Of a stretch of DNA of 64,000 nucleotides, positions 1 through 64,000 are shown one piece after another (position 1 is the stretch's first letter; each line of letters begins with the position of its first letter). The translations under genes were made by a program, and so were the position numbers. The notes beneath the pieces were generated by a model. It had not been told where the DNA came from and did no database searches. It saw only the letters and a program-made list of their open reading frames with translations. This DNA comes from Alphaproteobacteria bacterium (lineage in GTDB: Bacteria; Pseudomonadota; Alphaproteobacteria; Rs-D84). The DNA lies in NCBI GenBank assembly GCA_017472065.1, contig JAFURB010000010.1, positions 270-64,269 on the forward strand, in the 5' to 3' direction.

Positions 1-1596
1 GGACATTTGTGGGTTGGTCGGTTTTTCTTCGGGAATTTCAGTCATAACCGCACCAGTTGTTAACATAACACCGGCGGTAGATGCCGCCGCGGCGATTGCT
101 GTTTTAACAACCTTGGCTGGGTCAATTATACCCGCCGCCATCATGTCAACATATTCATCAGTTTGGGCGTTATAGCCAAAGTTATAATCGGACGATTCCA
201 TAACCTTGCCCACGACGATTTCACCAGATTTGCCCGCGTTTTCTGCGATTTGTGCCATTGGCGCAACAATCGCACGGCGTACAATATCAATACCAACATC
301 TTGGTCGGCATTTGCACCATGTAAATCACGCAGTGCCGCGACCGCGCGGACCAACGCAACACCACCACCGGCAACAATGCCGTCGGCCACGGCGGCACGC
401 GTTGCCGCCAATGCGTCATCGACACGGTCTTTCTTTTCTTTTACCTCTACCTCGGTCATGCCGCCAACCTTGATAACAGCAACACCGCCAACCAATTTCG
501 CCAGACGTTCTGACAATTTTTCACGATCATAGTCACTGGTTGTGGTTGCAATAGCATTGCGAATTTCATCGGCACGCGCCGCAATCGCAGATTTATCACC
601 GCCCCCGTGCGCCAACAATGTTGAATCTTTGGACACGACAACTTTCTTGGCTGTCCCCAGCACCGCCGGTGTGATATTTTCAAATGTCATCCCCATGTCA
701 TCAGAAATAACGGTTGCGCCTGTCACAATCGCGATATCTTTTAACATTTCTTTGCGACGATCGCCAAAGCCCGGGGCCTTGACCGCGCAAACTTTTAATC
801 CGCCACGCAGACGGTTTAATACCAATGTTGCCAATGCTTCGGATTCGACATCTTCGGCGATAATTAATAATGGTTTGCCCGATTGTGCAATCGGTTCCAA
901 GATTGGTAATAATGCCTGCAGACCGGTAATTTTCTTTTCAGAAACCAAGATTTGCGCGCCATCTAATTCCGCCAACATCTTTTCACTGTTTGTGACAAAG
1001 TATGGTGACATAAAGCCTTGGTCAAACTGCATACCTTCGACGACATCGATTTCAGTATCCAGGCCCTTGGCTTCTTCGACGGTGATAACACCTTCTTGGC
1101 CAACACGCGCCATGGCACCTGCGATTTTTTCACCAATATCAGCATCTGAATTTGCAGAAATAGTTGCAACCTGGGCGATTTCCGCACTGTCACGAACCGG
1201 ACGTGCGTGCGCTTCTATATCTGCGATAACCGCATTGGTTGCCAAATCAATTCCGCGTTTGACATCCATTGGATTCATGCCAGCGGCAATAACACGACGA
1301 CCTTCGCGGATTAATTTCTGGGCCAGAACAGTTGCCGTTGTTGTTCCATCACCGGCATCGTCACCGGCTTTTTTAGCAACCTCTTGGACCATGCGCGCGC
1401 CAACATTTTCAGTTGGGTCTTTTAATGACACGGCCTTGGCCACTGTCACGCCGTCTTTGGTCGCAACCGGTGCGCCGTATGATTTTTCAATAACAACCGT
1501 GCGTCCCTTGGGGCCCATGGTGATTTTGACCGCGTTTGCCAATTTATCAACACCCGCCGCCATTTTATCTGTATCAAAAATAATGTCTTTTGCCAT
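1..1596 (-). CDS. groEL: Chaperonin GroEL (partial; C-terminus runs off the window start)
   Basis: Own translation of the minus strand from ATG at 1596 gives [54 protein letters not shown]..., open to position 1 and 18 nt downstream of groES. It is absent from the ORF track because there is no stop in the window. Track ORF 542..1660(+) is its antisense shadow. Confidence 0.95.
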
Positions 1597-1614
1597 TTAT
1601 GATTCCTTTTGTAA

Positions 1615-1902
1615 TTATTCCAAGATTCCCAAGATATCTGTTTCTTTGATTAATACATAGTCACGACCGTCAATCTTAACCTCGTTCACAGATGATGCCC
1701 ATTTTGCGAACAAAACGACATCGTTTTCTTTGACTGTCATTGGGATTAAATCGTCACCCGCATATGCACCGGGACCGACCGCAATAACGCGACCACGTGA
1801 TGGTTTTTCCTGGGCGTTGTCGGGGATAATAATTCCGCCAGCGGTTTTTGTTTCTTCTTCTAATCTTTCCAGCAGAACGTAATTGTGTAATGGTTTAAAC
1901 AT
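1615..1902 (-). CDS. groES: Co-chaperonin GroES
   Basis: 95 aa, MFKPLHNYVLLERLEEETKTAGGIIIPDNAQEKPSRGRVIAVGPG..., a typical Cpn10 sequence immediately upstream of groEL. Confidence 0.96.
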   Translation of the reverse strand: MFKPLHNYVLLERLEEETKTAGGIIIPDNAQEKPSRGRVIAVGPGAYAGDDLIPMTVKENDVVLFAKWASSVNEVKIDGRDYVLIKETDILGILE

Positions 1903-1936
1903 AATAAAATCTCCTTAAATTAAACCTGTACGACTT

Positions 1937-1964
1937 ATATAGTCTAAAAATTGTTGATTTCAAG
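1937..1964 (-). promoter_or_regulatory. Candidate RpoH (sigma32)-type heat-shock promoter of groESL
   Basis: The minus strand reads CTTG(1964-1961)-18 nt-CTATAT(1942-1937), close to the alphaproteobacterial CTTG-N17/18-CYTATNT pattern. No CIRCE inverted repeat was seen. Confidence 0.35.
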
Positions 1965-2010
1965 TATGCATTTTAATATCGTATAAATGAAAAACAAGGG
2001 GAATAAAAAT

Positions 2011-2391
2011 ATGTATGATAAAAATAATGTATTTGCAAAAATGATACGCGGTGAAATACCAACAAACAAGGTCTTTGAAAACGAACATGCGATGTCTTTC
2101 TATGATATCAATCCTATGTTCCAAACCCATGTATTGGTTATCCCCAAGGGACCATATCAAAATATATTGGATTTTTCAAAAAACGCATCGACGGATGAAA
2201 TTATTGGTTTTTGGGACTGTTTTAATAAAACGACTGAAAAACTGGGAATTGATTGTGAATTTAACTGTGTTGCAAATGCAGGCGCAAACGCACCTTTTAT
2301 CAAGCAAAGCGTGTTTCATTTTCACCTGCACTTGGTTGCGGGCGAACGCAAGCCGGCATTTCACGAACAATTGGCGGCGGAATTCAAATAA
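2011..2391 (+). CDS. HIT-family (histidine triad) nucleotide hydrolase
   Basis: Histidine triad HFHLHLV near the C-terminus. Start moved to ATG 2011 (MYDKNNVFAKMIRGEIP), preceded by AAGGGGA. Confidence 0.85.
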   Translation: MYDKNNVFAKMIRGEIPTNKVFENEHAMSFYDINPMFQTHVLVIPKGPYQNILDFSKNASTDEIIGFWDCFNKTTEKLGIDCEFNCVANAGANAPFIKQSVFHFHLHLVAGERKPAFHEQLAAEFK

Positions 2392-2606
2392 TGAGAATTA
2401 CCGTCCGCGTTATTCCACGTGCCAAAATTAATCGGGTTGAAATTCAGCCCGATGGCATTGTGCGCGTTCATACAACAACCGCCCCCACCGACGGCAAGGC
2501 AACAGCGGATGTAATAAAAATGCTGGCGGCGCATTATGGTGTGCCTAAGACCAGCATTAAATTAATTCGTGGAGCAACATCACGTGATAAAATATTTGAG
2601 ATTTAA
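2391..2606 (+). CDS. DUF167/YggU-family small protein
   Basis: 71 aa, MRITVRVIPRAKINRVEIQPDG...VHTTTAPTDGKATADVIKMLAAHYGVPKTSIKLIRGATSRDKIFEI, matching the YggU (UPF0235) pattern. Start overlaps the stop of the HIT gene. Confidence 0.75.
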   Translation: MRITVRVIPRAKINRVEIQPDGIVRVHTTTAPTDGKATADVIKMLAAHYGVPKTSIKLIRGATSRDKIFEI

Positions 2607-3154
2607 GAATCCAAAACCAATTTCATTAATTCTTCGACTGTATTTGCATTGTGCATATTATAGTCGTCCAAGCTTTCTATAAATCCACAATCTATCATAT
2701 GTTTTACCAAATTGCCAAATGGCGCCCAGAAGTTTTCTGAATTCAAAAAGAATAATGGTTTTCTGGTTTCACCAATTTGCTGCATCGTCATGATGTCGGT
2801 CAATTCATTTAGTGTACCAATGCCCCCCGGCAAAATAATAAACGCATCCGACAATTCAAACATGCGTTGTTTGCGTTCATTTACACCATCAACAATTTCA
2901 ACATCGATTTCAGGATGTGCAGGTTCTTGGCGTGCAACAACATCATCGGTCGAAACACCGATAACATGTCCGCCGGCGCGCAATGCCGCCGTTGCAACCG
3001 CCCCCATCAGACCCACATCGCCGCCGCCAAATACCATTTGAATATTATTCTGGGCCAGTTGCGTACCAACCATAATTGCCGCACGATTAAATTCAGGATT
3101 ATTACCAAATTGATGACCACAATATACCGCAACTGTCTTGAAAAACTTTCTCAT
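2603..3154 (-). CDS. LOG-family (TIGR00730) nucleotide phosphoribohydrolase
   Basis: GGGDVGLMG and PGGIGTLNE motifs, 183 aa. Confidence 0.85.
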   Translation of the reverse strand: MRKFFKTVAVYCGHQFGNNPEFNRAAIMVGTQLAQNNIQMVFGGGDVGLMGAVATAALRAGGHVIGVSTDDVVARQEPAHPEIDVEIVDGVNERKQRMFELSDAFIILPGGIGTLNELTDIMTMQQIGETRKPLFFLNSENFWAPFGNLVKHMIDCGFIESLDDYNMHNANTVEELMKLVLDS

Positions 3155-3204
3155 ATTCTTTTTTCCCTTTATTTTCAGAAATTATAGCATAAAATACCAA
3201 AACA

Positions 3205-4194
3205 ATGAACGAAAACTTTGTTAATTTTGTTCGAAAATATTCCGATACACCCATTGCCGCCGCGGTCAGTGGGGGTGTTGATTCGGTGTGTATGTTGGTG
3301 TGGTTGGTAAAATGCGGATTAAATGTCACGGCACTGCATGTTAATCACGGATTGCGTGATGCCGCAGACACAGAAACACAATATGTCGCAGATTTGTGCA
3401 AACAAATGAATATCCCATGCCAGATTTTTTATTGGACAGATGACAAACCCACCACCGGTATCGAGGCCGCTGCACGCAACGCACGATATAAATTTATGAC
3501 AGATTGGTGTCACGAAAACGGTATTAACACATTGATGCTGGCCCACCAGGCAGATGACCAGATTGAAACTTTTTTAATGAATCTGGGGCGTGGCAGTGGC
3601 CTGTATGGTTTGGCGGCCATAGCGCGCGAAAGTGAACGCGATGGGGTAAAAATTGTTCGACCAATGCTGAACGTATATCGTGATGAACTGATAAAATATT
3701 GCGAAAAAAATAGCATCAAATACTTTGTTGACGAAATGAACAGTGATGAACAATACACACGCGTTCGTATTCGCAAAAATCGTCATTTATTATCTGAAAA
3801 ACTGGGAATTGATGATGCGCGCATCTTGTTGGCGATTGAAAACCTGGGGCGTGTGCGCGATGCAATAACATCGGACATTGATGCAATGATTGAATCTGTG
3901 ATTTGTCGTGGTGGCGCGATGTTCAGTGATTCTTTTCTATTTGACCAGGCACCCGATATTAGACTAAAGTTTATTGGCACACTGATTAAAAAAATTGGGG
4001 GGGATGATTATCAGCCGCGCTTGAAATCATTGGCCGGCGCACTAGATAAATTATCAAACGATTGCAAATTTACCCTGGGGCATTGTACAATACGCAGACT
4101 GGGGGAAAAAATTCTGGTCGTACCAGAAGGTTCACGTACAACATTTAGGAAAAGAAATGAGAAAAATAAAAGACACACTGCAAAACAAAACTAA
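3205..4194 (+). CDS. tilS: tRNA(Ile)-lysidine synthase
   Basis: N-terminal PP-loop AVSGGVDSVCM, 329 aa, conserved position directly upstream of ftsH. Confidence 0.85.
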   Translation: MNENFVNFVRKYSDTPIAAAVSGGVDSVCMLVWLVKCGLNVTALHVNHGLRDAADTETQYVADLCKQMNIPCQIFYWTDDKPTTGIEAAARNARYKFMTDWCHENGINTLMLAHQADDQIETFLMNLGRGSGLYGLAAIARESERDGVKIVRPMLNVYRDELIKYCEKNSIKYFVDEMNSDEQYTRVRIRKNRHLLSEKLGIDDARILLAIENLGRVRDAITSDIDAMIESVICRGGAMFSDSFLFDQAPDIRLKFIGTLIKKIGGDDYQPRLKSLAGALDKLSNDCKFTLGHCTIRRLGEKILVVPEGSRTTFRKRNEKNKRHTAKQN

Positions 4195-6079
4195 TAAAAA
4201 CCTGAACAACACGATGAAAAAACGCGATCGGTCTGGATGGTTCTTGGGATTATTTGCAGTTTTGTTTGTTATGGTGGTTGGGCGCGCATTTTTAATTGGT
4301 GGTGCACCGATGATTGGGATGCAAAACAATATGTCTGCGAATCAACGGGCGACGGTGTTAAACTTTTCCGATGTGTTGCGTCGTGCAGATGATATTCAAA
4401 CCATGGAAATTCGCGGTAATGATGCGCGTGGCGTATTAAAAGACGGCACAAAATACACCGCAACAATTACATATGACCCAGAATTATTAACCAAAATTTC
4501 TGAATCTGGGGCAAATGTTTCGATTGATTCATCACGCGGTTTTGTCGATGTATTGGGAACATGGTTGCCGATTGTTATTGGGTTGTTCTTTATATGGTGG
4601 ATTTTCCGTGGTTTGCGTGGCGGGCCGGCCGGTGGCATTGGTCGCAGTCTGGTAAATCAAAACCCAACCAAAATTACAACAGGCAAACCAGGCACAACAT
4701 TCAAAGATGTGGCCGGTATCGATTCAGAAAAACAGGAATTGGCGGAAATTGTCGATTTCCTGCGGAACAAGGATAAATACCAAAGTGTTGGCGCACGTGT
4801 TCCGCGTGGTGTTCTGTTGTCGGGCGAACCGGGTACGGGTAAAACATTGCTGGCCCGTGCCATCGCAGGCGAAGCAAATGTACCGTTCTTTGCAACATCG
4901 GGATCTGATTTTTCTGGGATTATTGTAGGGCTGGGGGTTGCCAAGATTAAAGAGATGTTTGAAATGGCAAAACGCAACGCGCCATGCATTTTATTCATCG
5001 ACGAAATCGATGCAATCGGTCAAAGACGCAGTGCACACTCGTTCAATGACCAAGATCGCGAACAAACATTGAATCAATTACTGATTGAAATGGACGGATT
5101 TGCAAATAATACAGGTATCATTGTTATCGGGGCAACAAATCGTCCAGATATGCTGGATTCGGCACTGTTGCGCCCAGGCCGCTTTGACCGCCAGGTTCAT
5201 ATTGAATTACCAGACATGGCGGGCCGAAACGAGATATTAAAACTGTATGCGGGACGTGTCAAAATGGATACGGATGTAAACCTGCACGATGTGGCGCGCG
5301 GAACAACCGGTTTTTCAGGCGCAGATTTGGAAAATCTGTTGAACGAAGCGGCACTGCACGCGGTGCGTCATGGTCGCAAAGAAATTTCACCAATTGATAT
5401 CGAAGAAGCGCGTGACAAGATTATCATGGGACCACGTAAATTACGAAAAATGCGCCCAGAAGACATTAAACTGACCGCATATCACGAAGCGGGCCATGCG
5501 TTCGTTAGCATGATATATTCCGATGTCACAGATCCAATTCACAAGGCGACAATTATTCCACGTGGTCGCGCGTTGGGGATGGTTCAGCATCTGCCAATTG
5601 ATGACAAGGTTTCAATGACCCTGGCCGAGGTTCGTGCCAACCTGGCAATCGCATTGGCCGGACGCAGTGCCGAAGAATTATTCTTTGGCGCAGATAAAAT
5701 CACCACCGGCGCAGAAAGCGACATCGCAATGGCGACACGTCTGGCACGCTATTCAATCACAACGGCGGGATTGTCGAATAAACTGGGGCTGGCGGCGATT
5801 AATCAGGTGTCTGCAATTGGCACGCGTGGCGCGCTGGAAAACGCATCAGAAAAAACCGCAGAAATGGTTGATGCGGAAATACGTTCATGGCTTGACACGG
5901 CACACAAGGATGCGACCAAGTTATTAACAAAAAATCGCAAGACCGTAGAAAAATTAGCAACAGAATTGCTGAACCGTGAAACATTAACAGGCGACGAAAT
6001 CCGTGAAATTGTTTTCGGCAAGAAAAAGAACACACCTAAGAAGACATCAAAAAAATCTGATGCAAAGTCCAAGAAATAA
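4157..6079 (+). CDS. ftsH: ATP-dependent zinc metalloprotease FtsH
   Basis: Walker [15 protein letters not shown] second region of homology, zinc motif HEAGHA, N-terminal TM segments. The start could also be ATG 4214. Confidence 0.96.
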
Positions 6080-6095
6080 ATTTGAAATTGTTCAA

Positions 6096-6704
6096 ATGTC
6101 ACCACAGAACACAAATTCTGTGGTGCTTTTTGATGGCGATAAATGTGTGGTGTTTGACCCGTGGGGGCGCGCCGATGATTGGCAAAAATATTTTGTTTCG
6201 CACGATGTTACGCCCACTGCGATTTATGCGACCCATGGCCATCCAGATCATATTTCCGCCGCCGCAGAATTGGCCACGCGATTTAATATTGATTGGTATA
6301 TGTCGCACATGGATTTAGATTTGATTGAGTGGGGCAATGGTTTGCTGGATTATTTTAATTTGCCAAAGCTGTCACCAAATGACAAAGCGCCAATTGATAT
6401 AAAAACCGGTGAATATACGGTTTTGTCCGATATAAAAATGCATGTGATTGCTTTGCCCGGACATACACGTGGTGGTGTTGGATATTTTTTCCCAGATTAT
6501 GGGGTGTTCCTTGTTGGGGATACGCTGTTCCAGGATTCATATGGCCGCACAGATTTGCCCGGTGGTGATGATGGAACATTATTTCAATCAATTGGCAAAA
6601 TTTATGATATGAATTTACCAGACACAACAATCGTTATTCATGGTCATGGTATGCATACCACAATTGGATGGCTGAAAGAAAACAATCCATTTTTTAAGAA
6701 ATAA
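6096..6704 (+). CDS. MBL-fold metallo-hydrolase (glyoxalase II-like)
   Basis: THGHPDH metal-binding motif and later HGHG. Start moved to ATG 6096, after the ftsH stop at 6077-6079. Confidence 0.8.
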   Translation: MSPQNTNSVVLFDGDKCVVFDPWGRADDWQKYFVSHDVTPTAIYATHGHPDHISAAAELATRFNIDWYMSHMDLDLIEWGNGLLDYFNLPKLSPNDKAPIDIKTGEYTVLSDIKMHVIALPGHTRGGVGYFFPDYGVFLVGDTLFQDSYGRTDLPGGDDGTLFQSIGKIYDMNLPDTTIVIHGHGMHTTIGWLKENNPFFKK

Positions 6705-6730
6705 AAAACCGGCATTGCCGGCTTTTATTT
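6704..6730. terminator. Bidirectional intrinsic terminator between the MBL hydrolase gene and secG
   Basis: AAAAAACCGGC-ATT-GCCGGCTTTTATTT hairpin flanked by A and T runs, between convergent genes. Confidence 0.7.
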
Positions 6731-6732
6731 AA

Positions 6733-7074
6733 TTATTTAGATTCTGTTTGTGTCGGTGTGTCAGCCGTGCTTTGCGCTGGGGCGGTTGTGGCACCTTGGT
6801 CTATAATTTCTTGGCGCAGGTGACTTTGCTGGGTTGCCATATCGGTCTTTGATGCAACCAATGCCAATGCTGCACATAAAATAAAGAACATTGTTGCCAA
6901 CCATGCCGTCGCACGGGTTAAAAAGTTACCAGCCGCCGCACCCGTTAATGCGCCACCAAACATCGATGCCGCCGACGAACCAGACATGCCAGACCCTTCA
7001 GACTTTTGTAACAAAATGATACCAATCATAAATACTGCAACGATAATTAACAGAACCAGTAAAATTGAAAACAT
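6733..7074 (-). CDS. secG: Preprotein translocase subunit SecG
   Basis: MFSILLVLLIIVAVFMIGIILLQKSEGSGMSG..., two hydrophobic segments. Start moved to the internal ATG at 7074. Confidence 0.85.
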   Translation of the reverse strand: MFSILLVLLIIVAVFMIGIILLQKSEGSGMSGSSAASMFGGALTGAAAGNFLTRATAWLATMFFILCAALALVASKTDMATQQSHLRQEIIDQGATTAPAQSTADTPTQTESK

Positions 7075-7120
7075 ATTTTTTCCTTTTGATATTTTTATCA
7101 CATTGATTTTATAGGGCCAT

Positions 7121-7756
7121 TTACGAAATTGCAAGGATTTTCAGCAATTCATCGGCGGCGGCAATACTGGCCGCTTTTTTTGATGTGCCGGTGGCGGTGG
7201 CGGATTTGCCCATTGCACTGACACGAACACTGAATTCTGGGCAATGCGATGCACCCGTTGGGGTCAGATAATTATACAGTGGCAATGCACCATTATCGTT
7301 CTTTTGAACATATTCTTGTAACTTTGTTTTCGGATCTTTTGGGGCAACAACATTTTCACGTGCCAATTCAGTCCATATTCCCATAACAACCGCACGCGCG
7401 GCACGCCAACCACTGTCGATAAATATTGCGCCAAGGACAGCCTCCATCGCATCGGCCAACATGTGTTGCTGACGCCCACCGGTTAAATGACCATGACGAA
7501 TTTGTCTGTGCAACCCCAGACGCACCGCCACATTGGCCAGTGTCTTGGTCGAAACCAATAGTGCATGGCGACGCGCCAAATCCCCTTCGGGTTCGGCGGG
7601 GAACATGTTGTACAGCAATTCTGCAACAACCAATCCCAAGACACGGTCACCGACAAATTCCAACCGTTCGTTATTATTCGCGGCATTGGCACCACTTTGC
7701 GTTAATGCCAAATCCAATAATGCCTGATTTCTAAAAGTATAGTTTAATTTTTCCAT
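7121..7756 (-). CDS. rnc: Ribonuclease III
   Basis: RNase III signature ERLEFVGDRVLG plus a C-terminal dsRNA-binding-like segment. Located downstream of lepB as in many bacteria. Confidence 0.9.
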   Translation of the reverse strand: MEKLNYTFRNQALLDLALTQSGANAANNNERLEFVGDRVLGLVVAELLYNMFPAEPEGDLARRHALLVSTKTLANVAVRLGLHRQIRHGHLTGGRQQHMLADAMEAVLGAIFIDSGWRAARAVVMGIWTELARENVVAPKDPKTKLQEYVQKNDNGALPLYNYLTPTGASHCPEFSVRVSAMGKSATATGTSKKAASIAAADELLKILAIS

Positions 7757-7757
7757 C

Positions 7758-8711
7758 TTATTTCACACCCATCCCAAATCTGTTCCAGCGCATTTTGTTA
7801 CCCCATGACCATACCGCCAACATTGGCGCATAGTAATTATGCGAATACCATGTGAACCAAACGCGCCCCAAGACATTGTCACGCGGCACAAATCCAACAT
7901 GCATGCGACTGTCACCACTGTTATCACGGTTGTCACCCATAAAGAACAAATGTTTTTCAGGTACCGTAAACACCGCTGTATTGTCCGAATAACGTTCATT
8001 ATCCGATGTTTCAATTATGCTGTGCGAAACACCATTTGGCAATGTTTCTGTGTATTCGGTCATAATAAATATTCCACATGGCACATCGGATGGTTTCCAG
8101 TTCCCTTCGGATACGGGCAGTTTTTCACCGTCTGGGCCAGTGTAAAGATTTATAACACGTTTGTACTGATTACTGCACATCGGGCTGTATTGAATCGTAT
8201 AATTAAATTCAGCCGGCTTGTTATCAACATAGATTTTATTGCCGTCTATTTCAAATGTGCCATTTTCATATTTACCACGTTTAGGTTCTGTGGGTAAAAC
8301 CGCCCAGACATATGGACGTGGATTTTCACGCTTAACCTGTTCACCATTTATGTGCAAACGACCATTAATCATCTGAATCTTGTCGCCGGGTTTGCCAATC
8401 AGGCGTTTAACATAATCCTGGGATTCATCAACAGGATTGCGAAATACAATTATGTCGCCAATTTCTGGTTCAGTCGCCCAGAAACGACCGTTCCACAATT
8501 TCCATGATCCAAAAGGAAACGAATAACGCGAATACCCATATGACCATTTAGTCACAAAAATATGATCGCCCACATGCAGTGTTGGTATCATTGATCCAGA
8601 CGGGATATTAAACGGTTCCAACAACAGACTGCGAAATACAATCGCAATCAATGCACCATAGAATATTGTATTAAACCATTCACGTGCGACATTTTTATTT
8701 TTTGCGGGCAT
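7758..8711 (-). CDS. lepB: Signal peptidase I
   Basis: Catalytic Ser box SGSMIPTL, box E GDNRDNSGDSR, N-terminal TM segment. Confidence 0.92.
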   Translation of the reverse strand: MPAKNKNVAREWFNTIFYGALIAIVFRSLLLEPFNIPSGSMIPTLHVGDHIFVTKWSYGYSRYSFPFGSWKLWNGRFWATEPEIGDIIVFRNPVDESQDYVKRLIGKPGDKIQMINGRLHINGEQVKRENPRPYVWAVLPTEPKRGKYENGTFEIDGNKIYVDNKPAEFNYTIQYSPMCSNQYKRVINLYTGPDGEKLPVSEGNWKPSDVPCGIFIMTEYTETLPNGVSHSIIETSDNERYSDNTAVFTVPEKHLFFMGDNRDNSGDSRMHVGFVPRDNVLGRVWFTWYSHNYYAPMLAVWSWGNKMRWNRFGMGVK

Positions 8712-8780
8712 AAAAAATCCTTTCTTGATGGGGGTATTTTAGACCTTGAAATCAAGTAACGCAAGTTATAATATGCATGT

Positions 8781-10304
8781 ATGATTTCATTAAATTCTGT
8801 TATCTTTAACGGCATGGATGCAACACGCATCGATGTCCAGGTTCAATTAGCAAACGGTTTTGCAAAACCCGAATTTAATATTATTGGATTGGCCGATCGC
8901 GCAGTCAAAGAATCTGCAGAACGGATACGAAATGTTTTGTCGGCATTGAATTTGGCCCTGCCCCCGAAAAGATTAACGGTTAACCTGTCGCCGGCCGATG
9001 TGGAAAAAAGCGGTTCGCATTTTGATTTGCCAATACTGTGCGGAATATTGTGTGCAATTGGAATCCTGCCCGAAGATAGGTTATCAAAATACCTGATACT
9101 GGGCGAAGTTGGACTGAACGGCGCAATTGTACGAACCGATGCCGTATTGCCCGCCGGCGTATGGGCCAAGAATAATGGTCTAGGTTTAATTTGCCCCGGT
9201 CCCCAATGGGCCGAGGCCCGATTGTCCAGCCACGATGATATTTTGGCACCGCACCATGTACTGGAATTAATTAACCATTTCAATGGCACATCACCATTAC
9301 AATTCCCAGACGCCCCATCTGCACCAGATGCGGATGTAAAACACAATATCGATATGGCTGATGTTCATGGCCAGGCCGCAGCCAAGCGCGCACTGGAAAT
9401 CGCGGCCGCCGGTGGTCACGCAATGTTAATGGTTGGTCCCCCGGGATCGGGTAAAACAATGCTGGCATCGCGATTGCCAACAATTATGCCAGAAATGAGT
9501 GCCGAAGAAATTCTGGAAACATCAATCATATATTCCATTGCAGGTCAATTGGATAATAAAAGCCTGGTATCAACACGCCCGTTCCGCAGTGTTCACCACA
9601 CATCCAGTCCGGTCGCGTTGGCCGGGGGCAGTTCTGATGCACGCCCGGGGGAAATATCATTGGCACACAATGGCGTATTATTCTTGGATGAATTGCCAGA
9701 ATTTAACCGGGCAACACTGGAAATTCTGCGCCAACCAATGGAAAGTGGCAAGATACTGATTTCGCGCGCGCGGCGCAATGCAACATATCCGGCGCGTTTT
9801 CAATTAATCGCAGCAATGAACCCATGTCCGTGTGGGCATTTGGGCAATGCCGCGATGTCTTGTTCACGCGCACCCCGCTGTGCCGAAGCATACCAGAATA
9901 AAATATCGGGTCCCCTGTTGGATCGAATTGATTTACATGTCGATGTTGATGCGGTAAACCCATGGGAAATGAAGAACAACGACAACACCCCACGCGAAAC
10001 CAGCGAACAAATCCGCGCACGCGTTGTTGCCGCACGCAATCGCCAAATCGCACGCCAGGGTCATGTTAATGCAACACTGGATGGTCCAGAATTGGAACGT
10101 GTGGCATGTTTAAGCGATGATTTAACAGAATTCTTGAATACAGCCGCAGAAAAGATGGGCATGTCGGCGCGTGGATATAACCGCATAAAGCGTCTGGCAC
10201 GGACAATTGCCGATTTGCGTGGTAGTGATGACATAGAAATGGCCGACCTGGCCGAGGCACTATCATACCGCCCAATCAATCGTGGTAAATACGGCGTTAA
10301 ATAA
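8781..10304 (+). CDS. comM: YifB/ComM-family Mg-chelatase-like ATPase
   Basis: N-terminal Lon-protease-like domain, Walker A GPPGSGKTM, GVLFLDELPEF, 507 aa. Confidence 0.9.
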   Translation: MISLNSVIFNGMDATRIDVQVQLANGFAKPEFNIIGLADRAVKESAERIRNVLSALNLALPPKRLTVNLSPADVEKSGSHFDLPILCGILCAIGILPEDRLSKYLILGEVGLNGAIVRTDAVLPAGVWAKNNGLGLICPGPQWAEARLSSHDDILAPHHVLELINHFNGTSPLQFPDAPSAPDADVKHNIDMADVHGQAAAKRALEIAAAGGHAMLMVGPPGSGKTMLASRLPTIMPEMSAEEILETSIIYSIAGQLDNKSLVSTRPFRSVHHTSSPVALAGGSSDARPGEISLAHNGVLFLDELPEFNRATLEILRQPMESGKILISRARRNATYPARFQLIAAMNPCPCGHLGNAAMSCSRAPRCAEAYQNKISGPLLDRIDLHVDVDAVNPWEMKNNDNTPRETSEQIRARVVAARNRQIARQGHVNATLDGPELERVACLSDDLTEFLNTAAEKMGMSARGYNRIKRLARTIADLRGSDDIEMADLAEALSYRPINRGKYGVK

Positions 10305-10315
10305 ATCAGGCGAAT

Positions 10316-12580
<2,265 letters not shown>

Positions 12581-13255
12581 TCACTTTTTGTTATTTTTTC
12601 CATCAACTACCGGCCTCAAATGATTTGCCAGGTTTAATGCGGCAACACTGTCCGCGTCCAGCCAATCTAATATCCGCCCCATTATGTTTTCAACATATTT
12701 CCCAGAAACATGCCGATTTTTATGAAATTTACTTTCGTTTATCAGGTGCGCCATATCACGCGCCATAGATGATAAAATCTGGGTTTGGTCGGGGGATAAT
12801 ACATTTGTTTGACTGTTCCGAAACAGCAATGTATCCAAATCATTATGACAAGCATGCAACATATCCATAACACGTGGCGTGATATTTAGCCGACGTGATA
12901 TTTCCGGCGCGCGCCATACCAACATTCTGTTCAAGTTTTCTAAACTTAATTTATTGTGAACCCCCATTGCATCGCGCAACATTAATATCGTGTTGACCAG
13001 AACTGAATTTAATTTATCAGACATACTGTGGGCGACGGATTTCTTCATCTGGTTCGCGACACGTGAATTTGTGTAATCGTACAGTAAAAACACCAATGGT
13101 ATCGACAGTAATGATGCAGATACATTTATAACTAAATCACGGATATTATCGTTTGGGGCGTTATCAATGGCGCCTGTGTATAAAATAATTCCACCGGCAA
13201 TTGATAATAAATACGGAATTGATTTTAACAAAAAATTGCGGATATTTATTTTCAT
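12581..13255 (-). CDS. Hypothetical membrane protein
   Basis: 224-aa ORF with two N-terminal hydrophobic segments. No recognisable family. Confidence 0.45.
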   Translation of the reverse strand: MKINIRNFLLKSIPYLLSIAGGIILYTGAIDNAPNDNIRDLVINVSASLLSIPLVFLLYDYTNSRVANQMKKSVAHSMSDKLNSVLVNTILMLRDAMGVHNKLSLENLNRMLVWRAPEISRRLNITPRVMDMLHACHNDLDTLLFRNSQTNVLSPDQTQILSSMARDMAHLINESKFHKNRHVSGKYVENIMGRILDWLDADSVAALNLANHLRPVVDGKNNKK

Positions 13256-13301
13256 ATCCGCATTGTATATTTTTTATCTGACAATATGTACAGGAACGAA
13301 A

Positions 13302-14543
13302 TCAAACAATATCATCACCAACGGGGTGTGTTGTTTTTAACACACGCATATTTGGATTATACTGGGCCGCACAGCGATTCTTGATAAACAACAATGCCCA
13401 CAATCCAATCAGCATTATTATCGCCCCAAGGATAAATATACTGTAACGCCAACTGCCCATTGTGCCACCCAGACCAATCAACAGGCATGTTATGACATAG
13501 ATAACATTATCGCCAATACTGTACAGTGACAAAATCACAGATCGATATGATGAAGGCAAGAAATCTTGGAATCGGGAATACAGCAAAATATAAATTGCCG
13601 CAAACAGCGCATATGCCGCACCCAACGCCCACAGGCCTGCAACATTATAAAATACAGAAAACACAACATACAGACCGCCCGCCAAACTGATTGATGAATA
13701 TAATATCCAATCTGGCACCGCCTTAAAACGATGGGCAAATGTTTGCCCCAGCACACTGCACCCCAGGGCAAAAAACTGAACCAATCCGACATACACAACA
13801 GGCAAACCGATTTCAATACCAATCGGGCTTAAATAATCATCTAAATAACAAATATTACTGACCAGCAATGTTAACATCAGCATCAAGAATATGCACGGTG
13901 TTTGTACGCAAATACGGGTTCCTGTACGAAACAGTTTCATAAAGTTTGTCTTGCGAACACGTTTTGGCGCCTGATGCGGATGTGAACGCAACTGAATCCG
14001 ATTAATGCAAATCATAGAAATCGCAATCGAAACCAATGATGCCAATGTTATCCATTGATACCCAACAAACATCAACAAAGATCCAAACGCAGATAATGCC
14101 GCCGCAACCGCCGACACGTTATATCGCATCCCCAGGACGCGCGCATAAATATCATGGTGACGGCGCGCACGCAATTCGTCATACAATAAACCTTCGAACG
14201 CAACATTAAAGAACGCAGACTGGACACCCCATAAAAACATACCGATTGCAAATCCCCAAAATGTTGGCCAAACCAACCACAGGGCAAATGCAATTGCCTT
14301 TAATATTTGTCCCAGGTTTATGGCATTTTTTAGACCTAATTTGTTTGTTATCCATGTAACAGGGATTTGGGTCATAAATGTTCCCACCGACAAAATAATA
14401 AACAGTGATGACAATGCCATATCGGACATACCGTGTTCTTGCATAAACACGGCATAAACCGGACTTAACAACAATAATTTGTTAAAAAAAGTATATCCGT
14501 AAACATTTGTCAAAAAACGACGCAAAGACGATTTCTTTTTCAT
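13302..14543 (-). CDS. MFS-type transporter (paralog 1)
   Basis: 413 aa, about 12 hydrophobic segments. Clearly paralogous to the next gene (..YGYTFFNKLLLLSPVYAVFMQEHG.. vs ..YGFAFFNKFLLLTPVYAIFMQQNG..). Confidence 0.65.
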   Translation of the reverse strand: MKKKSSLRRFLTNVYGYTFFNKLLLLSPVYAVFMQEHGMSDMALSSLFIILSVGTFMTQIPVTWITNKLGLKNAINLGQILKAIAFALWLVWPTFWGFAIGMFLWGVQSAFFNVAFEGLLYDELRARRHHDIYARVLGMRYNVSAVAAALSAFGSLLMFVGYQWITLASLVSIAISMICINRIQLRSHPHQAPKRVRKTNFMKLFRTGTRICVQTPCIFLMLMLTLLVSNICYLDDYLSPIGIEIGLPVVYVGLVQFFALGCSVLGQTFAHRFKAVPDWILYSSISLAGGLYVVFSVFYNVAGLWALGAAYALFAAIYILLYSRFQDFLPSSYRSVILSLYSIGDNVIYVITCLLIGLGGTMGSWRYSIFILGAIIMLIGLWALLFIKNRCAAQYNPNMRVLKTTHPVGDDIV

Positions 14544-14606
14544 GATTATAATCCCATTAACGGTGGAATTATAAACTATTTTAGGAATAAAATGTATAAT
14601 AAAAAA

Positions 14607-15782
14607 TTATTTGTTCAATGGACATTGACGACGCACGTACAGCATTGCCCACGCGCACACAACCAGCATCAACAGCCCAAGGATAATTATACTGAAACGC
14701 CAACTGCCCAGCGTCGCCCCCAGCCCAACAACACCACATACAATCATGTATAAAACATAATTCAATGTCGTATAAACAGACAGTACAACCGAACGGTGAC
14801 GCGGGGGTATCATATGCTGAAAACGCGAATACAGTAATGTATAAATCCCATAGAACAACATGTACGCAATTCCCATTATCCACAAAGACCATACATCATA
14901 GTGCAAACCAAATGCGATAAATGCCGCCCCCACACCACCAATCAGTGAATACAGCAAACCATCATGAATCTTGGTAAATCTGTATGCAAAACGTTGGCCG
15001 ATTGTCGCACACCCCAGCAAGAACAATGGCACAACACCAACATATTCTGTTGGAATCCCAATTTGAAGACCAATAGGACTTAAAAAATCATCCAAAAACG
15101 GTATATTTATAATCAGCAATGTCAGTATCATAACAGACATCAGGCATGGTATTTTCAAACAAATATTTAACCCAGATCGCAATAATTTCCGCATTGGTAT
15201 CGCAACAACATTTTTTGATGACGCAATTGGAATATGTGGTAATATAATCAAACAAATCATTGATATCAATATTGCCACAACCGATGCCCATGTTACCCAT
15301 GTGTACCCCATAAACATCAGCAAAGACCCAAACGCAGACAATGCAACACCAACTGATTCATATGTTGATTTGCGCCCCAGGATACGGGAATAATCGCGCT
15401 TGTTACCATATATGGCAACACCATCGTACACCAAGCCTTCAAATGCGACACTGCGAAATCCGGCCTGGGCACCCCATGCAAACATACCAATTACAAATCC
15501 AGTATAATTTGGCAGAACCAACCACAATACAATCGCGAACACCTTTAACATTTGGCCAATCATCATTGACCAGCGCTGCCCCAGACGATTTGTGATAAAT
15601 GTAATTGGCCCCTGACATAAAATCGTGCCCAATGCAGAAATTATAAACATTGTTGACAATTGCAGGTCATTCAGACCATTTTGCTGCATAAAAATGGCAT
15701 AAACTGGTGTCAGCAATAAAAATTTATTAAAAAACGCAAAACCATATATTCCCAACAATAAACGACGCATCGATGCCCCCAT
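14607..15782 (-). CDS. MFS-type transporter (paralog 2, tandem)
   Basis: Collinear similarity to 13302..14543. Start trimmed to ATG 15782 to match the paralog N-terminus. Confidence 0.65.
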   Translation of the reverse strand: MGASMRRLLLGIYGFAFFNKFLLLTPVYAIFMQQNGLNDLQLSTMFIISALGTILCQGPITFITNRLGQRWSMMIGQMLKVFAIVLWLVLPNYTGFVIGMFAWGAQAGFRSVAFEGLVYDGVAIYGNKRDYSRILGRKSTYESVGVALSAFGSLLMFMGYTWVTWASVVAILISMICLIILPHIPIASSKNVVAIPMRKLLRSGLNICLKIPCLMSVMILTLLIINIPFLDDFLSPIGLQIGIPTEYVGVVPLFLLGCATIGQRFAYRFTKIHDGLLYSLIGGVGAAFIAFGLHYDVWSLWIMGIAYMLFYGIYTLLYSRFQHMIPPRHRSVVLSVYTTLNYVLYMIVCGVVGLGATLGSWRFSIIILGLLMLVVCAWAMLYVRRQCPLNK

Positions 15783-15894
15783 ATATTCTTGGATTACAGT
15801 ATATACCTTTTTCAAATAAAAAAGCACCAAAAATATTGAATTTTTGTCAAATTTGCACTATAATAAGTGGGATAAGAATAAAGGTGACGGCACA

Positions 15895-17715
15895 ATGGCA
15901 TTTGATACCGAAAAATTTATTGTAGATTTAGCGAAGCAGTTAAACCTGCGAAACATGGATGATGCCCAGCGTGCCAGATTGGCCGACCTGAAAAGAAAAG
16001 GGGTTGCAACAGGCAAACAAAAAAAATGGGATCCCACAGCCCTGCCACCAGAAATTAACGCAATCACACCGGCAGACCCAACCACAACCCCACCAACCCC
16101 AGAAACATTTACATATACTGGCGAAGATACAGCTACGCATCCTGTGCCGACATCGGATAGTCTGCAGGATTTATATCTGAAACTGGTTGTAATTTTGCGC
16201 GATGTTAATGCGGACAAAGATTTACGCGAAAACGATCCAACGAAAAAATTTCTGGAAACCTTTTATGGTGCAGGCAAGGCAATAGAGCAGTATGTATCAA
16301 AACCCGTCCCTGCAACTTATCCGGTTGCCGACATCGCAAATTATATTGCAACAAATAAAGCCCAATTGTTTCTTGCCCTGGGAATCAACGAATCAGACCT
16401 GGAAAAATTGGCAAATGCATTAAATGACGGTTCATACACAACCAATGCCAAAGCATTGGGAATTTTTGAAAAATTTTTAATAAAACTGTCTAATCATTAC
16501 TATAGCGGTGGTGCTACATTGCCTGGGACAATACCCCTGGGAATACAACATCCAGACCAAATATCTGATATATACCAGGCCATAACAACACCAGAAGATC
16601 CCACACCGGCACAACTAAGTCAACTTATGGCTGGCAAAGAAGACCTGTTTGGTAAATTGATTGCCAATGAAAAATTGCGCGAAAAGGTTCTGGCCAAAGA
16701 TACGAACGGCGATATTACCACATGGATTAACAAGGGCTTAAATGAAACAAACTATAATGATGGCGATCACAAATTAAACCCTTTGTACGAAGACAGAAAA
16801 ACTCTGTTCGAACGCGCAAAAGACAACCTGAAAAAGAAATATGAAGATACACTGGGAAAACTAGAACAAAAACACAAACGGCATATTTATTCTACGAACG
16901 CACGATATATTGTCGAACAACTTATCAAGAAAAAAATTGACCCAACAAGTGGTATGGAAAAATTGTATGATACCCTGGGGGCTGTCAAAGCAGATTTACC
17001 AAACCCAGTTCAAAAACAATTAGATTGGGTAATAAAAACACTGGGCAAGGTTTCCGACAAAACATTTTTTAAGGAAGCATTATCAAACGGCAACCAAATG
17101 CGACAATTGGTTCAAGAAATTGTAAAGGCGGCCGTTCATGACGACAAAAAAGAAGAAGCAAAGGTTGCGCTGGAGATGCTGTCTGTTATGCGATATACGA
17201 TGACAACATCTTCGGTGCGAGCAAACCTGAAAAAAACAGAATTCACAATATTTTCTGACAGTTCTTTGTCTATAAATAAAAACGGTGGCGAAATGGTTCA
17301 GGCATTTACCAAGGCAACCGACAAACTAATAAAGACAATGACCATGGGTGTGTTCGAACTGGGGAATCTGGCAAAGAACGCAATTAAAACAAACGGCGTT
17401 AAATTTGGGCATGGCACAGGAAGACTGGACAAAAGAACAACCGACAGTGTTGAATACGCAGACCCAGATAAAAAGAAAACAATGGAAGAATTGTACGCAT
17501 GGTGGGATTTCTTTAATTCGTCAGATCAAAGCAAGGATTACAATATCCTGGCATCACACAAAGGCAAACAAAAGGCAGCAGACGATGCAGGCACCCCAGG
17601 CACAGTCAGCATTACCACAGCCGCAGGTGACACATATTCTATTGACGACCCAACAAACCAGCAAGAAAGATTTCTGGAATTTTTACGACAGAACAATATT
17701 GGACGCGCCGCATAG
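15895..17715 (+). CDS. Large hypothetical protein (606 aa) with Pro/Thr-rich N-terminal linker
   Basis: Start at ATG 15895 after AAAGGTGA. TTGAAT-17-TATAAT promoter at 15835-15865. PPEINAITPADPTTTPPTPETFTYTG segment, no family recognised. Confidence 0.55.
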   Translation: MAFDTEKFIVDLAKQLNLRNMDDAQRARLADLKRKGVATGKQKKWDPTALPPEINAITPADPTTTPPTPETFTYTGEDTATHPVPTSDSLQDLYLKLVVILRDVNADKDLRENDPTKKFLETFYGAGKAIEQYVSKPVPATYPVADIANYIATNKAQLFLALGINESDLEKLANALNDGSYTTNAKALGIFEKFLIKLSNHYYSGGATLPGTIPLGIQHPDQISDIYQAITTPEDPTPAQLSQLMAGKEDLFGKLIANEKLREKVLAKDTNGDITTWINKGLNETNYNDGDHKLNPLYEDRKTLFERAKDNLKKKYEDTLGKLEQKHKRHIYSTNARYIVEQLIKKKIDPTSGMEKLYDTLGAVKADLPNPVQKQLDWVIKTLGKVSDKTFFKEALSNGNQMRQLVQEIVKAAVHDDKKEEAKVALEMLSVMRYTMTTSSVRANLKKTEFTIFSDSSLSINKNGGEMVQAFTKATDKLIKTMTMGVFELGNLAKNAIKTNGVKFGHGTGRLDKRTTDSVEYADPDKKKTMEELYAWWDFFNSSDQSKDYNILASHKGKQKAADDAGTPGTVSITTAAGDTYSIDDPTNQQERFLEFLRQNNIGRAA

Positions 17716-17740
17716 CATTAATTTTGTTATTTTAACAGCC

Positions 17741-17810
17741 TTGATTTTTATGTCGTTTTATGATATAATATTCTGTATCAACACCGCCGTATGTGGCGGT
17801 GTTTTTTTTT
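17741..17810 (+). promoter_or_regulatory. Sigma70-type promoter immediately followed by an intrinsic terminator
   Basis: TTGATT(17741-46)-17 nt-TGATATAAT(-10 at 17764-69), then ACACCGCC-N6-GGCGGTGT plus T9 (17781-17810), 44 nt before the next ATG. Confidence 0.5.
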
Positions 17811-17853
17811 ACAGCTAATAAATCTTTTATATAAAACCTTAAGGAAATATATT

Positions 17854-18432
17854 ATGTCAAAAATTCTGCAAGTGCGGCGCGGTTCAACCGATGCCAATAA
17901 TAATTTTACCGGGATGCCGGGGGAACTGTCATTTGATACAGATAAAAAAACATTACGCGTACATGATGGCGAAACACTGGGCGGATTTGAATTGTTACGC
18001 ACAGACCAAAATTCATCCAGCGGTGATGGCACATTTGATATAACAAGTGTATCAGATGAATTCTGGGCCGAAACCATTGCGCGTTTCGCACCGGCACCAT
18101 TTACAATCCTGACCAGTCCCCAGATGAAGGTAAAAAGCACTGTTCCATCAACCGAGTGTATTTTCGATACCGTCAGCAAAGAACCAGCCTTTGTTCGTGT
18201 AATGCTGATATGCCAATCACCGGATGCCGGATATGCAATCGGCGACACGGTTTATGCATTTGGTATCGGCAATCGCACAAACCCAACACCAAACATATGG
18301 ACCGACGATAACGGCGTGCATGTACAATTAATGATTGGTAATGAACAATTCTGGGTCAGTCACAAAGACACCGGCACACAAACAAACATTGTGCCAGAAA
18401 ACTGGCGTTTATTATTCCGAGTTTACTGTTGA
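17854..18432 (+). CDS. Phage tail-fibre N-terminal-domain protein (Mtd_N / hyaluronidase-like motif)
   Basis: MSKILQVRRGSTDANNNFTGMPGELSFDTDKKTLRVHDGETLGG matches the (I/L)Q(L/V)RRG...GEL..DTD...L(K/R)(I/V)GDG opening of many phage fibre/tropism proteins. RBS AAGGAAA. Confidence 0.6.
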   Translation: MSKILQVRRGSTDANNNFTGMPGELSFDTDKKTLRVHDGETLGGFELLRTDQNSSSGDGTFDITSVSDEFWAETIARFAPAPFTILTSPQMKVKSTVPSTECIFDTVSKEPAFVRVMLICQSPDAGYAIGDTVYAFGIGNRTNPTPNIWTDDNGVHVQLMIGNEQFWVSHKDTGTQTNIVPENWRLLFRVYC

Positions 18433-18486
18433 AAAATGTAAAAACGTTTGCTATGCTGTCCGCGTCAATTAATCAAAGGGGATAAA

Positions 18487-19728
18487 ATGTACATACTTGC
18501 ACTGAACTGTGGTTCATCTTCATTAAAATATCAGGTTTTTGACGCGGATTCTAAACAGGCAATCGTCGGCGGTAATGTCGAAAAGATTGGTTTGCCAGAT
18601 TCTTTTGTCACACAGAAATATCCAGATGGCACAAAACAGAAAAAAGAAACATCTATGCAGAATCATAACGAAGCATTAAATGTTGTTCTGTTTATGTTGC
18701 GCGAAGCATCAATTGATTTGAACGAAATCAAGGGTGTTGGTCATCGCGTCGTTATGGGTGGCGACAAATTCGCATCATCTGTTGAAATTAACGACGAAGT
18801 TATCAAAACAATTGATGAATTGTCGGCAATTGCGCCACTGCATAATCCATCTGCGCTGATGGGTATTGTTACCGCGAAACAGTTATTGCCAAACGCAACC
18901 CAGGTCGCTGTGTTTGACACTGCGTTCCACCAGACAATGCCAGATTATGCATACCGCTATGCGGTGCCAAGTGCATGGTATCGTGAATTAGGCGTTCGTC
19001 GTTATGGGTTCCATGGAACGTCACATTTGTATGTTTCAAAACGCGCGGCAAAAATGCTGGGCAAACCGGCCAACGAATGCAACCTGATTACATTACATAT
19101 TGGTTCGGGCGCGTCGGCCACGGCAATTCGCAACGGTGTTTCCGTAGATACATCTTTGGGTATGACACCATTGGCCGGATTGACAATGGGTACACGTCCA
19201 GGTGACCTGGATCCGGGTGTTGTTTTGTATGTTATGAACCGTTTGGGCATTAACGCAGACCAAATGCAAAAACACTTGAACAAAGATTCAGGGCTGATGG
19301 GTATTACAGAATGCTTTGCCGATCGTCGCGATGTCGAAGGTAACAAAGACGAAAACGACCTGTGCCGCTTGGCCATTGATATGGAAGCACACAATGTAAA
19401 AAAATACATCGGTGCATTTATGGCTGAATTGGGACATGTTGATGCGCTGGTATTTACCGCCGGCGTTGGCGAAAACGACGATTATCTGCGCGAAAAATTC
19501 TGTGAAGGTTTGGAAGAATTGGGCATAAAATTAGACAAAGAAAAAAATGCAGTTGCCCTGGCACGCAAAGGTGTTGACCAAGCCGTTATCAGCACAGATG
19601 ACAGTCGCGTCAAGATTTTGATGATTGCAACAAACGAAGAATTGGTAATTGTCGAAGACACATTGGCAATTATGAACGGCACATACAATCCAGATCATTT
19701 GAAAATGGATTATTCGTTTGTAAAATAA
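18487..19728 (+). CDS. ackA: Acetate kinase
   Basis: MYILALNCGSSSLKYQVFD N-terminus and collinear acetate/propionate kinase sequence. Start moved to ATG 18487. Confidence 0.94.
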   Translation: MYILALNCGSSSLKYQVFDADSKQAIVGGNVEKIGLPDSFVTQKYPDGTKQKKETSMQNHNEALNVVLFMLREASIDLNEIKGVGHRVVMGGDKFASSVEINDEVIKTIDELSAIAPLHNPSALMGIVTAKQLLPNATQVAVFDTAFHQTMPDYAYRYAVPSAWYRELGVRRYGFHGTSHLYVSKRAAKMLGKPANECNLITLHIGSGASATAIRNGVSVDTSLGMTPLAGLTMGTRPGDLDPGVVLYVMNRLGINADQMQKHLNKDSGLMGITECFADRRDVEGNKDENDLCRLAIDMEAHNVKKYIGAFMAELGHVDALVFTAGVGENDDYLREKFCEGLEELGIKLDKEKNAVALARKGVDQAVISTDDSRVKILMIATNEELVIVEDTLAIMNGTYNPDHLKMDYSFVK

Positions 19729-19735
19729 AACACAT

Positions 19736-19766
19736 AAAAATCCCGCCAAATGGCGGGATTTTTTTA
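19736..19766. terminator. Bidirectional intrinsic terminator
   Basis: AAAAATCCCGCC-AAAT-GGCGGGATTTTTTT between convergent ackA and the XRE gene. Confidence 0.75.
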
Positions 19767-19994
19767 TTTATTAACTTTATGATAGTTTTTCGCCCACATC
19801 ATGTTACAAGCTTCGACAAATATTTTGCGTATTAATGTTTCATCGGGTAATATCTGCCCCCTTTCAATCCGTGCCAAAGCATCCCTTGGGATTTTAAGAA
19901 TTTTCGATAAATCCTTGCGACTTAGATGCGCGCTACGCCGTCCACGACGCAATGCATCACCATAGAATCTGGCATCAATTAAAACTACTGTCAT
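19764..19994 (-). CDS. XRE-family helix-turn-helix protein (76 aa)
   Basis: LSRKDLSKILKIPRDALARIERGQILP HTH_XRE-like core. RBS AGGGGGA. Confidence 0.7.
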   Translation of the reverse strand: MTVVLIDARFYGDALRRGRRSAHLSRKDLSKILKIPRDALARIERGQILPDETLIRKIFVEACNMMWAKNYHKVNK

Positions 19995-20004
19995 ATTTCA
20001 TCCC

Positions 20005-20150
20005 CCTTTTTTTTACATAAAAACCGCCATATAAAAGGCGGTTGGAGGCTCAAAACTATTAACAGTAATAGCGTGCTTATTTAGATATATCGCAACCCTC
20101 CAACCTGTGTTGGAGTTTTCTGTTAGAGGTTTTGAGTCCTCGCACCGGAT
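20005..20150 (-). ncRNA. Structured leader/sRNA, copy 1 of a two-member family
   Basis: TTGAAT-17-TATAAT promoter (20184-20156, minus), ~145-nt transcript ending in AACCGCC-N8-GGCGGTT plus U-run. Homologous to 23671..23885 with compensatory changes in helices. Confidence 0.5.
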
Positions 20151-20226
20151 TACCAATGCCCCCACATTATACCGCATAAAAAACAGATATTCAAGTTTGT
20201 TCAAAAAATAAAAATTTTATTATAAA

Positions 20227-21522
20227 TTATTTAATCAAATCGCCGGCCTTGATATATTCGGGGTCGTTTTTTTTCAGGTACTTTTGCGCGCGACGCGCAT
20301 ATTCAACCGATTTATCCGTATCACCACGCATTGCATGATATTCCGCCATCGCCCATGCGTGACGACCAGAATCCGCATCACCATAGCATCGTGCCAAAAC
20401 CCAATACGCCAGTGGAGTCGGTTCCGTCAACACAACATGTTTAGATAACTCAATCGCGCGCGATATATCGCCGGGCTTTTTCCGTTCTGATAAAACCAAT
20501 GCCAGGGCTGTTTCAATCTGGGGCGCGTTATCAATCAGTGACAATGATTTTTCATATGCATGAACACTGTCATCATAATGACCAAACTGATATTCAATAT
20601 CACCCAGCAATTCATAGAAATATCCATTATTTGGATTGCGCGATATTAATGTTTCAACCCCCATGCGCGCACCATCCAGATTTCCCCCACGCATGTTCGC
20701 AATTGCGCGTGCATACAGGGCGGAATCTGATTTATCCGTGTACGGATATTTTGTTAATACCGTCTTTGCATCATCCAAATATCCAATCAGTTTTGCACGC
20801 ACCAATTCATATCGCGCATCGCGCGTGGTGGTATTTGGCGCACGGTAATCGGGCGCATGTTCGGCAATATATTCGCGTGCGTTCTTTAACCGTTCACGGG
20901 TCAGTGGATGATTAATTCGATTTGGATTAATTGTGTTTTCTAATTCGCCGGTTAAATCGTTCATCTGTTCAAAGACAGTTATAAATCCATTTGGATTCTG
21001 GCCAGATTGTATCATTAAATCAATCCCCAGATTATCTGCAATGCGTTCTTCGTCACGGGAAAACGCCAACATCGACTGGGTTGCGACACCCGATGATCCG
21101 GCCAGGACCCCTGCCCCCAGTGATGGATTACCACCGGCGACCATTAATCCGATTCCCAATGCCTGAATCAACATGGTGCGTTTCATTTCGGCATCCATGC
21201 GCGCAGATAATTGTGCCATGTGACCACCAATCGTATGTCCCAATTCATGCGCCACAACCGCAACCAGTGCATCGGGATTCTTTATTTGTTTCAACAGACC
21301 GGTGTAAATAAACACATCTTCGCCACCACGGACAAACGCATTAAAATCATCATCACTGACAATATTTATATTTAACCGGCCACCTGGGATATTGGCCGCC
21401 GTCCCCAGCGGTGCAACCAGTTCTGATAGAAAATGTTCTGTTTCTGTGTCATTAATCAATGTCGCACAAAATGACGGCATCGTTATAAAAAGCGATAACA
21501 AAAGCACACAAAACCTACGCAC
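20227..21522 (-). CDS. M48-family periplasmic metalloprotease with TPR-like C-terminus (BepA/YfgC-like)
   Basis: Signal peptide, HELGHTIGGH zinc motif, helical-repeat C-terminal half. Confidence 0.85.
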   Translation of the reverse strand: MRRFCVLLLSLFITMPSFCATLINDTETEHFLSELVAPLGTAANIPGGRLNINIVSDDDFNAFVRGGEDVFIYTGLLKQIKNPDALVAVVAHELGHTIGGHMAQLSARMDAEMKRTMLIQALGIGLMVAGGNPSLGAGVLAGSSGVATQSMLAFSRDEERIADNLGIDLMIQSGQNPNGFITVFEQMNDLTGELENTINPNRINHPLTRERLKNAREYIAEHAPDYRAPNTTTRDARYELVRAKLIGYLDDAKTVLTKYPYTDKSDSALYARAIANMRGGNLDGARMGVETLISRNPNNGYFYELLGDIEYQFGHYDDSVHAYEKSLSLIDNAPQIETALALVLSERKKPGDISRAIELSKHVVLTEPTPLAYWVLARCYGDADSGRHAWAMAEYHAMRGDTDKSVEYARRAQKYLKKNDPEYIKAGDLIK

Positions 21523-23572
21523 CTTGGATTACCCCACGATTAAATATAAACATTAAATCACGCGTCCAATCATCTGCATCATTATCACGCGCCGCATTTG
21601 CCGCCAATTTGAACAGGTCACGATGTTCACGATAATCTACAAAATGATATTGTATCCAACCACTTTGTCGGGTACCCATTAATTCACCAACACCACGCAT
21701 CATTAAATCTTGTTCGGCAATTATAAAACCATCATCTGTTTCACAAAGGACATCTAAACGCTTTATTCCATCATCAGACAGGTTATTCCCAAATACTAAC
21801 ACGCAATACGATTGCGTGTTGCCGCGACCGACACGCCCACGCAACTGATGTAATGCCGCCAAACCAAATCGTTCTGCGTTTTCAATAACGATAATAGATG
21901 CACGTGGGACATCAATGCCAACCTCTATGACCGTGGTTGCAACCAACATCCGCATATTAGAATTATCGTCGGCAAATTCTTCCATGACGGCGTCACGTTG
22001 TTTTTTGTCCATTTGACCATGAACCAGCCCCGCCGTCGGGAAATATTCGCACAGCATTTTATGCCGTTCAACAACCGCCGTCATGTTTGTGTCAACATTT
22101 TCAGATTCTTCGACCAGGGGACACACCCAGAAAACCTTGGCCCCGGTGGAAATTTGTGTTTGCAGGCGCGCAACCAATTCATTTATTCGCATCATTGGCA
22201 GTTTTGTCGTCTTAATTGGTTTGCGACCGGCAGGCTTTTCATTAATAATCGAAACATCCATGTCGCCATAGATTGTCATCGATAAAGTTCGCGGAATCGG
22301 TGTCGCAGACAATGCCAACAGGTCTGGATTATTCCCTTTTTGTCGCAGGGATTCGCGCTGGGCCACGCCAAATCGATGCTGTTCATCAATAATGACCAAT
22401 CCCAAATCCCGATATTCAACATCCGCAGAAAACAGTGCATGCGTTCCAACGACCAGGCGCGTACGCCCAGATTTTAATGATATTAATTTTTCACGGCGTG
22501 CAACACCTTTGTCACGGCCGGTTAAAATATCACACACAATGCCGATTTTATCGCACATAGGTTTTAGTTTTGCATAATGTTGCTGGGCCAATGTGTCGGT
22601 TGGTGCCAGTAATGCACTGCACGCACCTGTTTCAGCCATTTTTATCGCCGCCGCCAGCGCAACAATCGTTTTACCAGATCCAACATCACCCTGGACCAGG
22701 CGCATCATCGGTACCGGCTTTTGCAGGTCACTAAAAATCTCGTCACAGGTGCGTTGTTGTGCGCCCGTCATTTCAAATGGCAGGGTCGCATAAAATTTAT
22801 CCATTAAATCGTATTTTTTCGGGCGTACAACGCGACGATTCCGGATGTCGGCACGGTTGCGGCGACTGATTACAATTGCCGATTGGTGGGCAAATAATTC
22901 ACAATATGCCAACTTGGCCATATATGTGGCATTTGGCATCAAATCATCGGCAGATGTGGGAAAATGAACATGTTGCATCGCATCAAAAAATTCCAGAATG
23001 CGTTCGTCGGTTTCAAACCGCAATTTATCAGGCAATATTTCAAATATTCTGTCGCGAACATTGGCGAAAACTTTCTGGGTTAATCCTTCGCCTGCGGGAT
23101 AGATTGCCTGAATCGATGGAATCTTGGATGCGTTTTGCATTTCTTCGATAAAGTCAGGATGACTTATCGTTGGGCGCGCGCCACGTTCCAGTTTGCCAGA
23201 AATCATACGCCACGCACCAATTGGTAATTTTTTCAACCAATAATCCAGATAGTTTACATTAAAGAACTGAATCACGACCGTGTTGCCCATTTTGTCGTTA
23301 CATAAAATCTGGGTTGGGCGACGACGACCACGGAAAAAGCCACCTGATTTATGACTTTTGATCAATAACGGAATCGTTATAACATCACCAGGGGTCACAT
23401 CCATAACATTATCTGTTATATCGCGCGCACGAACATATGCCGGACGATGTAACAAGAAATCCAGCACACGGCGCCCACCCAACACATCATCAAAGCGTGC
23501 CGCCAAGACCGGCCCCACCCCCTTGATGAATTGCAGGTCTGTATTCAAAAAATCAATCAGTTCATGTTTCAT
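21515..23572 (-). CDS. recG: ATP-dependent DNA helicase RecG
   Basis: Walker A GDVGSGKT, IIDEQHRFG box, N-terminal wedge region, 685 aa. Confidence 0.95.
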   Translation of the reverse strand: MKHELIDFLNTDLQFIKGVGPVLAARFDDVLGGRRVLDFLLHRPAYVRARDITDNVMDVTPGDVITIPLLIKSHKSGGFFRGRRRPTQILCNDKMGNTVVIQFFNVNYLDYWLKKLPIGAWRMISGKLERGARPTISHPDFIEEMQNASKIPSIQAIYPAGEGLTQKVFANVRDRIFEILPDKLRFETDERILEFFDAMQHVHFPTSADDLMPNATYMAKLAYCELFAHQSAIVISRRNRADIRNRRVVRPKKYDLMDKFYATLPFEMTGAQQRTCDEIFSDLQKPVPMMRLVQGDVGSGKTIVALAAAIKMAETGACSALLAPTDTLAQQHYAKLKPMCDKIGIVCDILTGRDKGVARREKLISLKSGRTRLVVGTHALFSADVEYRDLGLVIIDEQHRFGVAQRESLRQKGNNPDLLALSATPIPRTLSMTIYGDMDVSIINEKPAGRKPIKTTKLPMMRINELVARLQTQISTGAKVFWVCPLVEESENVDTNMTAVVERHKMLCEYFPTAGLVHGQMDKKQRDAVMEEFADDNSNMRMLVATTVIEVGIDVPRASIIVIENAERFGLAALHQLRGRVGRGNTQSYCVLVFGNNLSDDGIKRLDVLCETDDGFIIAEQDLMMRGVGELMGTRQSGWIQYHFVDYREHRDLFKLAANAARDNDADDWTRDLMFIFNRGVIQGA

Positions 23573-23670
23573 ATGCTATAAATTTAGTGAATTTGCGTCT
23601 AATATTCAATAATAAACTTTTTGTTCAGCAAAATGTTGAACCGTTTCAAACTTTCATGTATAATGTGTGT

Positions 23671-23885
23671 GTTATGGTGAATTGCCATAATGGGGTGTCA
23701 AGACCCGTACAATACGCGTTCGAAATAACGGTACAACATGCATGTAGCGTGCCGGGTGTGTTTCGAACGAAAAAACTCCTGATATTTATCGTCAGGAGGG
23801 TTGCGAATATATTGAATAAGCACACAATTCGTATTGATTGTCTTGAACCTCCTGACCACCTGTAAAAGCGGTGGTTTTGTTTTTC
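23671..23885 (+). ncRNA. Structured leader/sRNA, copy 2 of the family
   Basis: TTGAAC(23636-41)-17-TATAAT(23659-64), ~215-nt transcript ending in ACCACC-N9-GGTGGT plus U-run, 22 nt before the ATG at 23908. The 3' ~110 nt aligns to copy 1. Confidence 0.5.
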
Positions 23886-23907
23886 ACAAAACAACAGGAG
23901 TTTAAGA

Positions 23908-24312
23908 ATGAAAAAGATATACATATGCGGATTAGTTAGCACAGTATTAACATTTTGCATAAATCCGTCGCATAAAACATATGCGGCAGATTTCACATCA
24001 ATGAAATGCGTCGCACAAATTGCATCTAATAAAACCAATTGGAATGCAAAATGTGGTAAAATATCCGTCAGTGGAAAATCAACATGTGTAAACATGCCTG
24101 GGGACAAGCCGTATGCGACAACAGGAATATTTCAATTAAGCAATAATAATGACAGGCTGGATTGTTGGTGCAAAATGACATCCCCGAACGAGTCTGCGTG
24201 GATATTTTTAGGTGCATATCCAAGCGCATCAGATTGTGATAATAATTGCATGGATAACTGTGCAGTTCACATGCAATTATCCCAAGAATTTCGCAAAGCA
24301 TTTACACAATAA
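23908..24312 (+). CDS. Secreted cysteine-rich hypothetical protein (134 aa)
   Basis: Signal-peptide-like N-terminus MKKIYICGLVSTVLTFCINPSHKTYA, multiple Cys in the mature part, RBS CAGGAG. Confidence 0.55.
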   Translation: MKKIYICGLVSTVLTFCINPSHKTYAADFTSMKCVAQIASNKTNWNAKCGKISVSGKSTCVNMPGDKPYATTGIFQLSNNNDRLDCWCKMTSPNESAWIFLGAYPSASDCDNNCMDNCAVHMQLSQEFRKAFTQ

Positions 24313-24459
24313 ACAACTGCACAGACACTATAATTATACCAGTTTGCAGATTGTGCATAGCCGTTGTACCATTTGACACGGCTCTAATCAAAAACGCATG
24401 TGTGTGCTTGATTTAGGCCCGTTACACAATTAGATGTTAGCGAAAATTGAAACAGCAAG

Positions 24460-24957
24460 TTAATACTTTACTTCATTTAATATTTTCCAAAATTCAGGAA
24501 CGTTCTTTGGTGCCATTCCGTTCAGCAGTTGCACCGATGCGATTGAGCCAAATGGCGCATAAAAACCATCATCAAAATCATAATATTTTCGTATGCAGTT
24601 ATTTATTGCAACATCTAAATCCGCCATTGACATGTGAATCATCAAATCCCATACCCGTTCCAGTATCTCGTCATACTTGTAATCACTGAATCTGTAATTA
24701 TCCCAGAAATAATACAATATTTGTTTTGCCTGTGCACGACTCAAATCTTTGATATTTTCTGGGAAATTAAAACGTGGATGTGCCACCCGATACATATCCA
24801 GTTTTTCTTGATTTACGGCATATGCATTTATAAGTGCGGGGTTAATTTTTGTTTCGCCCCCCGCATATTCTATAACCTCATCAATCCAAGCGTCGATTGG
24901 ATGCCCCCATGAAGGTGAATGCATCAATAAAAACAATAAAATTATTATCTTTTTCAT
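24460..24957 (-). CDS. Secreted GH108-like (N-acetylmuramidase-like) domain protein
   Basis: Signal peptide MKKIIILLFLLMHSPSWG, then IEYAGGE...HPRFNFPENIKDLSRAQAKQILY, paralogous to the C-terminal domain of the upstream gene. The start could instead be ATG 24993, which overlaps the upstream stop by 4 nt. Confidence 0.55.
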   Translation of the reverse strand: MKKIIILLFLLMHSPSWGHPIDAWIDEVIEYAGGETKINPALINAYAVNQEKLDMYRVAHPRFNFPENIKDLSRAQAKQILYYFWDNYRFSDYKYDEILERVWDLMIHMSMADLDVAINNCIRKYYDFDDGFYAPFGSIASVQLLNGMAPKNVPEFWKILNEVKY

Positions 24958-24989
24958 AAGGGCATTATGACAAATCAGATAAGAAAAAA

Positions 24990-25847
24990 TCAATATCTAT
25001 TTGTACGATTTGTCCATCCACGACCATATTTATCCCAATCGGATAAAGTGCGAAGATATTCGATTCTATTTTCTTTTAGGGTATTCATAAAATCATTTAC
25101 TTTATATACTGGTATATCGTTTAGTGCGTTTATCGTATTTTTGCCCATTTTTCCGTCCACTACCAAATTTTCACTCATTGAATCATTCAGTGTTTTTTGA
25201 ACCATCTTGATAACATTTCTAAAATTACTCATAACCCCCATGTCAAATATAGAATTAGATATTCTTGGGATTTTTATTTCGCCTATTTTACGTTCGTCAT
25301 AATAATCTTCTTTATATATTTGTTTTGCGTGCCCGCGTTCTATATCTGCAACTTTTTTCGGAAAATTAAAGTTTGGATGGTCTGCATTGTATTTGTCCAG
25401 TGTCGGTTGGGTTATTCCAAAATTAGTTGGTTGGTCTATCAAATCAGGATTGTCAACATATCCCGCTTCTTCGTCCAATGTCTTTTCCAAAGAATACTCT
25501 TTTATCTGATTTTTTACCAGCTCATCACTATCATCTAATTCTATTTCTTCTATCCAACAACGACAATTTTTATGATGCGGATTTTTTGGAATCTCTTCAA
25601 TGTGTTCATAAATTTTATTTGCAAAACTCAGACATATATCACGTGTTTTATCATCAATCACCGTATGCCACCGCCATGCGGTTCTGATTGTGATATTATG
25701 CCCCGTTGCGTCTGTACGACTGTTGCCATATTTGTTTTCAAAATAATCGTGTACCTGTTTGGCGACAGTAGCGTGGTTGGGATTATTACTGTTTAAATAC
25801 GCGTCGCTGTGCATAAGGGTTAGTATATTATTTGATAATTTATTCAT
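24990..25847 (-). CDS. Phage MuF/SPP1-gp7-like head-morphogenesis domain fused to GH108 muramidase + PG_binding_3-like domain
   Basis: VIDDKTRDICLSFANKIY...PHHKNCRCWIEEI (MuF-type H.NCRC motif), followed by EEAGYVDNP..TNFGITQ..(GH108-like) and GKMGKNTINALN...GRGWTNR (PG-binding-like). Start set to ATG 25847 after AAAGGA. Confidence 0.7.
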   Translation of the reverse strand: MNKLSNNILTLMHSDAYLNSNNPNHATVAKQVHDYFENKYGNSRTDATGHNITIRTAWRWHTVIDDKTRDICLSFANKIYEHIEEIPKNPHHKNCRCWIEEIELDDSDELVKNQIKEYSLEKTLDEEAGYVDNPDLIDQPTNFGITQPTLDKYNADHPNFNFPKKVADIERGHAKQIYKEDYYDERKIGEIKIPRISNSIFDMGVMSNFRNVIKMVQKTLNDSMSENLVVDGKMGKNTINALNDIPVYKVNDFMNTLKENRIEYLRTLSDWDKYGRGWTNRTNRY

Positions 25848-25849
25848 TT

Positions 25850-25958
25850 TTAATCCTTTTGGTATAAAAAACACCCGCGGTGGCGGGGATAAAAAAAGAC
25901 GACAAAATGCCGTCTGTCTGATGTGATGTATTATATCATATATTCCCGTTTTTTTCAA
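25850..25958 (-). promoter_or_regulatory. Sigma70-type promoter followed by two terminator-like hairpins upstream of the MuF-GH108 gene
   Basis: Minus strand: TTGAAA(25958-53)-17-TGATATAAT(-10 at 25935-30), then AGACG-N9-CGTCT+T7 and CCCGC-CACC-GCGGG+TGT6, then AAAGGA RBS and ATG 25847. Confidence 0.45.
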
Positions 25959-25984
25959 TATAAAACGCCCCAGACGGGGTGTTT

Positions 25985-26485
25985 TTATTTTGTTTTTTGT
26001 GCAATTTTTTCAACCGTCAATCTAAAACCATTTAATTCAAACGAGCGACCCGCCATATTTTGTAGGTTTAATCTGATTGTGACATCTTGATAACGCCCCA
26101 ATAAATCATGCAAAAATGTATAATTTTCTATCATAAGATGCAACTTGCTTGATATTTCACGAGAAATATAAAAATCGTGTGCATAATTAATAGAAACAAG
26201 AACCCATGGCGCGACATAACCATCATTAAACGCCACGCGCGCCCAAAGATTATCCCCCTTTTCAGCGACAGGATTTCCAGTTTTATAGAATTCCCCAGTT
26301 GTTTTAGATGTCAAAAAATGCATTTCTTGGATATTTGGATAGTGGTTTTGAAGATTTTGGAAATTTTTGTGTATAGATTCTGGGTAACCTATGGTCGCGC
26401 CACGATATGTTGTTGCCGGCTTGCCGCCGATAAAAATCCCGTTCGTGTTTATTGTAATATATTCTGTTTTTGGCATATCTGGCAT
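25985..26485 (-). CDS. Hypothetical protein (166 aa)
   Basis: The ORF track entry begins inside tRNA-His; start trimmed to ATG 26485 (MPDMPKTEY...). No family recognised. Confidence 0.45.
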   Translation of the reverse strand: MPDMPKTEYITINTNGIFIGGKPATTYRGATIGYPESIHKNFQNLQNHYPNIQEMHFLTSKTTGEFYKTGNPVAEKGDNLWARVAFNDGYVAPWVLVSINYAHDFYISREISSKLHLMIENYTFLHDLLGRYQDVTIRLNLQNMAGRSFELNGFRLTVEKIAQKTK

Positions 26486-26531
26486 TTCTAACCCTTTTGC
26501 ACCAGTATACAAACAGCATAGGCGTTTGCAA

Positions 26532-26561
26532 TAAAAAAAAATCCCGCAAACGCGGGATTTG
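26532..26561. terminator. Intrinsic terminator downstream of tRNA-His
   Basis: AAAAAAAAATCCCGC-AAAC-GCGGGATTTG hairpin. Confidence 0.7.
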
Positions 26562-26565
26562 TTAA

Positions 26566-26643
26566 TGGGGCGGATAACCGGACTCGAACCGGCGACATTT
26601 GGTACCACAAACCAACGCTCTAACCAACTGAGCTATATCCGCC
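26566..26643 (-). tRNA. tRNA-His (anticodon GUG), G-1 and CCA encoded
   Basis: The reverse complement GGCGGATATAGCTCAGTTGGTTAGAGCGTTGGTTTGTGGTACCAAATGTCGCCGGTTCGAGTCCGGTTATCCGCCCCA has anticodon loop TTGTGGT and an extra 5' G pairing with C73. Confidence 0.9.
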
Positions 26644-26657
26644 ATACTGAATCTTTA

Positions 26658-26733
26658 TGGTGGAGCTGATCGGACTCGAACCGACGACCCCTTGCATGCC
26701 ATGCAAGTGCTCTACCAACTGAGCTACAACCCC
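26658..26733 (-). tRNA. tRNA-Ala (anticodon GGC)
   Basis: The reverse complement GGGGTTGTAGCTCAGTTGGTAGAGCACTTGCATGGCATGCAAGGGGTCGTCGGTTCGAGTCCGATCAGCTCCACCA has a G3:U70 pair and anticodon loop ATGGCAT. Confidence 0.9.
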
Positions 26734-26815
26734 ATGCGGAATCATATTCTATATTTCTTCTTGCCAAATGTCAAATCAATTTGCTAATCTTTTTTTGTAT
26801 TTTAAGGAGTTATAT

Positions 26816-27376
26816 ATGGATTATCCAATTTTGAAGTCAGAAGTTGAACAAAAAACAGCACAAACACTGGATGTTTTGCGTAATGAATATGCCGGTTTGC
26901 GTACAGGACGCGCATCGGTTCATTTGCTGGATGCAATCCGTGTGCCGGTTTATGGCGCAGAAATGCCAATCAACCAGGTCGCAACTGTTTCAACACCAGA
27001 CAACCAGACTTTATCTGTGACCGTTTGGGATATTACAAATGCGCCGGCGGTTGAAAAGGCAATTCGTGATTCTGGACTGGGGCTGAACCCGATGACCGCG
27101 GGCGGTGTAATTCGCCTGAACATGCCACCGTTGACCGAAGAACGCCGTCGTGAACTGGTCAAGGTTGCCGGCAAATACGCCGAAGAAGCCAAGATTTCTA
27201 TGCGTAATATTCGCCAAGATGCAATGGGCAAAATCAAACGCGCCGTTACAGATAAAGAAATTTCCGAAGACGACCAACGCAAATTCGAAGACGATATTCA
27301 AAAGGTCTTTGATAAACGCGGGGCCGAAGTTGATGCCATCGCCAAAGAAAAAGAAGCAGATATCATGGCGGTCTAA
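26816..27376 (+). CDS. frr: Ribosome recycling factor
   Basis: Start at ATG 26816 after AAGGAG. ..LRNEYAGLRTGRASVHLLD..VYG....INQVATVS.P.. is a typical Frr sequence. Confidence 0.95.
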   Translation: MDYPILKSEVEQKTAQTLDVLRNEYAGLRTGRASVHLLDAIRVPVYGAEMPINQVATVSTPDNQTLSVTVWDITNAPAVEKAIRDSGLGLNPMTAGGVIRLNMPPLTEERRRELVKVAGKYAEEAKISMRNIRQDAMGKIKRAVTDKEISEDDQRKFEDDIQKVFDKRGAEVDAIAKEKEADIMAV

Positions 27377-27409
27377 TAACATCAACAATAAAAATCGGGA
27401 ATTACAGAT

Positions 27410-28162
27410 ATGTTCAAACTATTCAAATCTAGACGCGTGGCAGACACGACAAAAAAAATCCCCCAGCACATCGCATTTATTTGTGATGGCAATCGTCGCT
27501 GGGCGGAAAACCGCGGCATGGCCCCACTATTGGGACACAAGGCTGGTATTGCAAACTTTGAAAACCTGGTGGATTGGTTCTTGGCACGTGGGGTTTCAAC
27601 GGTAACTTTTTGGGTATTTTCAACAGAAAACTGGAACAGATCCAAAGAAGAAGTCGATTTCTTGATGGACTTGTTTTATACGGAATTGAAAAAAAATCTG
27701 AAAAATGCAATCGACAAAAACCTGCGGTATCGTGTGATTGGTTCGCGTAACCGGTTGCCAGAAAAATTGGCAAAACTGTGTGACGAACTGGAAGAAAAAT
27801 CGGCCGAACATACCGGTGGCACGGTTGTATTTGCATTAAACTATGGCGGCAAAGACGAAATTGTCGATGCGGTAAATGCGGCGATTGAAAATGGCGAAGC
27901 GGTCACCAAGGAAACCTTTGAAACATTTATGGACACAGGCGATTTGTTACCAGTTGATTTGATGGTTCGAACCAGCAATGAATATCGTATTTCAAACTTT
28001 ATGTTATGGAAATTGGCATATGCAGAATTGCTGTTTGTGCCGGAACATTGGCCAGACTTTGTAAAAAGTGAAAAACTGTGGCAATACACACTGGATGAAT
28101 TTGCAAAACGTAACCGTCGTTTTGGTGGTGGCAAAAAAGCAAATTATGCCGGTAAAAAATAA
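27410..28162 (+). CDS. uppS: Undecaprenyl-diphosphate synthase
   Basis: HIAFICDGNRRWA motif, RTSNEYRISNFMLW motif. Confidence 0.94.
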   Translation: MFKLFKSRRVADTTKKIPQHIAFICDGNRRWAENRGMAPLLGHKAGIANFENLVDWFLARGVSTVTFWVFSTENWNRSKEEVDFLMDLFYTELKKNLKNAIDKNLRYRVIGSRNRLPEKLAKLCDELEEKSAEHTGGTVVFALNYGGKDEIVDAVNAAIENGEAVTKETFETFMDTGDLLPVDLMVRTSNEYRISNFMLWKLAYAELLFVPEHWPDFVKSEKLWQYTLDEFAKRNRRFGGGKKANYAGKK

Positions 28163-28183
28163 AATAACCAAAAGGATAAACCA

Positions 28184-28837
28184 ATGTCCAAAAATACAAC
28201 ACTTAGAATCCTGGCGGGGGCAATAATGGCCCTGGTTGCGGGGGGCGCGGCCGTCATGGAATATTTTGGATTCCCGGCTGTGCGAATCTTGGGGATAATT
28301 ATCGTATTGATGATGATTGTAGAAATGATATTGTGTATGAAAAAAACAAGCCAAGATTGTCGCAAGAAAAATGGATTGGTGTTCTGTTTATTCTTGGGAT
28401 GGCTGTTCTTGATGCTGGGGGCAATTAACACAGTTGGCACGCGACCACAAATCGTACTGCAATTATTATTAATAATCTGTGCCGCGGATATCGGCGCATG
28501 GTTATTTGGCCGAATGTTGGGCGGTGATAAAATGTGGGAACGCATTTCAGCACACAAAACATGGTCGGGACAAATCGCAGGTATTATTTGCGGAACACTG
28601 GTGTATATCGCATATGGTCTGTTGCGTGGCATACCGTTTACAGATGCGGTCGGTATGATTTGGGTTGGTATCAGTGTGGCGTTGTTGTCACAATACGGCG
28701 ATTTAACCGCCAGTTGGATTAAACGCAAAATGGGCATCAAGGATTTTGGCAATATATTGCCGGGCCATGGCGGTATGTTGGACAGATTCGACGGATGGAT
28801 TTATGCGTTGCCATTGGTCTGGCTGACAATGATTTGA
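28184..28837 (+). CDS. cdsA: Phosphatidate cytidylyltransferase
   Basis: C-terminal signature SWIKRKMGIKDFGNILPGHGGMLDRFDG, multi-TM. Confidence 0.88.
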   Translation: MSKNTTLRILAGAIMALVAGGAAVMEYFGFPAVRILGIIIVLMMIVEMILCMKKTSQDCRKKNGLVFCLFLGWLFLMLGAINTVGTRPQIVLQLLLIICAADIGAWLFGRMLGGDKMWERISAHKTWSGQIAGIICGTLVYIAYGLLRGIPFTDAVGMIWVGISVALLSQYGDLTASWIKRKMGIKDFGNILPGHGGMLDRFDGWIYALPLVWLTMI

Positions 28838-28875
28838 TATAACGAAAAAATAGTGAAAGGTAAAGGGAAACAGGT

Positions 28876-29946
28876 ATGCAGACTATTTTAACCATTGTTG
28901 CATTGTTGGTTGTTTTAGGTGTCGTGGTGTTTGTTCATGAATTGGGCCACTTTCTGGCCGCGCGTTGGGCGGGGGTGCGTGTCGATGCGTTTTCAATCGG
29001 TTTTGGACCTGCACTAATTAAATGGACTGACAAACGCGGCACAGTGTGGAAAATTGCGTGCCTGCCGTTGGGGGGGTATGTTTCGATTTATGGCCAAGAA
29101 GATATGTTCAACCGCAAAAAGTATGCCGAAATGGATGCGGAACAGAAAAAAGGACACTATCTGTCTGCGCCGGCATGGAAACAGTTTATAATTATCGCCG
29201 CCGGCGTTACGATGAACTTTATCTTGGCATGGTTGATTTACACATCACTGTTTATGTTCCAGCCACGATTGGTGGGCAATTCGCAATTGCCGGTTGTTGG
29301 CCAGGTTATCCAAGAATCCGTCGCATTTAATGCAGGTGTTAAACCAGGCGATACAATTGTAAAAATTGATGATGAAAATATCTCTAACTGGGGGGATTTA
29401 ATCCTGGCCAAGGAATTGGCGGCAAATCGCGATGCAAATGTTATGATTGCGCGTGGCGATAAATTGGTTCAGGTTACACTGCAACCGGCAGAACGATGGG
29501 GTATGGTCGCCGATGGCAGCAAAAAGGCAGACCCGGCCCGCCAAAATATTTTCCGCGCAATGTATTCAGGCGCACGCAAAACATACTATGAATCCAAGAC
29601 ACTGGTTGTTGTGTTAAAACAAATCATAACCGGCGAACGTTCGTCAAAGCAACTGGGGTCATTTATCACAATCGCACAATATTCAGGTGCAGCAATGTTG
29701 GCAGGATTCTTTACACTGCTGTCACTGATTGCGTTGTTATCGGTAAACCTGGGGGTGATTAACCTGTTACCATTGCCGGTATTAGACGGTGGATATTTGC
29801 TAATCCTGGTTATCGAGGCCATCACGCGTCGCAAATTACAGGGGCGTGGCATGGAAATCGCAATAATGATTGGTTGGTTGTTGATATTGGGTTTATTTTT
29901 ATTAACAATGTGGAATGATTTGGCACGGGTATTTGGGTGGTATTGA
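28876..29946 (+). CDS. rseP: RIP zinc metalloprotease RseP (M50)
   Basis: HELGHF motif in the first TM, central PDZ-like region, NLLPLPVLDGG motif. Confidence 0.9.
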   Translation: MQTILTIVALLVVLGVVVFVHELGHFLAARWAGVRVDAFSIGFGPALIKWTDKRGTVWKIACLPLGGYVSIYGQEDMFNRKKYAEMDAEQKKGHYLSAPAWKQFIIIAAGVTMNFILAWLIYTSLFMFQPRLVGNSQLPVVGQVIQESVAFNAGVKPGDTIVKIDDENISNWGDLILAKELAANRDANVMIARGDKLVQVTLQPAERWGMVADGSKKADPARQNIFRAMYSGARKTYYESKTLVVVLKQIITGERSSKQLGSFITIAQYSGAAMLAGFFTLLSLIALLSVNLGVINLLPLPVLDGGYLLILVIEAITRRKLQGRGMEIAIMIGWLLILGLFLLTMWNDLARVFGWY

Positions 29947-32216
29947 TGAAATATAAAAGTGGTATTTTAATTGCATCTTTGTTGGCAATGATGGTGCCGG
30001 CACATGGCGCAACGGTTTCACGCATTGATGTGACCGGTAACAAGCGCATGGATGCAGAATCTGTACGAATTTTGGCCAATGTTAAGATTGGCGATAATGT
30101 CGGCACACAGCGCGCAAATGAAATTGCCAAGAAATTACAGTCATCTGGATATTTTTCCAAAATTGATGTGCGCATGTCTGGCAATGTATTAAAAATCAAT
30201 ATTGCCGAGGCACCAATCATCAACATGGTAACCGTCGAAGGTAATGATGAAATATCAACCGATGATTTGAAAAAAGAAATCAAAACCAAAGAACGCGCGT
30301 CTTATGATGAATCAACCATCGGTGGTGATGTGCAACGCATGTTGACCGTATATCAACGCAAAGGATTCTTTGGCACAAAAATCGAACCGCAAAAAATCGA
30401 ATTGGATGACAATCGGGTTAATGTTGTCTATGAAATTACCGAAGGCCACCCAACATGGATTACAGATATTAAATTCGAAGGGAATAAAAAATTCAGTGAC
30501 CGTACATTGCGTGGTGAAATTTTATCACGCGAACACGCATGGTGGCGTTTTATGACCCAGTTCGACACATTTGACGAAGATCGCATACAATACGATGCCC
30601 AGATGTTACGGCAGTTCTATCTGCGTAATGGGTATATTGATTTTAATGTTACAGATACAAATGGGACATTTACACCTGACCGCGAATATTATTCGGTTGT
30701 ATTTACAGTTAACGAAGGCGACAAATACGAATACGGAAAAATCAGCATAGACAACCCGTTTGACGATGTTCCCGATGATGTACTGAATGATGTGTTGGTT
30801 GTTAAAACCGGTGATGTATATAATGTTGATGCGGTCGAAGAAACATTGGTAAAATTACGCAGCCGCGTTGCAGACTATGGCTATGCATTTATCAATGTCG
30901 AACCAATTCCAACAAAAAACGCAAAAGACAAAACAATCGATTTGAATTTCAAGATTCAAAAGACAAATCGTATATACCTGAATACTATTAATATTCTGGG
31001 CAATGTGCGTACATTTGATTCTGTGATTGAACAACTGATTCCAATGCGTGCGGGCGATCCGTTTTCCCTGCAGACAATCGAAGAAGGCCGCCAGAAATTA
31101 ATGCGTACACGCTATTTCAAAGATGTGCAAATGGTGCCAACACGCGTGGCCGGCGAAAATATGATGAACCTGGACATCAAGGTCGAAGAACAACCAACCG
31201 GCGAATTGTCTGGCGGATTTGGTTGGTCAAATATTAACGGTTTCATGGTTGATGCCGGGATTACCGAAAACAACTTTATGGGACGCGGCCAGATTGTACA
31301 ACTGCGCGCATCAATTGCCCAATATCAAAAACAGGCATTATTCAGTTTTACAGAACCATATTTATTCGGTCGCCAATTGTCTGGTGGATTTGATGTATCA
31401 TATACAATGTATGATTATTCATCGTTGGGTGGTTTTGGTTATGACCGCGATTCTTTGTCGGTGGCGGGGCGCATGGGGTGGCGATTGACAGACCACTGGA
31501 CACAGAGTCTGCGATTATCCGCATCATTTGACCAGAATTACGATATCCAGGCCGAAGACGGATGGCAAGATGCAACACTGTTTACATTGGGAACCAATCT
31601 GCGATATCATAATTTGGATACAAATTTTGAACAAAATACGCATACCGGTGTGGTTGCGAATTTGGGGTTGGCATATACCGGGTTTGGTGGCACCGAAACA
31701 TTTATGCGGTACAGTGGCGATATTATCGGTATGGTAAAATTCTGGGATGACCGCTGGCAATTGCGTTCGTCGCTGAATTTTGGATATATTCAGCCACTGG
31801 ATGGTGATTATGTGTCGCGTGTTTATCGTTATTTCCTGGGGGGGGAATCATTACGCGGATTTGATGTCGCAGGTGTTGGTTCTCGCAACTGGTGGTACAG
31901 TACATACGCACTGGGCGGATTATGGAAAGTTAACGGTTCAACCCAGTTGAATTTCCCAATATTTATCCCAGATGAATACCAGGTTAAGGGGTTTGTATTT
32001 GCAGACTATGGTATCTTGGGCAAACCGCCAGAAAAAGAATACACATTTGCCGGTCATCCAAATGATATTGACCAAGATTGGCGTACATCGGTTGGTTTTG
32101 GTATTTACTGGAACACCCCAATGGGACCAATGAATTTTAGTTGGGGTTGGCCATTGAAAATAAATGAATACGACCGTGAACAAAGATTCTTGTTATCGTT
32201 CGAGACCCAGTTTTAG
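29946..32216 (+). CDS. bamA: Outer membrane protein assembly factor BamA
   Basis: Signal peptide MKYKSGILIASLLAMMVPAHG, POTRA repeats, C-terminal barrel ending ..LLSFETQF. ATG 29946 overlaps the rseP stop (TGATG). Confidence 0.94.
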   Translation: MKYKSGILIASLLAMMVPAHGATVSRIDVTGNKRMDAESVRILANVKIGDNVGTQRANEIAKKLQSSGYFSKIDVRMSGNVLKINIAEAPIINMVTVEGNDEISTDDLKKEIKTKERASYDESTIGGDVQRMLTVYQRKGFFGTKIEPQKIELDDNRVNVVYEITEGHPTWITDIKFEGNKKFSDRTLRGEILSREHAWWRFMTQFDTFDEDRIQYDAQMLRQFYLRNGYIDFNVTDTNGTFTPDREYYSVVFTVNEGDKYEYGKISIDNPFDDVPDDVLNDVLVVKTGDVYNVDAVEETLVKLRSRVADYGYAFINVEPIPTKNAKDKTIDLNFKIQKTNRIYLNTINILGNVRTFDSVIEQLIPMRAGDPFSLQTIEEGRQKLMRTRYFKDVQMVPTRVAGENMMNLDIKVEEQPTGELSGGFGWSNINGFMVDAGITENNFMGRGQIVQLRASIAQYQKQALFSFTEPYLFGRQLSGGFDVSYTMYDYSSLGGFGYDRDSLSVAGRMGWRLTDHWTQSLRLSASFDQNYDIQAEDGWQDATLFTLGTNLRYHNLDTNFEQNTHTGVVANLGLAYTGFGGTETFMRYSGDIIGMVKFWDDRWQLRSSLNFGYIQPLDGDYVSRVYRYFLGGESLRGFDVAGVGSRNWWYSTYALGGLWKVNGSTQLNFPIFIPDEYQVKGFVFADYGILGKPPEKEYTFAGHPNDIDQDWRTSVGFGIYWNTPMGPMNFSWGWPLKINEYDREQRFLLSFETQF

Positions 32217-32273
32217 TCTTGACGATATGTGTGGATTTTTCTTATAATTCGGTAAAAGGGAAAGGAGTAAGCC

Positions 32274-32420
32274 GTGAAAAAAGTATTGTTGGGATTGTTT
32301 GTTGCGCTGTGCCTTGCCGGATGCGGCCAGGTTTATGACCGTGAACCAGTCGGTGTTGGGTACGATAACAACGAACTGAAATTAAGTCCATGTGCATGTA
32401 TCATGGTATATCAGGCATAA
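32274..32420 (+). CDS. Small lipoprotein (48 aa), VirB7-like by position
   Basis: Not in the ORF track (<60 aa). GTG start 6 nt after AAAGGAG. (M)KKVLLGLFVALCLAGCGQ lipobox. Located immediately upstream of a virB8-like gene. Confidence 0.5.
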   Translation: MKKVLLGLFVALCLAGCGQVYDREPVGVGYDNNELKLSPCACIMVYQA

Positions 32421-32453
32421 TGTCGTCCACCGGACAACACACGGGGGGATGAT

Positions 32454-33143
32454 TTGATATATCCGGACAGTTTTAATTCACCAGTATTTCCAGCCGGCCC
32501 ACGCATTGCCGTATCACGGGTAATGGCAATCGGGGCGATGGTGGTGTTTGCACTGATTATTGTATTTGGTGGATTAATATTTTGGGCGCGTGCATCACAG
32601 AAAATTCACCCATTTCTGGTTACTGTTGATGATGTAACAGGTGCGTGGACGGTTGTTGGACACGATCATGGCGAACGCACAATTACACGCAATCGCGCAA
32701 TGCAAGAATCTGTGATTGCAAACTTTACAAAACAATGGTTTACCGTATCCGCAAACGCACAACAAAATGACGATGTGTGGTATGGATTCGAAGAAAAATC
32801 TGCGTGCTTTGCCGACGATGTGCCAAATCGTGGCCAGATTTATTGTCGTGCATCAGACGAATTGTATAACAGGTTTATTTATAATATCGTGCCAGAATAT
32901 CAGGTTCGAATTGCCGCAGGTGAAACATGGTCGGTTGATGTTGATAACATATACCTGAATACAACATCAAATGTCACAGATAATGGTGGAACATGGCGAA
33001 TTTTGGTCCAGGTTGATTCTAATATATATGGACCTGTCCAGGTCATGGCATATGCCACCCTGGCACGGGATGTACAGGATTACCCAAATACATTGGGATT
33101 TTATGTCGCAGATTTTAATGCATACAGGGTAGATGACAGATGA
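32454..33143 (+). CDS. virB8: VirB8-like type IV secretion protein
   Basis: N-terminal TM AIGAMVVFALIIVFGGLIFW plus a ~180-aa periplasmic domain ending NTLGFYVADFNAYRVDD, resembling the NPLGF.V..YR.D C-terminal motif of VirB8. TTG start after GGGGGGA. Confidence 0.6.
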   Translation: MIYPDSFNSPVFPAGPRIAVSRVMAIGAMVVFALIIVFGGLIFWARASQKIHPFLVTVDDVTGAWTVVGHDHGERTITRNRAMQESVIANFTKQWFTVSANAQQNDDVWYGFEEKSACFADDVPNRGQIYCRASDELYNRFIYNIVPEYQVRIAAGETWSVDVDNIYLNTTSNVTDNGGTWRILVQVDSNIYGPVQVMAYATLARDVQDYPNTLGFYVADFNAYRVDDR

Positions 33144-33781
33144 AAAAACTGGTTATGTTTTTTATGGGATTGTTGTTGATGTGCCTGATGTTCGGGATGG
33201 TTGTTGTTGGTGCGGCGATTTATGATACCGCATCCCAGCAGACAATTGACACGTTCTTTTTTCAGCCATCAAATCTGTCATCACAGCGCATTGATGCGCC
33301 AGAATCTTTTGATAATTTAAGCAATGATGATATTCGCAAGATGCTAGTTGAAAAATTTATCACAGAATATTTCTATGTCATACCGGACATGAACAATGTT
33401 GATGCACGACTAAAAGGTACAATGGGACTAAGCCGAATGGTGTCCGCCGATGTGTTTCGGAATTGGGTTGCCACAACCGGAAATGAAATATCACAGATGG
33501 CATCAAACAAATCGTTGCGTTTTGCACGGTTGATTGACATGCAATTGCCGCACGACAGTGAAAATTGGTGGACGATTACATACGAATTAACAACATGGAC
33601 AACCCCAAATGATTTGGCACATGCACCATCGGTTACCCGTGGTATCATGTACATTAATCTGAATTATGAACCGGGCTTTCGACCAACAATGTATGGCGAA
33701 GAATTTGATATGGGGGACTTCTTGGAAAACGGTGGCGATCCATCACTAATGTTTAAGTTTCGCGTAGAAAATATCGAATAA
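33140..33781 (+). CDS. Second VirB8/DotI-like bitopic protein (weak)
   Basis: Same architecture (one N-terminal TM plus a ~180-aa domain). ATGA overlap with the previous gene. Similarity judged only by architecture and the C-terminal PSLMFKFRVENIE. Confidence 0.4.
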   Translation: MKKLVMFFMGLLLMCLMFGMVVVGAAIYDTASQQTIDTFFFQPSNLSSQRIDAPESFDNLSNDDIRKMLVEKFITEYFYVIPDMNNVDARLKGTMGLSRMVSADVFRNWVATTGNEISQMASNKSLRFARLIDMQLPHDSENWWTITYELTTWTTPNDLAHAPSVTRGIMYINLNYEPGFRPTMYGEEFDMGDFLENGGDPSLMFKFRVENIE

Positions 33782-33796
33782 GGGATTCACGCTATA

Positions 33797-34567
33797 ATGA
33801 TGAAAAAAATTTGTGTGTTTTTATTATGCTGGACTGTGGCGGGGGGCGCGCGTGCGGCCGACTTTGATTTCAGTGAATTTGCAATCACAGATGGGGCGGA
33901 TGCAAATTTCTTGCTGGACCCGGTGGCTATTAATGATTCTGCATCTGGAAAATCCGTTGCGGAATTCGATATTGCGGGTGTAATGCTGGGGATGGGGTTT
34001 GATGATGTTTATACACAATTCTTTGATTCCAAGGGGTTATATGCACCGCGGGCGAAAAATAGCGTCGTTTACGCATTACACAAAGACTGGAAATATAATC
34101 TGGATTATGAATGTCGCCAAGAAGGTGTTTTTATCCCAGAAAAGTTGGAACAATGTATTCGTACATTGGCAAAAAATCGTGGATTGTTGTATGCATCTGA
34201 AATTCACTTGGTACGTGAAAACACAGGGGAAACATTAGATGTGTATTTTACCAGTAATGCAACCGATAATGTCGTTTGGCGCATAGAATACAATAATGAT
34301 GTAAATGAATTAGAAGGCGAATCTGAAAAATTTGAAAATCAGCGCGATAAAAAGATATTGTCGTTCTGGCAAAATGTGCTGGATAAATATGGTGCGCCAA
34401 ATTCAGGCACAGATAAATGGGTTTCATCTGATAATGCGTATGACCCAATGATGACGGCATATTATGGTGCGTTGGAATTAGTGGACAACGGTCGGCGCGC
34501 CGCAGACGAATCAAGAAATATCCAACAGGCACGCGAAAACTTCAAAGCGAAATCTTATGCATTCTAA
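33797..34567 (+). CDS. Secreted hypothetical protein (256 aa)
   Basis: Signal peptide MMKKICVFLLCWTVAGGARA. No family recognised. Confidence 0.5.
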   Translation: MMKKICVFLLCWTVAGGARAADFDFSEFAITDGADANFLLDPVAINDSASGKSVAEFDIAGVMLGMGFDDVYTQFFDSKGLYAPRAKNSVVYALHKDWKYNLDYECRQEGVFIPEKLEQCIRTLAKNRGLLYASEIHLVRENTGETLDVYFTSNATDNVVWRIEYNNDVNELEGESEKFENQRDKKILSFWQNVLDKYGAPNSGTDKWVSSDNAYDPMMTAYYGALELVDNGRRAADESRNIQQARENFKAKSYAF

Positions 34568-34910
34568 TGTAAACACATATCGCCGGGGATTGCGGGCGGA
34601 ATTTATCGCGCGGATGTATCTGCGTATGCATGGTTTCAGAATTTTACATAATCGATATATAACGGGGCGCAACACAAACCGGGCGGAAATTGATATTATC
34701 GCACAACGCGGAAAATTAATTGTTTTTATAGAGGTTAAATCACGCCCCGACATTCAAACCGCATGCGATGCAATCACCCCGCCCCAGGCACGACGATTGC
34801 GTGCGGCGGCGGACACATACATTGCCCAGCGCCAATGGACAGGTAATGCACGATTTGATGTTATCGCCGTTTGTGGATGGCGCATCACATGGTTCAAAAA
34901 TGCGATATAA
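34557..34910 (+). CDS. yraN: YraN-family (UPF0102) endonuclease-like protein
   Basis: RGLRAEFIARMYLRMHGFRIL..R....AEIDIIAQRGKLIVFIEVKSR, typical of YraN. Confidence 0.8.
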   Translation: MHSNVNTYRRGLRAEFIARMYLRMHGFRILHNRYITGRNTNRAEIDIIAQRGKLIVFIEVKSRPDIQTACDAITPPQARRLRAAADTYIAQRQWTGNARFDVIAVCGWRITWFKNAI

Positions 34911-34979
34911 AAATTTGCATATTGCATCACAATAATTTATAATAGGTATGTTTTCACAAAAACACTAAAAGGAGACAAT

Positions 34980-35129
34980 ATGAAAAAAGCATTATTGGCA
35001 TTGTTTGCCGTTATGACATTGGCCGCCTGTACAGGTTCTTATAAATCAGGTAATTGCGAATATGATTTCTTGTTACACAAAGATATTTCAGTTTCAAAAA
35101 TCATTGGTAATATAACAGGTGGTTGTTAA
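34980..35129 (+). CDS. Small lipoprotein (49 aa)
   Basis: Not in the ORF track. ATG 34980 after AAAAGGAGA. MKKALLALFAVMTLAACTG lipobox. Confidence 0.5.
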   Translation: MKKALLALFAVMTLAACTGSYKSGNCEYDFLLHKDISVSKIIGNITGGC

Positions 35130-35130
35130 T

Positions 35131-35158
35131 AAAAATCCCCCGTTCGGGGGATTTTTTA
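35131..35158. terminator. Bidirectional intrinsic terminator at the left edge of the phage-derived block
   Basis: AAAAATCCCCC-GTTC-GGGGGATTTTTT. Confidence 0.75.
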
Positions 35159-35419
35159 TTTTATAACTGCACCCTTAATCAGGTTCAAGTCTTCTTTGAT
35201 ATCATCTATTTTTATTTGAATTTGGCCAATACCGGTTTCAAGAACTGTTGTGCGATTTTCCAACGCTGTTATGCGCGTGTCAACACGTTCCAATTCTGCG
35301 ACGGATGAATCCTGGCGCGCAACCCAGTAAATAACCCCCGCAATAAAGGCGATTAAAAACCAGCTGTCACGCAAAAAGTCTAGTATGCCGGTGGCACTGT
35401 TATATGGGGGCATGGTCAT
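35156..35419 (-). CDS. Phage-associated membrane/coiled-coil protein (87 aa)
   Basis: One TM (WFLIAFIAGVIYWV) followed by a heptad-like LERVDTRITALENRTTVLETGIGQIQIKIDDIKEDL. Confidence 0.45.
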   Translation of the reverse strand: MTMPPYNSATGILDFLRDSWFLIAFIAGVIYWVARQDSSVAELERVDTRITALENRTTVLETGIGQIQIKIDDIKEDLNLIKGAVIK

Positions 35420-35422
35420 TTT

Positions 35423-35614
35423 CTATTTCCCTTGGTTTGACAGTTTTTCAATATGGTGGACCAATGCGCGTTGCGATTCCAGCGCACGCAGTTCGTCATC
35501 ACTGGCGTTTGGTCCCAAATATCGTTCAATCGTCATTTTTCGCAGATGCGCCAACACCGCCCGGCCGGACGGTGTCGAAAATGTACGAATATAGTGTTGT
35601 TCAATATCGTTCAT
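35423..35614 (-). CDS. Small phage protein, Bbp19-like pattern
   Basis: FSTPSGRAVLAHLRK....LGP.....ELRALESQRALVHHIEKL resembles the F.s..G..VL..L...eG.R.v.l.I pattern of Bbp19-type proteins found next to portals. Recalled from memory only. Confidence 0.4.
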   Translation of the reverse strand: MNDIEQHYIRTFSTPSGRAVLAHLRKMTIERYLGPNASDDELRALESQRALVHHIEKLSNQGK

Positions 35615-35619
35615 TGGTT

Positions 35620-36849
35620 CTATACCCCCATCAAACTTTCAGATGCAACCATCTGGGCAATCGGGGCAATGTATTTTAATTCTGCATCACCATGCAATGT
35701 AATTGTGTCAATCACACCACGGCGTGATAATATTTGCAATCCGCGTTCGCACAATGGGCGTATAAATTCATGCAGCAATCGCCCATATGTCGCACCCAAT
35801 ATACGCATCATATCGCTGTTTCGGGCCATGATTTCTGTGGCGGTCATTTCTTTTTCACTTAATAGCCCCAACCGGTCTGCCAACAATGCGTGCCGAATCC
35901 GTTCGCGCAAATCTTTTAATATAATTTGCGATACATCAAAATTCGCGCCACTGGTCAATGGGGTCAGGCCCGATGATCCAACAGCCTTGGGGATAATTGC
36001 CCCGGGGGTCAGGTTTATGTTATTCAGGTTTATTACACCGTCATCGTCCGCCATCCAGATGCCCGATACCGCAATTGTCGCATTTTTCAAGACCAGTTCC
36101 ACAACCTTGTTCGCGGTTTTTATGTCTGGTAACGCACGCAAGACCGGTCCACGACCATATAATTCCCCCGATGCCAACGACCAGCGGAATATTAAGTATG
36201 GATTTGTTTCAAATGTGCCGGTGGCCACAATATTATTTTCAATATCACCACCAACATCCAGCCATGCTGTAAATTCAGTACCGACCAGACTTTGGACCAG
36301 TTTTATTGGTGTATCTGCATCTTGTTTAATCATATCGCGGATATTTGATGGTGGGGTCCATGTGGGATATTTTTCCATAACATCGCGTGCCGACATAGAT
36401 GTTGTATGAAATACTGCGTTTGGTAAAATCGCAATATCTGCCATCGGGATTGCTGTGAACGAAAATGCAGATGATGCACCAATTGGATTTTCAGCCATAA
36501 ACAAACACGCGGTCCCCAGAACAACTAAATCCATATAACACTGGTGAACAGTAGTATAGAAATTAGAATCGTTCAAATTCGCACGCAATGCCGCCGTTGC
36601 CGCACATGCATCGGGTGATGCATCACTTTCTGGCACCAGGGTCAGCCATAATGATTCTGGTGGGGTCAGTAATGTGTACAGCGATGCCGCCAGGTTATCA
36701 ACGGCATCGGTTGCGGTTGCATCATACAATGTCGCCAATTCATCATCGGCCGATGGCATTGTATATCTGCGCGCCGCGTCCCAACGATTTAGCCATGGGG
36801 CACGCATATCTAATGCACGTTTATATAACTGATAAAGGTTTGATTGCAT
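35620..36849 (-). CDS. Phage portal (head-to-tail connector) protein
   Basis: 409 aa directly downstream of the terminase. N-terminus MQSNLYQLYKRALDMRAPWLNRWDAARRY... is typical of podoviral connector proteins. Confidence 0.7.
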   Translation of the reverse strand: MQSNLYQLYKRALDMRAPWLNRWDAARRYTMPSADDELATLYDATATDAVDNLAASLYTLLTPPESLWLTLVPESDASPDACAATAALRANLNDSNFYTTVHQCYMDLVVLGTACLFMAENPIGASSAFSFTAIPMADIAILPNAVFHTTSMSARDVMEKYPTWTPPSNIRDMIKQDADTPIKLVQSLVGTEFTAWLDVGGDIENNIVATGTFETNPYLIFRWSLASGELYGRGPVLRALPDIKTANKVVELVLKNATIAVSGIWMADDDGVINLNNINLTPGAIIPKAVGSSGLTPLTSGANFDVSQIILKDLRERIRHALLADRLGLLSEKEMTATEIMARNSDMMRILGATYGRLLHEFIRPLCERGLQILSRRGVIDTITLHGDAELKYIAPIAQMVASESLMGV

Positions 36850-36879
36850 ATTTTTTCCTTTTTGTTGTTTTTGGGTTAG

Positions 36880-37746
36880 TTAGACTGAAAACTGTGTGTT
36901 TGCATAAAATGTCTGGGGGGCGCGGCCCATGGGGCGGATTACAATTGGCGTGGTGGAAATGGCGCCAGCCAATGCATCCAATCCATCGTCATGCCCCACC
37001 CCACCAATTGGTGACCACCCCAGCATTTCCGAAATTAGCGGTGTTTGCCGCACACGCATATGGGCATACAAATGCCCAGATGTCAGCAACGGTTCAATTG
37101 CATCCAGGATTCTGTCGGCCTTGTTACGACTGTTCGTGATTTTGTTGACATAGATATTTTCGCCATGATGTTTTGCCACATCAGACATGATTTCAGGCAA
37201 CGCATTGCCAATTCCGTTTGTTTCAATCGTTATACGGCGTATTGTGTAACGACGCATAAAATCCAGAACCATTTGACATTGGATGTTTAATGGGTGCGTT
37301 TCTGTATCTGGGACATGCATGTACGTGACATCATGGATGAACACATTGTGATTCTTGTCATCACGGTATATCAGGACACAGACACTGTCGTCTGATTTGT
37401 GACGGCCACTGGACGGGTCCCAATATATGGACGCCCCCGATATTTGATTCGAACCCAATCGCGCCGCGTGTATATCCAAGGTGTCTTCATAAAAGTGAAT
37501 TTGCCCCGGATCCAGCCGAATTCGTTCCGGTGGGACAAATTCCAACATCATTTGTGATGAAAAATGACGCGGTCCCACAATTTGCCGCATCTGATTTATC
37601 TTTTCAGTCGGGAAAAGTTCGGGCCACGCAGGCACACCATTGGCATCAAGTATCGGAATTTTCAATAATTTATATCCTGATAAAAAAGGCATTGAAAAAG
37701 CATTTTTTTCATATACCATTGGCGTTAAGGAAAAGGATTTTGACAT
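36880..37746 (-). pseudogene. Terminase large subunit, C-terminal (nuclease) fragment, T7 gp19-like
   Basis: ..SGYKLLKIPIL...WPELFP..., FSSQMMLEFVP and HDDGLDALAGAI align with T7 gp19 RGYTTIIWPALYP, FTLQFMLNP and HDDRLDALALGI. It has no ATPase domain of its own. The upstream part of track ORF 36880..37821 is antisense to dnaB. Confidence 0.75.
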
Positions 37747-39301
37747 GGATTTTACCCCCAAGACTTTGCCAACTAATTTAGAAGCAGAACAGGCAGTGTT
37801 GGCCGCCGTATTAATGAACAATCGTGCGTTGGAACGCGTGTCTGAATTCTTAAAAGCCGAACACTTTTATCACCCGGCACACCAGGGAATCTATAAACTG
37901 GCCGAACGCCAGTTTGCCGCCGGGATTCCGTTTGATATTATCACTGCAAAAAACTATCTGGACCAACAAGGGGTCTTGGAATCCGTTGGGGGCGTTGATT
38001 ACCTGACAAAATTGTCCGGCGCGGGTGCGACGGTTGTTAATGTCGAACAACATGGACGCATCGTTTATGAAAATGCCCAGCGGCGACAACTGATTAACCT
38101 GGCCCAGGATATTATGGATAATGCATTTGTCGAAGACTTGGACAATCCAGTTAATCGCCAAATCGAAATCGCAGAACAAAAGTTATTCGATATGGCAACA
38201 ACCGGCGATTCCGAACGCGATGTCATTTCAATTGCAACCGCGCTACAGGCCGCCCTGAGGGAAGCAGAAACCGCATACAAGGCCGACGGACAGTTATCTG
38301 GGTTGACGACAGGACTGACGGCGTTGGACAAATCAATTAGTGGTTTGCACCATTCTGATTTGATTATTATCGCGGGTCGTCCGGCGATGGGTAAAACAAC
38401 ACTGGCCATGAATATCGCATTTAATGCCGCAAATGCAATTCATTATGGGATGGCAAATAAAAACTATAAAGGCGTGGTGGTATTTTTCAGTTTGGAAATG
38501 TCACATTCACAATTGGCGGCACGTGTTCTGTCATCACAATCCAAGGTGCCGGCATCTGCGATGCGTGAAGGTAACCTGACGGATGAAGATATGCTGAAAA
38601 TGACACAATATGCCGATGCAATCAGCAAAATCCCGTTATGCATCGATGATACGCCGGGCATGTCGGTTCCAATGATGCGTACACGCGCAAGACGATTAGC
38701 ACGCAAATACGGTGGAATTGCGTTGATTGTGGTGGACTATCTGCAATTGATGACATCGCCGGGTGGCAAGCGCAGCGACAACCGCGTTCAAGAAATTTCC
38801 GAAATCACGCGTGGATTAAAAATGCTGGCCAAGGAATTGGATGTTCCGGTTATTGCACTGTCCCAGTTGTCGCGTAGTGTTGAACAGCGCGATGATAAAC
38901 GCCCCCAGTTGGCCGATCTGCGTGAATCTGGATCAATTGAACAAGACGCCGACATTGTTATGTTCACGTATCGTGAAGAATACTATCTGGCAAACAGAAA
39001 TCCATCCGAAAGAATTTCAAACACAACAAATTCATCCATGGTCGAATCATGGCAAAAACGATATGAACAATCCCGTGGCAAGGCCGATATTATCATTGGT
39101 AAAAACCGTCATGGTCGCCCTGAAACAGTACGCACTGCGTTCTTTGGCGATTACAGTTTGTTCGATAATTTACCGGATGAATTTGACACACGGGGCGAAA
39201 ATGTTTCCGCACAACCAAGTGCCAGCATACCACTGGACGGGTCTGAATTTGCACCAACACCAATTGACATTGATGCAATTCCAGACGATATGCCGTTGTG
39301 A
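37745..39301 (+). CDS. dnaB: Replicative DNA helicase DnaB (with acidic C-terminal tail)
   Basis: LPTNLEAEQAVLAAVL, Walker A GRPAMGKTT, LSQLSRSVEQR, RESGSIEQDADIV. Start set to ATG 37745 after AAGGAAAAGG. Confidence 0.92.
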   Translation: MDFTPKTLPTNLEAEQAVLAAVLMNNRALERVSEFLKAEHFYHPAHQGIYKLAERQFAAGIPFDIITAKNYLDQQGVLESVGGVDYLTKLSGAGATVVNVEQHGRIVYENAQRRQLINLAQDIMDNAFVEDLDNPVNRQIEIAEQKLFDMATTGDSERDVISIATALQAALREAETAYKADGQLSGLTTGLTALDKSISGLHHSDLIIIAGRPAMGKTTLAMNIAFNAANAIHYGMANKNYKGVVVFFSLEMSHSQLAARVLSSQSKVPASAMREGNLTDEDMLKMTQYADAISKIPLCIDDTPGMSVPMMRTRARRLARKYGGIALIVVDYLQLMTSPGGKRSDNRVQEISEITRGLKMLAKELDVPVIALSQLSRSVEQRDDKRPQLADLRESGSIEQDADIVMFTYREEYYLANRNPSERISNTTNSSMVESWQKRYEQSRGKADIIIGKNRHGRPETVRTAFFGDYSLFDNLPDEFDTRGENVSAQPSASIPLDGSEFAPTPIDIDAIPDDMPL

Positions 39302-39377
39302 TGAATTATTTTACTTGCCAAGCCCTTAAAAATTGACTATTATTTTGTCAAGATTATGTTTTTTAAGGAGTTGCACA

Positions 39378-40385
39378 ATGGCCCAAGAAGAAATCATTTT
39401 TCCAAATAACATCAGAAATATTCGTCTGAATAACGGGATGAAAATGACGGAACTGGCACGCCAGGCGGGTTTGTCTTTGTCGGCGGTGTCTAAAATCGAA
39501 AAGGGTGTTCGCCGTCTGAACCAGAAACAATTATTAAACATCTGTAACATCTTGGGGTGCAAATTATCCGATATTTTCATCAAAGAATCTGACGAGGTTG
39601 CAGAACAATGGCAATCCGAAATCAAACGCCGATTGAACGATAACGAAGACGGCGGTCTAAAGATTTTCGGCAGTGGTCTGCGCCGCATCCGCCAACAGGC
39701 CGGAAAAACAATCGCACGCGCGGCAAAAGATGCCGGTATGACATTGTCTGTGTATCATAAAATCGAAGTTGGCCAGCGCGAAATCTATGAAAATGAAATC
39801 GAACCATTGGCGCAATCGTTCGCAATGACCATTGAACAGATGTTTGATAAAATCGCAACAATGTACAAGACGGGCGAATTAAACAAACAAATTAACAAGG
39901 TCAAAGAACGTGTTAAATCTGTTCTGGAACCGGGCAACCCATTGTCCAGTATCGATATGGGCGGTGGTTTGTATGGCGCAAAACTGTATGACAGTGCGCG
40001 CAAAAAACTGGCACCGGTATTTGGTATGCCATCAGGCAAATCAATCGCGTTCAAAAAATCTGACAAAACGATGATTGTTGCACCAATGTCACTAGAAGGA
40101 CGCAGTGGTATTTACGCAGTAATGCCAAATTCAAAGCGTCTGGGCGGTTTTATCCCAGAAAAATCATATGTGTTTGCCGATGTTGATGCCACGGTTGCCC
40201 CAGGCGATTTGGCTGTATGCATTGATGCAGATTTTAATGCACTGGATTCTGAAACAACCGTCAGCGCCCAAATCGTCAGTGTTCGCCAAGATTCCAAGGG
40301 TAAAATATACGGCCAGGTTGCAAGCCCAGAAGAAAAAATCAACGCACAAACAATGCACAAAGTTGTTATGATTGTGATGGACTAA
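39378..40385 (+). CDS. Dual-HTH (two XRE-type domains) regulator with S24/LexA-like C-terminal fold
   Basis: Two HTH_XRE cores (MTELARQAGLSLSAVSKIEKG; IARAAKDAGMTLSVYHKIEVG) plus a ~130-aa C-terminal beta-rich domain (..VAPGDLAVCID..) reminiscent of S24 peptidases. Catalytic Ser/Lys not evident. ATG 39378 after AAGGAG. Confidence 0.6.
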   Translation: MAQEEIIFPNNIRNIRLNNGMKMTELARQAGLSLSAVSKIEKGVRRLNQKQLLNICNILGCKLSDIFIKESDEVAEQWQSEIKRRLNDNEDGGLKIFGSGLRRIRQQAGKTIARAAKDAGMTLSVYHKIEVGQREIYENEIEPLAQSFAMTIEQMFDKIATMYKTGELNKQINKVKERVKSVLEPGNPLSSIDMGGGLYGAKLYDSARKKLAPVFGMPSGKSIAFKKSDKTMIVAPMSLEGRSGIYAVMPNSKRLGGFIPEKSYVFADVDATVAPGDLAVCIDADFNALDSETTVSAQIVSVRQDSKGKIYGQVASPEEKINAQTMHKVVMIVMD

Positions 40386-40436
40386 GAATAAAACGTCCAC
40401 CACAATCATTTTCCACCCAGGAGAGAGAGCAAAACC

Positions 40437-41093
40437 ATGAAAGCACGAATAACCGCCACGGCACAAAAACTGTTGAACCTGTATCGCCAAGAACACGTTA
40501 TCATCGGTGGATGGGCGGCGATTAATCCTATATTTGTTGCCGAAGCAACCGAAGATGTAATCAAAGAATTACGCGAAATGCCAACTGGTAAAATGCTGGT
40601 CCAGCATATCGAAAACCTGAAAAGCGGTAAAACACCAATGAATTCAATTGAACCAGAACTGGTCCCGTATGGTGGGATGATGGGACAATCTGGATTGACT
40701 GATATCAGGTTGGTGGCCAAGGATTTATCTGAACTGCAATCCGCGATAAATGCATTTACACCCGACCAAAGCGGTCTGAACATGATTTCAGAATTGCCAT
40801 TGGTGCGCCGATTTGGCGAAGAGTGGCAAAATGCAATCCGTGATGCATTGGGACAGTATCCAGATATCCAGGCCAAGTGGGATGTTGTTATTAAAACATA
40901 TCGCGCATATCAATTATGGGACAGTGCCAGCCAGATTGTTAACGAACCAATTGATGAACGCACACGCGCCGAAATCCAGGCCGATATGCCAGAATATGAA
41001 ACATACCTGCCGATGTTTGGGGATGCGGGAAATGAATTGCTGACCAGATTGCGTACATTTATTAGTTCTGTTAAATCAGACGAAAACGCATAA
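40437..41093 (+). CDS. Hypothetical protein (218 aa)
   Basis: ORF with a GAGAGAG purine tract upstream. No family recognised. Its stop faces the stop of the terminase N-fragment across the palindrome CGCATAAAATTATGCG. Confidence 0.45.
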   Translation: MKARITATAQKLLNLYRQEHVIIGGWAAINPIFVAEATEDVIKELREMPTGKMLVQHIENLKSGKTPMNSIEPELVPYGGMMGQSGLTDIRLVAKDLSELQSAINAFTPDQSGLNMISELPLVRRFGEEWQNAIRDALGQYPDIQAKWDVVIKTYRAYQLWDSASQIVNEPIDERTRAEIQADMPEYETYLPMFGDAGNELLTRLRTFISSVKSDENA

Positions 41094-41095
41094 AA

Positions 41096-41731
41096 TTATG
41101 CGGTGCGATATATCGTATCCATCGTATGTGGTGTCCCAATATAAATCATTGCCCCATTTGGCGACAGAATAAAATCCAGTTCACGCAATCGTTCACGCAA
41201 ATTTTCCCGTTTTTGTGCGGTGTTTGATGTATTTGGAACCTCGACATCGTCACAGATTATTAAATCTGCACGCATACCAGTTATGTTGCCATGGATACCC
41301 TGGCAAATCACAGATGGTTCACGAATTCCAATTGGACGATTTATGGTTATTCGGTCGGATGCCCAATCGCGACGCGATGACGGAATCAGGTCCGCACACA
41401 ATGGATGATTTTCCAGAATATGACGAATATGCATAACCATACGCGATGCCAGTGTCGTATGCGCCGACAGAATCAATATTCGGGTCTGGGGGCATAACAG
41501 CAATGTACACGCAGCAAAAATTCCAACAACTGTTGATTTGCCAGAATGTCGAAATGCCATCAACAGTCCACGATGTGTATCATCACACAGAACCCCGACC
41601 AGAAATTCCATAATCTGGCGGTGATGGGTGGGCGTTTCATACCCCAGGACACGATTCCATGTATCCAGAAAGTTATAATAGGCCGTAATCATCACTGATG
41701 TTACCAGGGGTGGTGGATGTGATAAATCCAT
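41096..41731 (-). pseudogene. Terminase large subunit, N-terminal (ATPase) fragment, T7 gp19-like
   Basis: Walker A FRHSGKST, Walker B DLIICDDVE, ends ..IYIGTPHTMDTIYRTA* where T7 gp19 reads [20 protein letters not shown]. The continuation lies 3.3 kb away at 36880..37746. Confidence 0.8.
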
Positions 41732-42230
41732 AGTCGTTGATCAGATTTGGCCGCACATTATCCAACACCATTATCAAATTTCGATACAGCCCCAGCACAC
41801 CACCACCGGTCATTTTATCTTGGATAAGACTGTTTGTGTATTCCAAGAAATCAATCACATTTGTATGTGTGTTGCGCCACTGTTCAATATCTACATTTGG
41901 CGCATGCAGGTCTTTTAGGGCCTCAAGCAAGAAATTAAAGTCCGAATTCAGGTGTTCTGGGTCTATTTTTGCGGTCGGTTGGTAATCAACAACACGGTTT
42001 AGTGCAACCTGGCGATAGATATCAATACGACTGGCAGATGCGGGCGCATTGGCAAACACAACACGGCCACCGTCAAATGTGGTGTTTTCAATTACAGAAT
42101 ATTCATCTGTACCCAACACATGTTCATCGATTGCAACACGGATATCAGCCGCCTGGAAAAACGGAAAAGAAAATTCATATTCCGTTGTTGTGCCGTCTGA
42201 AATATAAGATACTTTATACATATTATTCAC
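41673..42230 (-). CDS. Tail-fibre N-terminal (tail-docking) domain only, T7 gp17-like
   Basis: YKVSYISDGTTTEYEFSFPFF...IRVAID...RIDIYRQVALNRVVDYQPTAKIDPEHLNSDFNFLLEALKDL follows the T7 gp17 N-domain pattern. It is 185 aa, so there is no distal receptor-binding part. Confidence 0.6.
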   Translation of the reverse strand: MNNMYKVSYISDGTTTEYEFSFPFFQAADIRVAIDEHVLGTDEYSVIENTTFDGGRVVFANAPASASRIDIYRQVALNRVVDYQPTAKIDPEHLNSDFNFLLEALKDLHAPNVDIEQWRNTHTNVIDFLEYTNSLIQDKMTGGGVLGLYRNLIMVLDNVRPNLINDYGFITSTTPGNISDDYGLL

Positions 42231-42242
42231 CCTGCCCTATAT

Positions 42243-42590
42243 TTATCCAACCAATTCGTCAAAACGACTTAACAATGTTTTTAACAGATTTGGTTTGTTA
42301 GCCTTAATCGATTTTAATTTCTTTTGATTTGCGGCGCGTTTTTCATCGTATGGTTTGGCGGTTTCTGATTTTATACGGGCCAATACCGCGCCCTGGGTCA
42401 AACCGCGCGATGACACACCCGATGCGCCGTATTTAGCGCGTTGGGCCGCCAATGTCTTTTTTATCAGGTTTGTCTTGGCTGACTCGTCCGCGGCCATTTG
42501 TGCCAAGATTTCTTGGCGGGCATTTTTTGCATTTCGTTTGTTTTCTTTATAGTCTAAGATTTCACTAACATCTGATACCAATTGTCCCAT
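42243..42590 (-). CDS. Small basic phage protein (115 aa)
   Basis: Lys/Arg/Ala-rich helical ORF between tubular B and the fibre stub. No family recognised. Confidence 0.4.
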   Translation of the reverse strand: MGQLVSDVSEILDYKENKRNAKNARQEILAQMAADESAKTNLIKKTLAAQRAKYGASGVSSRGLTQGAVLARIKSETAKPYDEKRAANQKKLKSIKANKPNLLKTLLSRFDELVG

Positions 42591-42630
42591 TATATTTCCC
42601 CTTTGTTGAATTCAATTAATTTGTTGTTCA

Positions 42631-44352
42631 TTAAATGTTATACCAACCAGATACACAGACCGATAAAATCGTGGCTGGGTACGGCTGGTTGCCATGAATT
42701 GTCCAATATGGCGCAACACAGTTATGCGATGTCCCCAAAACATTGACATGTACATCGCCTGAAAATCCGGGCGCATCATCTGAATATATTTCATTTGCCA
42801 TATTGATACGCATCCCATTGATGTATATGGATTTTGTATCCAATATGCGGGCGGACACCTTTCTTATTCGCAGGCGCGATGCATTGTGTGCCGATGCACG
42901 CATTGGCAGTGATGATGCACGGAACGCGAAATCATATTTATCTGTGTCACGCATCGCGTCGGCCGAAAATTTTTCCAGATTATATGTGTCGCCACGATTG
43001 GTGACAACATATGTAATGCCATTAACAACAACCACAGATTTGAACGCACCATATGTTTTGTATGCACCCCAGGCACTTATCCCCAATGCTGAATTTTGAT
43101 TCAAGACGGCCATATTTCCGTCTGCCATAACGATGTACAATCGATGCAAAGAATCATTATATGCAATGTCAATTGGCAATGTCATCAAATGTTTGGAAAA
43201 AGAGCATAAATCCAGTGCGCTGTAGTTTTCACCCAATTCATCCAGTGTTAATTCGCGTATGTCGCGCAGATTCTTGGATATGAATACGGTGCTGTCTTCT
43301 ATCTTTTGTGGGGCAAGATATCGTGATGCACAACTGCCCACGGATGTGTGTTGTTTTATATCAACCACAGATGGTGTCAGGGGCTTGCTGGATATCGCCC
43401 ATTCGCCAACAGATGTTAAAATTTGCAGATTATCACTGCTGACGACGGTGCAAATTTGCTGGCGCTGTTGTGAAAGCAGGGTTATAAAAATTGCTTCGTC
43501 ATCAAGTCCGGTTCCAACATCAAAGTTTTTGTGATTGCCGACCTTGGACATCCAAACACCGCCCGGATATGAACGCGAACCACCAAATACCAATCTGTCT
43601 TGGTGAAAAGTAATACTGATTGGCCAGCCACGGGCCGGACTGAACGCAGATTCAAACCAATCGGCGATTGGGGCGCTGGGTAATGTACAGGCATCGTTGA
43701 TGTATGCGATGACCTCGGTCGGGCTGATGTATTCTTCGATAAGCCATTGATGATTTAACAATACAAATCGTGTTCCAACATATTGCGTGGTCCAGAAATC
43801 TGAACTGGTTGTGAATTTGGCATAATTATTGCCACGATCGCTGGATGACACAGAAATCTTGATATCATTTGTATCTTCGTATCGCATGAACGGCATATTA
43901 ACCGACATGTCTGTGTCATTTCGGGCAAACATAAAGTTCGACAAACTAAAACCATCTGATGTTTTTTCAAGCACCTGGGGGCAATGGTCTGGATGAACAA
44001 ATATCATTGTGCCAAAACGCTGGGCGTATTGCAGTTTTGATAAATCATCCGCCGACCATGGCGATACCAGGTCTGAAACAAACACGTTGTCTGCATAAAT
44101 CAATATATGACCCGATGTCATTACAAGGATATAGTTTTCTTGTTCAGACACCGAAAAACCAACCAATCGCGCATCACCAGTTAATGAGGCAATATGTGCC
44201 AGACCACATCGGCGCGACAATCCACCACCTGGCAAAACATCCATGTTTTCCAAGCACGACAATCCATTTATATCATCGCGCGCATAGAATTCTGGTGATA
44301 CTTCGCCCGATGCAAATGAGTTCTGTGTTTTTATAAAATTTGCCATTATCAT
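42631..44352 (-). CDS. Tail tubular protein B (T7 gp12-like)
   Basis: N-terminus ..FASGEVSPEFYARDDINGLSCLENMDVLPGGGLSRRCGL matches the F.aGE.SP...gR.D...Y......N......G....RpG opening of gp12-type nozzle proteins. Position after gp11-like gene. Confidence 0.72.
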   Translation of the reverse strand: MIMANFIKTQNSFASGEVSPEFYARDDINGLSCLENMDVLPGGGLSRRCGLAHIASLTGDARLVGFSVSEQENYILVMTSGHILIYADNVFVSDLVSPWSADDLSKLQYAQRFGTMIFVHPDHCPQVLEKTSDGFSLSNFMFARNDTDMSVNMPFMRYEDTNDIKISVSSSDRGNNYAKFTTSSDFWTTQYVGTRFVLLNHQWLIEEYISPTEVIAYINDACTLPSAPIADWFESAFSPARGWPISITFHQDRLVFGGSRSYPGGVWMSKVGNHKNFDVGTGLDDEAIFITLLSQQRQQICTVVSSDNLQILTSVGEWAISSKPLTPSVVDIKQHTSVGSCASRYLAPQKIEDSTVFISKNLRDIRELTLDELGENYSALDLCSFSKHLMTLPIDIAYNDSLHRLYIVMADGNMAVLNQNSALGISAWGAYKTYGAFKSVVVVNGITYVVTNRGDTYNLEKFSADAMRDTDKYDFAFRASSLPMRASAHNASRLRIRKVSARILDTKSIYINGMRINMANEIYSDDAPGFSGDVHVNVLGTSHNCVAPYWTIHGNQPYPATILSVCVSGWYNI

Positions 44353-44358
44353 CCCCTA

Positions 44359-44877
44359 TTAAAACCGAGAACTAATTAGTGAAAAGTTTTCTATGTGATT
44401 ACCGCCACCGATGGAACTGTCAATGAATTTGGCATTTTGCAGTTCTGTTTCGTACAGTGCGGCCAACATTCTGAATACTGTTTGATCGCCTGATAACGGG
44501 ACACAAAATTCCAATGCCAGTTTGGTCGCAACCAATGATGAAAAATAACTGGGGTATTGTTCGGTGCCAACACGCACACATGCCGTGATTGTTATTGAAT
44601 CAGATGCGGCAATAATATTGTTGCCAATAATTTGACCACCTGATTTCAAAACACGCAAAACATCACTGGGGATTGTGAAATTCCCATCGGCATTTACATT
44701 TAAGGTTATTTGACGCGTGGCAAAACGCCATGGATGTGATGCAATCAGGGCATCTGTTATCGGGTCAAATAATGTACGCGCCAATTGTGATGATACACAA
44801 TCATCACTTAAAGACTGAATTGGTTCTTCGCCCAGTTTAAGCAATGCCATTGAACATAAATCTATTTTTGTAAGCAT
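44359..44877 (-). CDS. Tail tubular protein A / adaptor (T7 gp11-like)
   Basis: MLTKIDLCSMALLKLGEEPIQSLSDD...LFDPITDALIASHPWRFA, a typical gp11-type N-terminus. 172 aa. Confidence 0.72.
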   Translation of the reverse strand: MLTKIDLCSMALLKLGEEPIQSLSDDCVSSQLARTLFDPITDALIASHPWRFATRQITLNVNADGNFTIPSDVLRVLKSGGQIIGNNIIAASDSITITACVRVGTEQYPSYFSSLVATKLALEFCVPLSGDQTVFRMLAALYETELQNAKFIDSSIGGGNHIENFSLISSRF

Positions 44878-44897
44878 ACTGTCCCCATTTTTGTTTG

Positions 44898-44932
44898 ATA
44901 AAAATTATCGGTGGCGCATTATCACGCCACCG
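44898..44932 (-). terminator. Intrinsic terminator after the capsid/small-gene unit
   Basis: Minus strand CGGTGGCG-N8-CGCCACCG followed by ATAATTTTTAT, positionally like T7 T-phi after gene 10. Confidence 0.55.
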
Positions 44933-44961
44933 TTATGTATATGTAACAAGAATCAATAAAA

Positions 44962-45195
44962 CTATGCCAATGCAGCCGTGGTAACGTTGCTGGTCGTGAT
45001 ATTGATTTTCTTTATCGCAGTGTTATCTGATGCGTTGATGATTACAACATCACCAATATTCATTAATGTTTTTACATCGTTAAAATATCCAGTGGCTGTA
45101 ATTGTTGCCAATGTTTCTGCGCCAGATGCATAGTGCCACAATGTAAATCCATTTGCATATGCAATCACAGATAAATTTTTATTTTGAAATGCCAT
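44962..45195 (-). CDS. Small phage protein (77 aa)
   Basis: Start trimmed to ATG 45195 (MAFQNKNLSV...) after AAAGGA. No family recognised. Confidence 0.4.
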   Translation of the reverse strand: MAFQNKNLSVIAYANGFTLWHYASGAETLATITATGYFNDVKTLMNIGDVVIINASDNTAIKKINITTSNVTTAALA

Positions 45196-45226
45196 AATAC
45201 TTATCCTTTGGTTGAAATTGTGACAC

Positions 45227-46054
45227 TTATGCAGTTGTCGCATCCGCACATTTGACGCGTACAATACCATCGTTATCAATCAAGACGGCACCCTGGGACA
45301 TACTGTTGCTGATAAAGTGCGCGGCACGTTCACCATGCCATGAAATGTCTGTCTTGACTTCTTGGCCACAGGCGTGTCCAACGCTGGACGCGTGATAGAT
45401 AAAGCAGTCACGATTTGTATCCGTAGATGGTAAACCGTTGTGCAGAACCCATGTGATGCCCAGCCATTTCTTGGCTTCGAAACCACTGACCAATGGGGTG
45501 GAATCACCAACATATTCAGACGACACGAATTCGTCCATCGACAATAATTCGTTCCACTGGTGTACACCAATTACGGCAAAACGACGACCATCATCTGGAA
45601 CATCGTTTGTGTTCAAAACTTCGACCGCAGACAAAATCAAATCTTTGGTCAGGCCGGTGGAATAATCACCAACAGACAGTGTTGATGCGTTCATTGCATC
45701 GATGATTAATTCATCTGTCTTGCGCCCCAGTGCATATGCACCCGCAGACGCAACAACACGGCGTTCATCAATGTTTACCTTTAATTCATCCAATGCATCA
45801 ACCCAATCACCTGCATAATAATCTGTTAACATACATTCAACAGGTTCATGATTCAGATTCATTACTGGAACAATACCGTGGCGTGATTTTGTGCTGGCGG
45901 TGCCACGACCAACCTTTTGAAATGTCGTGGATGCACCAACGACACCTGATTTACTGCGAACGGTTGAACGCAGTTTTGTACCCATCTGTTGATAGGCCAA
46001 ATGAACATCGGCTTCGAATTGTTTTACGAAAACCTGATCAATTGAAACGGACAT
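45227..46054 (-). CDS. Major capsid protein (T7 gp10-like, HK97 fold inferred)
   Basis: VKQFEADVHLAYQQMGTKLRSTVRSKSGVVGASTTFQKVGRGTA parallels T7 gp10 KVFGGEVLTAFARTSVTTSRHMVRSISSGKSAQFPVLGRTQA. Position after the scaffold gene. Confidence 0.72.
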   Translation of the reverse strand: MSVSIDQVFVKQFEADVHLAYQQMGTKLRSTVRSKSGVVGASTTFQKVGRGTASTKSRHGIVPVMNLNHEPVECMLTDYYAGDWVDALDELKVNIDERRVVASAGAYALGRKTDELIIDAMNASTLSVGDYSTGLTKDLILSAVEVLNTNDVPDDGRRFAVIGVHQWNELLSMDEFVSSEYVGDSTPLVSGFEAKKWLGITWVLHNGLPSTDTNRDCFIYHASSVGHACGQEVKTDISWHGERAAHFISNSMSQGAVLIDNDGIVRVKCADATTA

Positions 46055-46123
46055 ATTTTTTCCTTTTTATGTTTGGTTAAATAAAAAATACACTTTTGTG
46101 TAAATATTTTTGTATGCCGGTTA

Positions 46124-46139
46124 TGCAAAAATTGCGCCA
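46124..46139 (-). promoter_or_regulatory. Candidate sigma54 (-24/-12) promoter upstream of the capsid gene
   Basis: The minus strand reads TGGCGCAATTTTTGCA, matching TGGCAC-N5-TTGCA spacing exactly, ~70 nt upstream of ATG 46054. Confidence 0.3.
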
Positions 46140-46180
46140 AGAATACAAAATAGATGCGGGGTCGTGGCGACTTGTCCGCA

Positions 46181-46253
46181 TAAAAAAATCAGTCAGACCT
46201 GGGATACATCTGACTGATATTTTCAAAAACAAAACCCGGACAATTGTCCGGGT
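46181..46253 (-). terminator. Two tandem intrinsic terminators after the Lys/Ala-rich gene
   Basis: Minus strand: ACCCGGAC-AATT-GTCCGGGT+TTTGTTTTT, then ATCAGTCAGA-N11-TCTGACTGAT+TTTTTTT. Confidence 0.65.
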
Positions 46254-46275
46254 AAATTAATAATATGAACTTATA

Positions 46276-46755
46276 TTATTTCTTTTTCACGCATTTTTTC
46301 GCGCATGCTTTTTTTGCAACTGGTTTGGCAGCAACTTTTTTCGCAGGCGCTTTTTTCGCAACTGGTTTTTTAACTGCTACTTTTTTTGCAACTACTTTTT
46401 TTGCAACAGGTTTTGCAGCAACTTTTTTTGCAGGTGCTTTCTTTGCAACAGGTTTTTTAACTGCTACTTTCTTTGCAACTGGTTTGGCAGCAACTTTTTT
46501 CGCAGGTGCTTTCTTTGCAACTGGTTTTGCCGCTGGTTTCTTTGCAACTACTTTTTTTGCAGCAGGTTTTGCAGCAACTTTTTTCGCAGGTGCTTTTTTC
46601 GCAACTGGTTTTGCGGCTGGTTTCTTTGCAACTACTTTTTTCGCAGCAGGTTTTGCAGCAACTTTTTTCGCAGGTGCTTTTTTTGCAACTGGCTTTGCCG
46701 CTGGTTTTGCAGCTGCTTTCTTTGCAGCAGATTTTTTGAACAGGCTGAATGCCAT
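46276..46755 (-). CDS. Lys/Ala/Pro-rich histone H1-like (AKP-repeat) basic protein
   Basis: 159 aa, five tandem units each beginning [15 protein letters not shown], strong RBS GAAGGAGAG, own terminators. Other frames and the opposite strand across the repeat are artefacts. Confidence 0.7.
46300..46740. repeat. Coding tandem repeat (units of ~72-87 nt)
   Basis: Repeated ..GCAGCAACTTTTTTCGCAGGTGCTTT(T/C)TT(C/T)GCAACTGGTTTTGC.. blocks. Two units are near-identical at an 84-nt period. Confidence 0.8.
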
Positions 46756-46860
46756 CTTTCTCTCCTTCGCTATTTTTTGGATAGAACAAATCCGTTTTGT
46801 TCTTACTTTATATTTTATCTGAATATCAAAAAATAGTAAAGTAGAAAGTGAATTTTTTTC

Positions 46861-47517
46861 TTATGAATATAATTTTTTGAAACCGTTTTCTATTTTTCTG
46901 ATGTATTCTGCATCACCATCACGCCAGTATTTTGGATCGCGCATCATGCGACGCAAATCAGAATCTGATAAATTTTTTGTTTCACTTTTATCGGTTTCAA
47001 CATTTGGTTCCATCGATTGCATCATTCGATAAATGCCTTGGATTCCCTGGGGCGTAGAACACAGTTCGTCAAATGCATCGCTGGGTAAAAACTTTTTTCC
47101 AAATGCATCAATTGCGCGCAATGCGTCGTTCATTTTTTCTGTGCCACCAAAAAAATTCTTTAGTTCATTGATTGCATTTTGTTCATTTTGTGTTGAATAC
47201 AAATCAGATATAACAGGTGCTAAAAATTCATTTGCGATGTCATATATTTTTTCAACCTGGGATGATGTCAATCCAATATCATGAAATTTTCTGCGTAAAT
47301 TTTCATCATCAAACAATTCATTTGTTGGATATTGTTCGGATGTTTCCGGCACACCAATCGCACGATTAAAACGCGCACGCGTTTTTTCATCGCACCCATC
47401 ACTTGGTACCGTTATCATTGTACCAATTTTTCGTTCTAATTCAGAATATGATTTCATTAATGCATCTGTGTTTAATGTACCATCTTCGTTCAAAAATTTT
47501 TCTGGGATTTTGTCCAT
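46861..47517 (-). CDS. Capsid assembly scaffolding protein (podovirus type)
   Basis: MDKIPEKFLNEDGTLNTDALMKSYSELERKIG opening, typical of podoviral scaffold proteins. Acidic and helical. Position upstream of the capsid gene. Confidence 0.55.
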   Translation of the reverse strand: MDKIPEKFLNEDGTLNTDALMKSYSELERKIGTMITVPSDGCDEKTRARFNRAIGVPETSEQYPTNELFDDENLRRKFHDIGLTSSQVEKIYDIANEFLAPVISDLYSTQNEQNAINELKNFFGGTEKMNDALRAIDAFGKKFLPSDAFDELCSTPQGIQGIYRMMQSMEPNVETDKSETKNLSDSDLRRMMRDPKYWRDGDAEYIRKIENGFKKLYS

Positions 47518-47522
47518 CTTTA

Positions 47523-47711
47523 TTATCCTTTGTTTTCGTTTGACTTACGCAGAAAGTAAATTCCACCAAGTGTAAAAATACTTTGTAACATTACAAATAT
47601 GTCGCTGTCCCCGACCAGATACGCACCAATCGCAGACAATATGCCAACCGCCGAAACTATATAAGTTCGACGACCGGCTAAAAATCCACCACTAATAAAT
47701 TTATTCATCAT
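47523..47711 (-). CDS. Holin-like small membrane protein (62 aa)
   Basis: Two hydrophobic segments and a charged C-terminus (RKSNENKG), directly downstream of the hydrolase gene. Confidence 0.45.
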   Translation of the reverse strand: MMNKFISGGFLAGRRTYIVSAVGILSAIGAYLVGDSDIFVMLQSIFTLGGIYFLRKSNENKG

Positions 47712-47719
47712 ATTTCCAT

Positions 47720-48130
47720 TTATAAATAAAACAGCAATTCATCAACATCCAGAATATATCCACGCGCACGCGCCCATTCAGGCATTATGCAACCATGATG
47801 AAAACACGTTGCACCACGACACATGTCTGGCAAACCACCACATAACATTCGTCCGACCACGCGCAGACACATTTGAAATGCACGACTGGTGGGGGCGACC
47901 GATAACAATTCATGACGATTTGATGATGGTTTCAGTGATTCAAACATATCGGTATCAGATATTATTTGTGCGATACTTTTTCCGGTGGCACGCGATGCAT
48001 TATTAATCATGGATACCAGTGCCTCGACCGCGGTCAGTGATGATGCAGATGTTTCTGCATAAACAACACGCGCAATTGTGTACATCAACTTTCTGGATTC
48101 ATCTGGATTTTTTATCAGTCGTAAATTCAT
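47720..48130 (-). CDS. SleB-type cell wall hydrolase (Hydrolase_2 family)
   Basis: IARVVYAETSASSLTAVEALVSMINNA......IAQIISDTDMFESL follows the SleB/CwlJ domain pattern common in alphaproteobacterial phages and GTAs. Confidence 0.7.
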   Translation of the reverse strand: MNLRLIKNPDESRKLMYTIARVVYAETSASSLTAVEALVSMINNASRATGKSIAQIISDTDMFESLKPSSNRHELLSVAPTSRAFQMCLRVVGRMLCGGLPDMCRGATCFHHGCIMPEWARARGYILDVDELLFYL

Positions 48131-48164
48131 TTCTGAAAATCCCCCCGTTTGATTTTATGACAAT

Positions 48165-48289
48165 AAAAAACCGCACATATAATGTGCGGACATAAAAAAA
48201 CAAATAAAAAAAATCCCCAACAAATTGTTGTGGATATATTATCTGCTCTTGATGCATGGTATTATACCACAAAAAAACATCTAAGTCAA
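48165..48289 (-). promoter_or_regulatory. Consensus-like sigma70 promoter followed by two tandem intrinsic terminators ahead of the lysis/structural genes
   Basis: Minus strand: TTGACT(48289-84)-17-TGGTATAAT(-10 at 48266-61); ATCCACAAC-AATTT-GTTGGGGAT+T8 (48235-48204); CCGCACAT-TAT-ATGTGCGG+T6 (48189-48165); then GGGGGGA RBS and ATG 48130. Confidence 0.55.
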
Positions 48290-48321
48290 GACAATAATAA
48301 AAAACACTGGTTTTCGGGGGA

Positions 48322-49005
48322 TTACAGCATTGTTATTTCATCGCCATACACCAACAAATATCGTGTATCACGACGCAAAATTAATGCACCATTTTCGTTT
48401 ATACCAATTAATTCAGCAGGCGCACCATGGTACAAAACATCACGATTAAGATGTTCAACCAACTGCATCCAGCGCGCGCGAACAACAGAAAAATCACATC
48501 GGCGCCATTTATCTAAATTACGTATCAGACGCGCCATTAAATCATTTGCGTTCACATCCGTATAATTGGCCAGGCGTGTCGTCTTGTATTCTGCGACCGT
48601 TGGATTTGTGTTTATGTTGATTCCAATTCCAACAATTACATACGGACCAGAATATTCGATTAATATACCCGCCACCTTTTTATTATCAATCAAGATATCG
48701 TTTGGCCATTTAATTGTTGGATTTATGCCATATGAAATCAGTGTTTCTGCAACCGCAACCGCCGTCGCATAAGACAGGCGGCCATCACGCGTGTCACAGC
48801 CATAAATAAAACTGACATACAAATTCCCATGATGCGAAACCCATTTGCGACGATAGCGACCACGACCGGCACTTTGCGCCAATGCCACAACCGCCGTGCG
48901 GTTTGTTGCGCGGCCATCTGCAATCAGTTCATGGGCCATGTCCTGGGTACTGGGGATTTTATCAAATGAAAAAACCTTATATCCAGCCAAGTTTATATAC
49001 CCCAT
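48322..49005 (-). CDS. birA: Biotin-[acetyl-CoA-carboxylase] ligase (no N-terminal HTH)
   Basis: GRGRYRRKWVSHHGNLYVSF matches the GRGRxGRxWxSxxGxL biotin ligase motif. 227 aa. Confidence 0.88.
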   Translation of the reverse strand: MGYINLAGYKVFSFDKIPSTQDMAHELIADGRATNRTAVVALAQSAGRGRYRRKWVSHHGNLYVSFIYGCDTRDGRLSYATAVAVAETLISYGINPTIKWPNDILIDNKKVAGILIEYSGPYVIVGIGININTNPTVAEYKTTRLANYTDVNANDLMARLIRNLDKWRRCDFSVVRARWMQLVEHLNRDVLYHGAPAELIGINENGALILRRDTRYLLVYGDEITML

Positions 49006-49396
49006 CTAAATTAATAATAAATTCGCGCCCAAACAGACGACGCAACTGATAAATTGCAGTATCAACAACATGGGTCGATGTGTTGATTGCGTACCCAAGC
49101 GCACTTTTTAACTCACCCGATGTCATACCGCCGCTTTTATACAATGCAACCACAACACGTCCCTGGATATATGGCAATGACACCGAACGGCCAAATATTT
49201 TATTCAAAATCCGCGAATCATCCCCCGCCCCCAGTAAAATTGCCTTTAATTCCAGTGGCGAGGCAGGCAACCTTATATCCATATCATCCAGATTCAAATC
49301 TGTTGGTGTTACCGCATCCAATACAGTGGCATTCAAATCCGTTAAAATTCCACGCCACACAATATCTGATGTAAAAATGCGTATTCCAGTCAGCAT
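48977..49396 (-). CDS. Winged-helix (OmpR/PhoB effector-domain-like) DNA-binding protein
   Basis: C-terminus MTSGELKSALGYAINTSTHVVDTAIYQLRRLFGREFIINLDGVYKL resembles Trans_reg_C. Start trimmed to ATG 49396. Overlaps birA by 29 nt. Confidence 0.45.
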   Translation of the reverse strand: MLTGIRIFTSDIVWRGILTDLNATVLDAVTPTDLNLDDMDIRLPASPLELKAILLGAGDDSRILNKIFGRSVSLPYIQGRVVVALYKSGGMTSGELKSALGYAINTSTHVVDTAIYQLRRLFGREFIINLDGVYKLGWI

Positions 49397-49495
49397 GTAT
49401 TCATATATACCCCAAAGTCGGTCAATTGTCCAACAAAAAACCACGCATTAATTGCGCGTGGTTTTTGGGGTGTCGAAACCGTACAAAAAATGTGC

Positions 49496-49741
49496 TTATT
49501 CGCGTCCTTGGTCTGGGGATTCAATGAATTTAGTAAAATCTTGAATCCTGGACCCGGTCGACGACAAAATCTTTGAAATACTGTTTGTCGACGGCCATCT
49601 GGGCTGCCCTTCTTTGGACCAACGCTTACTTTTATTAAAAGTAGTTGGGTCCAGACCACTGCACTTAGCCAAGCCCGAACAAGACATACCATGTTCGGTC
49701 GCAAAGCGTTCGATTGCCCGCCATACATCTTCATGGGTCAT
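49496..49741 (-). CDS. Phage-repressor-type HTH protein (CI/S24 N-terminal domain only)
   Basis: MTHEDVWRAIERFATEHGMSCSGLAKCSGLDPTTFNKSKRWSKEGQPRWPSTNSISKIL matches the N-domain of alphaproteobacterial S24-type repressors. No peptidase domain. ATG 49741 after AAGGAGAG. Confidence 0.65.
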   Translation of the reverse strand: MTHEDVWRAIERFATEHGMSCSGLAKCSGLDPTTFNKSKRWSKEGQPRWPSTNSISKILSSTGSRIQDFTKFIESPDQGRE

Positions 49742-49948
49742 TTTTCTCTCTCCTTCGATTTTCGCCAGAAACCACAAGAACGTTCCAGCACATTATTGAT
49801 TTTATGCACGGGTCCTTATTCACACAACAAGTACGATTTCCTAGGTTTTTCGGGATATTTTAGGAAAAAAGACAAAAAAATTAACATACAAAAAATTTTT
49901 TTGACAAAAACACTTGACAAACCCGATTATCTGTATTATATTTCGATT

Positions 49949-50140
49949 CGTCAAAGGAAGCAAAGCCGATGACCAGGTGCGAAAGCATCTGTGGGGTCCA
50001 GGGATTCAGACTCCCTCCTACATTCTCTCTCCTCTGGACCATGGACCCCAGAACATTTTTTTAGAATGCCCAATTTCTTTTTCTCCTTTCCTTCCTTTCG
50101 GGGCATTCGGAAATACCGCCGGAAACGGCGGTGTTTTTTA
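49949..50140 (+). ncRNA. Candidate trans-acting sRNA with C/U-rich (anti-SD-like) loops
   Basis: TTGACA(49914-19)-17-TATATT(49937-42). Hairpin GGGGTCCA..TGGACCCC (49993-50049) with loop CUCCCUCCU..CUCUCUCCUCU. Hairpin GAATGCCC..GGGCATTC (50064-50108) with loop UCUCCUUUCCUUCCUUUC. Terminator ACCGCC-GGAAAC-GGCGGT+T6 (50115-50140). The next gene is on the opposite strand. Confidence 0.4.
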
Positions 50141-50164
50141 TTTCTAATAAAATTGGATTTTTAT

Positions 50165-50989
50165 TTATTCGTCCAATGCGACAATGAATATGCCGCGTTT
50201 GTCAGCCTGTTTTATAACCGCAGGCTTGTTCACGACAAAGCACGTCTTGGTATTTACAACAATGCCGCGCAGATTCGCATCTGCAACCGCGTTTACCGTG
50301 TCAACACCAATCGCAGGAATATCAATGCGTAAATCCTGGCCAGGTTTGGTCATTTTGGCAAAAACACCGCTTTTGCGTTTGCGCCCCGCACGCATTTCAA
50401 CAACACGATTTAGCATACGGGCGGTGCCTTCGGCGGCCTCGACTGCGATAACCTGCTTATCAACAACAACTGACGCCCCAATATCGGCCGCCCCGATGGT
50501 GTGCGAAACATCAATCGCGCGTTCAATATTCTTTTTATCAGCCGCGGTTGGTTTGGCACGTGTCTGCACGCCGGCCGTTTCAAATGTCAATTCTGGGGCC
50601 AAATCCTGGGCCGCTACAATTTCAAAACCTTGTTTTTCTAGAACGCTATTTAATGCAACCGCCATCGAATCATACCCCCGTTGATTTTTTAATATCTTTA
50701 ACAATGTCCAGAACGTCCACCAATCCGGACGAATATCAGAAAAATTTGGATGCCCCAACGCACCAACCATTGTAATTTTCTTAATCCCGCGACGCTTGAA
50801 TTCGCGTATGGCACGACCACACCCACCAAGGCGGATGGTTAAATCAGGATTTAGGTCTGGATTAACAAAGTTCTTTAGCCCGACAATAAAAACATCCCAA
50901 CCCGCACGTTTCAGCGCATCACGCGTAAAAAACGGCAAATCTAGTGCCCCGGCAACCAATGCAATCTTGTTATCTTTATTTTTATTCAT
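50165..50989 (-). CDS. lpxI: UDP-2,3-diacylglucosamine diphosphatase LpxI (DUF1009)
   Basis: Collinear with Caulobacter LpxI as recalled (..DIGASVVVDKQVIAVEAAEGTARML..; ..DIPAIGVDTV..). Confidence 0.8.
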   Translation of the reverse strand: MNKNKDNKIALVAGALDLPFFTRDALKRAGWDVFIVGLKNFVNPDLNPDLTIRLGGCGRAIREFKRRGIKKITMVGALGHPNFSDIRPDWWTFWTLLKILKNQRGYDSMAVALNSVLEKQGFEIVAAQDLAPELTFETAGVQTRAKPTAADKKNIERAIDVSHTIGAADIGASVVVDKQVIAVEAAEGTARMLNRVVEMRAGRKRKSGVFAKMTKPGQDLRIDIPAIGVDTVNAVADANLRGIVVNTKTCFVVNKPAVIKQADKRGIFIVALDE

Positions 50990-51078
50990 GTTTCATATGG
51001 TACGCGTAAAAGTCACTGGAATCAAGTTTCAATTTATGTTAAAATTTTATGTAAATATGTAACCCGGGTTTGTAAACT

Positions 51079-51843
51079 ATGAAAAAAGTATCGTATTTTT
51101 TGATTCTGTTAATGACATCAACGGCAGCAAACGCTAAATTTGATGCAGATTTGTTTATCAGTGAAATTGAAACAGGGGTCGATATGGTCGCTGCACCACG
51201 TGTCGCGCCGGCCGTTATTGATGATGCGCCGGGGATGCTGGGGGCCGAGGTTTATGAAAAAGCCGGCGTGGTCGCATCCAATGATACACGCATGTTTATT
51301 CCAACATCAATGTATGTTCGCATGGGTGGTGGATTAAACCTGGGGTTTGCAACATCCAAGGCGATGTTTAACAATCAAGAATATGAATCATCGGGTTCAT
51401 ATACAACACAGATTGGTCTGGGGTGGAATTTGTCATCGTATGTTCGTACGGAACTGGATTTCCAGACATCTACGTTCAAGTTTTCTGATATCGATAATAT
51501 GGATGCAAATTACCAGACATTTGGTGGAATGCTGTATTTCGATTTGGCGCGTCGTTATGTTCAAACCGGCGACATCACACATCGTCGCACATTTGTTCCG
51601 TTTATGGGGATTGGTGCGGCATTTGGCGCATATCGGTTTAATGGCGCAAACGGTGCCGATGGGGCGGTTCTGGCGGTGCCACGCGCGGCCGTTGGGTTCA
51701 ATGTTATGTTTAACGATTTGATTGGTGTTGATGTGTACTATCAATACCAAATGATGATTGGAAACGGTTTTGGATGGGGTGCACATCGTGGCGGTGTTGA
51801 TAATATCAGCAATATCATGGCATCTTTCCGGGTTAATTTCTAA
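51079..51843 (+). CDS. Outer-membrane beta-barrel protein (OmpA-like/OMP_b-brl)
   Basis: Signal peptide MKKVSYFLILLMTSTAANA, alternating beta pattern, C-terminal ..SFRVNF. Confidence 0.7.
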   Translation: MKKVSYFLILLMTSTAANAKFDADLFISEIETGVDMVAAPRVAPAVIDDAPGMLGAEVYEKAGVVASNDTRMFIPTSMYVRMGGGLNLGFATSKAMFNNQEYESSGSYTTQIGLGWNLSSYVRTELDFQTSTFKFSDIDNMDANYQTFGGMLYFDLARRYVQTGDITHRRTFVPFMGIGAAFGAYRFNGANGADGAVLAVPRAAVGFNVMFNDLIGVDVYYQYQMMIGNGFGWGAHRGGVDNISNIMASFRVNF

Positions 51844-51857
51844 TGGGGGTATGGAAT

Positions 51858-52505
51858 ATGAAAAAACAGATTTTAGTTTCTTTGTTCGCATTAACACCAA
51901 TGGTCGCCAATGCGGCGATTCCATATCGCGTAGAACAGGTTAAAATGCCCGTGGTTGTACCTGCATCTGGGAACGATCCAGAATCTTTTGCACGCGAACA
52001 CAGATTTTATGTTGGCGCATCATATGATTTTTCAATGTGGTCTGATGACAACGACGGCACAATCGCAATCAACGGTAAAAACACATCATCGTTTGATGCA
52101 ACACTGGGGATTCGCATATATGACACATTTAGATTAGAGGCAAACTATACCCATATAAACGCCGAATGGGATGCGTTCAAATTAACGGGGGATGTGGCAT
52201 TTATTAATGCACTGTTCGACGCCAGAATAGACAGCATGTATCGCCTGTTCCGGTCACAGATGATTGTACCGTATGTTGGTGCGGGGATTGGCCTTTCATG
52301 GAACAGCGCCGACGATGCACACCTGGATAAAAAAATCAGCCCTGTGGCGGCGGCATTGGCCGGCATCGCGATTGAATTTGGCGAAAACTTTGCATTAGAT
52401 TTCGGATATCGTTACATGTATATGTTTGAACCGGGTCTGGATACAATCCAGGATTTCAGCCCAATTGCACATCAATTCCGTGCCGGCGTACGCGTAAACT
52501 TCTAA
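51858..52505 (+). CDS. Outer-membrane beta-barrel protein (paralog)
   Basis: Signal peptide MKKQILVSLFALTPMVANA, C-terminal ..GVRVNF. Start trimmed to ATG 51858. Confidence 0.7.
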   Translation: MKKQILVSLFALTPMVANAAIPYRVEQVKMPVVVPASGNDPESFAREHRFYVGASYDFSMWSDDNDGTIAINGKNTSSFDATLGIRIYDTFRLEANYTHINAEWDAFKLTGDVAFINALFDARIDSMYRLFRSQMIVPYVGAGIGLSWNSADDAHLDKKISPVAAALAGIAIEFGENFALDFGYRYMYMFEPGLDTIQDFSPIAHQFRAGVRVNF

Positions 52506-52512
52506 GTCAATC

Positions 52513-53436
52513 ATGAAAACATGTCCGTTTTTTGGTCGGTGTGGCGGTTGCAAATTTGATTTTGCCGCACCTGATTATCGCGACAAAAAGACATCCACCC
52601 TGCCCCAGATGCCAATAACAGACAATCCAATTTGGATTGATGCAGGGTTGCGTCGCCGTGGCGATTTCTGCTTTGGCGGGGGCGCATTTGGATTATTTGA
52701 AAGTGGCACAAAAAACATTATCCCAATAACAAATTGCCCAAATATGGTGGCGCAAATAAATGCAATTTTACCAGAATTGGCCAAATTACCATGGGCGGGA
52801 ACCGGTGCATGCCTGGTAACACTGTGCGACAATGGCATCGACATAAATATTACTTCAACTGTTCCATATGTCAGTCCTGATTTTAGACATGCCGCTGAAA
52901 AAATACATGCAATACGCATAACATGGAACGACAAGGTTATTATTCAAAACGCAACCCCAATGGTCAGTTTTGGTGACAAATCCGTCGAATATCCATCGGG
53001 CGCATTTTTACAGCCCACAATTCATGGTGCAGACATATTGCGCGACATGGTTGTTACGGCGGCAAATGGCGCAAAACGCGTGGCGGATTTGTTTTGTGGA
53101 CTGGGGAATTTCACATTTGCATTAAACGCCGACGGTTTCGATGTTGTTGGCACAGGCGCAAAACGCGATTTATTCAAAAAACCATTAACGGTCGGCATGC
53201 TGAATACATACGATTGTGTTGTAATGGATCCGCCGCGGGCCGGCGCCGATGCCCAGTGTCGCGAAATAATAAAAAGCAATGTCGGCCGTGTAATCTATGT
53301 ATCATGCAACCCAAATACCTTTCGTCGTGATATGGAAACATTAACACGCGGTGGCTATAAATTAACAAAACTGATTCCCGTCGATCAATTCACAGGCAGC
53401 ACACATTGGGAAATTTTTTCCGTATTTGAAAAATAA
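52513..53436 (+). CDS. Class I SAM-dependent RNA (uracil-5) methyltransferase, RlmD/TrmA-like
   Basis: N-terminal Cys cluster CPFFGRCGGCKF, MDPPRAGA motif, YVSCNP motif. Confidence 0.8.
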   Translation: MKTCPFFGRCGGCKFDFAAPDYRDKKTSTLPQMPITDNPIWIDAGLRRRGDFCFGGGAFGLFESGTKNIIPITNCPNMVAQINAILPELAKLPWAGTGACLVTLCDNGIDINITSTVPYVSPDFRHAAEKIHAIRITWNDKVIIQNATPMVSFGDKSVEYPSGAFLQPTIHGADILRDMVVTAANGAKRVADLFCGLGNFTFALNADGFDVVGTGAKRDLFKKPLTVGMLNTYDCVVMDPPRAGADAQCREIIKSNVGRVIYVSCNPNTFRRDMETLTRGGYKLTKLIPVDQFTGSTHWEIFSVFEK

Positions 53437-53438
53437 TA

Positions 53439-53468
53439 AAAAAAATCCCCCAAACGGGGGATTTTTAT
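53439..53468. terminator. Bidirectional intrinsic terminator
   Basis: AAAAAAATCCCCC-AAAC-GGGGGATTTTTATTT. Confidence 0.75.
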
Positions 53469-53479
53469 TTCGTTTTGAA

Positions 53480-53809
53480 TTATTCTGCTTCGACGATATC
53501 GACAACTGTTACCTTGAACACAACATCTTTGCCGGCTAAATCCTGGACATAATCTGTTGGGAAAGTAATGTTAACATCGCGTTCTTCGCCCTTGACCGCG
53601 CCAATCAATTGTTCTTCGAAACCCGGAACAAATTGGCCACTGCCTAATTTTAATGGAAAGCCTTCGGCGGTGCCACCTGGGAATTGAACCCCGTCCAAAT
53701 ACCCTGCAAAATTAATAACAACTGTGTCGCCATTTTGTGCGCCACCGGCATTACTGTCGCATGCGCCCAATACACCACATAAACCCAATGCAATCATCAA
53801 TTTTTTCAT
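53480..53809 (-). CDS. FKBP-type peptidyl-prolyl isomerase lipoprotein
   Basis: Lipobox LGACDS, GDTVVINFAGYLDGVQFPGG......LGSGQFVPGFEEQLIG, a typical FKBP/trigger-factor PPIase core. Confidence 0.75.
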   Translation of the reverse strand: MKKLMIALGLCGVLGACDSNAGGAQNGDTVVINFAGYLDGVQFPGGTAEGFPLKLGSGQFVPGFEEQLIGAVKGEERDVNITFPTDYVQDLAGKDVVFKVTVVDIVEAE

Positions 53810-53842
53810 TTGCTTTCCTTTTTTGTTTGTTGTTCTTGTTTG

Positions 53843-54403
53843 TTAATTGTTATAGATACAGCGGAAACCATATTCACGCATTGTGGACCCTTCGGCCTCA
53901 ATCCGATAATCAAAATACGGCGTTGGACGCATCACATCGAATGATGGTTTGTCATATACCATTACAATACTGGATGCATTGCGACCACAAACGCGCTTCA
54001 TTTCATAATCTGCAACCGTCGCCAATACCGTGCGCGCATCGCCATTTATATCCATACCATCGGCATTTTGCATCAGACGCAGGCGCATTTCGCGCAAATC
54101 AGAATTACCCAACAATATTTGCACACGAACCATTGTGCCATGATATTCTTGCCATCTGGTTTCCATGCGTGATGTATTCCAGCGGTTTGCGGTTTGTTCT
54201 TTTTCCGCCGCAGTTTTTGGCTTATAAGAATCAATATTCGCGAACTGATTATCGGCCTGCATAAAAGAACTGGTTCGTTCGTTATACAATGGCGCATCCG
54301 CCCCACCCTGGGCAAAATCAGTTTCGTTGTATGGGGTATCGCCCGTGGTACAACCAGCCAAGACAAGCGCAGAACATAACGCAAAAAGAATTGTTTTTTT
54401 CAT
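53843..54403 (-). CDS. Hypothetical lipoprotein (186 aa)
   Basis: MKKTILFALCSALVLAGCTTG lipobox. Start trimmed to ATG 54403. Divergent from the virB11-like gene. Confidence 0.5.
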   Translation of the reverse strand: MKKTILFALCSALVLAGCTTGDTPYNETDFAQGGADAPLYNERTSSFMQADNQFANIDSYKPKTAAEKEQTANRWNTSRMETRWQEYHGTMVRVQILLGNSDLREMRLRLMQNADGMDINGDARTVLATVADYEMKRVCGRNASSIVMVYDKPSFDVMRPTPYFDYRIEAEGSTMREYGFRCIYNN

Positions 54404-54483
54404 GGTCTTTTTCTCTCTTTTTTTTAATTTTAACAAATAAACCTTTTTGATTCAAGTCACGATTTATGGTAAAATACAGATAA

Positions 54484-55443
54484 ATGTCAAATATAGTATT
54501 AGAATCTTTGTTGCGCCCACTGGAAGAATTCTACAAACCATCGTTTGTAGAAGAAATCGCAATCAACCACGCAGGCGAGGTTTGGATGCGCCTGCATGGG
54601 GCGCGTGTTCCGTGGGTTTCATACCAGGCCGAAATATTATCCAAGCAATATTTGGTTGATCTGATACACACGGTGGCAAATATATACGAACGCCCATTTG
54701 ACCCGGTTCATGGGATGCCGGTGGTTTATGCCACATTGCCCGGCAATCATCGCTTTACCGCAATCGCCGGACCAAACGTTCAATACGACGAACGTGATGT
54801 TACCGGCGGTGTCGCAATGAATATTCGTGGCGGTGGCGCACATGACACCAGTTTTGAAAACTATCACCTGGAACGTGGCCGCCCATTGTTAAAGGTTAAA
54901 CCACGCGAAAATGTTCGCCCCGACGACCCATATGAACGATTGATGACCGCCATTAATGACGGCAGTCCTATTTTAATCAGTGGGGCAACCGCAACCGGTA
55001 AAACAACATTCTTGAACCATATGCTAACACTGATTGATAAAAACAGTCGTGTTATTACCGTCGAAGACGCGCGCGAAATCCGTGTTCCCCAGGCAAATCG
55101 TGTTCATTTTGTTTTGTCGCGCACAGAACAGACGAACGATATGAATTATGCACGATTGCTGGACCTGGTGGTGCGTATGACCCCGGATGTTATTATCGGT
55201 GGTGAAATTTCAACCGATAACGCGGCGGTATTGTGGGAAATGTTGGGTACAGGACACGATCACTTTTATACTACAATTCACGCAGAAAGTGCCGAAGCCG
55301 CATATTCTGCATTTGCCGACCGTATTTTACATACCCAGCCGGCATACGATCGCACAGATTTAATCGCGGAAATGAAAAAGAAAATCCGTGTCGTTCAATT
55401 ATCGCGTGATGGGGCCCTGCGCGCCGTTACCGAAGTCGTTTAA
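54484..55443 (+). CDS. virB11: VirB11-family type IV secretion ATPase
   Basis: ..VEEIAINHAGEVWM.., Walker A SGATATGKTT, RVITVEDAREI, IIGGEIS, GTGHDHFYTTIHA. 319 aa, which fits VirB11/TrbB rather than CpaF size. Confidence 0.82.
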   Translation: MSNIVLESLLRPLEEFYKPSFVEEIAINHAGEVWMRLHGARVPWVSYQAEILSKQYLVDLIHTVANIYERPFDPVHGMPVVYATLPGNHRFTAIAGPNVQYDERDVTGGVAMNIRGGGAHDTSFENYHLERGRPLLKVKPRENVRPDDPYERLMTAINDGSPILISGATATGKTTFLNHMLTLIDKNSRVITVEDAREIRVPQANRVHFVLSRTEQTNDMNYARLLDLVVRMTPDVIIGGEISTDNAAVLWEMLGTGHDHFYTTIHAESAEAAYSAFADRILHTQPAYDRTDLIAEMKKKIRVVQLSRDGALRAVTEVV

Positions 55444-55463
55444 TAACAATAGGAGTATTTATT

Positions 55464-55721
55464 ATGGACGAAGATAAAATCACGATAACTGATCCAAACT
55501 ATCGCGAACCAGTAGATGAAAGACTGGAACGCGAATTAAAAGAATATGGTGAAGAAAAACTGCGTCGCGCCGAAGAAAAGGAACAGGCCAGATTTGATGC
55601 AGACTGGGCAAAATACCAGAAACGCGTCGAAAAACGCAAAAAGTTCTTTGCGGCAATAAAGAATATCTTTGTTAAGAAAAACAATGATATGCAACAACAA
55701 AACGATCAAAACCAACGATAA
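55464..55721 (+). CDS. Small charged coiled-coil protein (85 aa)
   Basis: ORF after AGGAG, highly charged (E/K/R). No family recognised. Confidence 0.4.
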   Translation: MDEDKITITDPNYREPVDERLERELKEYGEEKLRRAEEKEQARFDADWAKYQKRVEKRKKFFAAIKNIFVKKNNDMQQQNDQNQR

Positions 55722-55808
55722 AGAATCCCCGGAACGGGGATTTTTATTTTTTTTGAAAAAAGTACTTGCATTTATTCCACCAACAATATATTATACATAG
55801 CGCTTTAA

Positions 55809-55885
55809 GGGGTTGTAGCTCAGCTGGTTAGAGCGTCTGCCTGTCACGCAGAAGGTCGCGGGTTCGAGCCCCGTCAATCCCGCCA
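55809..55885 (+). tRNA. tRNA-Asp (anticodon GUC)
   Basis: GGGGTTGTAGCTCAGCTGGTTAGAGCGTCTGCCTGTCACGCAGAAGGTCGCGGGTTCGAGCCCCGTCAATCCCGCCA, anticodon loop CTGTCAC. Confidence 0.92.
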
Positions 55886-55893
55886 GCTATTTG

Positions 55894-55918
55894 CACCGTC
55901 ATTTGACGGTGTTTTTTT
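55894..55918 (+). terminator. Intrinsic terminator after tRNA-Asp
   Basis: CACCGTC-ATTT-GACGGTG+T7. Confidence 0.75.
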
Positions 55919-55979
55919 CTTATTTATTATTTGAAAATTTGTTCTATAATACACGCATACAAACCAAAGGAGAAAACCC

Positions 55980-56414
55980 ATGAAATTCAAATTATTTGCA
56001 ATTGGCGCATGTGCAATGGCATTGGCGGCATGTGATATGAACACACAATCCCCAGATATGTTAAAAGGCAAACATTTTGTCGCAAACCAGCCAGACGCCA
56101 CAATCGTTCTGTCTTTTGCGCCAGACGAAATGCGCGTTAATGGCAAGGTTGTAAACCTGTACAACGGGGGATACACCGCCGACGGCAACAACATTAAATT
56201 TGACGGTTTTGCATCAACCATGATGATGGGCGAACCAAATGCAATGGCCGCAGAAACAGAATACTTTCAATTTATGCCAACGGTCGAAACATACGAATTA
56301 CGCGATGGCATATTGACATTGACCGCATCCGATGGCAAAGAAATCGTGTTCACAATGGTTGAAACAGACCCACTGGCAACGACAGAAACAGTCAGCGAAA
56401 CGGTTACGGAATAA
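55980..56414 (+). CDS. META-domain (HslJ-like) lipoprotein
   Basis: Lipobox ALAACD, ..N.YNGGYTADGNNIKFDGFASTMMMGEP....E..F......YELRDGILTL, a typical META domain. Confidence 0.72.
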   Translation: MKFKLFAIGACAMALAACDMNTQSPDMLKGKHFVANQPDATIVLSFAPDEMRVNGKVVNLYNGGYTADGNNIKFDGFASTMMMGEPNAMAAETEYFQFMPTVETYELRDGILTLTASDGKEIVFTMVETDPLATTETVSETVTE

Positions 56415-56479
56415 AAACTTGACATGGGGCAAAAATACATGTATAATTTGCCGGCGTTCGATATGAACACGGCAGTTTT

Positions 56480-56555
56480 GGCCCCATCGTCTAGAGGCCT
56501 AGGACACCGCCCTTTCAAGGCGAGAACACCGGTTCGAATCCGGTTGGGGCTGCCA
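56480..56555 (+). tRNA. tRNA-Glu (anticodon UUC)
   Basis: GGCCCCATCGTCTAGAGGCCTAGGACACCGCCCTTTCAAGGCGAGAACACCGGTTCGAATCCGGTTGGGGCTGCCA, near-collinear with E. coli tRNA-Glu. One C-A mismatch in the anticodon stem. Confidence 0.88.
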
Positions 56556-56717
56556 AAATTACAACCGACCTTTGTGGTCGGTTTTAATTTTGCCTGTTCC
56601 CACCGAGATGAGAACCGCAGGTTCGGGGCGTCAGTTGGTGAAAACAAGTGTTAACGAAGTTTGAGCCTTACGTAGCGAAAGGGGCCCATGGAGTGAAAAC
56701 GAACATGGGAATCAGAC

Positions 56718-56740
56718 AATCCGGTTGGGGCTGCCAAAAT
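56718..56740 (+). repeat. Perfect 23-nt direct repeat of the tRNA-Glu 3' end (att-like)
   Basis: AATCCGGTTGGGGCTGCCAAAAT occurs at 56537-56559 (within and just after the tRNA) and again at 56718-56740. Confidence 0.9.
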
Positions 56741-56845
56741 AAACAAATCGGGTTTTATACCCGATTTTTCTTTGTTTTCTAATGCTTGCACGAGTTCGTA
56801 AGTTGACGGTTAAAAAATGCTACCGTTTCACATATTTGCGAACTC
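56718..56845 (+). repeat. Junction J0: tRNA-3'-end copy + hairpin + R2 palindrome
   Basis: tRNA 3' copy, AATCGGGT-TTTA-TACCCGATT+TTTTCTTTGTTTTC, then R2-a ACGAGTTCGTAAGTTGACGGTTAAAAAATGCTACCGTTTCACATATTTGCGAACTC. Confidence 0.8.
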
Positions 56846-56902
56846 TTGTTAGACGTTTTTGCCTTTTTATGGTATAATAAGGTTTAGAAAGGAAATGTTT
56901 AT

Positions 56903-57823
56903 ATGAAATTAACCGACGAACAAAGAATAAAATCAATAAAAAAAATATTACAAATGCAACGTCATCCTGTACATAAGGATAAGGGCGATAAAGCCGATAT
57001 ACTTATCAGCAGAACCAAGAATTACCCAGGCATAACTGAAAAATCTACAGATTTTGAACGTTTTTTTGCGATAAGTGGCAAAGATACATATGAAAGCGGG
57101 CAACAATGGTCGTGTGGAACCGAAGCTAAAACATTTTGTTATCTGAATTCAATACTGCCAAAAAATGAGCAGCTAGAAGTTAAGATCATGATAAGCACGC
57201 ATCCAAATCATCTGATAGACAGCATGGCTAACCATACTTTGCCATGTGTCAAAATGGGTGATGGTAAATGGTATGCACTTGAACCTACCTCTGTCGCAGA
57301 AAATCGAATACGTCACCCAATGTACCCAGACATACCATTTCTCATGGATGAATTGAAAGTTGGGAACCAAATTCATCATATTAAAAAAGGGATGGTGGAA
57401 AGAGGAAATCCACCATATGAAATAACCGCAATTATGTCATGGCAAGAATACGAAGAAAAATGTTCTGATTTTGGCACTTTTCTGAAATATGGATCAAAAC
57501 GTGACAAGAAAACAAAAACCATAATTGCAACAATAGAAACGGTATTGCAGCAAATAAATTCAAATGGGCAAATTGGTAATACTTATAATTTCTGTAAATT
57601 AATGCAAGGTTCTAAATTGCCGATAAAGGTTGTTAAACCTAAAGGTTACGATTTTACAGAATTACTAATAAGCATAAATGGGGAGCTGTATAAATTTGGA
57701 ACGAGGCATAAATATGCTATGATCCAAAAACTACAATACAAGATAGATAAAGAATGGACCATGTCAGATTATGTAAAGTTATATAAACAAAATAGTATCA
57801 ATAAAAACAAAGAACATGAATAG
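56903..57823 (+). CDS. Transglutaminase-like cysteine protease fold protein (cassette 1)
   Basis: QQWSCGTEAKTFCYL (Cys), ~39 aa later NHTLPCVKMGDGKWYALEPT (His...Glu/Asp) fits the C-H-D transglutaminase-core spacing H.w.ev...g.W...DPT. AT-rich gene. Confidence 0.5.
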   Translation: MKLTDEQRIKSIKKILQMQRHPVHKDKGDKADILISRTKNYPGITEKSTDFERFFAISGKDTYESGQQWSCGTEAKTFCYLNSILPKNEQLEVKIMISTHPNHLIDSMANHTLPCVKMGDGKWYALEPTSVAENRIRHPMYPDIPFLMDELKVGNQIHHIKKGMVERGNPPYEITAIMSWQEYEEKCSDFGTFLKYGSKRDKKTKTIIATIETVLQQINSNGQIGNTYNFCKLMQGSKLPIKVVKPKGYDFTELLISINGELYKFGTRHKYAMIQKLQYKIDKEWTMSDYVKLYKQNSINKNKEHE

Positions 57824-57846
57824 TGAGTTTAAAATCAGAATTTATT

Positions 57847-58035
57847 CAAAAACACCTTAACTTCTTTCCTGAACCGCAATAATTCTTTGATTTCATCATC
57901 TCGCAAATTGCACAGATGGCCCTGCCAAAAATCAAAAACACCCGTTTGGGTGTTTTTTTGATTGGATTTCCAATACTTTCACGAGTTCGAAAGTTAGATG
58001 TTGAAAACAGACACTGTTTTGCACATTTACGAACA
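57847..58035 (+). repeat. Junction J1: R1 + hairpin + R2
   Basis: AAAAACACCTTAACTTCTTTCCTGAAC...CGCAAATTGCACAGATGGCCCTGCCAAAAA, ACACCC-GTTT-GGGTGT+T7, R2-b ACGAGTTCGAAAGTTAGATGTTGAAAACAGACACTGTTTTGCACATTTACGAAC. Confidence 0.85.
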
Positions 58036-58071
58036 TTTTCAGAGTAACCACTAAAATAACGAGTTTTGGGT

Positions 58072-58650
58072 TTATTTTGTGATAATCTTTCTGAACTTGA
58101 TTAGATTTGTAATTGTTGGATTTCGCCTAGATATTGGCACATTATATTTAATATCTTCAATTGTGTAATTATTGCGCGTCAATATCGATTTTGACCTTTC
58201 GTTTGTATAAACAACACTGGCGTATAATGATTGTAAATTTAATTGGTTCAGTGAATAATCTTCTATTTTTTTAATCGATTGTGTGGCGACACAAAGCCCC
58301 TCGTTTTCTTGGGAAACCCAAAACCAAATCTCAGCATCGTGCGATATTGGGCTAATATTATCAAGCCCAATCATACCAGCAACAGAATTATCCCGCATAA
58401 TAACAAATGGAGCATCATGTGCACTGTTTGCTATTTTACGTTTTATATTTTTATAATATGTATCAACAACATAGGCAATCATAAACAAAATCGTCTTTGA
58501 AAAGTTTGGCGTCACTTTTTTATTTGCCCAAAAAAAGTAAGATTGCAGGCGCGTGCGATTTGCATCCAAAACACGATAAAAATCATGTGAATGTCGCCAG
58601 AGCAAAGAAAAATCTAGTTTTTTTAATTCTATCTTCATAGTTTGAAGCAT
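58072..58650 (-). CDS. GNAT-family N-acetyltransferase (RimJ/RimL-like; cassette 2)
   Basis: ..VAGMIGLDNISPISHDAEIWFWVSQENEGLCVATQSIKKI..., an Acetyltransf_3-like core. The start is uncertain (ATG 58650 or 58638; the track start 58659 is TTG). Confidence 0.65.
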   Translation of the reverse strand: MLQTMKIELKKLDFSLLWRHSHDFYRVLDANRTRLQSYFFWANKKVTPNFSKTILFMIAYVVDTYYKNIKRKIANSAHDAPFVIMRDNSVAGMIGLDNISPISHDAEIWFWVSQENEGLCVATQSIKKIEDYSLNQLNLQSLYASVVYTNERSKSILTRNNYTIEDIKYNVPISRRNPTITNLIKFRKIITK

Positions 58651-58687
58651 AGCACACAAATACAGTTTGTCAATTTTTATATTTCTC

Positions 58688-58875
58688 TAAAAACACCTTT
58701 GCTTCTTTCCCGAACTGCAGAAAATCGTGGACGGTATCTGTTCGTGAATTGCACAGATGGCCCTGTCAGGAATTAAAACCGACCACACAAGTCGGTTTTT
58801 TCTTTGTTTTCAGGCATTCTACGAGTTCGTAAGTCGGGTGTTAAAAATAGCCACCGTTTTGCACATTTACGAACT
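58688..58875 (+). repeat. Junction J2: R1 + hairpin + R2
   Basis: AAAAACACCTTTGCTTCTTTCCCGAAC...CGTGAATTGCACAGATGGCCCTGTCAGGAAT, AACCGACC-N6-GTCGGTT+TTTTTCTTTGTTTTC, R2-c ACGAGTTCGTAAGTCGGGTGTTAAAAATAGCCACCGTTTTGCACATTTACGAACT. Confidence 0.85.
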
Positions 58876-58939
58876 ATTAAAAATAAAAGGTTAGAAATCT
58901 AACCTTTTTCATGGTTCGTATTTATCGTGGGTATCTGAT

Positions 58940-59710
58940 TTATTTTTCTGCTTCTGCTATTTTCTCTCGTAATTCTGGTTCATTTTGCTGAACAAAATTA
59001 AACGACGTTTCCATAAAATCACAAATATCTTTACGGTTCAGATAAAATTTTTTCATGGTATCAAAAATTAATTCGCCCTTTATTGTCATATCGTAGAAGT
59101 ATGAATAAGCAATATATTTTGGGTGTTCTATTAAATCATTTATGGCTGAATTACGAATAATGGTTTCAACGACTATCTCTGACAACAACCATTTGATATT
59201 TGGAAAATCATATTCAGAAGGATTGTCGTTAAAATGCTTATTCCAGAAATAGAACCAAGCAAAATGGGTTATTTCATGTAATGCCATTGTCATTGCATAT
59301 GTTGGATCAAAATAATGATAAATATCAAAAGTATGTGTTTCAATATCACGCGGGCAAATGGGGTTTAATCCAACCTCAGCAACCATATCATTCAAAATAC
59401 CTCTGCAATCATTATTAAAAGCAGAACTGTATGCACTATTCAATTTGTCTGCTATTTTTTCCCATTCCGCACTAAACATATTTATAGAGTTTTCTATGAT
59501 TGGTTTTCTTTTCCCTGCCTGAATTTTCATTTGTTCAGTAATATATTCAAATCTTTTTTCTTCGGGTAAAGATATGGCATATTCATAATTTAAATCAGGG
59601 TATGCTTTGAACAATTGCTTTTGCCACCAGACAGTCGTTCCGTCTTTCTGGTGGAACAGTATAAAATCTAAATCTCTTTCAAAATCTTTTTGTTGCCAAG
59701 TTAGTTTCAT
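58940..59710 (-). CDS. Hypothetical protein with HExxH motif (cassette 3)
   Basis: 256 aa. MALHEITHFAWFYF contains HEITH. Followed by hairpin terminator AAGGTTAGA-AA-TCTAACCTT (58886-58908). Confidence 0.5.
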   Translation of the reverse strand: MKLTWQQKDFERDLDFILFHQKDGTTVWWQKQLFKAYPDLNYEYAISLPEEKRFEYITEQMKIQAGKRKPIIENSINMFSAEWEKIADKLNSAYSSAFNNDCRGILNDMVAEVGLNPICPRDIETHTFDIYHYFDPTYAMTMALHEITHFAWFYFWNKHFNDNPSEYDFPNIKWLLSEIVVETIIRNSAINDLIEHPKYIAYSYFYDMTIKGELIFDTMKKFYLNRKDICDFMETSFNFVQQNEPELREKIAEAEK

Positions 59711-59764
59711 GTAATAACCTTGTAGTATTTCCCTTAATTATATCACAAAATTTGCATAAATATT

Positions 59765-59870
59765 TTTATTTCTTTCCCGAACGACAACAAATCACGAATA
59801 AAATCATCTCGTGAATTGCACAGATGCCCCTGCCAAAATCAAAGCCACCCGTTTGGGTGGTTTTTATTTT
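59765..59870 (+). repeat. Junction J3: R1 + hairpin, no R2
   Basis: TTTCTTTCCCGAAC...CGTGAATTGCACAGATGCCCCTGCCAAAATC, CCACCCG-TTT-GGGTGG+TTTTTATTTTT. What follows is unrelated to R2. Confidence 0.8.
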
Positions 59871-59907
59871 TGTTAAAGCAGACCCAACCGGATGCGCCAT
59901 AGTGCCG

Positions 59908-61290
59908 TTAAATACGAATTTCTGTATCTATACTTATATTTTTTACAAACATATTATCGTGAGACACAAGTAATATTGCACCACGATATTGATTCAACGC
60001 ATCTTCCAATATACCAATACTTTTGATTTCAAGATTGTTGGTCGGTTCGTCCAATATCAATAAATCAGGTTGTTCAGAACTGCCCAGAACGGCCGCTAAT
60101 GTTGCCTTTAATAATTCCCCACCAGATAATGTCCCGACACACTGTTGCGACGCATCCCCACGAAAACCAAAATTCGCCGCAATCGCATGAGCATCATGCT
60201 TAAGACACCCTGATATTTCCATGATATTTTCAACTATGGTTTTGTTTTTGTCTAAAACGGATAAGTCTTGATTTACATAGGCTATCTTGCCAAAGGTTTT
60301 AACCGTTCCTGAATCTGGCTTTAGTTCGCCACAAATAATTTTTAACAATGTAGATTTTCCAGAGCCATTTTTACCAACCAATCTTATCCTTGATTTTCCA
60401 TACATTGTGAATTCAAAATCTTGGAATATAATTTTATCGCCATACGAATAATACAAGCCAGATATATTTATCAGTTCTTTACTATAAAACGGTTTATTTG
60501 GCATTGGTATTTTAATCGTTTCGTTTCGCATTTGTTCTGACAAAGATTGTTGAATAGATATTTGTTCAACCAATTTCTTTTGAATAATTGCGCGCTTTTT
60601 AGCCTCGGTTTCTTGACTTTTGCCTTTTAGAGCATTTTGTTCCAATCTGCTTCGTCTGGAACTATTTATTTCTTTTTGTTGTTTGAATTCGTGATGCTGT
60701 CGTGTGTTTTGTGCAACAGTTATCGTATTATTCAATCGCGCAATAGATTTCTGGGCATTGGTATATTTTGAATAGATATTGTCAGATTCTATTTTTTTCT
60801 GTTCCAGATAGAAATCATAATTGCCACCATAGACTTTTAATTGCCCATTATGTAATTCGATTATTTTATCCATTTGTTGTAACAGTTCCCGATCGTGCGA
60901 AACAATTACAACACCATTTGGATATGTGTTCAATCGATTAAAAAATACCTGTTTTGCATCTGCATCCAGATTATTGGTCGGTTCATCCAACAGTAAAATA
61001 TCCGCACTTGATTCAAAAGCCCGCATCAGTGCAAACATTTGTTGTTCACCACCGCTTTTGGAATCTGATACATTTATTTGACTTAACATATAAACACTTG
61101 CGTTTTTAGTAACCGCACCAGAATCAGGCAATAAGTCCCCCGCCAACAACCGCAAAAGTGTTGTTTTGCCAGATCCGTTATCGCCAACAATAGCCACGTG
61201 TTCATTGTCGTTAAAGGCAATAGAAGCACTGTCTAATAAATCATTGTCGTTATAACCAAAAGATACATTTGATAAAGAAATTAAAGCCAT
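59908..61290 (-). CDS. ABC-F family ATPase (two ABC domains, no TM; ARE/translation-factor type; cassette 4)
   Basis: Walker A GDNGSGKTT and GKNGSGKST, signatures SGGEQ and SGGEL, charged inter-domain linker. Start trimmed to ATG 61290 after AAGGGG. Confidence 0.85.
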   Translation of the reverse strand: MALISLSNVSFGYNDNDLLDSASIAFNDNEHVAIVGDNGSGKTTLLRLLAGDLLPDSGAVTKNASVYMLSQINVSDSKSGGEQQMFALMRAFESSADILLLDEPTNNLDADAKQVFFNRLNTYPNGVVIVSHDRELLQQMDKIIELHNGQLKVYGGNYDFYLEQKKIESDNIYSKYTNAQKSIARLNNTITVAQNTRQHHEFKQQKEINSSRRSRLEQNALKGKSQETEAKKRAIIQKKLVEQISIQQSLSEQMRNETIKIPMPNKPFYSKELINISGLYYSYGDKIIFQDFEFTMYGKSRIRLVGKNGSGKSTLLKIICGELKPDSGTVKTFGKIAYVNQDLSVLDKNKTIVENIMEISGCLKHDAHAIAANFGFRGDASQQCVGTLSGGELLKATLAAVLGSSEQPDLLILDEPTNNLEIKSIGILEDALNQYRGAILLVSHDNMFVKNISIDTEIRI

Positions 61291-61540
61291 AATAAAACCC
61301 CTTATATTGCAATTAAACGAATACATATTTCTATGTGCGATTTATAAAAATTACAATATTATATACGCATCGGGTTTTATCCTTTGTTTTTATTATAATT
61401 GAATTGTATTATAAATATTTGTTAAAGCAAGAAATTTTATCAATAAACACTTTGATTTCTGGCAGTTCGTAAGTTGGGCCGCAAAAAAACATTGACAAAA
61501 ACAATTTTCGGGACTAGCCTTGTAAAAAAAGATACAGAAA

Positions 61541-61978
61541 ATGCAACAAAAATACAAACTGACACCGGATCAGGCGCGGCGATTCAAAGAACTGCGTAAA
61601 ATGTCCCCTGATGCATACGAAAAAATATGCAAGGGGTGTGGCCTGTGTTGTCTGTGCAAAACCGGTTGTGATGGTTTTACATTATACACCAGGCTGTGTT
61701 GTAATTACCTGGACATAAACACAAAACGATGCAAGATATATAATTCTCGATTAAAAGATCGTGCAAATCAATGCGCCAAGGTTACACCAGAACTGGCATT
61801 GGCGGGCGATTTGGTGCCACGCACATGCGGATATGTAGAATATATTTTCGGTCCTGCAAAAGAACCGATTAATCTGGACTGGTCAAGTGTTGTGCATTGT
61901 GGTAACATGGATGTTGGCGATACATTTACTGCTCTCGGTTATGCCATACTGGATTCAATAAACTGGAAACAAAGATAA
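61541..61978 (+). CDS. YkgJ-family cysteine-cluster (CxxCxxCC) protein
   Basis: CKGCGLCCLCK ... CCNYLD...CKIY, typical of the zinc/iron-chelating YkgJ/UPF0153 family. Confidence 0.65.
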   Translation: MQQKYKLTPDQARRFKELRKMSPDAYEKICKGCGLCCLCKTGCDGFTLYTRLCCNYLDINTKRCKIYNSRLKDRANQCAKVTPELALAGDLVPRTCGYVEYIFGPAKEPINLDWSSVVHCGNMDVGDTFTALGYAILDSINWKQR

Positions 61979-61988
61979 GGAACACATA

Positions 61989-62456
61989 ATGACAAAAGCA
62001 TACAGAATTTCACAAGTTTATGATATTGCAACCGCTTTTATTACAGATGCAGGGTCTTTCGTAGAGATTTCACATAAGGAAAATCATATTCTATACAAAT
62101 TCACGCAAAATCTGTTGAATATGGGAAAATATACATTGACCATTACACAACCAATCGGGGCCGCCGTTAAACCAAGCAAATATGTGCACGATTGGGAGGT
62201 TGACTATAAACAAGGCTTTATCACACTGGATGGAAACGGCGAAAGATTGCTGTTTGCACAGACAAGACATGGTGTTGGCAAAGAAGCAGATAAAAAATCA
62301 TCTGATGTGGAAAAATGGTTGGCACGTGCAAAATCACGCAAGTTCTTTAAGTTGATTAATATGATTAAACAAAGAACATATGGCAATTTACCACTGCAAC
62401 ACAATTCCAAGGAAATATTCAACATTATATATCGATTAAAAGAATTACAAAAATAA
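61989..62456 (+). CDS. Hypothetical protein (155 aa)
   Basis: ORF 10 nt after the previous stop. No family recognised. Confidence 0.4.
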   Translation: MTKAYRISQVYDIATAFITDAGSFVEISHKENHILYKFTQNLLNMGKYTLTITQPIGAAVKPSKYVHDWEVDYKQGFITLDGNGERLLFAQTRHGVGKEADKKSSDVEKWLARAKSRKFFKLINMIKQRTYGNLPLQHNSKEIFNIIYRLKELQK

Positions 62457-62478
62457 ATGCCGCCCGATTGGGCGGTTC

Positions 62479-63678
62479 TTATTTGCGATGCTTGAAATAC
62501 GGTAACATTTTTAATGTAAACCAGCCTGCCAGCATAATTGACGCCGTTATAACAACCAGATACCAACGCAACCACGAATAGCCACCAAACACACCAATAT
62601 ACATTAACCCAATGTATCCAATCCACCGACCGATAAACAGCGCAAAGTCACGAAATACAAAATATTCTATTCTGTGATTTGATGTTACACACTTAGAATT
62701 TGATAATTTATACATATTTACAGAACATAGTTGATCCAAAACAACAATGGATGTCGAATAAATAAAATTATAAATTAAAAATGTTAATGGGGTTGTATGG
62801 AATACAAAAAATGACACACCACACAGAGTTATAAACATACTTGTTAAAATCATATAGGGATAATACCTAGGTTTTCCAAACCGCCCAGACAGCCAAGATG
62901 TTATAATAGAAAACATTGAAAACAATGTGGTAAATATTCCCAGATTCAAATCTGTTTTGAACATATAAACTGTGTACATTGTAATCACAGATGCCAATAA
63001 CCCTGTACCAAAACCACGCATAATTTCCATCGCAAATAAATTACGAATAACAGGAAAACGCAACATACATTGGAAAAAAACACGAAAATCTACTGGATTT
63101 TTACTGCGGTGGCGTGACGGCGATAAAAATAACATCAACCCCAGTTCCAATATCGATAATATCAATAAGAAATGTGCGACCTGAACATATGAACCCGTGT
63201 CTATAAAAAAACCCAGTGTAATTGGAACGAAAACCTTGACCGCATATGATGCGGCCATTTTTGCCCCCATATATGCACCAACATTTTGACGGGTACTTTT
63301 TTCCGCAACCATCAAGTTCATCGGCAAATGATACATCGCAGACCCAATACCATACAAAATCCCCAGTGGAATTACATACTGGGCCACGCGATTTTCTAAT
63401 AAAATAATGCACAACAATAATAAAATCTTGGGGATTAGATTGAGTGCGAATACAGCCACCTTGTTATAACGTTTACACCAATGTGCAAAAAGAAAAAAGC
63501 CCGCACTGGTCGCCGCATATTCAAATAATTTATACACAGACACAGATAAAATCTCGTCTGATGCGATTTGCATTATAAAAGAAATTAAAAAAGTACCCAA
63601 AAATAAATCCGTAACATTTCGCAATGCGGAAAACACAACCAATAATTTCAAATCCCGTGATAATTTGGGTGATGACAT
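62479..63678 (-). CDS. Multi-pass membrane transporter (MFS-like)
   Basis: 399 aa, about 12 hydrophobic segments. No strong motif recognised. Confidence 0.55.
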   Translation of the reverse strand: MSSPKLSRDLKLLVVFSALRNVTDLFLGTFLISFIMQIASDEILSVSVYKLFEYAATSAGFFLFAHWCKRYNKVAVFALNLIPKILLLLCIILLENRVAQYVIPLGILYGIGSAMYHLPMNLMVAEKSTRQNVGAYMGAKMAASYAVKVFVPITLGFFIDTGSYVQVAHFLLILSILELGLMLFLSPSRHRSKNPVDFRVFFQCMLRFPVIRNLFAMEIMRGFGTGLLASVITMYTVYMFKTDLNLGIFTTLFSMFSIITSWLSGRFGKPRYYPYMILTSMFITLCGVSFFVFHTTPLTFLIYNFIYSTSIVVLDQLCSVNMYKLSNSKCVTSNHRIEYFVFRDFALFIGRWIGYIGLMYIGVFGGYSWLRWYLVVITASIMLAGWFTLKMLPYFKHRK

Positions 63679-63791
63679 GTGAATATTCTCTCTCTGGACT
63701 GTACTGCGAACATTATATCATAAAAATCCTACGATTTTAATCACATATATAAAAAATTGACACTACAAGTCTGGCATTATATAATCAAGTC

Positions 63792-63908
63792 ATGAAAAAA
63801 GTATTTCTTATTTTATTCGCAATTATGGTTACCATGGCCGCATGTGGGGTCAAATCTGAACTTAGACACCCAAGTCCGAACTATCCGCGCACATATCCGG
63901 TTTATTAA
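63792..63908 (+). CDS. Small lipoprotein (38 aa), LptM/YifL-like
   Basis: Not in the ORF track. MKKVFLILFAIMVTMAACGVKSELRHPSP.., lipobox then G.K..L..P as in LptM-type lipoproteins. Followed by a terminator. Confidence 0.45.
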   Translation: MKKVFLILFAIMVTMAACGVKSELRHPSPNYPRTYPVY

Positions 63909-63932
63909 AAAATCCCCATTTCGGGGATTTTT
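63907..63932 (+). terminator. Intrinsic terminator
   Basis: AAAAAATCCCC-ATTTC-GGGGATTTTTAT. Confidence 0.7.
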
Positions 63933-64000
63933 ATGAGACATGAGATATGAAGTTGCTTAAATAAATAAAAGTTTAGTGGGGTCACCCCATTGTCATCGCG

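Follow-up and report, generated by a model that had tools for sequence, protein, structure and literature searches.

FpGTA of Faecalibacterium provides the precedent for a podovirus-derived GTA (PMC12946183, 2026). It is the only one that we found, and the remark in the earlier note on this DNA that an agent of such descent would be unusual was a fair one. The system considered here, for which the searchable literature yielded no earlier description, belongs to Candidatus Enterousia (order Rs-D84, Alphaproteobacteria), whose genomes are smaller than 1 Mb and have a high coding density (PMC12306168). Within the window, i.e., the whole 64-kb stretch of DNA that was analysed, a 14.6 kb block of phage genes on the minus strand (35156-49777) carries genes for a T7-type portal, scaffold, capsid, short fibre and gp11/gp12 tail, for lysis, and for a large terminase divided over two ORFs; interleaved with them are cellular dnaB, cellular birA and several regulators. 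On balance, this block is probably a particle system that Rs-D84 domesticated from a podovirus long ago and has since inherited vertically, most likely a GTA-like viriform. GTA activity, in the sense of particles, random DNA packaging and transfer, would be its putative role. Genes were identified by profile searches against Pfam, PHROGs and NCBIfam, and the features are as follows:

49496-49777, minus: hth93, truncated CI/LexA-type repressor HTH (weak HTH_26; dN/dS 0.04), probable ATG at 49741
48977-49396, minus: p139 (listed as a 155-aa ORF), conserved 139-aa protein just upstream of the late leader
48322-49005, minus: birA, cellular biotin-protein ligase (TIGR00121 passed), at this position in 65 loci
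48261-48289, minus: late promoter TTGACT-17-TATAAT with extended -10 TG (11/12 consensus matches)
48163-48235, minus: late leader with two tandem intrinsic terminators (terminator scan)
47720-48130, minus: endolysin of SleB/Hydrolase_2 type (phrog_938), first late gene
47523-47711, minus: p62 (62 aa), holin candidate from position only, conserved in 66 loci (dN/dS 0.08)
46861-47517, minus: T7-type scaffolding protein (PF05396, E 2e-9; dN/dS 0.15)
46276-46755, minus: histone-H1/Hc2-like K/A/P-rich protein (PF07382 and NF038053)
45227-46054, minus: major capsid protein (PF19821, E 2e-71; dN/dS 0.058)
44962-45195, minus: p77, conserved part of a 105-aa ORF, small head-associated protein (phrog_18004)
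44909-44932, minus: strong terminator/attenuator after the capsid-p77 pair (10-pair hairpin, 7 GC pairs, T-run)
44359-44877, minus: gp11-like tail adaptor, tubular protein A (phrog_394, E 2e-28; weak PF17212)
42631-44352, minus: gp12-like tail nozzle, tubular protein B (phrog_376, E 1e-83)
42243-42590, minus: p115, candidate gp14-like internal virion/ejection protein (hhalign 94%, E 1.4e-7)
41673-42230, minus: short fibre/adaptor with T7 gp17 N-terminal domain (PF03906, phrog_1640; dN/dS 0.12)
41096-41731, minus: TerL_N, terminase ATPase core (Terminase_6N, PF03237; dN/dS 0.10), conserved start probably at 41692
40437-41093, plus: p218, conserved all-helical protein, in 73-75 loci (dN/dS 0.15)
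39378-40385, plus: xre350, two-HTH CI-like regulator with a C-terminal domain of ~150 aa (HTH_3 twice, PHROG repressor families)
37745-39301, plus: dnaB, cellular replicative helicase (NF006606 equivalog passed, 606 bits versus a cutoff of 540)
36880-37746, minus: TerL_C, lid subdomain and RNaseH-like nuclease (T7 RNaseH-like; PF22530, PF17289; dN/dS 0.14)
35620-36849, minus: portal, T7-type head-to-tail connector (PF12236, E 7e-82; dN/dS 0.07)
35423-35614, minus: Bbp19-family small protein of 63 aa, 48% identical to a PF25181-positive protein of L085
35156-35419, minus: p87, XhlA-like membrane and coiled-coil protein (weak phrog_1193 and PF10779), probably a lysis accessory
35131-35156, no strand: bidirectional terminator closing the block (11-pair hairpin, T-runs on both strands)
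24990-25958, minus: MuF(weak)-GH108-PG_binding_3 protein (PF05838, E 5e-16; PF09374; phrog_315)
17851-18432, plus: Mtd_N-type tail protein (PF18454, E 3.5e-10; phrog_9648)

All genes that the earlier note had placed on the minus strand here are present by Pfam and PHROGs matches, and its claim that dnaB and birA inside the block are cellular agrees with the two NCBIfam models passed; DnaB also scores below the phage_DnaB cutoff (NCBIfam). Beyond that list, the non-structural genes comprise the two-HTH CI-like protein, p218, the histone-H1-like protein, the probable winged-helix protein of 139 aa and the truncated repressor HTH. Scanning large ORFs across the window with Pfam revealed no integrase, polymerase or primase, as had been claimed; the other large ORFs scanned were housekeeping genes or lacked a Pfam match. 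Direct repeats were not found flanking the block, and the 64-kb window yielded neither a recognisable small terminase candidate nor gp15/gp16 ejection proteins. The reported lack of gp14/15/16 holds for gp15 and gp16 but not for gp14, for which p115 is a weak candidate: its hhalign partner is the protein that follows gp12 in the unsplit cassettes of relatives, where it weakly matches PF24072 T7_gp14 and phrog_418. A Bbp19-like protein is likewise present, but the homologue is the 63-aa ORF, whereas the 87-aa ORF is XhlA-like.

The virion set encoded thus comprises portal, scaffold, capsid, gp11 adaptor, gp12 nozzle, the gp14-like protein and an optional short fibre, which is ~182 aa long where present and truly absent in ~20 of 77 species (length and presence survey). 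p77 has homologues in L081, L082 and L087 and follows the capsid gene in all relatives, a pelagiphage included. The Bbp19-family protein is present in 118 loci and carries PF25181 in its L088 homologue. The histone-H1-like gene, which has its own terminator at 46234-46253 (terminator scan), is found between the scaffold and capsid genes in every split-terminase lineage, and a comparable ORF occurs in 68/68 Enterousia loci and in type-B loci L087 and L090. As for lysis, endolysin homologues in relatives match PF07486, phrog_1193 also matches the protein after the endolysin in an unsplit cassette, and p62 has no family match in Pfam, PHROGs or NCBIfam. The dispersed phage-type genes noted earlier at 17854 and 24990 are both real (Pfam and PHROGs). 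The Mtd_N protein, whose homologues in L096, L098 and L106 are situated 0.8 kb past p87, is possibly a receptor-binding component, and the second, whose MuF domain scores below the PF04233 cutoff, possibly a head-borne muralytic protein; both are candidate members of the system. A ComM/YifB-family gene at 8781-10304 is counted as recipient-side support.

Among GTDB species representatives, 267 loci were found and 80 kept for comparison. Gene order, terminase split included, is identical in all 80 species-level loci, despite variable flanks. ORFs are intact for the capsid in 79/79 loci, gp11-like in 78/79, gp12-like in 76/77, TerL_N in 74/75, TerL_C in 69/70, endolysin in 66/66 and portal in 63/64. 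Block genes have dN/dS values of 0.06-0.24 (gp11-like 0.14, gp12-like 0.12, portal 0.073, and 0.08 for xre350, conserved in 73 loci), in the range of dnaB (0.065), lpxI (0.067) and birA (0.15), although dS is saturated (>1) and all these values are therefore only rough upper bounds. Distances of phage genes (portal, TerL_C, capsid, scaffold) correlate with the dnaB and birA distances (Spearman 0.6-0.84), and the capsid is more conserved than DnaB (mean pairwise distance 0.11 versus 0.155). For the capsid, 4049 homologues were found; the top 120 are 79-91% identical and lie on chromosomal contigs of up to >1 Mb. A DnaB-anchored search placed 4/4 close dnaB genes inside a split terminase. Synteny and dN/dS both favour domestication, and that part of the earlier note is supported by conserved order, intact ORFs, low dN/dS and co-divergence with dnaB and birA. 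Intact genes kept by selection across many gut-bacterial species point to a working particle system rather than a dying prophage. Other gut alphaproteobacterial MAGs carry an unsplit cassette of ~10 kb without replication genes (2722 homologues of its TerL), which would represent the ancestral-type form and is adjoined by an S24 (LexA/CI-type) repressor. One 5 kb relative from human faeces has been deposited as 'Bacteriophage sp.'.

The two terminase ORFs together account for one enzyme. TerL_N bears invariant motifs (Walker A AFRHSGKST, Walker B LIICDDVE, motif III IGTPHT), ends 7-8 residues past motif III and is 53% identical to residues 6-197 of the intact TerL of a relative; TerL_C begins MSKSF...FLSGYKLLKIP, is 38% identical to residues 202-461 and has nuclease motifs (WDP, ETNGIG, DDGLD) that are invariant among split forms. 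The cut falls in the loop that joins ATPase motif III to the lid subdomain. Concatenated, the halves give a single HSP against intact T7-like TerL, and the fused model (pLDDT 87) has its only low-confidence stretch at the junction (residues 200-215), its best Foldseek match being the T7-like PhiV-1 terminase over the full length (E 8e-28). Many divergent representatives (272-292 aa) begin at the same linker, and type-B loci L085, L087 and L090 are cut at the same place. Enterousia has the reversed dnaB-xre-p218 between the halves; distant termite-gut relatives show the same linker break, but with ftsZ and the portal in between. The split is older than the separation of lineages that share only 65% identity in their capsids. 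Because catalytic motifs occur in both halves, one complete terminase is modelled and distant relatives share the break, the split is not decay. The earlier note had raised decay as a counter-argument, which is refuted: the break is clean and conserved, it is ancient, and purifying selection acts on both halves. TerL_N and TerL_C would associate non-covalently into a working packaging motor; no precedent for a functional two-piece TerL was found in the searched literature.

The genes on the plus strand are tightly fitted into this arrangement: the dnaB ATG overlaps that of TerL_C on the opposite strand (CATG), an overlap kept in all but one locus examined, and the p218 stop codon is 2 nt away from that of TerL_N. 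p218 has no match in Pfam, PHROGs or NCBIfam, and its AF2 model (pLDDT 70) has none in Foldseek. Upstream, p139 is probably a winged-helix DNA-binding regulator, judging from sub-threshold PDB profile matches to OmpR/MarR winged-helix domains; the start MLxG(I/V)R is conserved among the orthologues listed, and neither p119 nor p128, both from the unsplit cassette, is homologous to it. The late promoter hexamers (-35/-10) are largely conserved in 40 aligned species, and the leader forms two hairpins, each with a T-run (~48215-48233 and 48171-48189), with 11 of the 13 pairs found by RNAalifold showing compensatory changes. Unsplit cassettes L156 and L171-L173 have the same promoter-plus-terminator layout ahead of their late genes. 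A conserved promoter followed by two covarying terminators suggests antitermination control of the late genes. The near-consensus sigma-70 promoter would drive transcripts that halt at the tandem terminators of the leader; with an antitermination factor acting, RNA polymerase would read on from the endolysin through TerL_N. Read-through may go on antisense across p218-xre-dnaB, which for dnaB we purely infer, into TerL_C-portal-Bbp19-p87 before stopping at the 35131-35156 terminator. The terminator after the capsid-p77 pair occupies the position of T7 T-phi. Metatranscriptome contigs, which are unstranded and may include DNA, cover the block at neighbour-like levels. Among sequencing runs labelled as viromes, none containing the sequence was found, which counts against the viriform reading.

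Production of particles for an end other than gene transfer, i.e., PBSX-like killer or defective particles, antagonism, partner-cell interaction or DNA release, is rather unlikely but not negligible. The S24 repressor beside unsplit cassettes recalls SOS-induced defective phages, the missing gp15/gp16 and dispensable fibre fit poor DNA delivery, and the authors of FpGTA voice the same caveat for their element (PMC12946183). However, hth93, which is 45% identical to residues 2-74 of the unsplit-cassette S24 repressor, lacks the S24 peptidase domain that the ancestral repressor had and that Enterousia has lost. Strong conservation of terminase, portal and nuclease motifs further indicates that DNA packaging itself is under selection. 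Finally, a podovirus tail is not known to have a contractile killing apparatus.

It is quite improbable that the genes are kept for a function short of a complete DNA-filled virion, either as shell compartments or through partial function and persistence by interleaving. Essential genes in the block (dnaB and birA; ftsZ in relatives) could indeed guard against large deletions, but where synonymous divergence is saturated, hitchhiking can account neither for intact ORFs nor for a dN/dS of 0.06-0.15 in each of the structural, packaging and lysis genes, and the retained head, tail and lysis genes are most of a virion set. A temperate phage or helper-dependent satellite still moving between genomes is very improbable. 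IMG/VR lists ~60 fragments of the block as viral, and the human-faeces deposit carries a phage name, but the IMG/VR entries share the chromosomal architecture, dnaB included. Moreover, integrase, replication module and flanking direct repeats are lacking, cellular dnaB and birA are nested inside, and gene order and neighbourhood are stable and co-diverge with host genes. An apparent 48217-to-35131 junction in contigs was judged an artefact of two similar terminator hairpins, within which it falls. Least credible, and already contradicted, is a decaying prophage whose two-piece terminase, missing replication genes and stub fibre suggest loss of function at first sight, given a split found in all loci examined, with motifs intact and selection on both halves, that predates the parting of lineages so divergent in capsid, and the small, coding-dense genomes (PMC12306168).

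If the block is a GTA-like viriform, as we prefer, packaging would start non-specifically on host DNA, since no small terminase is recognisable, and producer cells would lyse via the SleB-type hydrolase, p62 and the XhlA-like protein. Because only the gp14-like ejection protein remains, without gp15/gp16, we speculate that DNA would reach the periplasm and be taken up by host recombination/competence functions. Such a route has been described for RcGTA. Unlike the classical small GTAs, a T=7 capsid, if kept from the phage relatives, could hold the whole 14.6 kb block.

The minus strand of the window between 35156 and 49777 carries a near-complete late region of a short-tailed phage, as recognised by Pfam, PHROGs and NCBIfam matches. 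The structural families of this block are all of T7-type podovirus origin (PF12236, PF05396, PF03906, PF22530, phrog_376 and phrog_394). The dnaB gene nested in the block passes the NCBIfam equivalog for the cellular replicative helicase and fails the phage_DnaB model.

Features of the block in order of transcription; proteins without a family name are designated by their length in residues
49496-49777, minus strand: hth93, a truncated repressor HTH protein, first in transcription order
48977-49396, minus strand: p139, a probable winged-helix protein of 139 aa
minus strand: birA, which passes TIGR00121, followed by an intergenic leader
47720-48130, minus strand: endolysin of the SleB/Hydrolase_2 type
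minus strand, downstream of the endolysin: p62 (62 aa), then a T7-type scaffold protein
46276-46755, minus strand, between scaffold and capsid: a histone-H1-like, K/A/P-rich protein
minus strand: major capsid protein (PF19821, E 2e-71)
minus strand, after the capsid gene: p77, a small head protein
minus strand: gp11-like and gp12-like tail proteins (phrog_394 and phrog_376)
minus strand, between the gp12-like and fibre genes: p115 (115 aa)
minus strand, between p115 and TerL_N: a T7-fibre N-domain protein of 185 aa
41096-41731, minus strand: TerL_N, the ATPase half of the large terminase
plus strand, between TerL_N and TerL_C: p218, a two-HTH CI-like protein (xre) and dnaB
36880-37746, minus strand: TerL_C, the nuclease half of the terminase
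minus strand: portal protein of the T7 type (PF12236, E 7e-82)
minus strand, after the portal gene: a Bbp19-family protein of 63 aa
minus strand, last gene of the block: p87, an XhlA-like protein of 87 aa
35131-35156: bidirectional terminator that closes the block

The phage gene set interleaved with dnaB and birA that the earlier note had described is borne out by these family matches, with small corrections. An integrase, polymerase or primase, for which the note had also looked in vain, was not found among the ORFs of the 64-kb window scanned against Pfam, and the remaining large ORFs scanned were either without a match or housekeeping genes, including those for FtsH, TilS, BamA, RseP, UppS, signal peptidase and a ComM/YifB-type ATPase. 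Neither flanking direct repeats nor att-like repeats were detected around the block, an Rfam scan returned tRNAs only, and the block holds no recognisable small terminase. The T7 ejection set is represented by p115 alone, a weak gp14-like candidate, with no large gp15/gp16-like ORF in the block. p218 has no match in Pfam, PHROGs or NCBIfam; its single-sequence AF2 model (pLDDT 70) is all-helical, and its best Foldseek match in the PDB has an E-value of 2.3. Against PDB profiles, p139 gives winged-helix matches only, all sub-threshold, and its candidate homology to p119 and p128, which are encoded early in the cassette of relatives whose terminase is unsplit, was rejected (hhalign probability <1%).

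Candidatus Enterousia is a member of the uncultured order Rs-D84, whose genomes of ~0.75-1.0 Mb have normal coding density and very limited metabolism (PMC12306168). Homologues of the capsid number 4049; the best 120 of these are 79-91% identical to it and lie on contigs of up to >1 Mb named as alphaproteobacterial MAGs. Taking one genome per GTDB species, capsid relatives occupy 267 loci, and the best 80 of the 267 come from guts, among them those of ruminants, horses and birds; most carry the label Candidatus Enterousia or 'Alphaproteobacteria bacterium', MAG taxonomy being coarse. Viewed at ±10 kb and mapped by tblastn, 80 of 80 species-level loci keep the same order and orientation as far as their contigs extend: hth93-p139-birA-endolysin-p62-scaffold-capsid-p77-gp11-gp12-p115-(fibre)-TerL_N-[p218, xre, dnaB reversed]-TerL_C-portal-Bbp19-p87. 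The DNA outside both ends of the block varies by species, the lpxI cluster for example occurring in three arrangements. Intact ORFs were found for the capsid in 79/79 loci, gp12 in 76/77, TerL_N in 74/75, TerL_C in 69/70 and the portal in 63/64. In a DnaB-anchored search of metagenome contigs, all four close dnaB genes (at least 75% identity; 4/4) were nested in a split terminase, and DnaBs at 50% identity or less were not.

Selection was estimated as dN/dS by the Nei-Gojobori method (NG86) with the window sequence as reference, and because dS is saturated the values are upper-bound-like. Among the head and packaging genes, they are 0.058 for the capsid, 0.073 for the portal, 0.10 for TerL_N, 0.14 for TerL_C and 0.15 for the scaffold, and among the tail and lysis genes 0.12 for gp12, 0.14 for gp11 and 0.24 for the endolysin; the cellular genes used for comparison give 0.065 (dnaB), 0.067 (lpxI) and 0.15 (birA). 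The capsid is the most conserved protein of the block, with a mean pairwise distance of 0.11 against 0.155 for DnaB, and for portal, TerL_C, capsid and scaffold the distances rise with those measured for dnaB and birA (Spearman 0.6-0.84). Fixed order, intact ORFs, low dN/dS and co-divergence together form a pattern of domestication, unlike that of a decaying or mobile prophage. The block is inherited vertically with the host chromosome, and its genes are held by purifying selection and are not decaying. The earlier note had preferred a domesticated phage to a live or dying prophage and had itself proposed synteny and dN/dS across relatives as tests; both results, identical order in 80/80 loci between variable flanks and a dN/dS of 0.06-0.24 at saturated dS, speak for domestication.

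Metatranscriptome contigs, which are unstranded and may contain DNA, span the block evenly at low depth. Among runs carrying a VIRAL library label, none holds the host region. A circular or excised form of the block was considered, as a contig joint from 48217 to 35131 (runs X2 and X3) mimics the circle junction of exactly the phage block; the joint was judged an artefact of mapping or assembly because both of its ends lie in similar terminator hairpins (AAAAATCCCC...GGGGATTTTT). In a gut metagenome (run X1), the block is present at 99% of sampled words, yet no contig is at least 95% alike over 35501-37504 (portal and TerL_C), which suggests strain-level divergence or recombination limited to that segment.

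The two terminase ORFs lie 3.3 kb apart, and the two-ORF state is found in every locus that covers the region. Joined in silico, the halves align in a single HSP (residues 15-513) to intact T7-like terminases, and in an intact relative they match residues 6-197 and 202-461. A stop codon after TIYRTA ends TerL_N, whose C-terminus '...IGTPHTMDTIYRTA*' lies directly (7-8 residues) past ATPase motif III; TerL_C opens with its own, separate ATG and an SD-like GGGGG, and its N-terminus reads 'MSKSF...FLSGYKLLKIPILD...WPELF'. Intact relatives are uninterrupted across this junction ('IGTPHTRQTIYDTTSEGFLRDFHILKIPIL'). Walker A, Walker B, motif III and the nuclease motifs WDP, ETNGIG and DDGLD are invariant. 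The AlphaFold model of the joined halves has a mean pLDDT of 87, with only two low-confidence segments, the junction (residues 200-215) and the C-terminal tail; its best PDB match by Foldseek is, over the full length, the terminase of the T7-like phage PhiV-1 (E 8e-28), followed by the T4, T7, HK97, Sf6 and D6E terminases. Joined, the halves are predicted to form a complete TerL fold with ATPase and RNaseH-like nuclease motifs.

An intein-split terminase was ruled out because the end of TerL_N, so close to motif III, leaves no room for one, and an intron or a programmed DNA excision of the insert was rejected on the lack of flanking direct repeats and of a recombinase and on the separate ATG of TerL_C. 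With neither repeats, recombinase nor intein room, the best reading is that the terminase is made as two polypeptides, one comprising the RecA-like ATPase core and the other the lid and the nuclease. The insert is tightly fitted: the start codons of dnaB (37745) and TerL_C (37746, opposite strand) overlap in CATG (37744-37747), an overlap kept in all but one of the species examined, so that each gene's ribosome-binding site falls inside the coding sequence of the other. At the far side, the stop codons of p218 and TerL_N are 2 nt apart.

The split extends beyond Enterousia. A search of 50%-identity representatives with TerL_C returned many divergent proteins of 272-292 aa (34-48% identity) that start at the same linker, as well as intact forms of 460-530 aa. 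A second architecture (type B) occurs in termite-gut and other MAGs, with a capsid ~65% identical to that of the window and the order scaffold-H1-like-capsid-...-fibre-TerL_N-ftsZ-portal-TerL_C-lysin in two loci (L087 and L090); in a third (L085), further genes without assignment also lie between the halves. Both halves are retained in both architectures, a cell-cycle gene, either ftsZ or dnaB, lies between them in each, and the cut site is the same. The common site implies that the split is older than the divergence of these lineages or that the site is uniquely permissive. The earlier note had held that the split argues for simple decay; this does not stand, since the halves are conserved and intact, with invariant catalytic motifs, a dN/dS of 0.10 and 0.14 and the same cut in type B.

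Relatives with an unsplit terminase were found in IMG/VR and the protein database. Unsplit TerL homologues number 2722, on contigs of up to 647 kb from alphaproteobacterial MAGs, the best 120 of the 2722 being 53-100% identical and ~444-503 aa long. Three genomes carry the same compact cassette of ~10 kb, in which a divergent S24 (CI/LexA-type) repressor and two small proteins precede the core portal-Bbp19-scaffold-capsid-gp11-gp12-gp14-like-94 aa-TerL, followed by a Hydrolase_2 endolysin, an XhlA-like protein, a 59-aa protein and an HTH protein. The flanking host genes differ among the three genomes, none of which has an integrase or replication gene with the cassette; the flanks of unsplit and type-B relatives with inspected gene calls likewise hold no replication or integration genes. 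The 94-aa gene before the unsplit TerL may encode a small terminase, and some unsplit members have a full-length fibre and a PF11351 'GTA holin' (GTA_holin_3TM; locus L165). The Enterousia block includes the same families with three sub-blocks (lysis, scaffold-to-TerL and portal-Bbp19) reordered and the S24 repressor cut down to its HTH. The unsplit ~10 kb cassette is probably the ancestral form.

A tRNA (uracil-5)-methyltransferase gene is located at 52513-53436 (plus strand) of the window and at 10239-11258 and 13042-14067 of two unsplit loci (L156 and L171). It adjoins the cassette in these two and lies directly upstream of hth93 in many Enterousia species, which hints at one ancient chromosomal location. 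The closest capsid of a bona fide phage is that of Pelagibacter podophage EXVC031P (46% identity). A 5084-bp sequence from human faeces in Mexico, deposited as 'Bacteriophage sp.' (MT838907.1), encodes portal-scaffold-capsid-p77-gp11-gp12 in the unsplit form, and its capsid shares 62% identity with that of the window. Should the sequence stem from a preparation of virus-like particles, this would be the first sign that cassettes of this kind enter particles.

The interval between birA and the endolysin has the same layout in all aligned species. A near-consensus late promoter (TTGACT-17-TATAAT, with an extended -10 TG) is followed by a short conserved leader, two hairpins each with a T-run, and a Shine-Dalgarno sequence. 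The hairpins vary in sequence by species and keep their pairing, 11 of 13 predicted pairs showing compensatory changes, and unsplit cassettes have the same promoter-terminator layout ahead of their first late gene. Such a layout is the architecture expected of an antitermination-controlled late operon, by analogy with lambda pR'-tR'; no Q-like or GafZ-like antitermination factor was identified here. A further strong terminator (44909-44932) follows the capsid-p77 pair; in T7, a terminator also follows the capsid gene. As TerL_C has no intergenic space, its transcription starts inside dnaB or arrives by read-through, which would cross the antisense strand of p218-xre-dnaB. CtrA boxes (TTAA-N7-TTAA) number one in 64 kb, against 3.4 expected by chance, with none in the block.

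The H1/Hc2-like gene at 46276-46755 (minus strand) bears its own terminator. It lies between scaffold and capsid in 68/68 Enterousia loci and in type B (L087 672-977, L090 479-727) and is absent from the unsplit cassette. Its product could be a nucleoid protein of the cell or a DNA-condensing partner of the particle. Metatranscriptome contig depth over the gene is 10-40 times that of its neighbours, with low-complexity cross-mapping possible.

The phage-like genes placed by the earlier note elsewhere in the window are both real by family match. The first, at 17851-18432 (plus strand), encodes an Mtd_N-type tail protein and is preceded by a 623-aa protein without family match (15844-17715, plus strand). 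A homologue lies ~0.8 kb beyond p87 in three IMG/VR Enterousia loci (L096, L098 and L106), so the Mtd_N protein may belong to the system as a receptor-binding part whose gene has moved away from the block. The second (24990-25958, minus strand) is a fusion of a weak MuF match with GH108 and PG_binding_3, adjoined by a 177-aa ORF without family match; the pair spans 24460-25958 on the minus strand, in a low-GC stretch (36-39%) beside tRNA-His and tRNA-Ala (26566-26733). This locus may be left over from another phage, or it may supply the particle with a head-borne muralytic component.

Other neighbours were recorded. A ComM/YifB-family Mg-chelatase-like ATPase is encoded at 8781-10304 (plus strand) in this host with a genome <1 Mb; cells that receive RcGTA DNA depend on competence-type proteins, ComM among them. 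Of the genes seen here, this one and the gp14-like candidate are those that might bear on the delivery of packaged DNA and its recombination in recipients. A VirB8-like protein (32454-33143, plus strand) and a T2SSE/VirB11-type ATPase (54484-55443, plus strand) flank the block, TrbL and TrbC genes lie near two unsplit relatives (L171 and L173), and genes for type IV secretion may often lie close by. The right-hand end of the window (57000-64000; GC 33-36% against ~43% elsewhere), with a GNAT acetyltransferase, an ABC-F-type ATPase, an MFS transporter and several matchless ORFs, may be an acquired island.

Between them, the genes under selection provide for the assembly of a procapsid, the packaging of DNA by an ATP-driven motor with a nuclease, a tail of the podovirus type, and lysis. 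The conserved endolysin, p62 and XhlA-like genes and the metatranscriptome contigs would be indirect evidence that particles are made and set free by lysis. Most of a predicted DNA-filled virion without replication or integration is the anatomy of a GTA, and the element, known here from its genes, is best classed as a podovirus-derived GTA-like system. The lack of a recognisable small terminase fits non-specific packaging. The fibre is optional among Enterousia species and the gp14-like candidate is the sole ejection remnant; delivery, if any, must accordingly follow a route other than that of T7. The chief competing reading is a PBSX-like one, in which particles are produced for some other purpose, and the sequence fits either. 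The unsplit relatives have an S24 repressor, of which Enterousia keeps the HTH, and the tail genes are of the podovirus type.

One can further propose a new and ancient family of podovirus-derived GTAs over several gut alphaproteobacterial orders, in which the split terminase and the nested cell-cycle gene are a functional design tying production to terminal differentiation; we hold this broader proposal to be rather doubtful. The unsplit ~10 kb cassette would be the starting point, and in Rs-D84 the packaging enzyme would have come apart into an ATPase and a nuclease subunit. In Enterousia, late transcription under antitermination would pass antisense through dnaB, and in the termite-gut relatives through ftsZ, which would couple particle production to a halt in replication or division. 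The essential genes in between would meanwhile hold the element in place as the genome shrinks.

Few GTAs of independent domestication are known, and the sole podovirus-like one in the literature searched is a 2026 report from a Firmicute host. The present finding would add a large, ancient GTA family in gut Alphaproteobacteria, with at least 267 species-level capsid loci and ~2700 TerL relatives of the unsplit form. That ~11 kb of phage genes are kept in lineages whose genomes have shrunk to <1 Mb implies a strong benefit, one possibility being that recombination counteracts decay by mutation in bacteria that depend on a host. The terminase, a putative natural two-subunit enzyme whose ATPase core is parted from the lid and nuclease, offers a ready system for the study of packaging-motor assembly. 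It is unusual for essential cell-cycle genes (dnaB, ftsZ) to be nested repeatedly within a viral gene, and this arrangement may bear on the regulation and stabilisation of domesticated elements. The literature searched holds no description of phage-derived elements in Rs-D84/Enterousia or of a split large terminase, and two features appear to be without precedent in it: a terminase conserved in two pieces and essential cell-cycle genes nested between them.

The element does not conform to a PICI-like satellite: no integrase, replication initiator/primase or att repeats were found, and the block encodes its own TerL and tail. The B. subtilis sigK skin element, the Anabaena nifD element and intein- or intron-split terminases share one ancestral gene in two separated coding parts; they differ in that no recombinase, flanking direct repeats, intein or intron features were found here and in that an essential gene lies on the opposite strand within the intervening DNA. 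PBSX of Bacillus subtilis, a defective phage that packages host DNA, resembles the element as a particle system of phage origin that resides in the chromosome, does not replicate and comes with an Xre/CI-type repressor and lysis genes. It has a contractile tail of the myovirus kind, occurs in Firmicutes and is not known to be homologous to the element described here.

T7-like podoviruses and EXVC031P-type pelagiphages match in their portal, scaffold, gp11, gp12, gp14-like, fibre N-domain and TerL families, and the unsplit relatives share with them the order portal-scaffold-capsid-gp11-gp12-...-TerL. The element differs from them by the lack of RNA/DNA polymerase, primase, integrase and gp15/gp16, by rearranged gene blocks, by a two-ORF terminase and by interleaved cellular genes. 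With lambda Q/pR'-tR', it shares a strong, constitutive-looking promoter, intrinsic terminators within ~110 nt and a long late operon. The Caulobacter GTA (CcGTA, GafYZ) cluster is reported to need transcriptional activation and anti-termination (10.1101/2023.11.12.565669 / PMC11150451); relative to lambda Q and GafYZ, the mechanism here is deduced from sequence architecture.

RcGTA is of the siphovirus/HK97 type with a P22-like TerL (PMC7947584). The element resembles it in having head, tail, terminase and lysis genes of phage origin and none for replication or integration, in vertical inheritance under purifying selection over a large alphaproteobacterial clade, in accessory genes that may be dispersed, and in the PF11351 GTA_holin_3TM family of one unsplit relative. 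The structural genes are not homologous, those here forming a T7-type podovirus module, and the element, as read from its genes, differs further in having no CtrA boxes, a split terminase and nested essential genes. FpGTA of Faecalibacterium prausnitzii, described in 2026 as the first podovirus-like GTA-like element, was shown by experiment to form ~40 nm particles with 8.4-8.9 kb DNA (PMC12946183). Its host is a Firmicute, and the published account gives it one TerL, and possibly a TerS, and mentions neither a split nor nested essential genes. Likened on the basis of its published description, FpGTA is near-ubiquitous in its genus and comparable in size to the unsplit ~10 kb cassette.

Follow-up and report, generated by a model that had tools for sequence, protein, structure and literature searches.

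Integrative elements accrete in tandem at tRNA genes in the tycheposon islands of Prochlorococcus (bioRxiv 10.1101/2020.12.28.424599) and in the 'additive' flexible genomic islands of Alteromonas (PMC4898812, PMC4119200). We analysed a stretch of 64 000 nucleotides (the window) from Ca. Enterousia (order Rs-D84), a gut bacterium with genomes of ∼0.9 Mb; all sequences in the analysis are metagenome assemblies. As in these islands, a streamlined genome has an intact tRNA gene whose 3' end serves as the anchor, partial tRNA copies lie between units, newcomers displace the older units towards the interior, few elements bear an integrase and remnants that lack one are common, close strains differ in content and the likely agent is a tyrosine recombinase. 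In contrast to them, most units of the locus comprise one gene and measure about 1 kb, and every unit keeps a junction of ∼190 nt (R1, terminator and R2) common to dozens of species and to arrays at different tRNAs. Furthermore, the partial tRNA amounts to just 6–10 matched nucleotides, the candidate integrase consists of the catalytic domain only (191–199 residues) and a replication module is not seen.

CIMEs and other att-flanked elements that lack an integrase depend for their mobility on related ICEs or integrative elements, which act in trans. On the present reading, the units described here resemble CIMEs: both are non-autonomous and att-bounded, both lie close to autonomous relatives or adjoin them in tandem, and both need a trans-acting integrase. 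CIMEs are, however, decay products of a particular ICE and are few per genome, whereas the small cargo cassettes seen here form an entire population with standardized ends, closer to a cassette system than to debris. Integrons share with the locus the mostly one-gene cassettes without their own recombinase, a conserved recombination-associated repeat at each junction, accessory, resistance or defence-like cargo and one fixed chromosomal site with strain-variable content. In contrast to integrons, the array has no IntI, no attC consensus and no structural covariation, its boundary lies at a tRNA-like core and not within a palindrome, its genes occur in both orientations with a promoter and terminator each, and its anchor is a tRNA gene instead of an attI beside intI. 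No description of this type of array was found in the literature searched. The locus is probably a tRNA-Glu-anchored additive island of small non-autonomous cassettes placed by site-specific recombination.

Organization of the locus

The array contains three cassettes at positions 56737–59835 (counted from the start of the window), each of which begins with a terminator hairpin and R2, continues with a single gene under its own promoter and closes with R1; the conserved ∼190 nt junction joins them. The GC content drops from ∼45% to 31–35% over the cassettes, in agreement with the AT-richness of the cassette genes noticed earlier. The attB-like anchor is tRNA-Glu(UUC) (56480–56555, + strand; ARAGORN; Rfam tRNA, 56 bits), the 3' end of which, ...GGTTGGGGCTGCCA, is the primary core. 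It is followed by a non-coding module (56556–56736, +; repeat analysis and homologous modules in other species) with the order bidirectional terminator (56563–56583), inverted degenerate tRNA-Glu 3' half, ∼80 nt. At its end the module duplicates the tRNA-Glu 3' end exactly, as reported earlier for this first junction: direct repeats of 23 nt lie at 56537–56559 and 56718–56740 and start in the T-loop of tRNA-Glu. Homologous modules elsewhere carry the cognate tRNA end on either side, tRNA-Glu(CTC) included, and their flanking repeats of 20–23 nt start in the tRNA T-loop.

Cassette 1 (56737–57927, +, 1191 nt; repeats, nhmmer, terminator and promoter calls) contains a terminator (56745–56767), R2 (56789–56844), a promoter-like site with a TG extension (56850–56878), a gene for a 306-residue protein (56903–57823, +) and R1 (57833–57927, ending ...GGCCCTGCCA). 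The protein had been called transglutaminase-like; it has no Pfam match and was assigned to no family, and its own family was found in 13 loci. The presence of the cassette depends on the strain (L075 versus L076–L084). Cassette 2 (57928–58768, −, 841 nt; Pfam, repeats and nhmmer) contains a terminator (57934–57957), R2 (57980–58034), a GNAT acetyltransferase gene (58072–58650, −; 192 residues as called), an earlier assignment backed by Pfam (Acetyltransf_3/4/1), and R1 (58678–58768, ending ...GGCCCTGTCA). In other strains this gene occupies different array positions with different hairpin/spacer/R2 combinations. Cassette 3 (58769–59835, −, 1067 nt; repeats, nhmmer and motif search) contains a terminator (58775–58799), R2 (58821–58875), a gene for a 256-residue protein (58940–59710, −) in which the HExxH motif is real (HEITH), and R1 (59740–59835, ending ...GCCCCTGCCA). 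An extended −10-like TGATATAAT lies immediately upstream of the gene, which is missing in most strains and which in L079 forms the first protein-coding cassette, behind a non-coding module.

The distal, P-O-B'-like junction (59836–59907, +; repeats, terminator search and strain comparison) has a terminator (59841–59864) and, as described before, lacks R2; behind the terminator lies an inverted tRNA-Glu-3'-like 17-mer (59876–59892), the truncated start of a ∼215 nt non-coding module, intact in strain L079. The junction sequence is identical across strains whatever their cassette content. The ABC-F ATPase beyond it (59908–61326, −; low GC) is identified by Pfam (ABC_tran twice and ABC_tran_Xtn), in accord with the first reading. 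This gene, a YkgJ-like gene (a label without a Pfam match) and orf155 are present in all nine related-strain contigs that extend that far, whereas the tRNA-proximal genes vary. ABC-F, YkgJ and orf155 are a fixed flank now and not current cassettes. Because these genes are core flank, the five cassettes originally claimed reduce to three. ABC-F may be an old cassette that is now fixed, with eroded ends; a homologue in L064 lies within a core-to-core unit. An eroded junction remnant (61361–61489, +; repeat similarity of 74% and 74%; nhmmer R2 profile) comprises a hairpin-like relic (61361–61394) and a partial R2 left arm (61463–61489, E = 2e-4), both of which had been noticed previously.

Junction elements

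R1 occurs three times in the window (nhmmer E values of 1e-21 to 1e-24) and full-length R2 three times (1e-15 to 1e-19), together with the one partial R2, at the places first described; no further copies of either were detected in the rest of the 64 kb. R1 (∼85 nt) contains a AGTTCGTGAA motif, the third of its kind beside the two inverted AGTTCGTAA-type motifs of R2, and ends in a degenerate tRNA acceptor end, ...CTGCCA. R2 is an imperfect palindrome with a fixed length of 57 nt, and its arms resemble a palindromic protein-binding site around a central A-tract. R1, core, terminator and R2 together make up an attP-like composite site of about 190 nt in the array. Each core is followed by a terminator-like hairpin (11 found compared with 3.8 ± 1.9 in shuffled sequences), and the hairpin types are shuffled between junctions, as was reported at the outset. 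Many R1 left flanks carry an extended −10 promoter. R1 also displays a start-less, coding-like frame, which the site-specific insertion model leaves unexplained.

The repeats, the anchor and the hairpins of the preliminary description were thus recovered, whereas its cassette count and two structural claims were not. The inner stem of R2 was said to vary while staying self-complementary, in an attC-like manner; across 97 copies pairing is consistent only in the invariant 11 bp outer arms, no inner helix is in register, and folding as single-stranded DNA gives weak stabilities (−7 to −9.5 kcal/mol, z of −1.6 to −3.2). The T-arm-like hairpin of R1 is peculiar to one junction (J2), and 88 R1 copies have no conserved structure.

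Distribution and strain turnover

The exact R1 core was found in 74 loci, 73 of which belong to Ca. Enterousia or to other alphaproteobacterial or proteobacterial gut MAGs; the remaining one, in an Acidobacteriaceae MAG, is a chance match. Genomes contain one or a few such loci, also on contigs of 260–690 kb. In all 37 loci that contain tRNA-Glu, the tRNA lies upstream of R1 on the same strand, with the first R1 a median of 997 nt downstream. Core-to-core units (n = 91) measure 1018 nt in the median, and 55 of them contain a single gene; gene orientations are mixed (62 minus and 47 plus). The cargo (GNAT, deaminase, nucleotidyltransferase, VanX-like peptidase, APH, NERD and C5 DNA methylase) is typical accessory material.

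The array is not invariant and its repeats are not dispersed genome-wide. Related strains with an identical META protein (flank identity of 98–99% in all but one comparison) have different cassette sets between tRNA-Glu and ABC-F, so that content differs within one species: strains with such flanks carry one to three cassettes, which differ in identity. Moreover, cassettes that are 96–100% identical are shared between different species and different array positions. No empty site or circular form was found; a search of JGI metagenomes with the pattern of an empty site returned nothing.

The probable crossover core

Homology breakpoints cluster at the end of R1 (...CTGCCA), where they are enriched 15–22-fold: a 36 nt core window accounting for 1.3% of positions holds 20% of left and 28% of right HSP ends (at least 88% identity). 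The same downstream DNA is found behind either the CCA of tRNA-Glu or the R1 core (L025/L045, L009/L027 and L011/L048). The core also co-varies with the anchor. R1 ends in ...CTGCCA in the tRNA-Glu array (tRNA end ...GGGGCTGCCA), in ...CGCGCAACCA in the tRNA-fMet array (tRNA end ...CCCGCAACCA) and in ...GCACAACCA in the tRNA-Gln array (tRNA end ...CCCCAACCA); the last 6–8 nt of R1 are thus re-matched to the anchoring tRNA in the two sister arrays, while the upstream R1 segment (TCGNGAAYTGCACA), the terminator and R2 remain homologous across anchors. Since the layout is conserved, breakpoints cluster there and the core tracks the tRNA, crossover most likely takes place at a core formed by the end of R1. 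The original proposal of serial site-specific insertion at a tRNA attB is supported by the conserved tRNA-Glu array in dozens of species with strain differences, by the breakpoints at the R1/tRNA CCA end and by the co-variation of the R1 terminus with the anchor. Against it counts the right side of the core, which is unconserved save for A-richness before the variable hairpin and which is unusual for a tyrosine-recombinase core.

A secondary breakpoint peak lies at the right end of R2, and the junction pieces (R1 variable part, hairpin, spacer and inner R2) reassort almost independently. Some of the variation could therefore stem from homologous recombination, which does contribute.

Candidate recombinase

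No recombinase is encoded in the 64 kb window, as had been remarked, and ten related strains have no integrase in the 10 kb around the array, which counts against the model; other islands, however, show physical linkage of a mini tyrosine integrase family to R1/R2-type junctions. Of its 40 members, 38 match PF00589; nearly all have 191–199 residues (three are shorter and apparently truncated and one has 215). The R, K, HxxR, H and Y residues are invariant, and ∼110 N-terminal residues of XerD are absent. The best matches are to XerA, XerD, XerC and tyrosine-type DNA invertases, with scores far under curated family cut-offs (56 compared with 220–335 bits). Xer proteins and tyrosine invertases of the size of FimB and FimE, its nearest relatives, share the catalytic R-K-HxxR-H-Y set, and FimB/FimE are likewise about 200 residues long; the candidate differs from both in its position at the end of a tRNA-flanked element, and not at a dif site or an invertible promoter.

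Among about 190 tRNA-Glu-array loci the candidate is present in only one (L098), in a unit ending R1b-CCGGGGCTGCCA beside standard cassettes. The L207/208 copy belongs to a 9.5 kb element bounded by 20/21 nt repeats and is separated by 147 nt from the tRNA-fMet direct repeat downstream of it; in L216/217 the gene has tRNA-Gln on one side and R1 junctions on the other. Downstream of the integrase in L214/215 and L219 come one or two small ORFs, then an R1b-like end, a tRNA-like core and a terminator. Co-location in this handful of loci suggests a link between integrase and cassettes; this catalytic-domain-only family is the best candidate for the acting enzyme.

Alternative explanations

It is unlikely that no dedicated recombinase is involved and that R1 and R2 serve as portable homology for RecA-dependent exchange after DNA uptake and for repeat deletion, so that homologous recombination or gene conversion would bring about the gain, loss and replacement of cassettes. 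Such exchange would account for the near-independent reassortment of junction segments, for one GNAT gene with three or four hairpin/spacer/R2 combinations in strains of one species, for microhomology deletions that fuse R1 or hairpins to R2 (L043, L067, L070 and L044) and for the lack of a recombinase near the array in the Ca. Enterousia species of the window. The main breakpoint peak is, however, confined to the core and not spread over ∼85 nt of R1 and 57 nt of R2; the interchangeable left partners, tRNA-Glu and R1, have only about 9 nt in common at that point, which is too short for RecA. The re-matching of R1 to tRNA-fMet and tRNA-Gln and the exact 20–23 nt repeats from the T-loop, a classic integrase footprint, also argue against it. 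These T-loop-starting repeats, typical of tyrosine integrases, similarly speak against another class of enzyme, be it small serine recombinases, host XerC/D in the manner of the pdif modules of Acinetobacter, or a single-strand transposase of the HUH type inserting 3' of CTGCCA, which we regard as improbable. Serine recombinases of 189–200 residues do lie directly upstream of R1b cores (L009/L116, L073 and L140), and one adjoins the tyrosine recombinase in L098, but among about 200 loci only four or five have one, and these enzymes represent two or more distant types. Insertion exactly 3' of a short motif that also closes each unit, with an unconserved right side, would suit such enzymes, as would the AGTTCGTAA motif, which may loosely resemble XerC half-sites; no dif-like 11-6-11 site is seen at the boundary, and R1 lacks a conserved hairpin.

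That R1, hairpin and R2 form an intergenic element that regulates or insulates (a terminator with an operator, or a REP/MITE-like repeat), spread by duplication and with no role in mobility, is very improbable. The hairpins are good bidirectional terminators, and the operator-like R2 arms and the −10 promoters beside R1 would fit, but copies are restricted to one or two arrays per genome beside tRNA genes, with nothing elsewhere in the window and a single locus per 260–690 kb contig, strains carry or lack whole units, and the R1 end follows the anchoring tRNA. A true integron, in which R2 would be an attC folded as single-stranded DNA, tRNA-Glu the attI and the enzyme IntI-like, is likewise very improbable and already largely refuted. 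The mostly single-gene cassettes separated by a conserved palindrome of fixed length, the integron-like cargo and a weak, below-threshold Rfam match in L002 to sRNA-Xcc1 (an integron-cassette sRNA) favour this reading. The R2 arms misfit RYYYAAC/GTTRRRY, however, and R2 shows neither a covarying inner helix nor stable single-stranded folding; the main boundary, at the tRNA-like core, precedes R2 by ∼55 nt, genes with their own promoters point both ways, and a phmmer search with IntI1 was empty in the window, 74 genome loci and 120 metagenome loci except for the mini recombinase of L098. The earlier interpretation is supported in part: serial insertion at the tRNA finds support, the integron/attC alternative does not, and the cassette count was too high.

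Proposed mechanism

Under site-specific insertion at the tRNA, cassettes would be inserted, lost and reshuffled by conservative recombination, with crossover within or beside the short segment shared by the R1 and tRNA 3' ends (CTGCCA and A-rich bases); crossover in this segment would leave the tRNA intact. We infer the crossover to lie in or beside the core, with R1 and R2 as putative arm or accessory binding sites and presumably circular cassette intermediates. The recombinase would act in trans on the cassettes and be carried by larger autonomous elements with a similar right end (R1b and tRNA-like core), and gene conversion or homologous recombination between conserved junction pieces may add further mosaicism. 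The array is not an integron; it looks like a lineage-wide, integron-like means of gathering accessory genes.

Architecture of the array

The tRNA-Glu(UUC) gene at the head of the array (56480–56555; ARAGORN and Rfam) is intact, and its final 23 nt, from within the T-loop to past the CCA, are repeated exactly at 56718–56740. The cassettes end in a ~190-nt composite junction consisting of R1 (~85 nt, with a tRNA-end-like core, ...CTGCCA, at its end), a terminator hairpin and R2. Profiles built from ~90 related copies locate R1 at 57833–57927, 58678–58768 and 59740–59835 (E values of 1e-21 to 1e-24) and R2 in full at 56789–56844, 57980–58034 and 58821–58875 (1e-15 to 1e-19) and in part at 61463–61489 (2e-4), with no further convincing match to either elsewhere in the 64-kb window. 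Every core is followed by a G+C-rich hairpin with a T-run, the majority being terminator-like on the opposite strand too; terminator-like sites number 11, compared with 3.8 ± 1.9 in shuffled sequences. Across the cassettes the G+C content drops from ~45% to 31–35%. Pfam confirms the GNAT and the ABC-F ATPase and assigns no family to the 306-aa, 256-aa and YkgJ-like proteins or to orf155; the 256-aa protein contains the sequence HEITH.

The segment directly after the tRNA (56556–56736) is a conserved non-coding module, of a kind also present at 6628–6876 of the related locus L079. These modules are 150–250 nt long, are flanked by tRNA-3'-end repeats and each have a terminator and, after it, a degenerate tRNA 3' half in inverted orientation. 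They gave no Rfam match and no tmRNA call by ARAGORN, and may represent either minimal integrative elements or genes for small RNAs. A conserved ~85-nt insert (CTATGAGTAGCAGAGCGA...GCCGAGCGAAAC), related to part of the modules, lies between core and terminator in several species, just past the R1 cores of L008, L011, L042, L046, L049, L056, L068 and L098. An Rfam scan of the locus and nine related loci yielded only tRNAs above threshold; a sub-threshold match at 7033–7123 (minus strand) of L002 (38.8 bits against a gathering score of 53) is to sRNA-Xcc1, an integron-cassette-associated sRNA family.

Elsewhere in the window (~34900–48000), T7-like phage genes (Bbp19, head–tail connector, T7-type terminase, DnaB, T7 tail, capsid, scaffold and tube) are interleaved with housekeeping genes. 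Several strains, and another Enterousia MAG (L219), carry this cluster in synteny; it may be a domesticated phage or a GTA-like cluster.

Host distribution and anchoring at tRNA genes

An exact-match scan with the R1 core, using one genome per species, gave 74 loci, of which 73 are from Ca. Enterousia or other alphaproteobacterial or proteobacterial MAGs of ruminant and horse guts and one is a chance match. The window matches ENA contig ERZ27256821:k141_1133814. Enterousia belongs to the order Rs-D84 and has reduced genomes of ~0.75–1.0 Mb (PMC12306168). Only a single locus is present per contig, even on contigs of 260–690 kb, and R1 is therefore not a dispersed repeat. The REP/MITE-type scatter that the preliminary description had weighed against its own proposal was not found: R1 and R2 occur only as array copies in the 64-kb window and are absent from the unrelated L085 and L086. 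Neither the R1 core nor R2 is present in IMG/VR contigs, which argues against a viral origin.

The tRNA-Glu gene lies upstream of R1 on the same strand in 37 of the 37 loci that contain it, with the first R1 a median of 997 nt downstream; loci without it are mostly truncated near the first junction. The longest arrays hold at least seven R1 copies (L068). Some MAGs have a second array or module at tRNA-Glu(CTC) (L003, 6107–6181; L051, 5895–5969), a tRNA that likewise ends ...GGGACTGCCA, and MAG JAZROV01 has arrays at both tRNA-Glu genes. Modules at tRNA-Glu(CTC) are flanked by that tRNA's own 3' end.

Cassette units and strain variation

Measured from one core end (tRNA CCA or R1 ...CCA) to the next, units have a median length of 1018 nt (n = 91). 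One gene is present in 55 units, two in 14 and three in seven, and the 14 units without genes are the non-coding modules of 150–250 nt. Genes are found on both strands (62 minus, 47 plus), and the cassettes bear their own promoter-like sites and terminators. The cargo includes GNATs, a dCMP/MafB19-type deaminase, a nucleotidyltransferase, a VanX-like M15 peptidase, an NERD protein, an APH-like kinase and a C5 DNA methylase. Arrays are AT-richer than their surroundings in 38 of 44 loci (34.1% versus 38.3% G+C). Upstream of the ends formed by R1b, a longer variant of R1, the commonest cargo is a 340-aa gene on the minus strand, at about −1200 to −175 from the core (L018, L046, L114, L154, L156 and L164); the equivalent position in L098 holds HipA-like, XRE-type partner and RelA/SpoT-like proteins, as judged by eye only.

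Looking up the exact sequence of the META-domain protein just upstream of tRNA-Glu retrieved ten contigs of the same species, with flanks that are 98–99% identical over 4 kb in all comparisons except one. Between tRNA-Glu and the ABC-F gene these contigs, one of which ends inside the array, display five cassette layouts: the 306-aa gene, GNAT192 and the 256-aa gene (the window); GNAT188 alone; GNAT192 alone; GNAT192 with a 155-aa gene; and a non-coding module with the 256-aa and a 268-aa gene. Cassette content thus differs among strains, a comparison that the preliminary description had proposed, and close relatives vary in both the presence and the position of units. The same description had counted five cassettes in the window. 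The ABC-F gene, the 145-aa and 155-aa genes and an MFS transporter are kept in all contigs that reach them (nine of ten) and are conserved flank rather than current cassettes; the window holds three. An eroded hairpin and the partial R2 beyond the ABC-F gene suggest that it was once a cassette. Across species, cassettes that are 96–100% identical occur at differing positions with different neighbours; an exact-protein look-up of the HExxH cassette protein found the same strain arrangement only.

The probable crossover core

An all-versus-all blastn comparison of the loci (≥88% identity, ≥250 nt) shows breakpoints concentrated at the tRNA-like core, which precedes R2 by ~55 nt: a 36-nt window at the core makes up 1.3% of positions and contains 20% of left and 28% of right alignment ends. 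A second, weaker peak is located at the right end of R2 (4–6% of ends, 0.5% of positions). In several pairwise comparisons, DNA that is preceded by the tRNA-Glu CCA in one genome is preceded by an R1 core in the other, with homology beginning ~5 nt ahead of the CCA end. The only sequence common to R1 and the tRNA here is GTTCG and CTGCCAAAA. Variant R1 cores exist; the one in L071 carries the acceptor end of tRNA-Glu.

The CTGCCA of the R1 ends is shared with tRNA-Glu; in sister junctions at tRNA-fMet and tRNA-Gln the R1 ends match those tRNAs instead. In L207/L208 a 9.5-kb element lies downstream of the initiator tRNA-Met (...CCCGCAACCA), with 20/21-nt repeats of the tRNA 3' end at its borders. 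After it come a non-coding module and a third repeat, then a terminator and an R2 homologue that precede a two-gene cassette; the R1 homologue there ends ...GAACTGCACACACCGCGCAACCA. In L216/L217 a tRNA-Gln (...GCCCCAACCA) heads the island, and two R1 junctions, ending ...GAATTGCACACCGAGCACAACCA and ...GAATTGCACAGATAGCACAACCA, are each followed by a terminator and an R2 homologue. Across tRNA targets the R1 body (TCGNGAAYTGCACA), terminator and R2 are kept and the final 6–8 nt are re-matched to the anchoring tRNA, as expected if the R1 terminus is the crossover core; this re-matching is the strongest single argument for that assignment. Around the units the tRNA 3' end is directly repeated (23 nt in the window, 20/21 nt in L207), and the tRNA itself is intact. 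A search of JGI metagenome contigs for the empty-site pattern gave no match.

The hairpin, spacer and R2 inner types reassort nearly independently, both among themselves and relative to the genes next to them, and microhomology deletions are also present, so homologous recombination or gene conversion is superimposed on crossover at the core. Complete junctions were too few for linkage analysis of the junction segments to place a single hot spot. Homologous recombination or gene conversion alone cannot account for the breakpoint clustering together with the re-matching of the core.

Candidate recombinases

No tyrosine or serine recombinase is annotated by Pfam in the window or within ±10 kb in ten strains, in agreement with the original remark that none was in view, and phmmer searches with IntI1, XerD and lambda Int found no IntI-type recombinase in the window or the 74 loci. 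A recombinase encoded in cis is disfavoured by its absence from the window and from the flanks of the strains examined. The large proteins of the arrays, considered as hidden recombinases, proved to be products of metabolic, resistance or restriction-modification genes (Pfam and inspection by eye).

Scanned with the R2 pattern, JGI metagenome contigs yielded more than 120 loci. The window's cassettes contain no integrase of their own; one is borne only by larger related elements (L098, L207/208, L214/215, L216/217 and L219). In L098, a 194-aa PF00589 protein adjoins a 200-aa serine recombinase within a multi-gene unit that ends in R1b with a Glu-type core (CCGGGGCTGCCA) and borders standard cassettes. 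This protein represents a family of 40 mini-integrases, nearly all of 191–199 aa, with 52–98% identity, on long chromosomal contigs. Aligned to XerD, they lack the N-terminal ~110 residues, and their invariant Arg40, Lys71, His142, Arg145, His168 and Tyr177 match the XerD catalytic residues. The nearest curated families are XerA, XerD, XerC and FimB/E-type invertases, all far below their cut-offs.

Eight mini-integrase contexts were examined, including L218 and L220. R1 homologues lie within a few kb in three of the eight (L098, L207/8 and L216/7); in L214/5 and L219 one or two small ORFs come after the integrase gene, and beyond them an R1b-like end with a tRNA-like core and a terminator; and in L209/10 the integrase is at a non-tRNA site without R1 or R2. 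Since L219 and L214 are syntenic with parts of the window, the family is present in Enterousia. From this co-location, a mini-integrase is the probable trans-acting enzyme for the cassettes. Small ORFs follow the integrase gene in six of the eight contexts, whereas L207/208 and L209/210 have none called. In five of the six they are tiny, 44–65 aa, and number one or two (L214 10600–11015, L216 10591–11060, L218 10601–11011, L219 10659–10847 and L220 10602–10736); in L098 an 88-aa ORF takes their place. The tiny ORFs may encode excisionase-like or DNA-binding partners.

Small serine recombinases (189–200 aa) are an alternative or additional candidate enzyme. They lie immediately upstream of R1b ends in L009/L116, L073 and L140 (L009, 2522–3091 and 6849–7445 in oriented coordinates; L140, 1087–1659), and that of L098 (6811–7413) adjoins the mini tyrosine recombinase. 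In L209 (14540–18335), a second Phage_integrase protein of 195 aa adjoins hsdS and hsdM, and the region resembles a phase-variable type I restriction-modification shufflon.

Nature of R1 and R2

R2 has a fixed length of 57 nt, with invariant 11-bp inverted arms (AGTTCGTAAGT and ATTTACGAACT, ~35 nt apart) and a central A5 tract. It had been likened to attC on account of an inner stem that appeared to vary in sequence and stay self-complementary. Among 97 copies the inner helix has neither a consistent register nor covariation, folds as single-stranded DNA reach only −7 to −9.5 kcal/mol, a modest stability, and neither the attC consensus (RYYYAAC/GTTRRRY) nor the combination of conserved structure with variable sequence is present; the proposed folding comparison therefore speaks against attC, as do the sequence and the boundary position. 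Similarly, the T-arm-like structure described in R1 is not conserved, R1 having no consensus RNA structure on either strand, and the readings of R1 as a structured RNA or a mimic of the T-arm were rejected. IS200/IS605-type single-strand transposons (PATE-like) have conserved subterminal hairpins at both ends and, when autonomous, a Y1 HUH transposase; here R1 (the right end) lacks a conserved hairpin, and the one beside the left end has a variable sequence. Xer-dependent, pdif-like modules are bounded by 28-bp dif-like sites (11-bp arm, 6-bp spacer, 11-bp arm); by inspection, no 11-6-11 inverted site was seen at the core. A motif of the AGTTCGTRA type, with one copy in R1 and two copies in inverted orientation in R2, is similar to the tRNA T-loop sequence GGTTCGAAT and, judged from sequence, is plausibly an accessory or arm-type binding motif.

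The minus strand of R1 contains a start-less frame of 29–36 codons that runs from the core (WQGHLCNSR.D.I.DLL.FGK.IK.FL), is open in 125 of 132 copies and shows third-position-biased variation. Such a frame could encode the C-terminal part of a protein whose gene integration has split, as in SSV1. This reading is rejected: dN/dS is ~0.5 (0.68 when a wrong frame is used); among 5.8 billion proteins, a profile search returned only spurious ORFs of 33–73 aa, with no long protein ending in the R1 peptide and no match to it in PDB or Pfam; and no long ORF reads into any core. The codon-like frame could reflect a further function of R1.

Comparison with known systems

The description that fits the locus best is a tRNA-anchored additive island whose cassettes are standardised, non-autonomous and in most cases limited to one gene. 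The serial insertion at a tRNA attB proposed in the preliminary description rests on a real observation and stands in corrected form. Its other proposal, an integron-like array, captures a functional likeness, yet the locus lacks every defining feature of an integron: there is no IntI-type recombinase by the array (attI); the cassette boundary is not inside an attC but ~55 nt before R2, at the tRNA-like core; and the cassettes lie in both orientations with their own promoters and terminators, whereas integron cassettes are mostly promoterless and co-oriented. Tycheposon islands and other additive islands, which grow by tandem accretion, are mechanistically nearest, and differ from this array in its small unit size, its minimal integrase and a composite junction common across species and tRNA targets. 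Full-text literature on Enterousia, Rs-D84, tycheposons and additive islands yielded no description of this system.

We consider it possible, if a little short of probable, that Ca. Enterousia and its Rs-D84 relatives have a dedicated integron-like cassette capture system that evolved from tRNA-targeting integrative elements. Standardised cassettes of ~1 kb, each ending in an attP-like composite of ~190 nt made up of R1, core, terminator and R2, would move in and out at tRNA-Glu, with parallel sets at tRNA-fMet, tRNA-Gln and tRNA-Glu(CTC). A trans-acting tyrosine recombinase reduced to its catalytic domain, perhaps aided by the products of one or two tiny ORFs, would catalyse the exchange, and the last 6–8 nt of R1 would confer target specificity.

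The array is intermediate between integrons and tRNA-anchored additive islands: the att site of an integrative element appears to have become a portable cassette end common to hundreds of different genes, and its core, re-matched to three or four tRNAs, provides a natural series. The candidate minimal integrase of ~194 aa must recognise its site by something other than the usual N-terminal domains; it is interesting for its mechanism and, equally, as a small tool for programmable integration. For the reduced, uncultured Enterousia, an array carrying resistance-like, defence, toxin–antitoxin and effector-like genes may be the main route to flexible genes.
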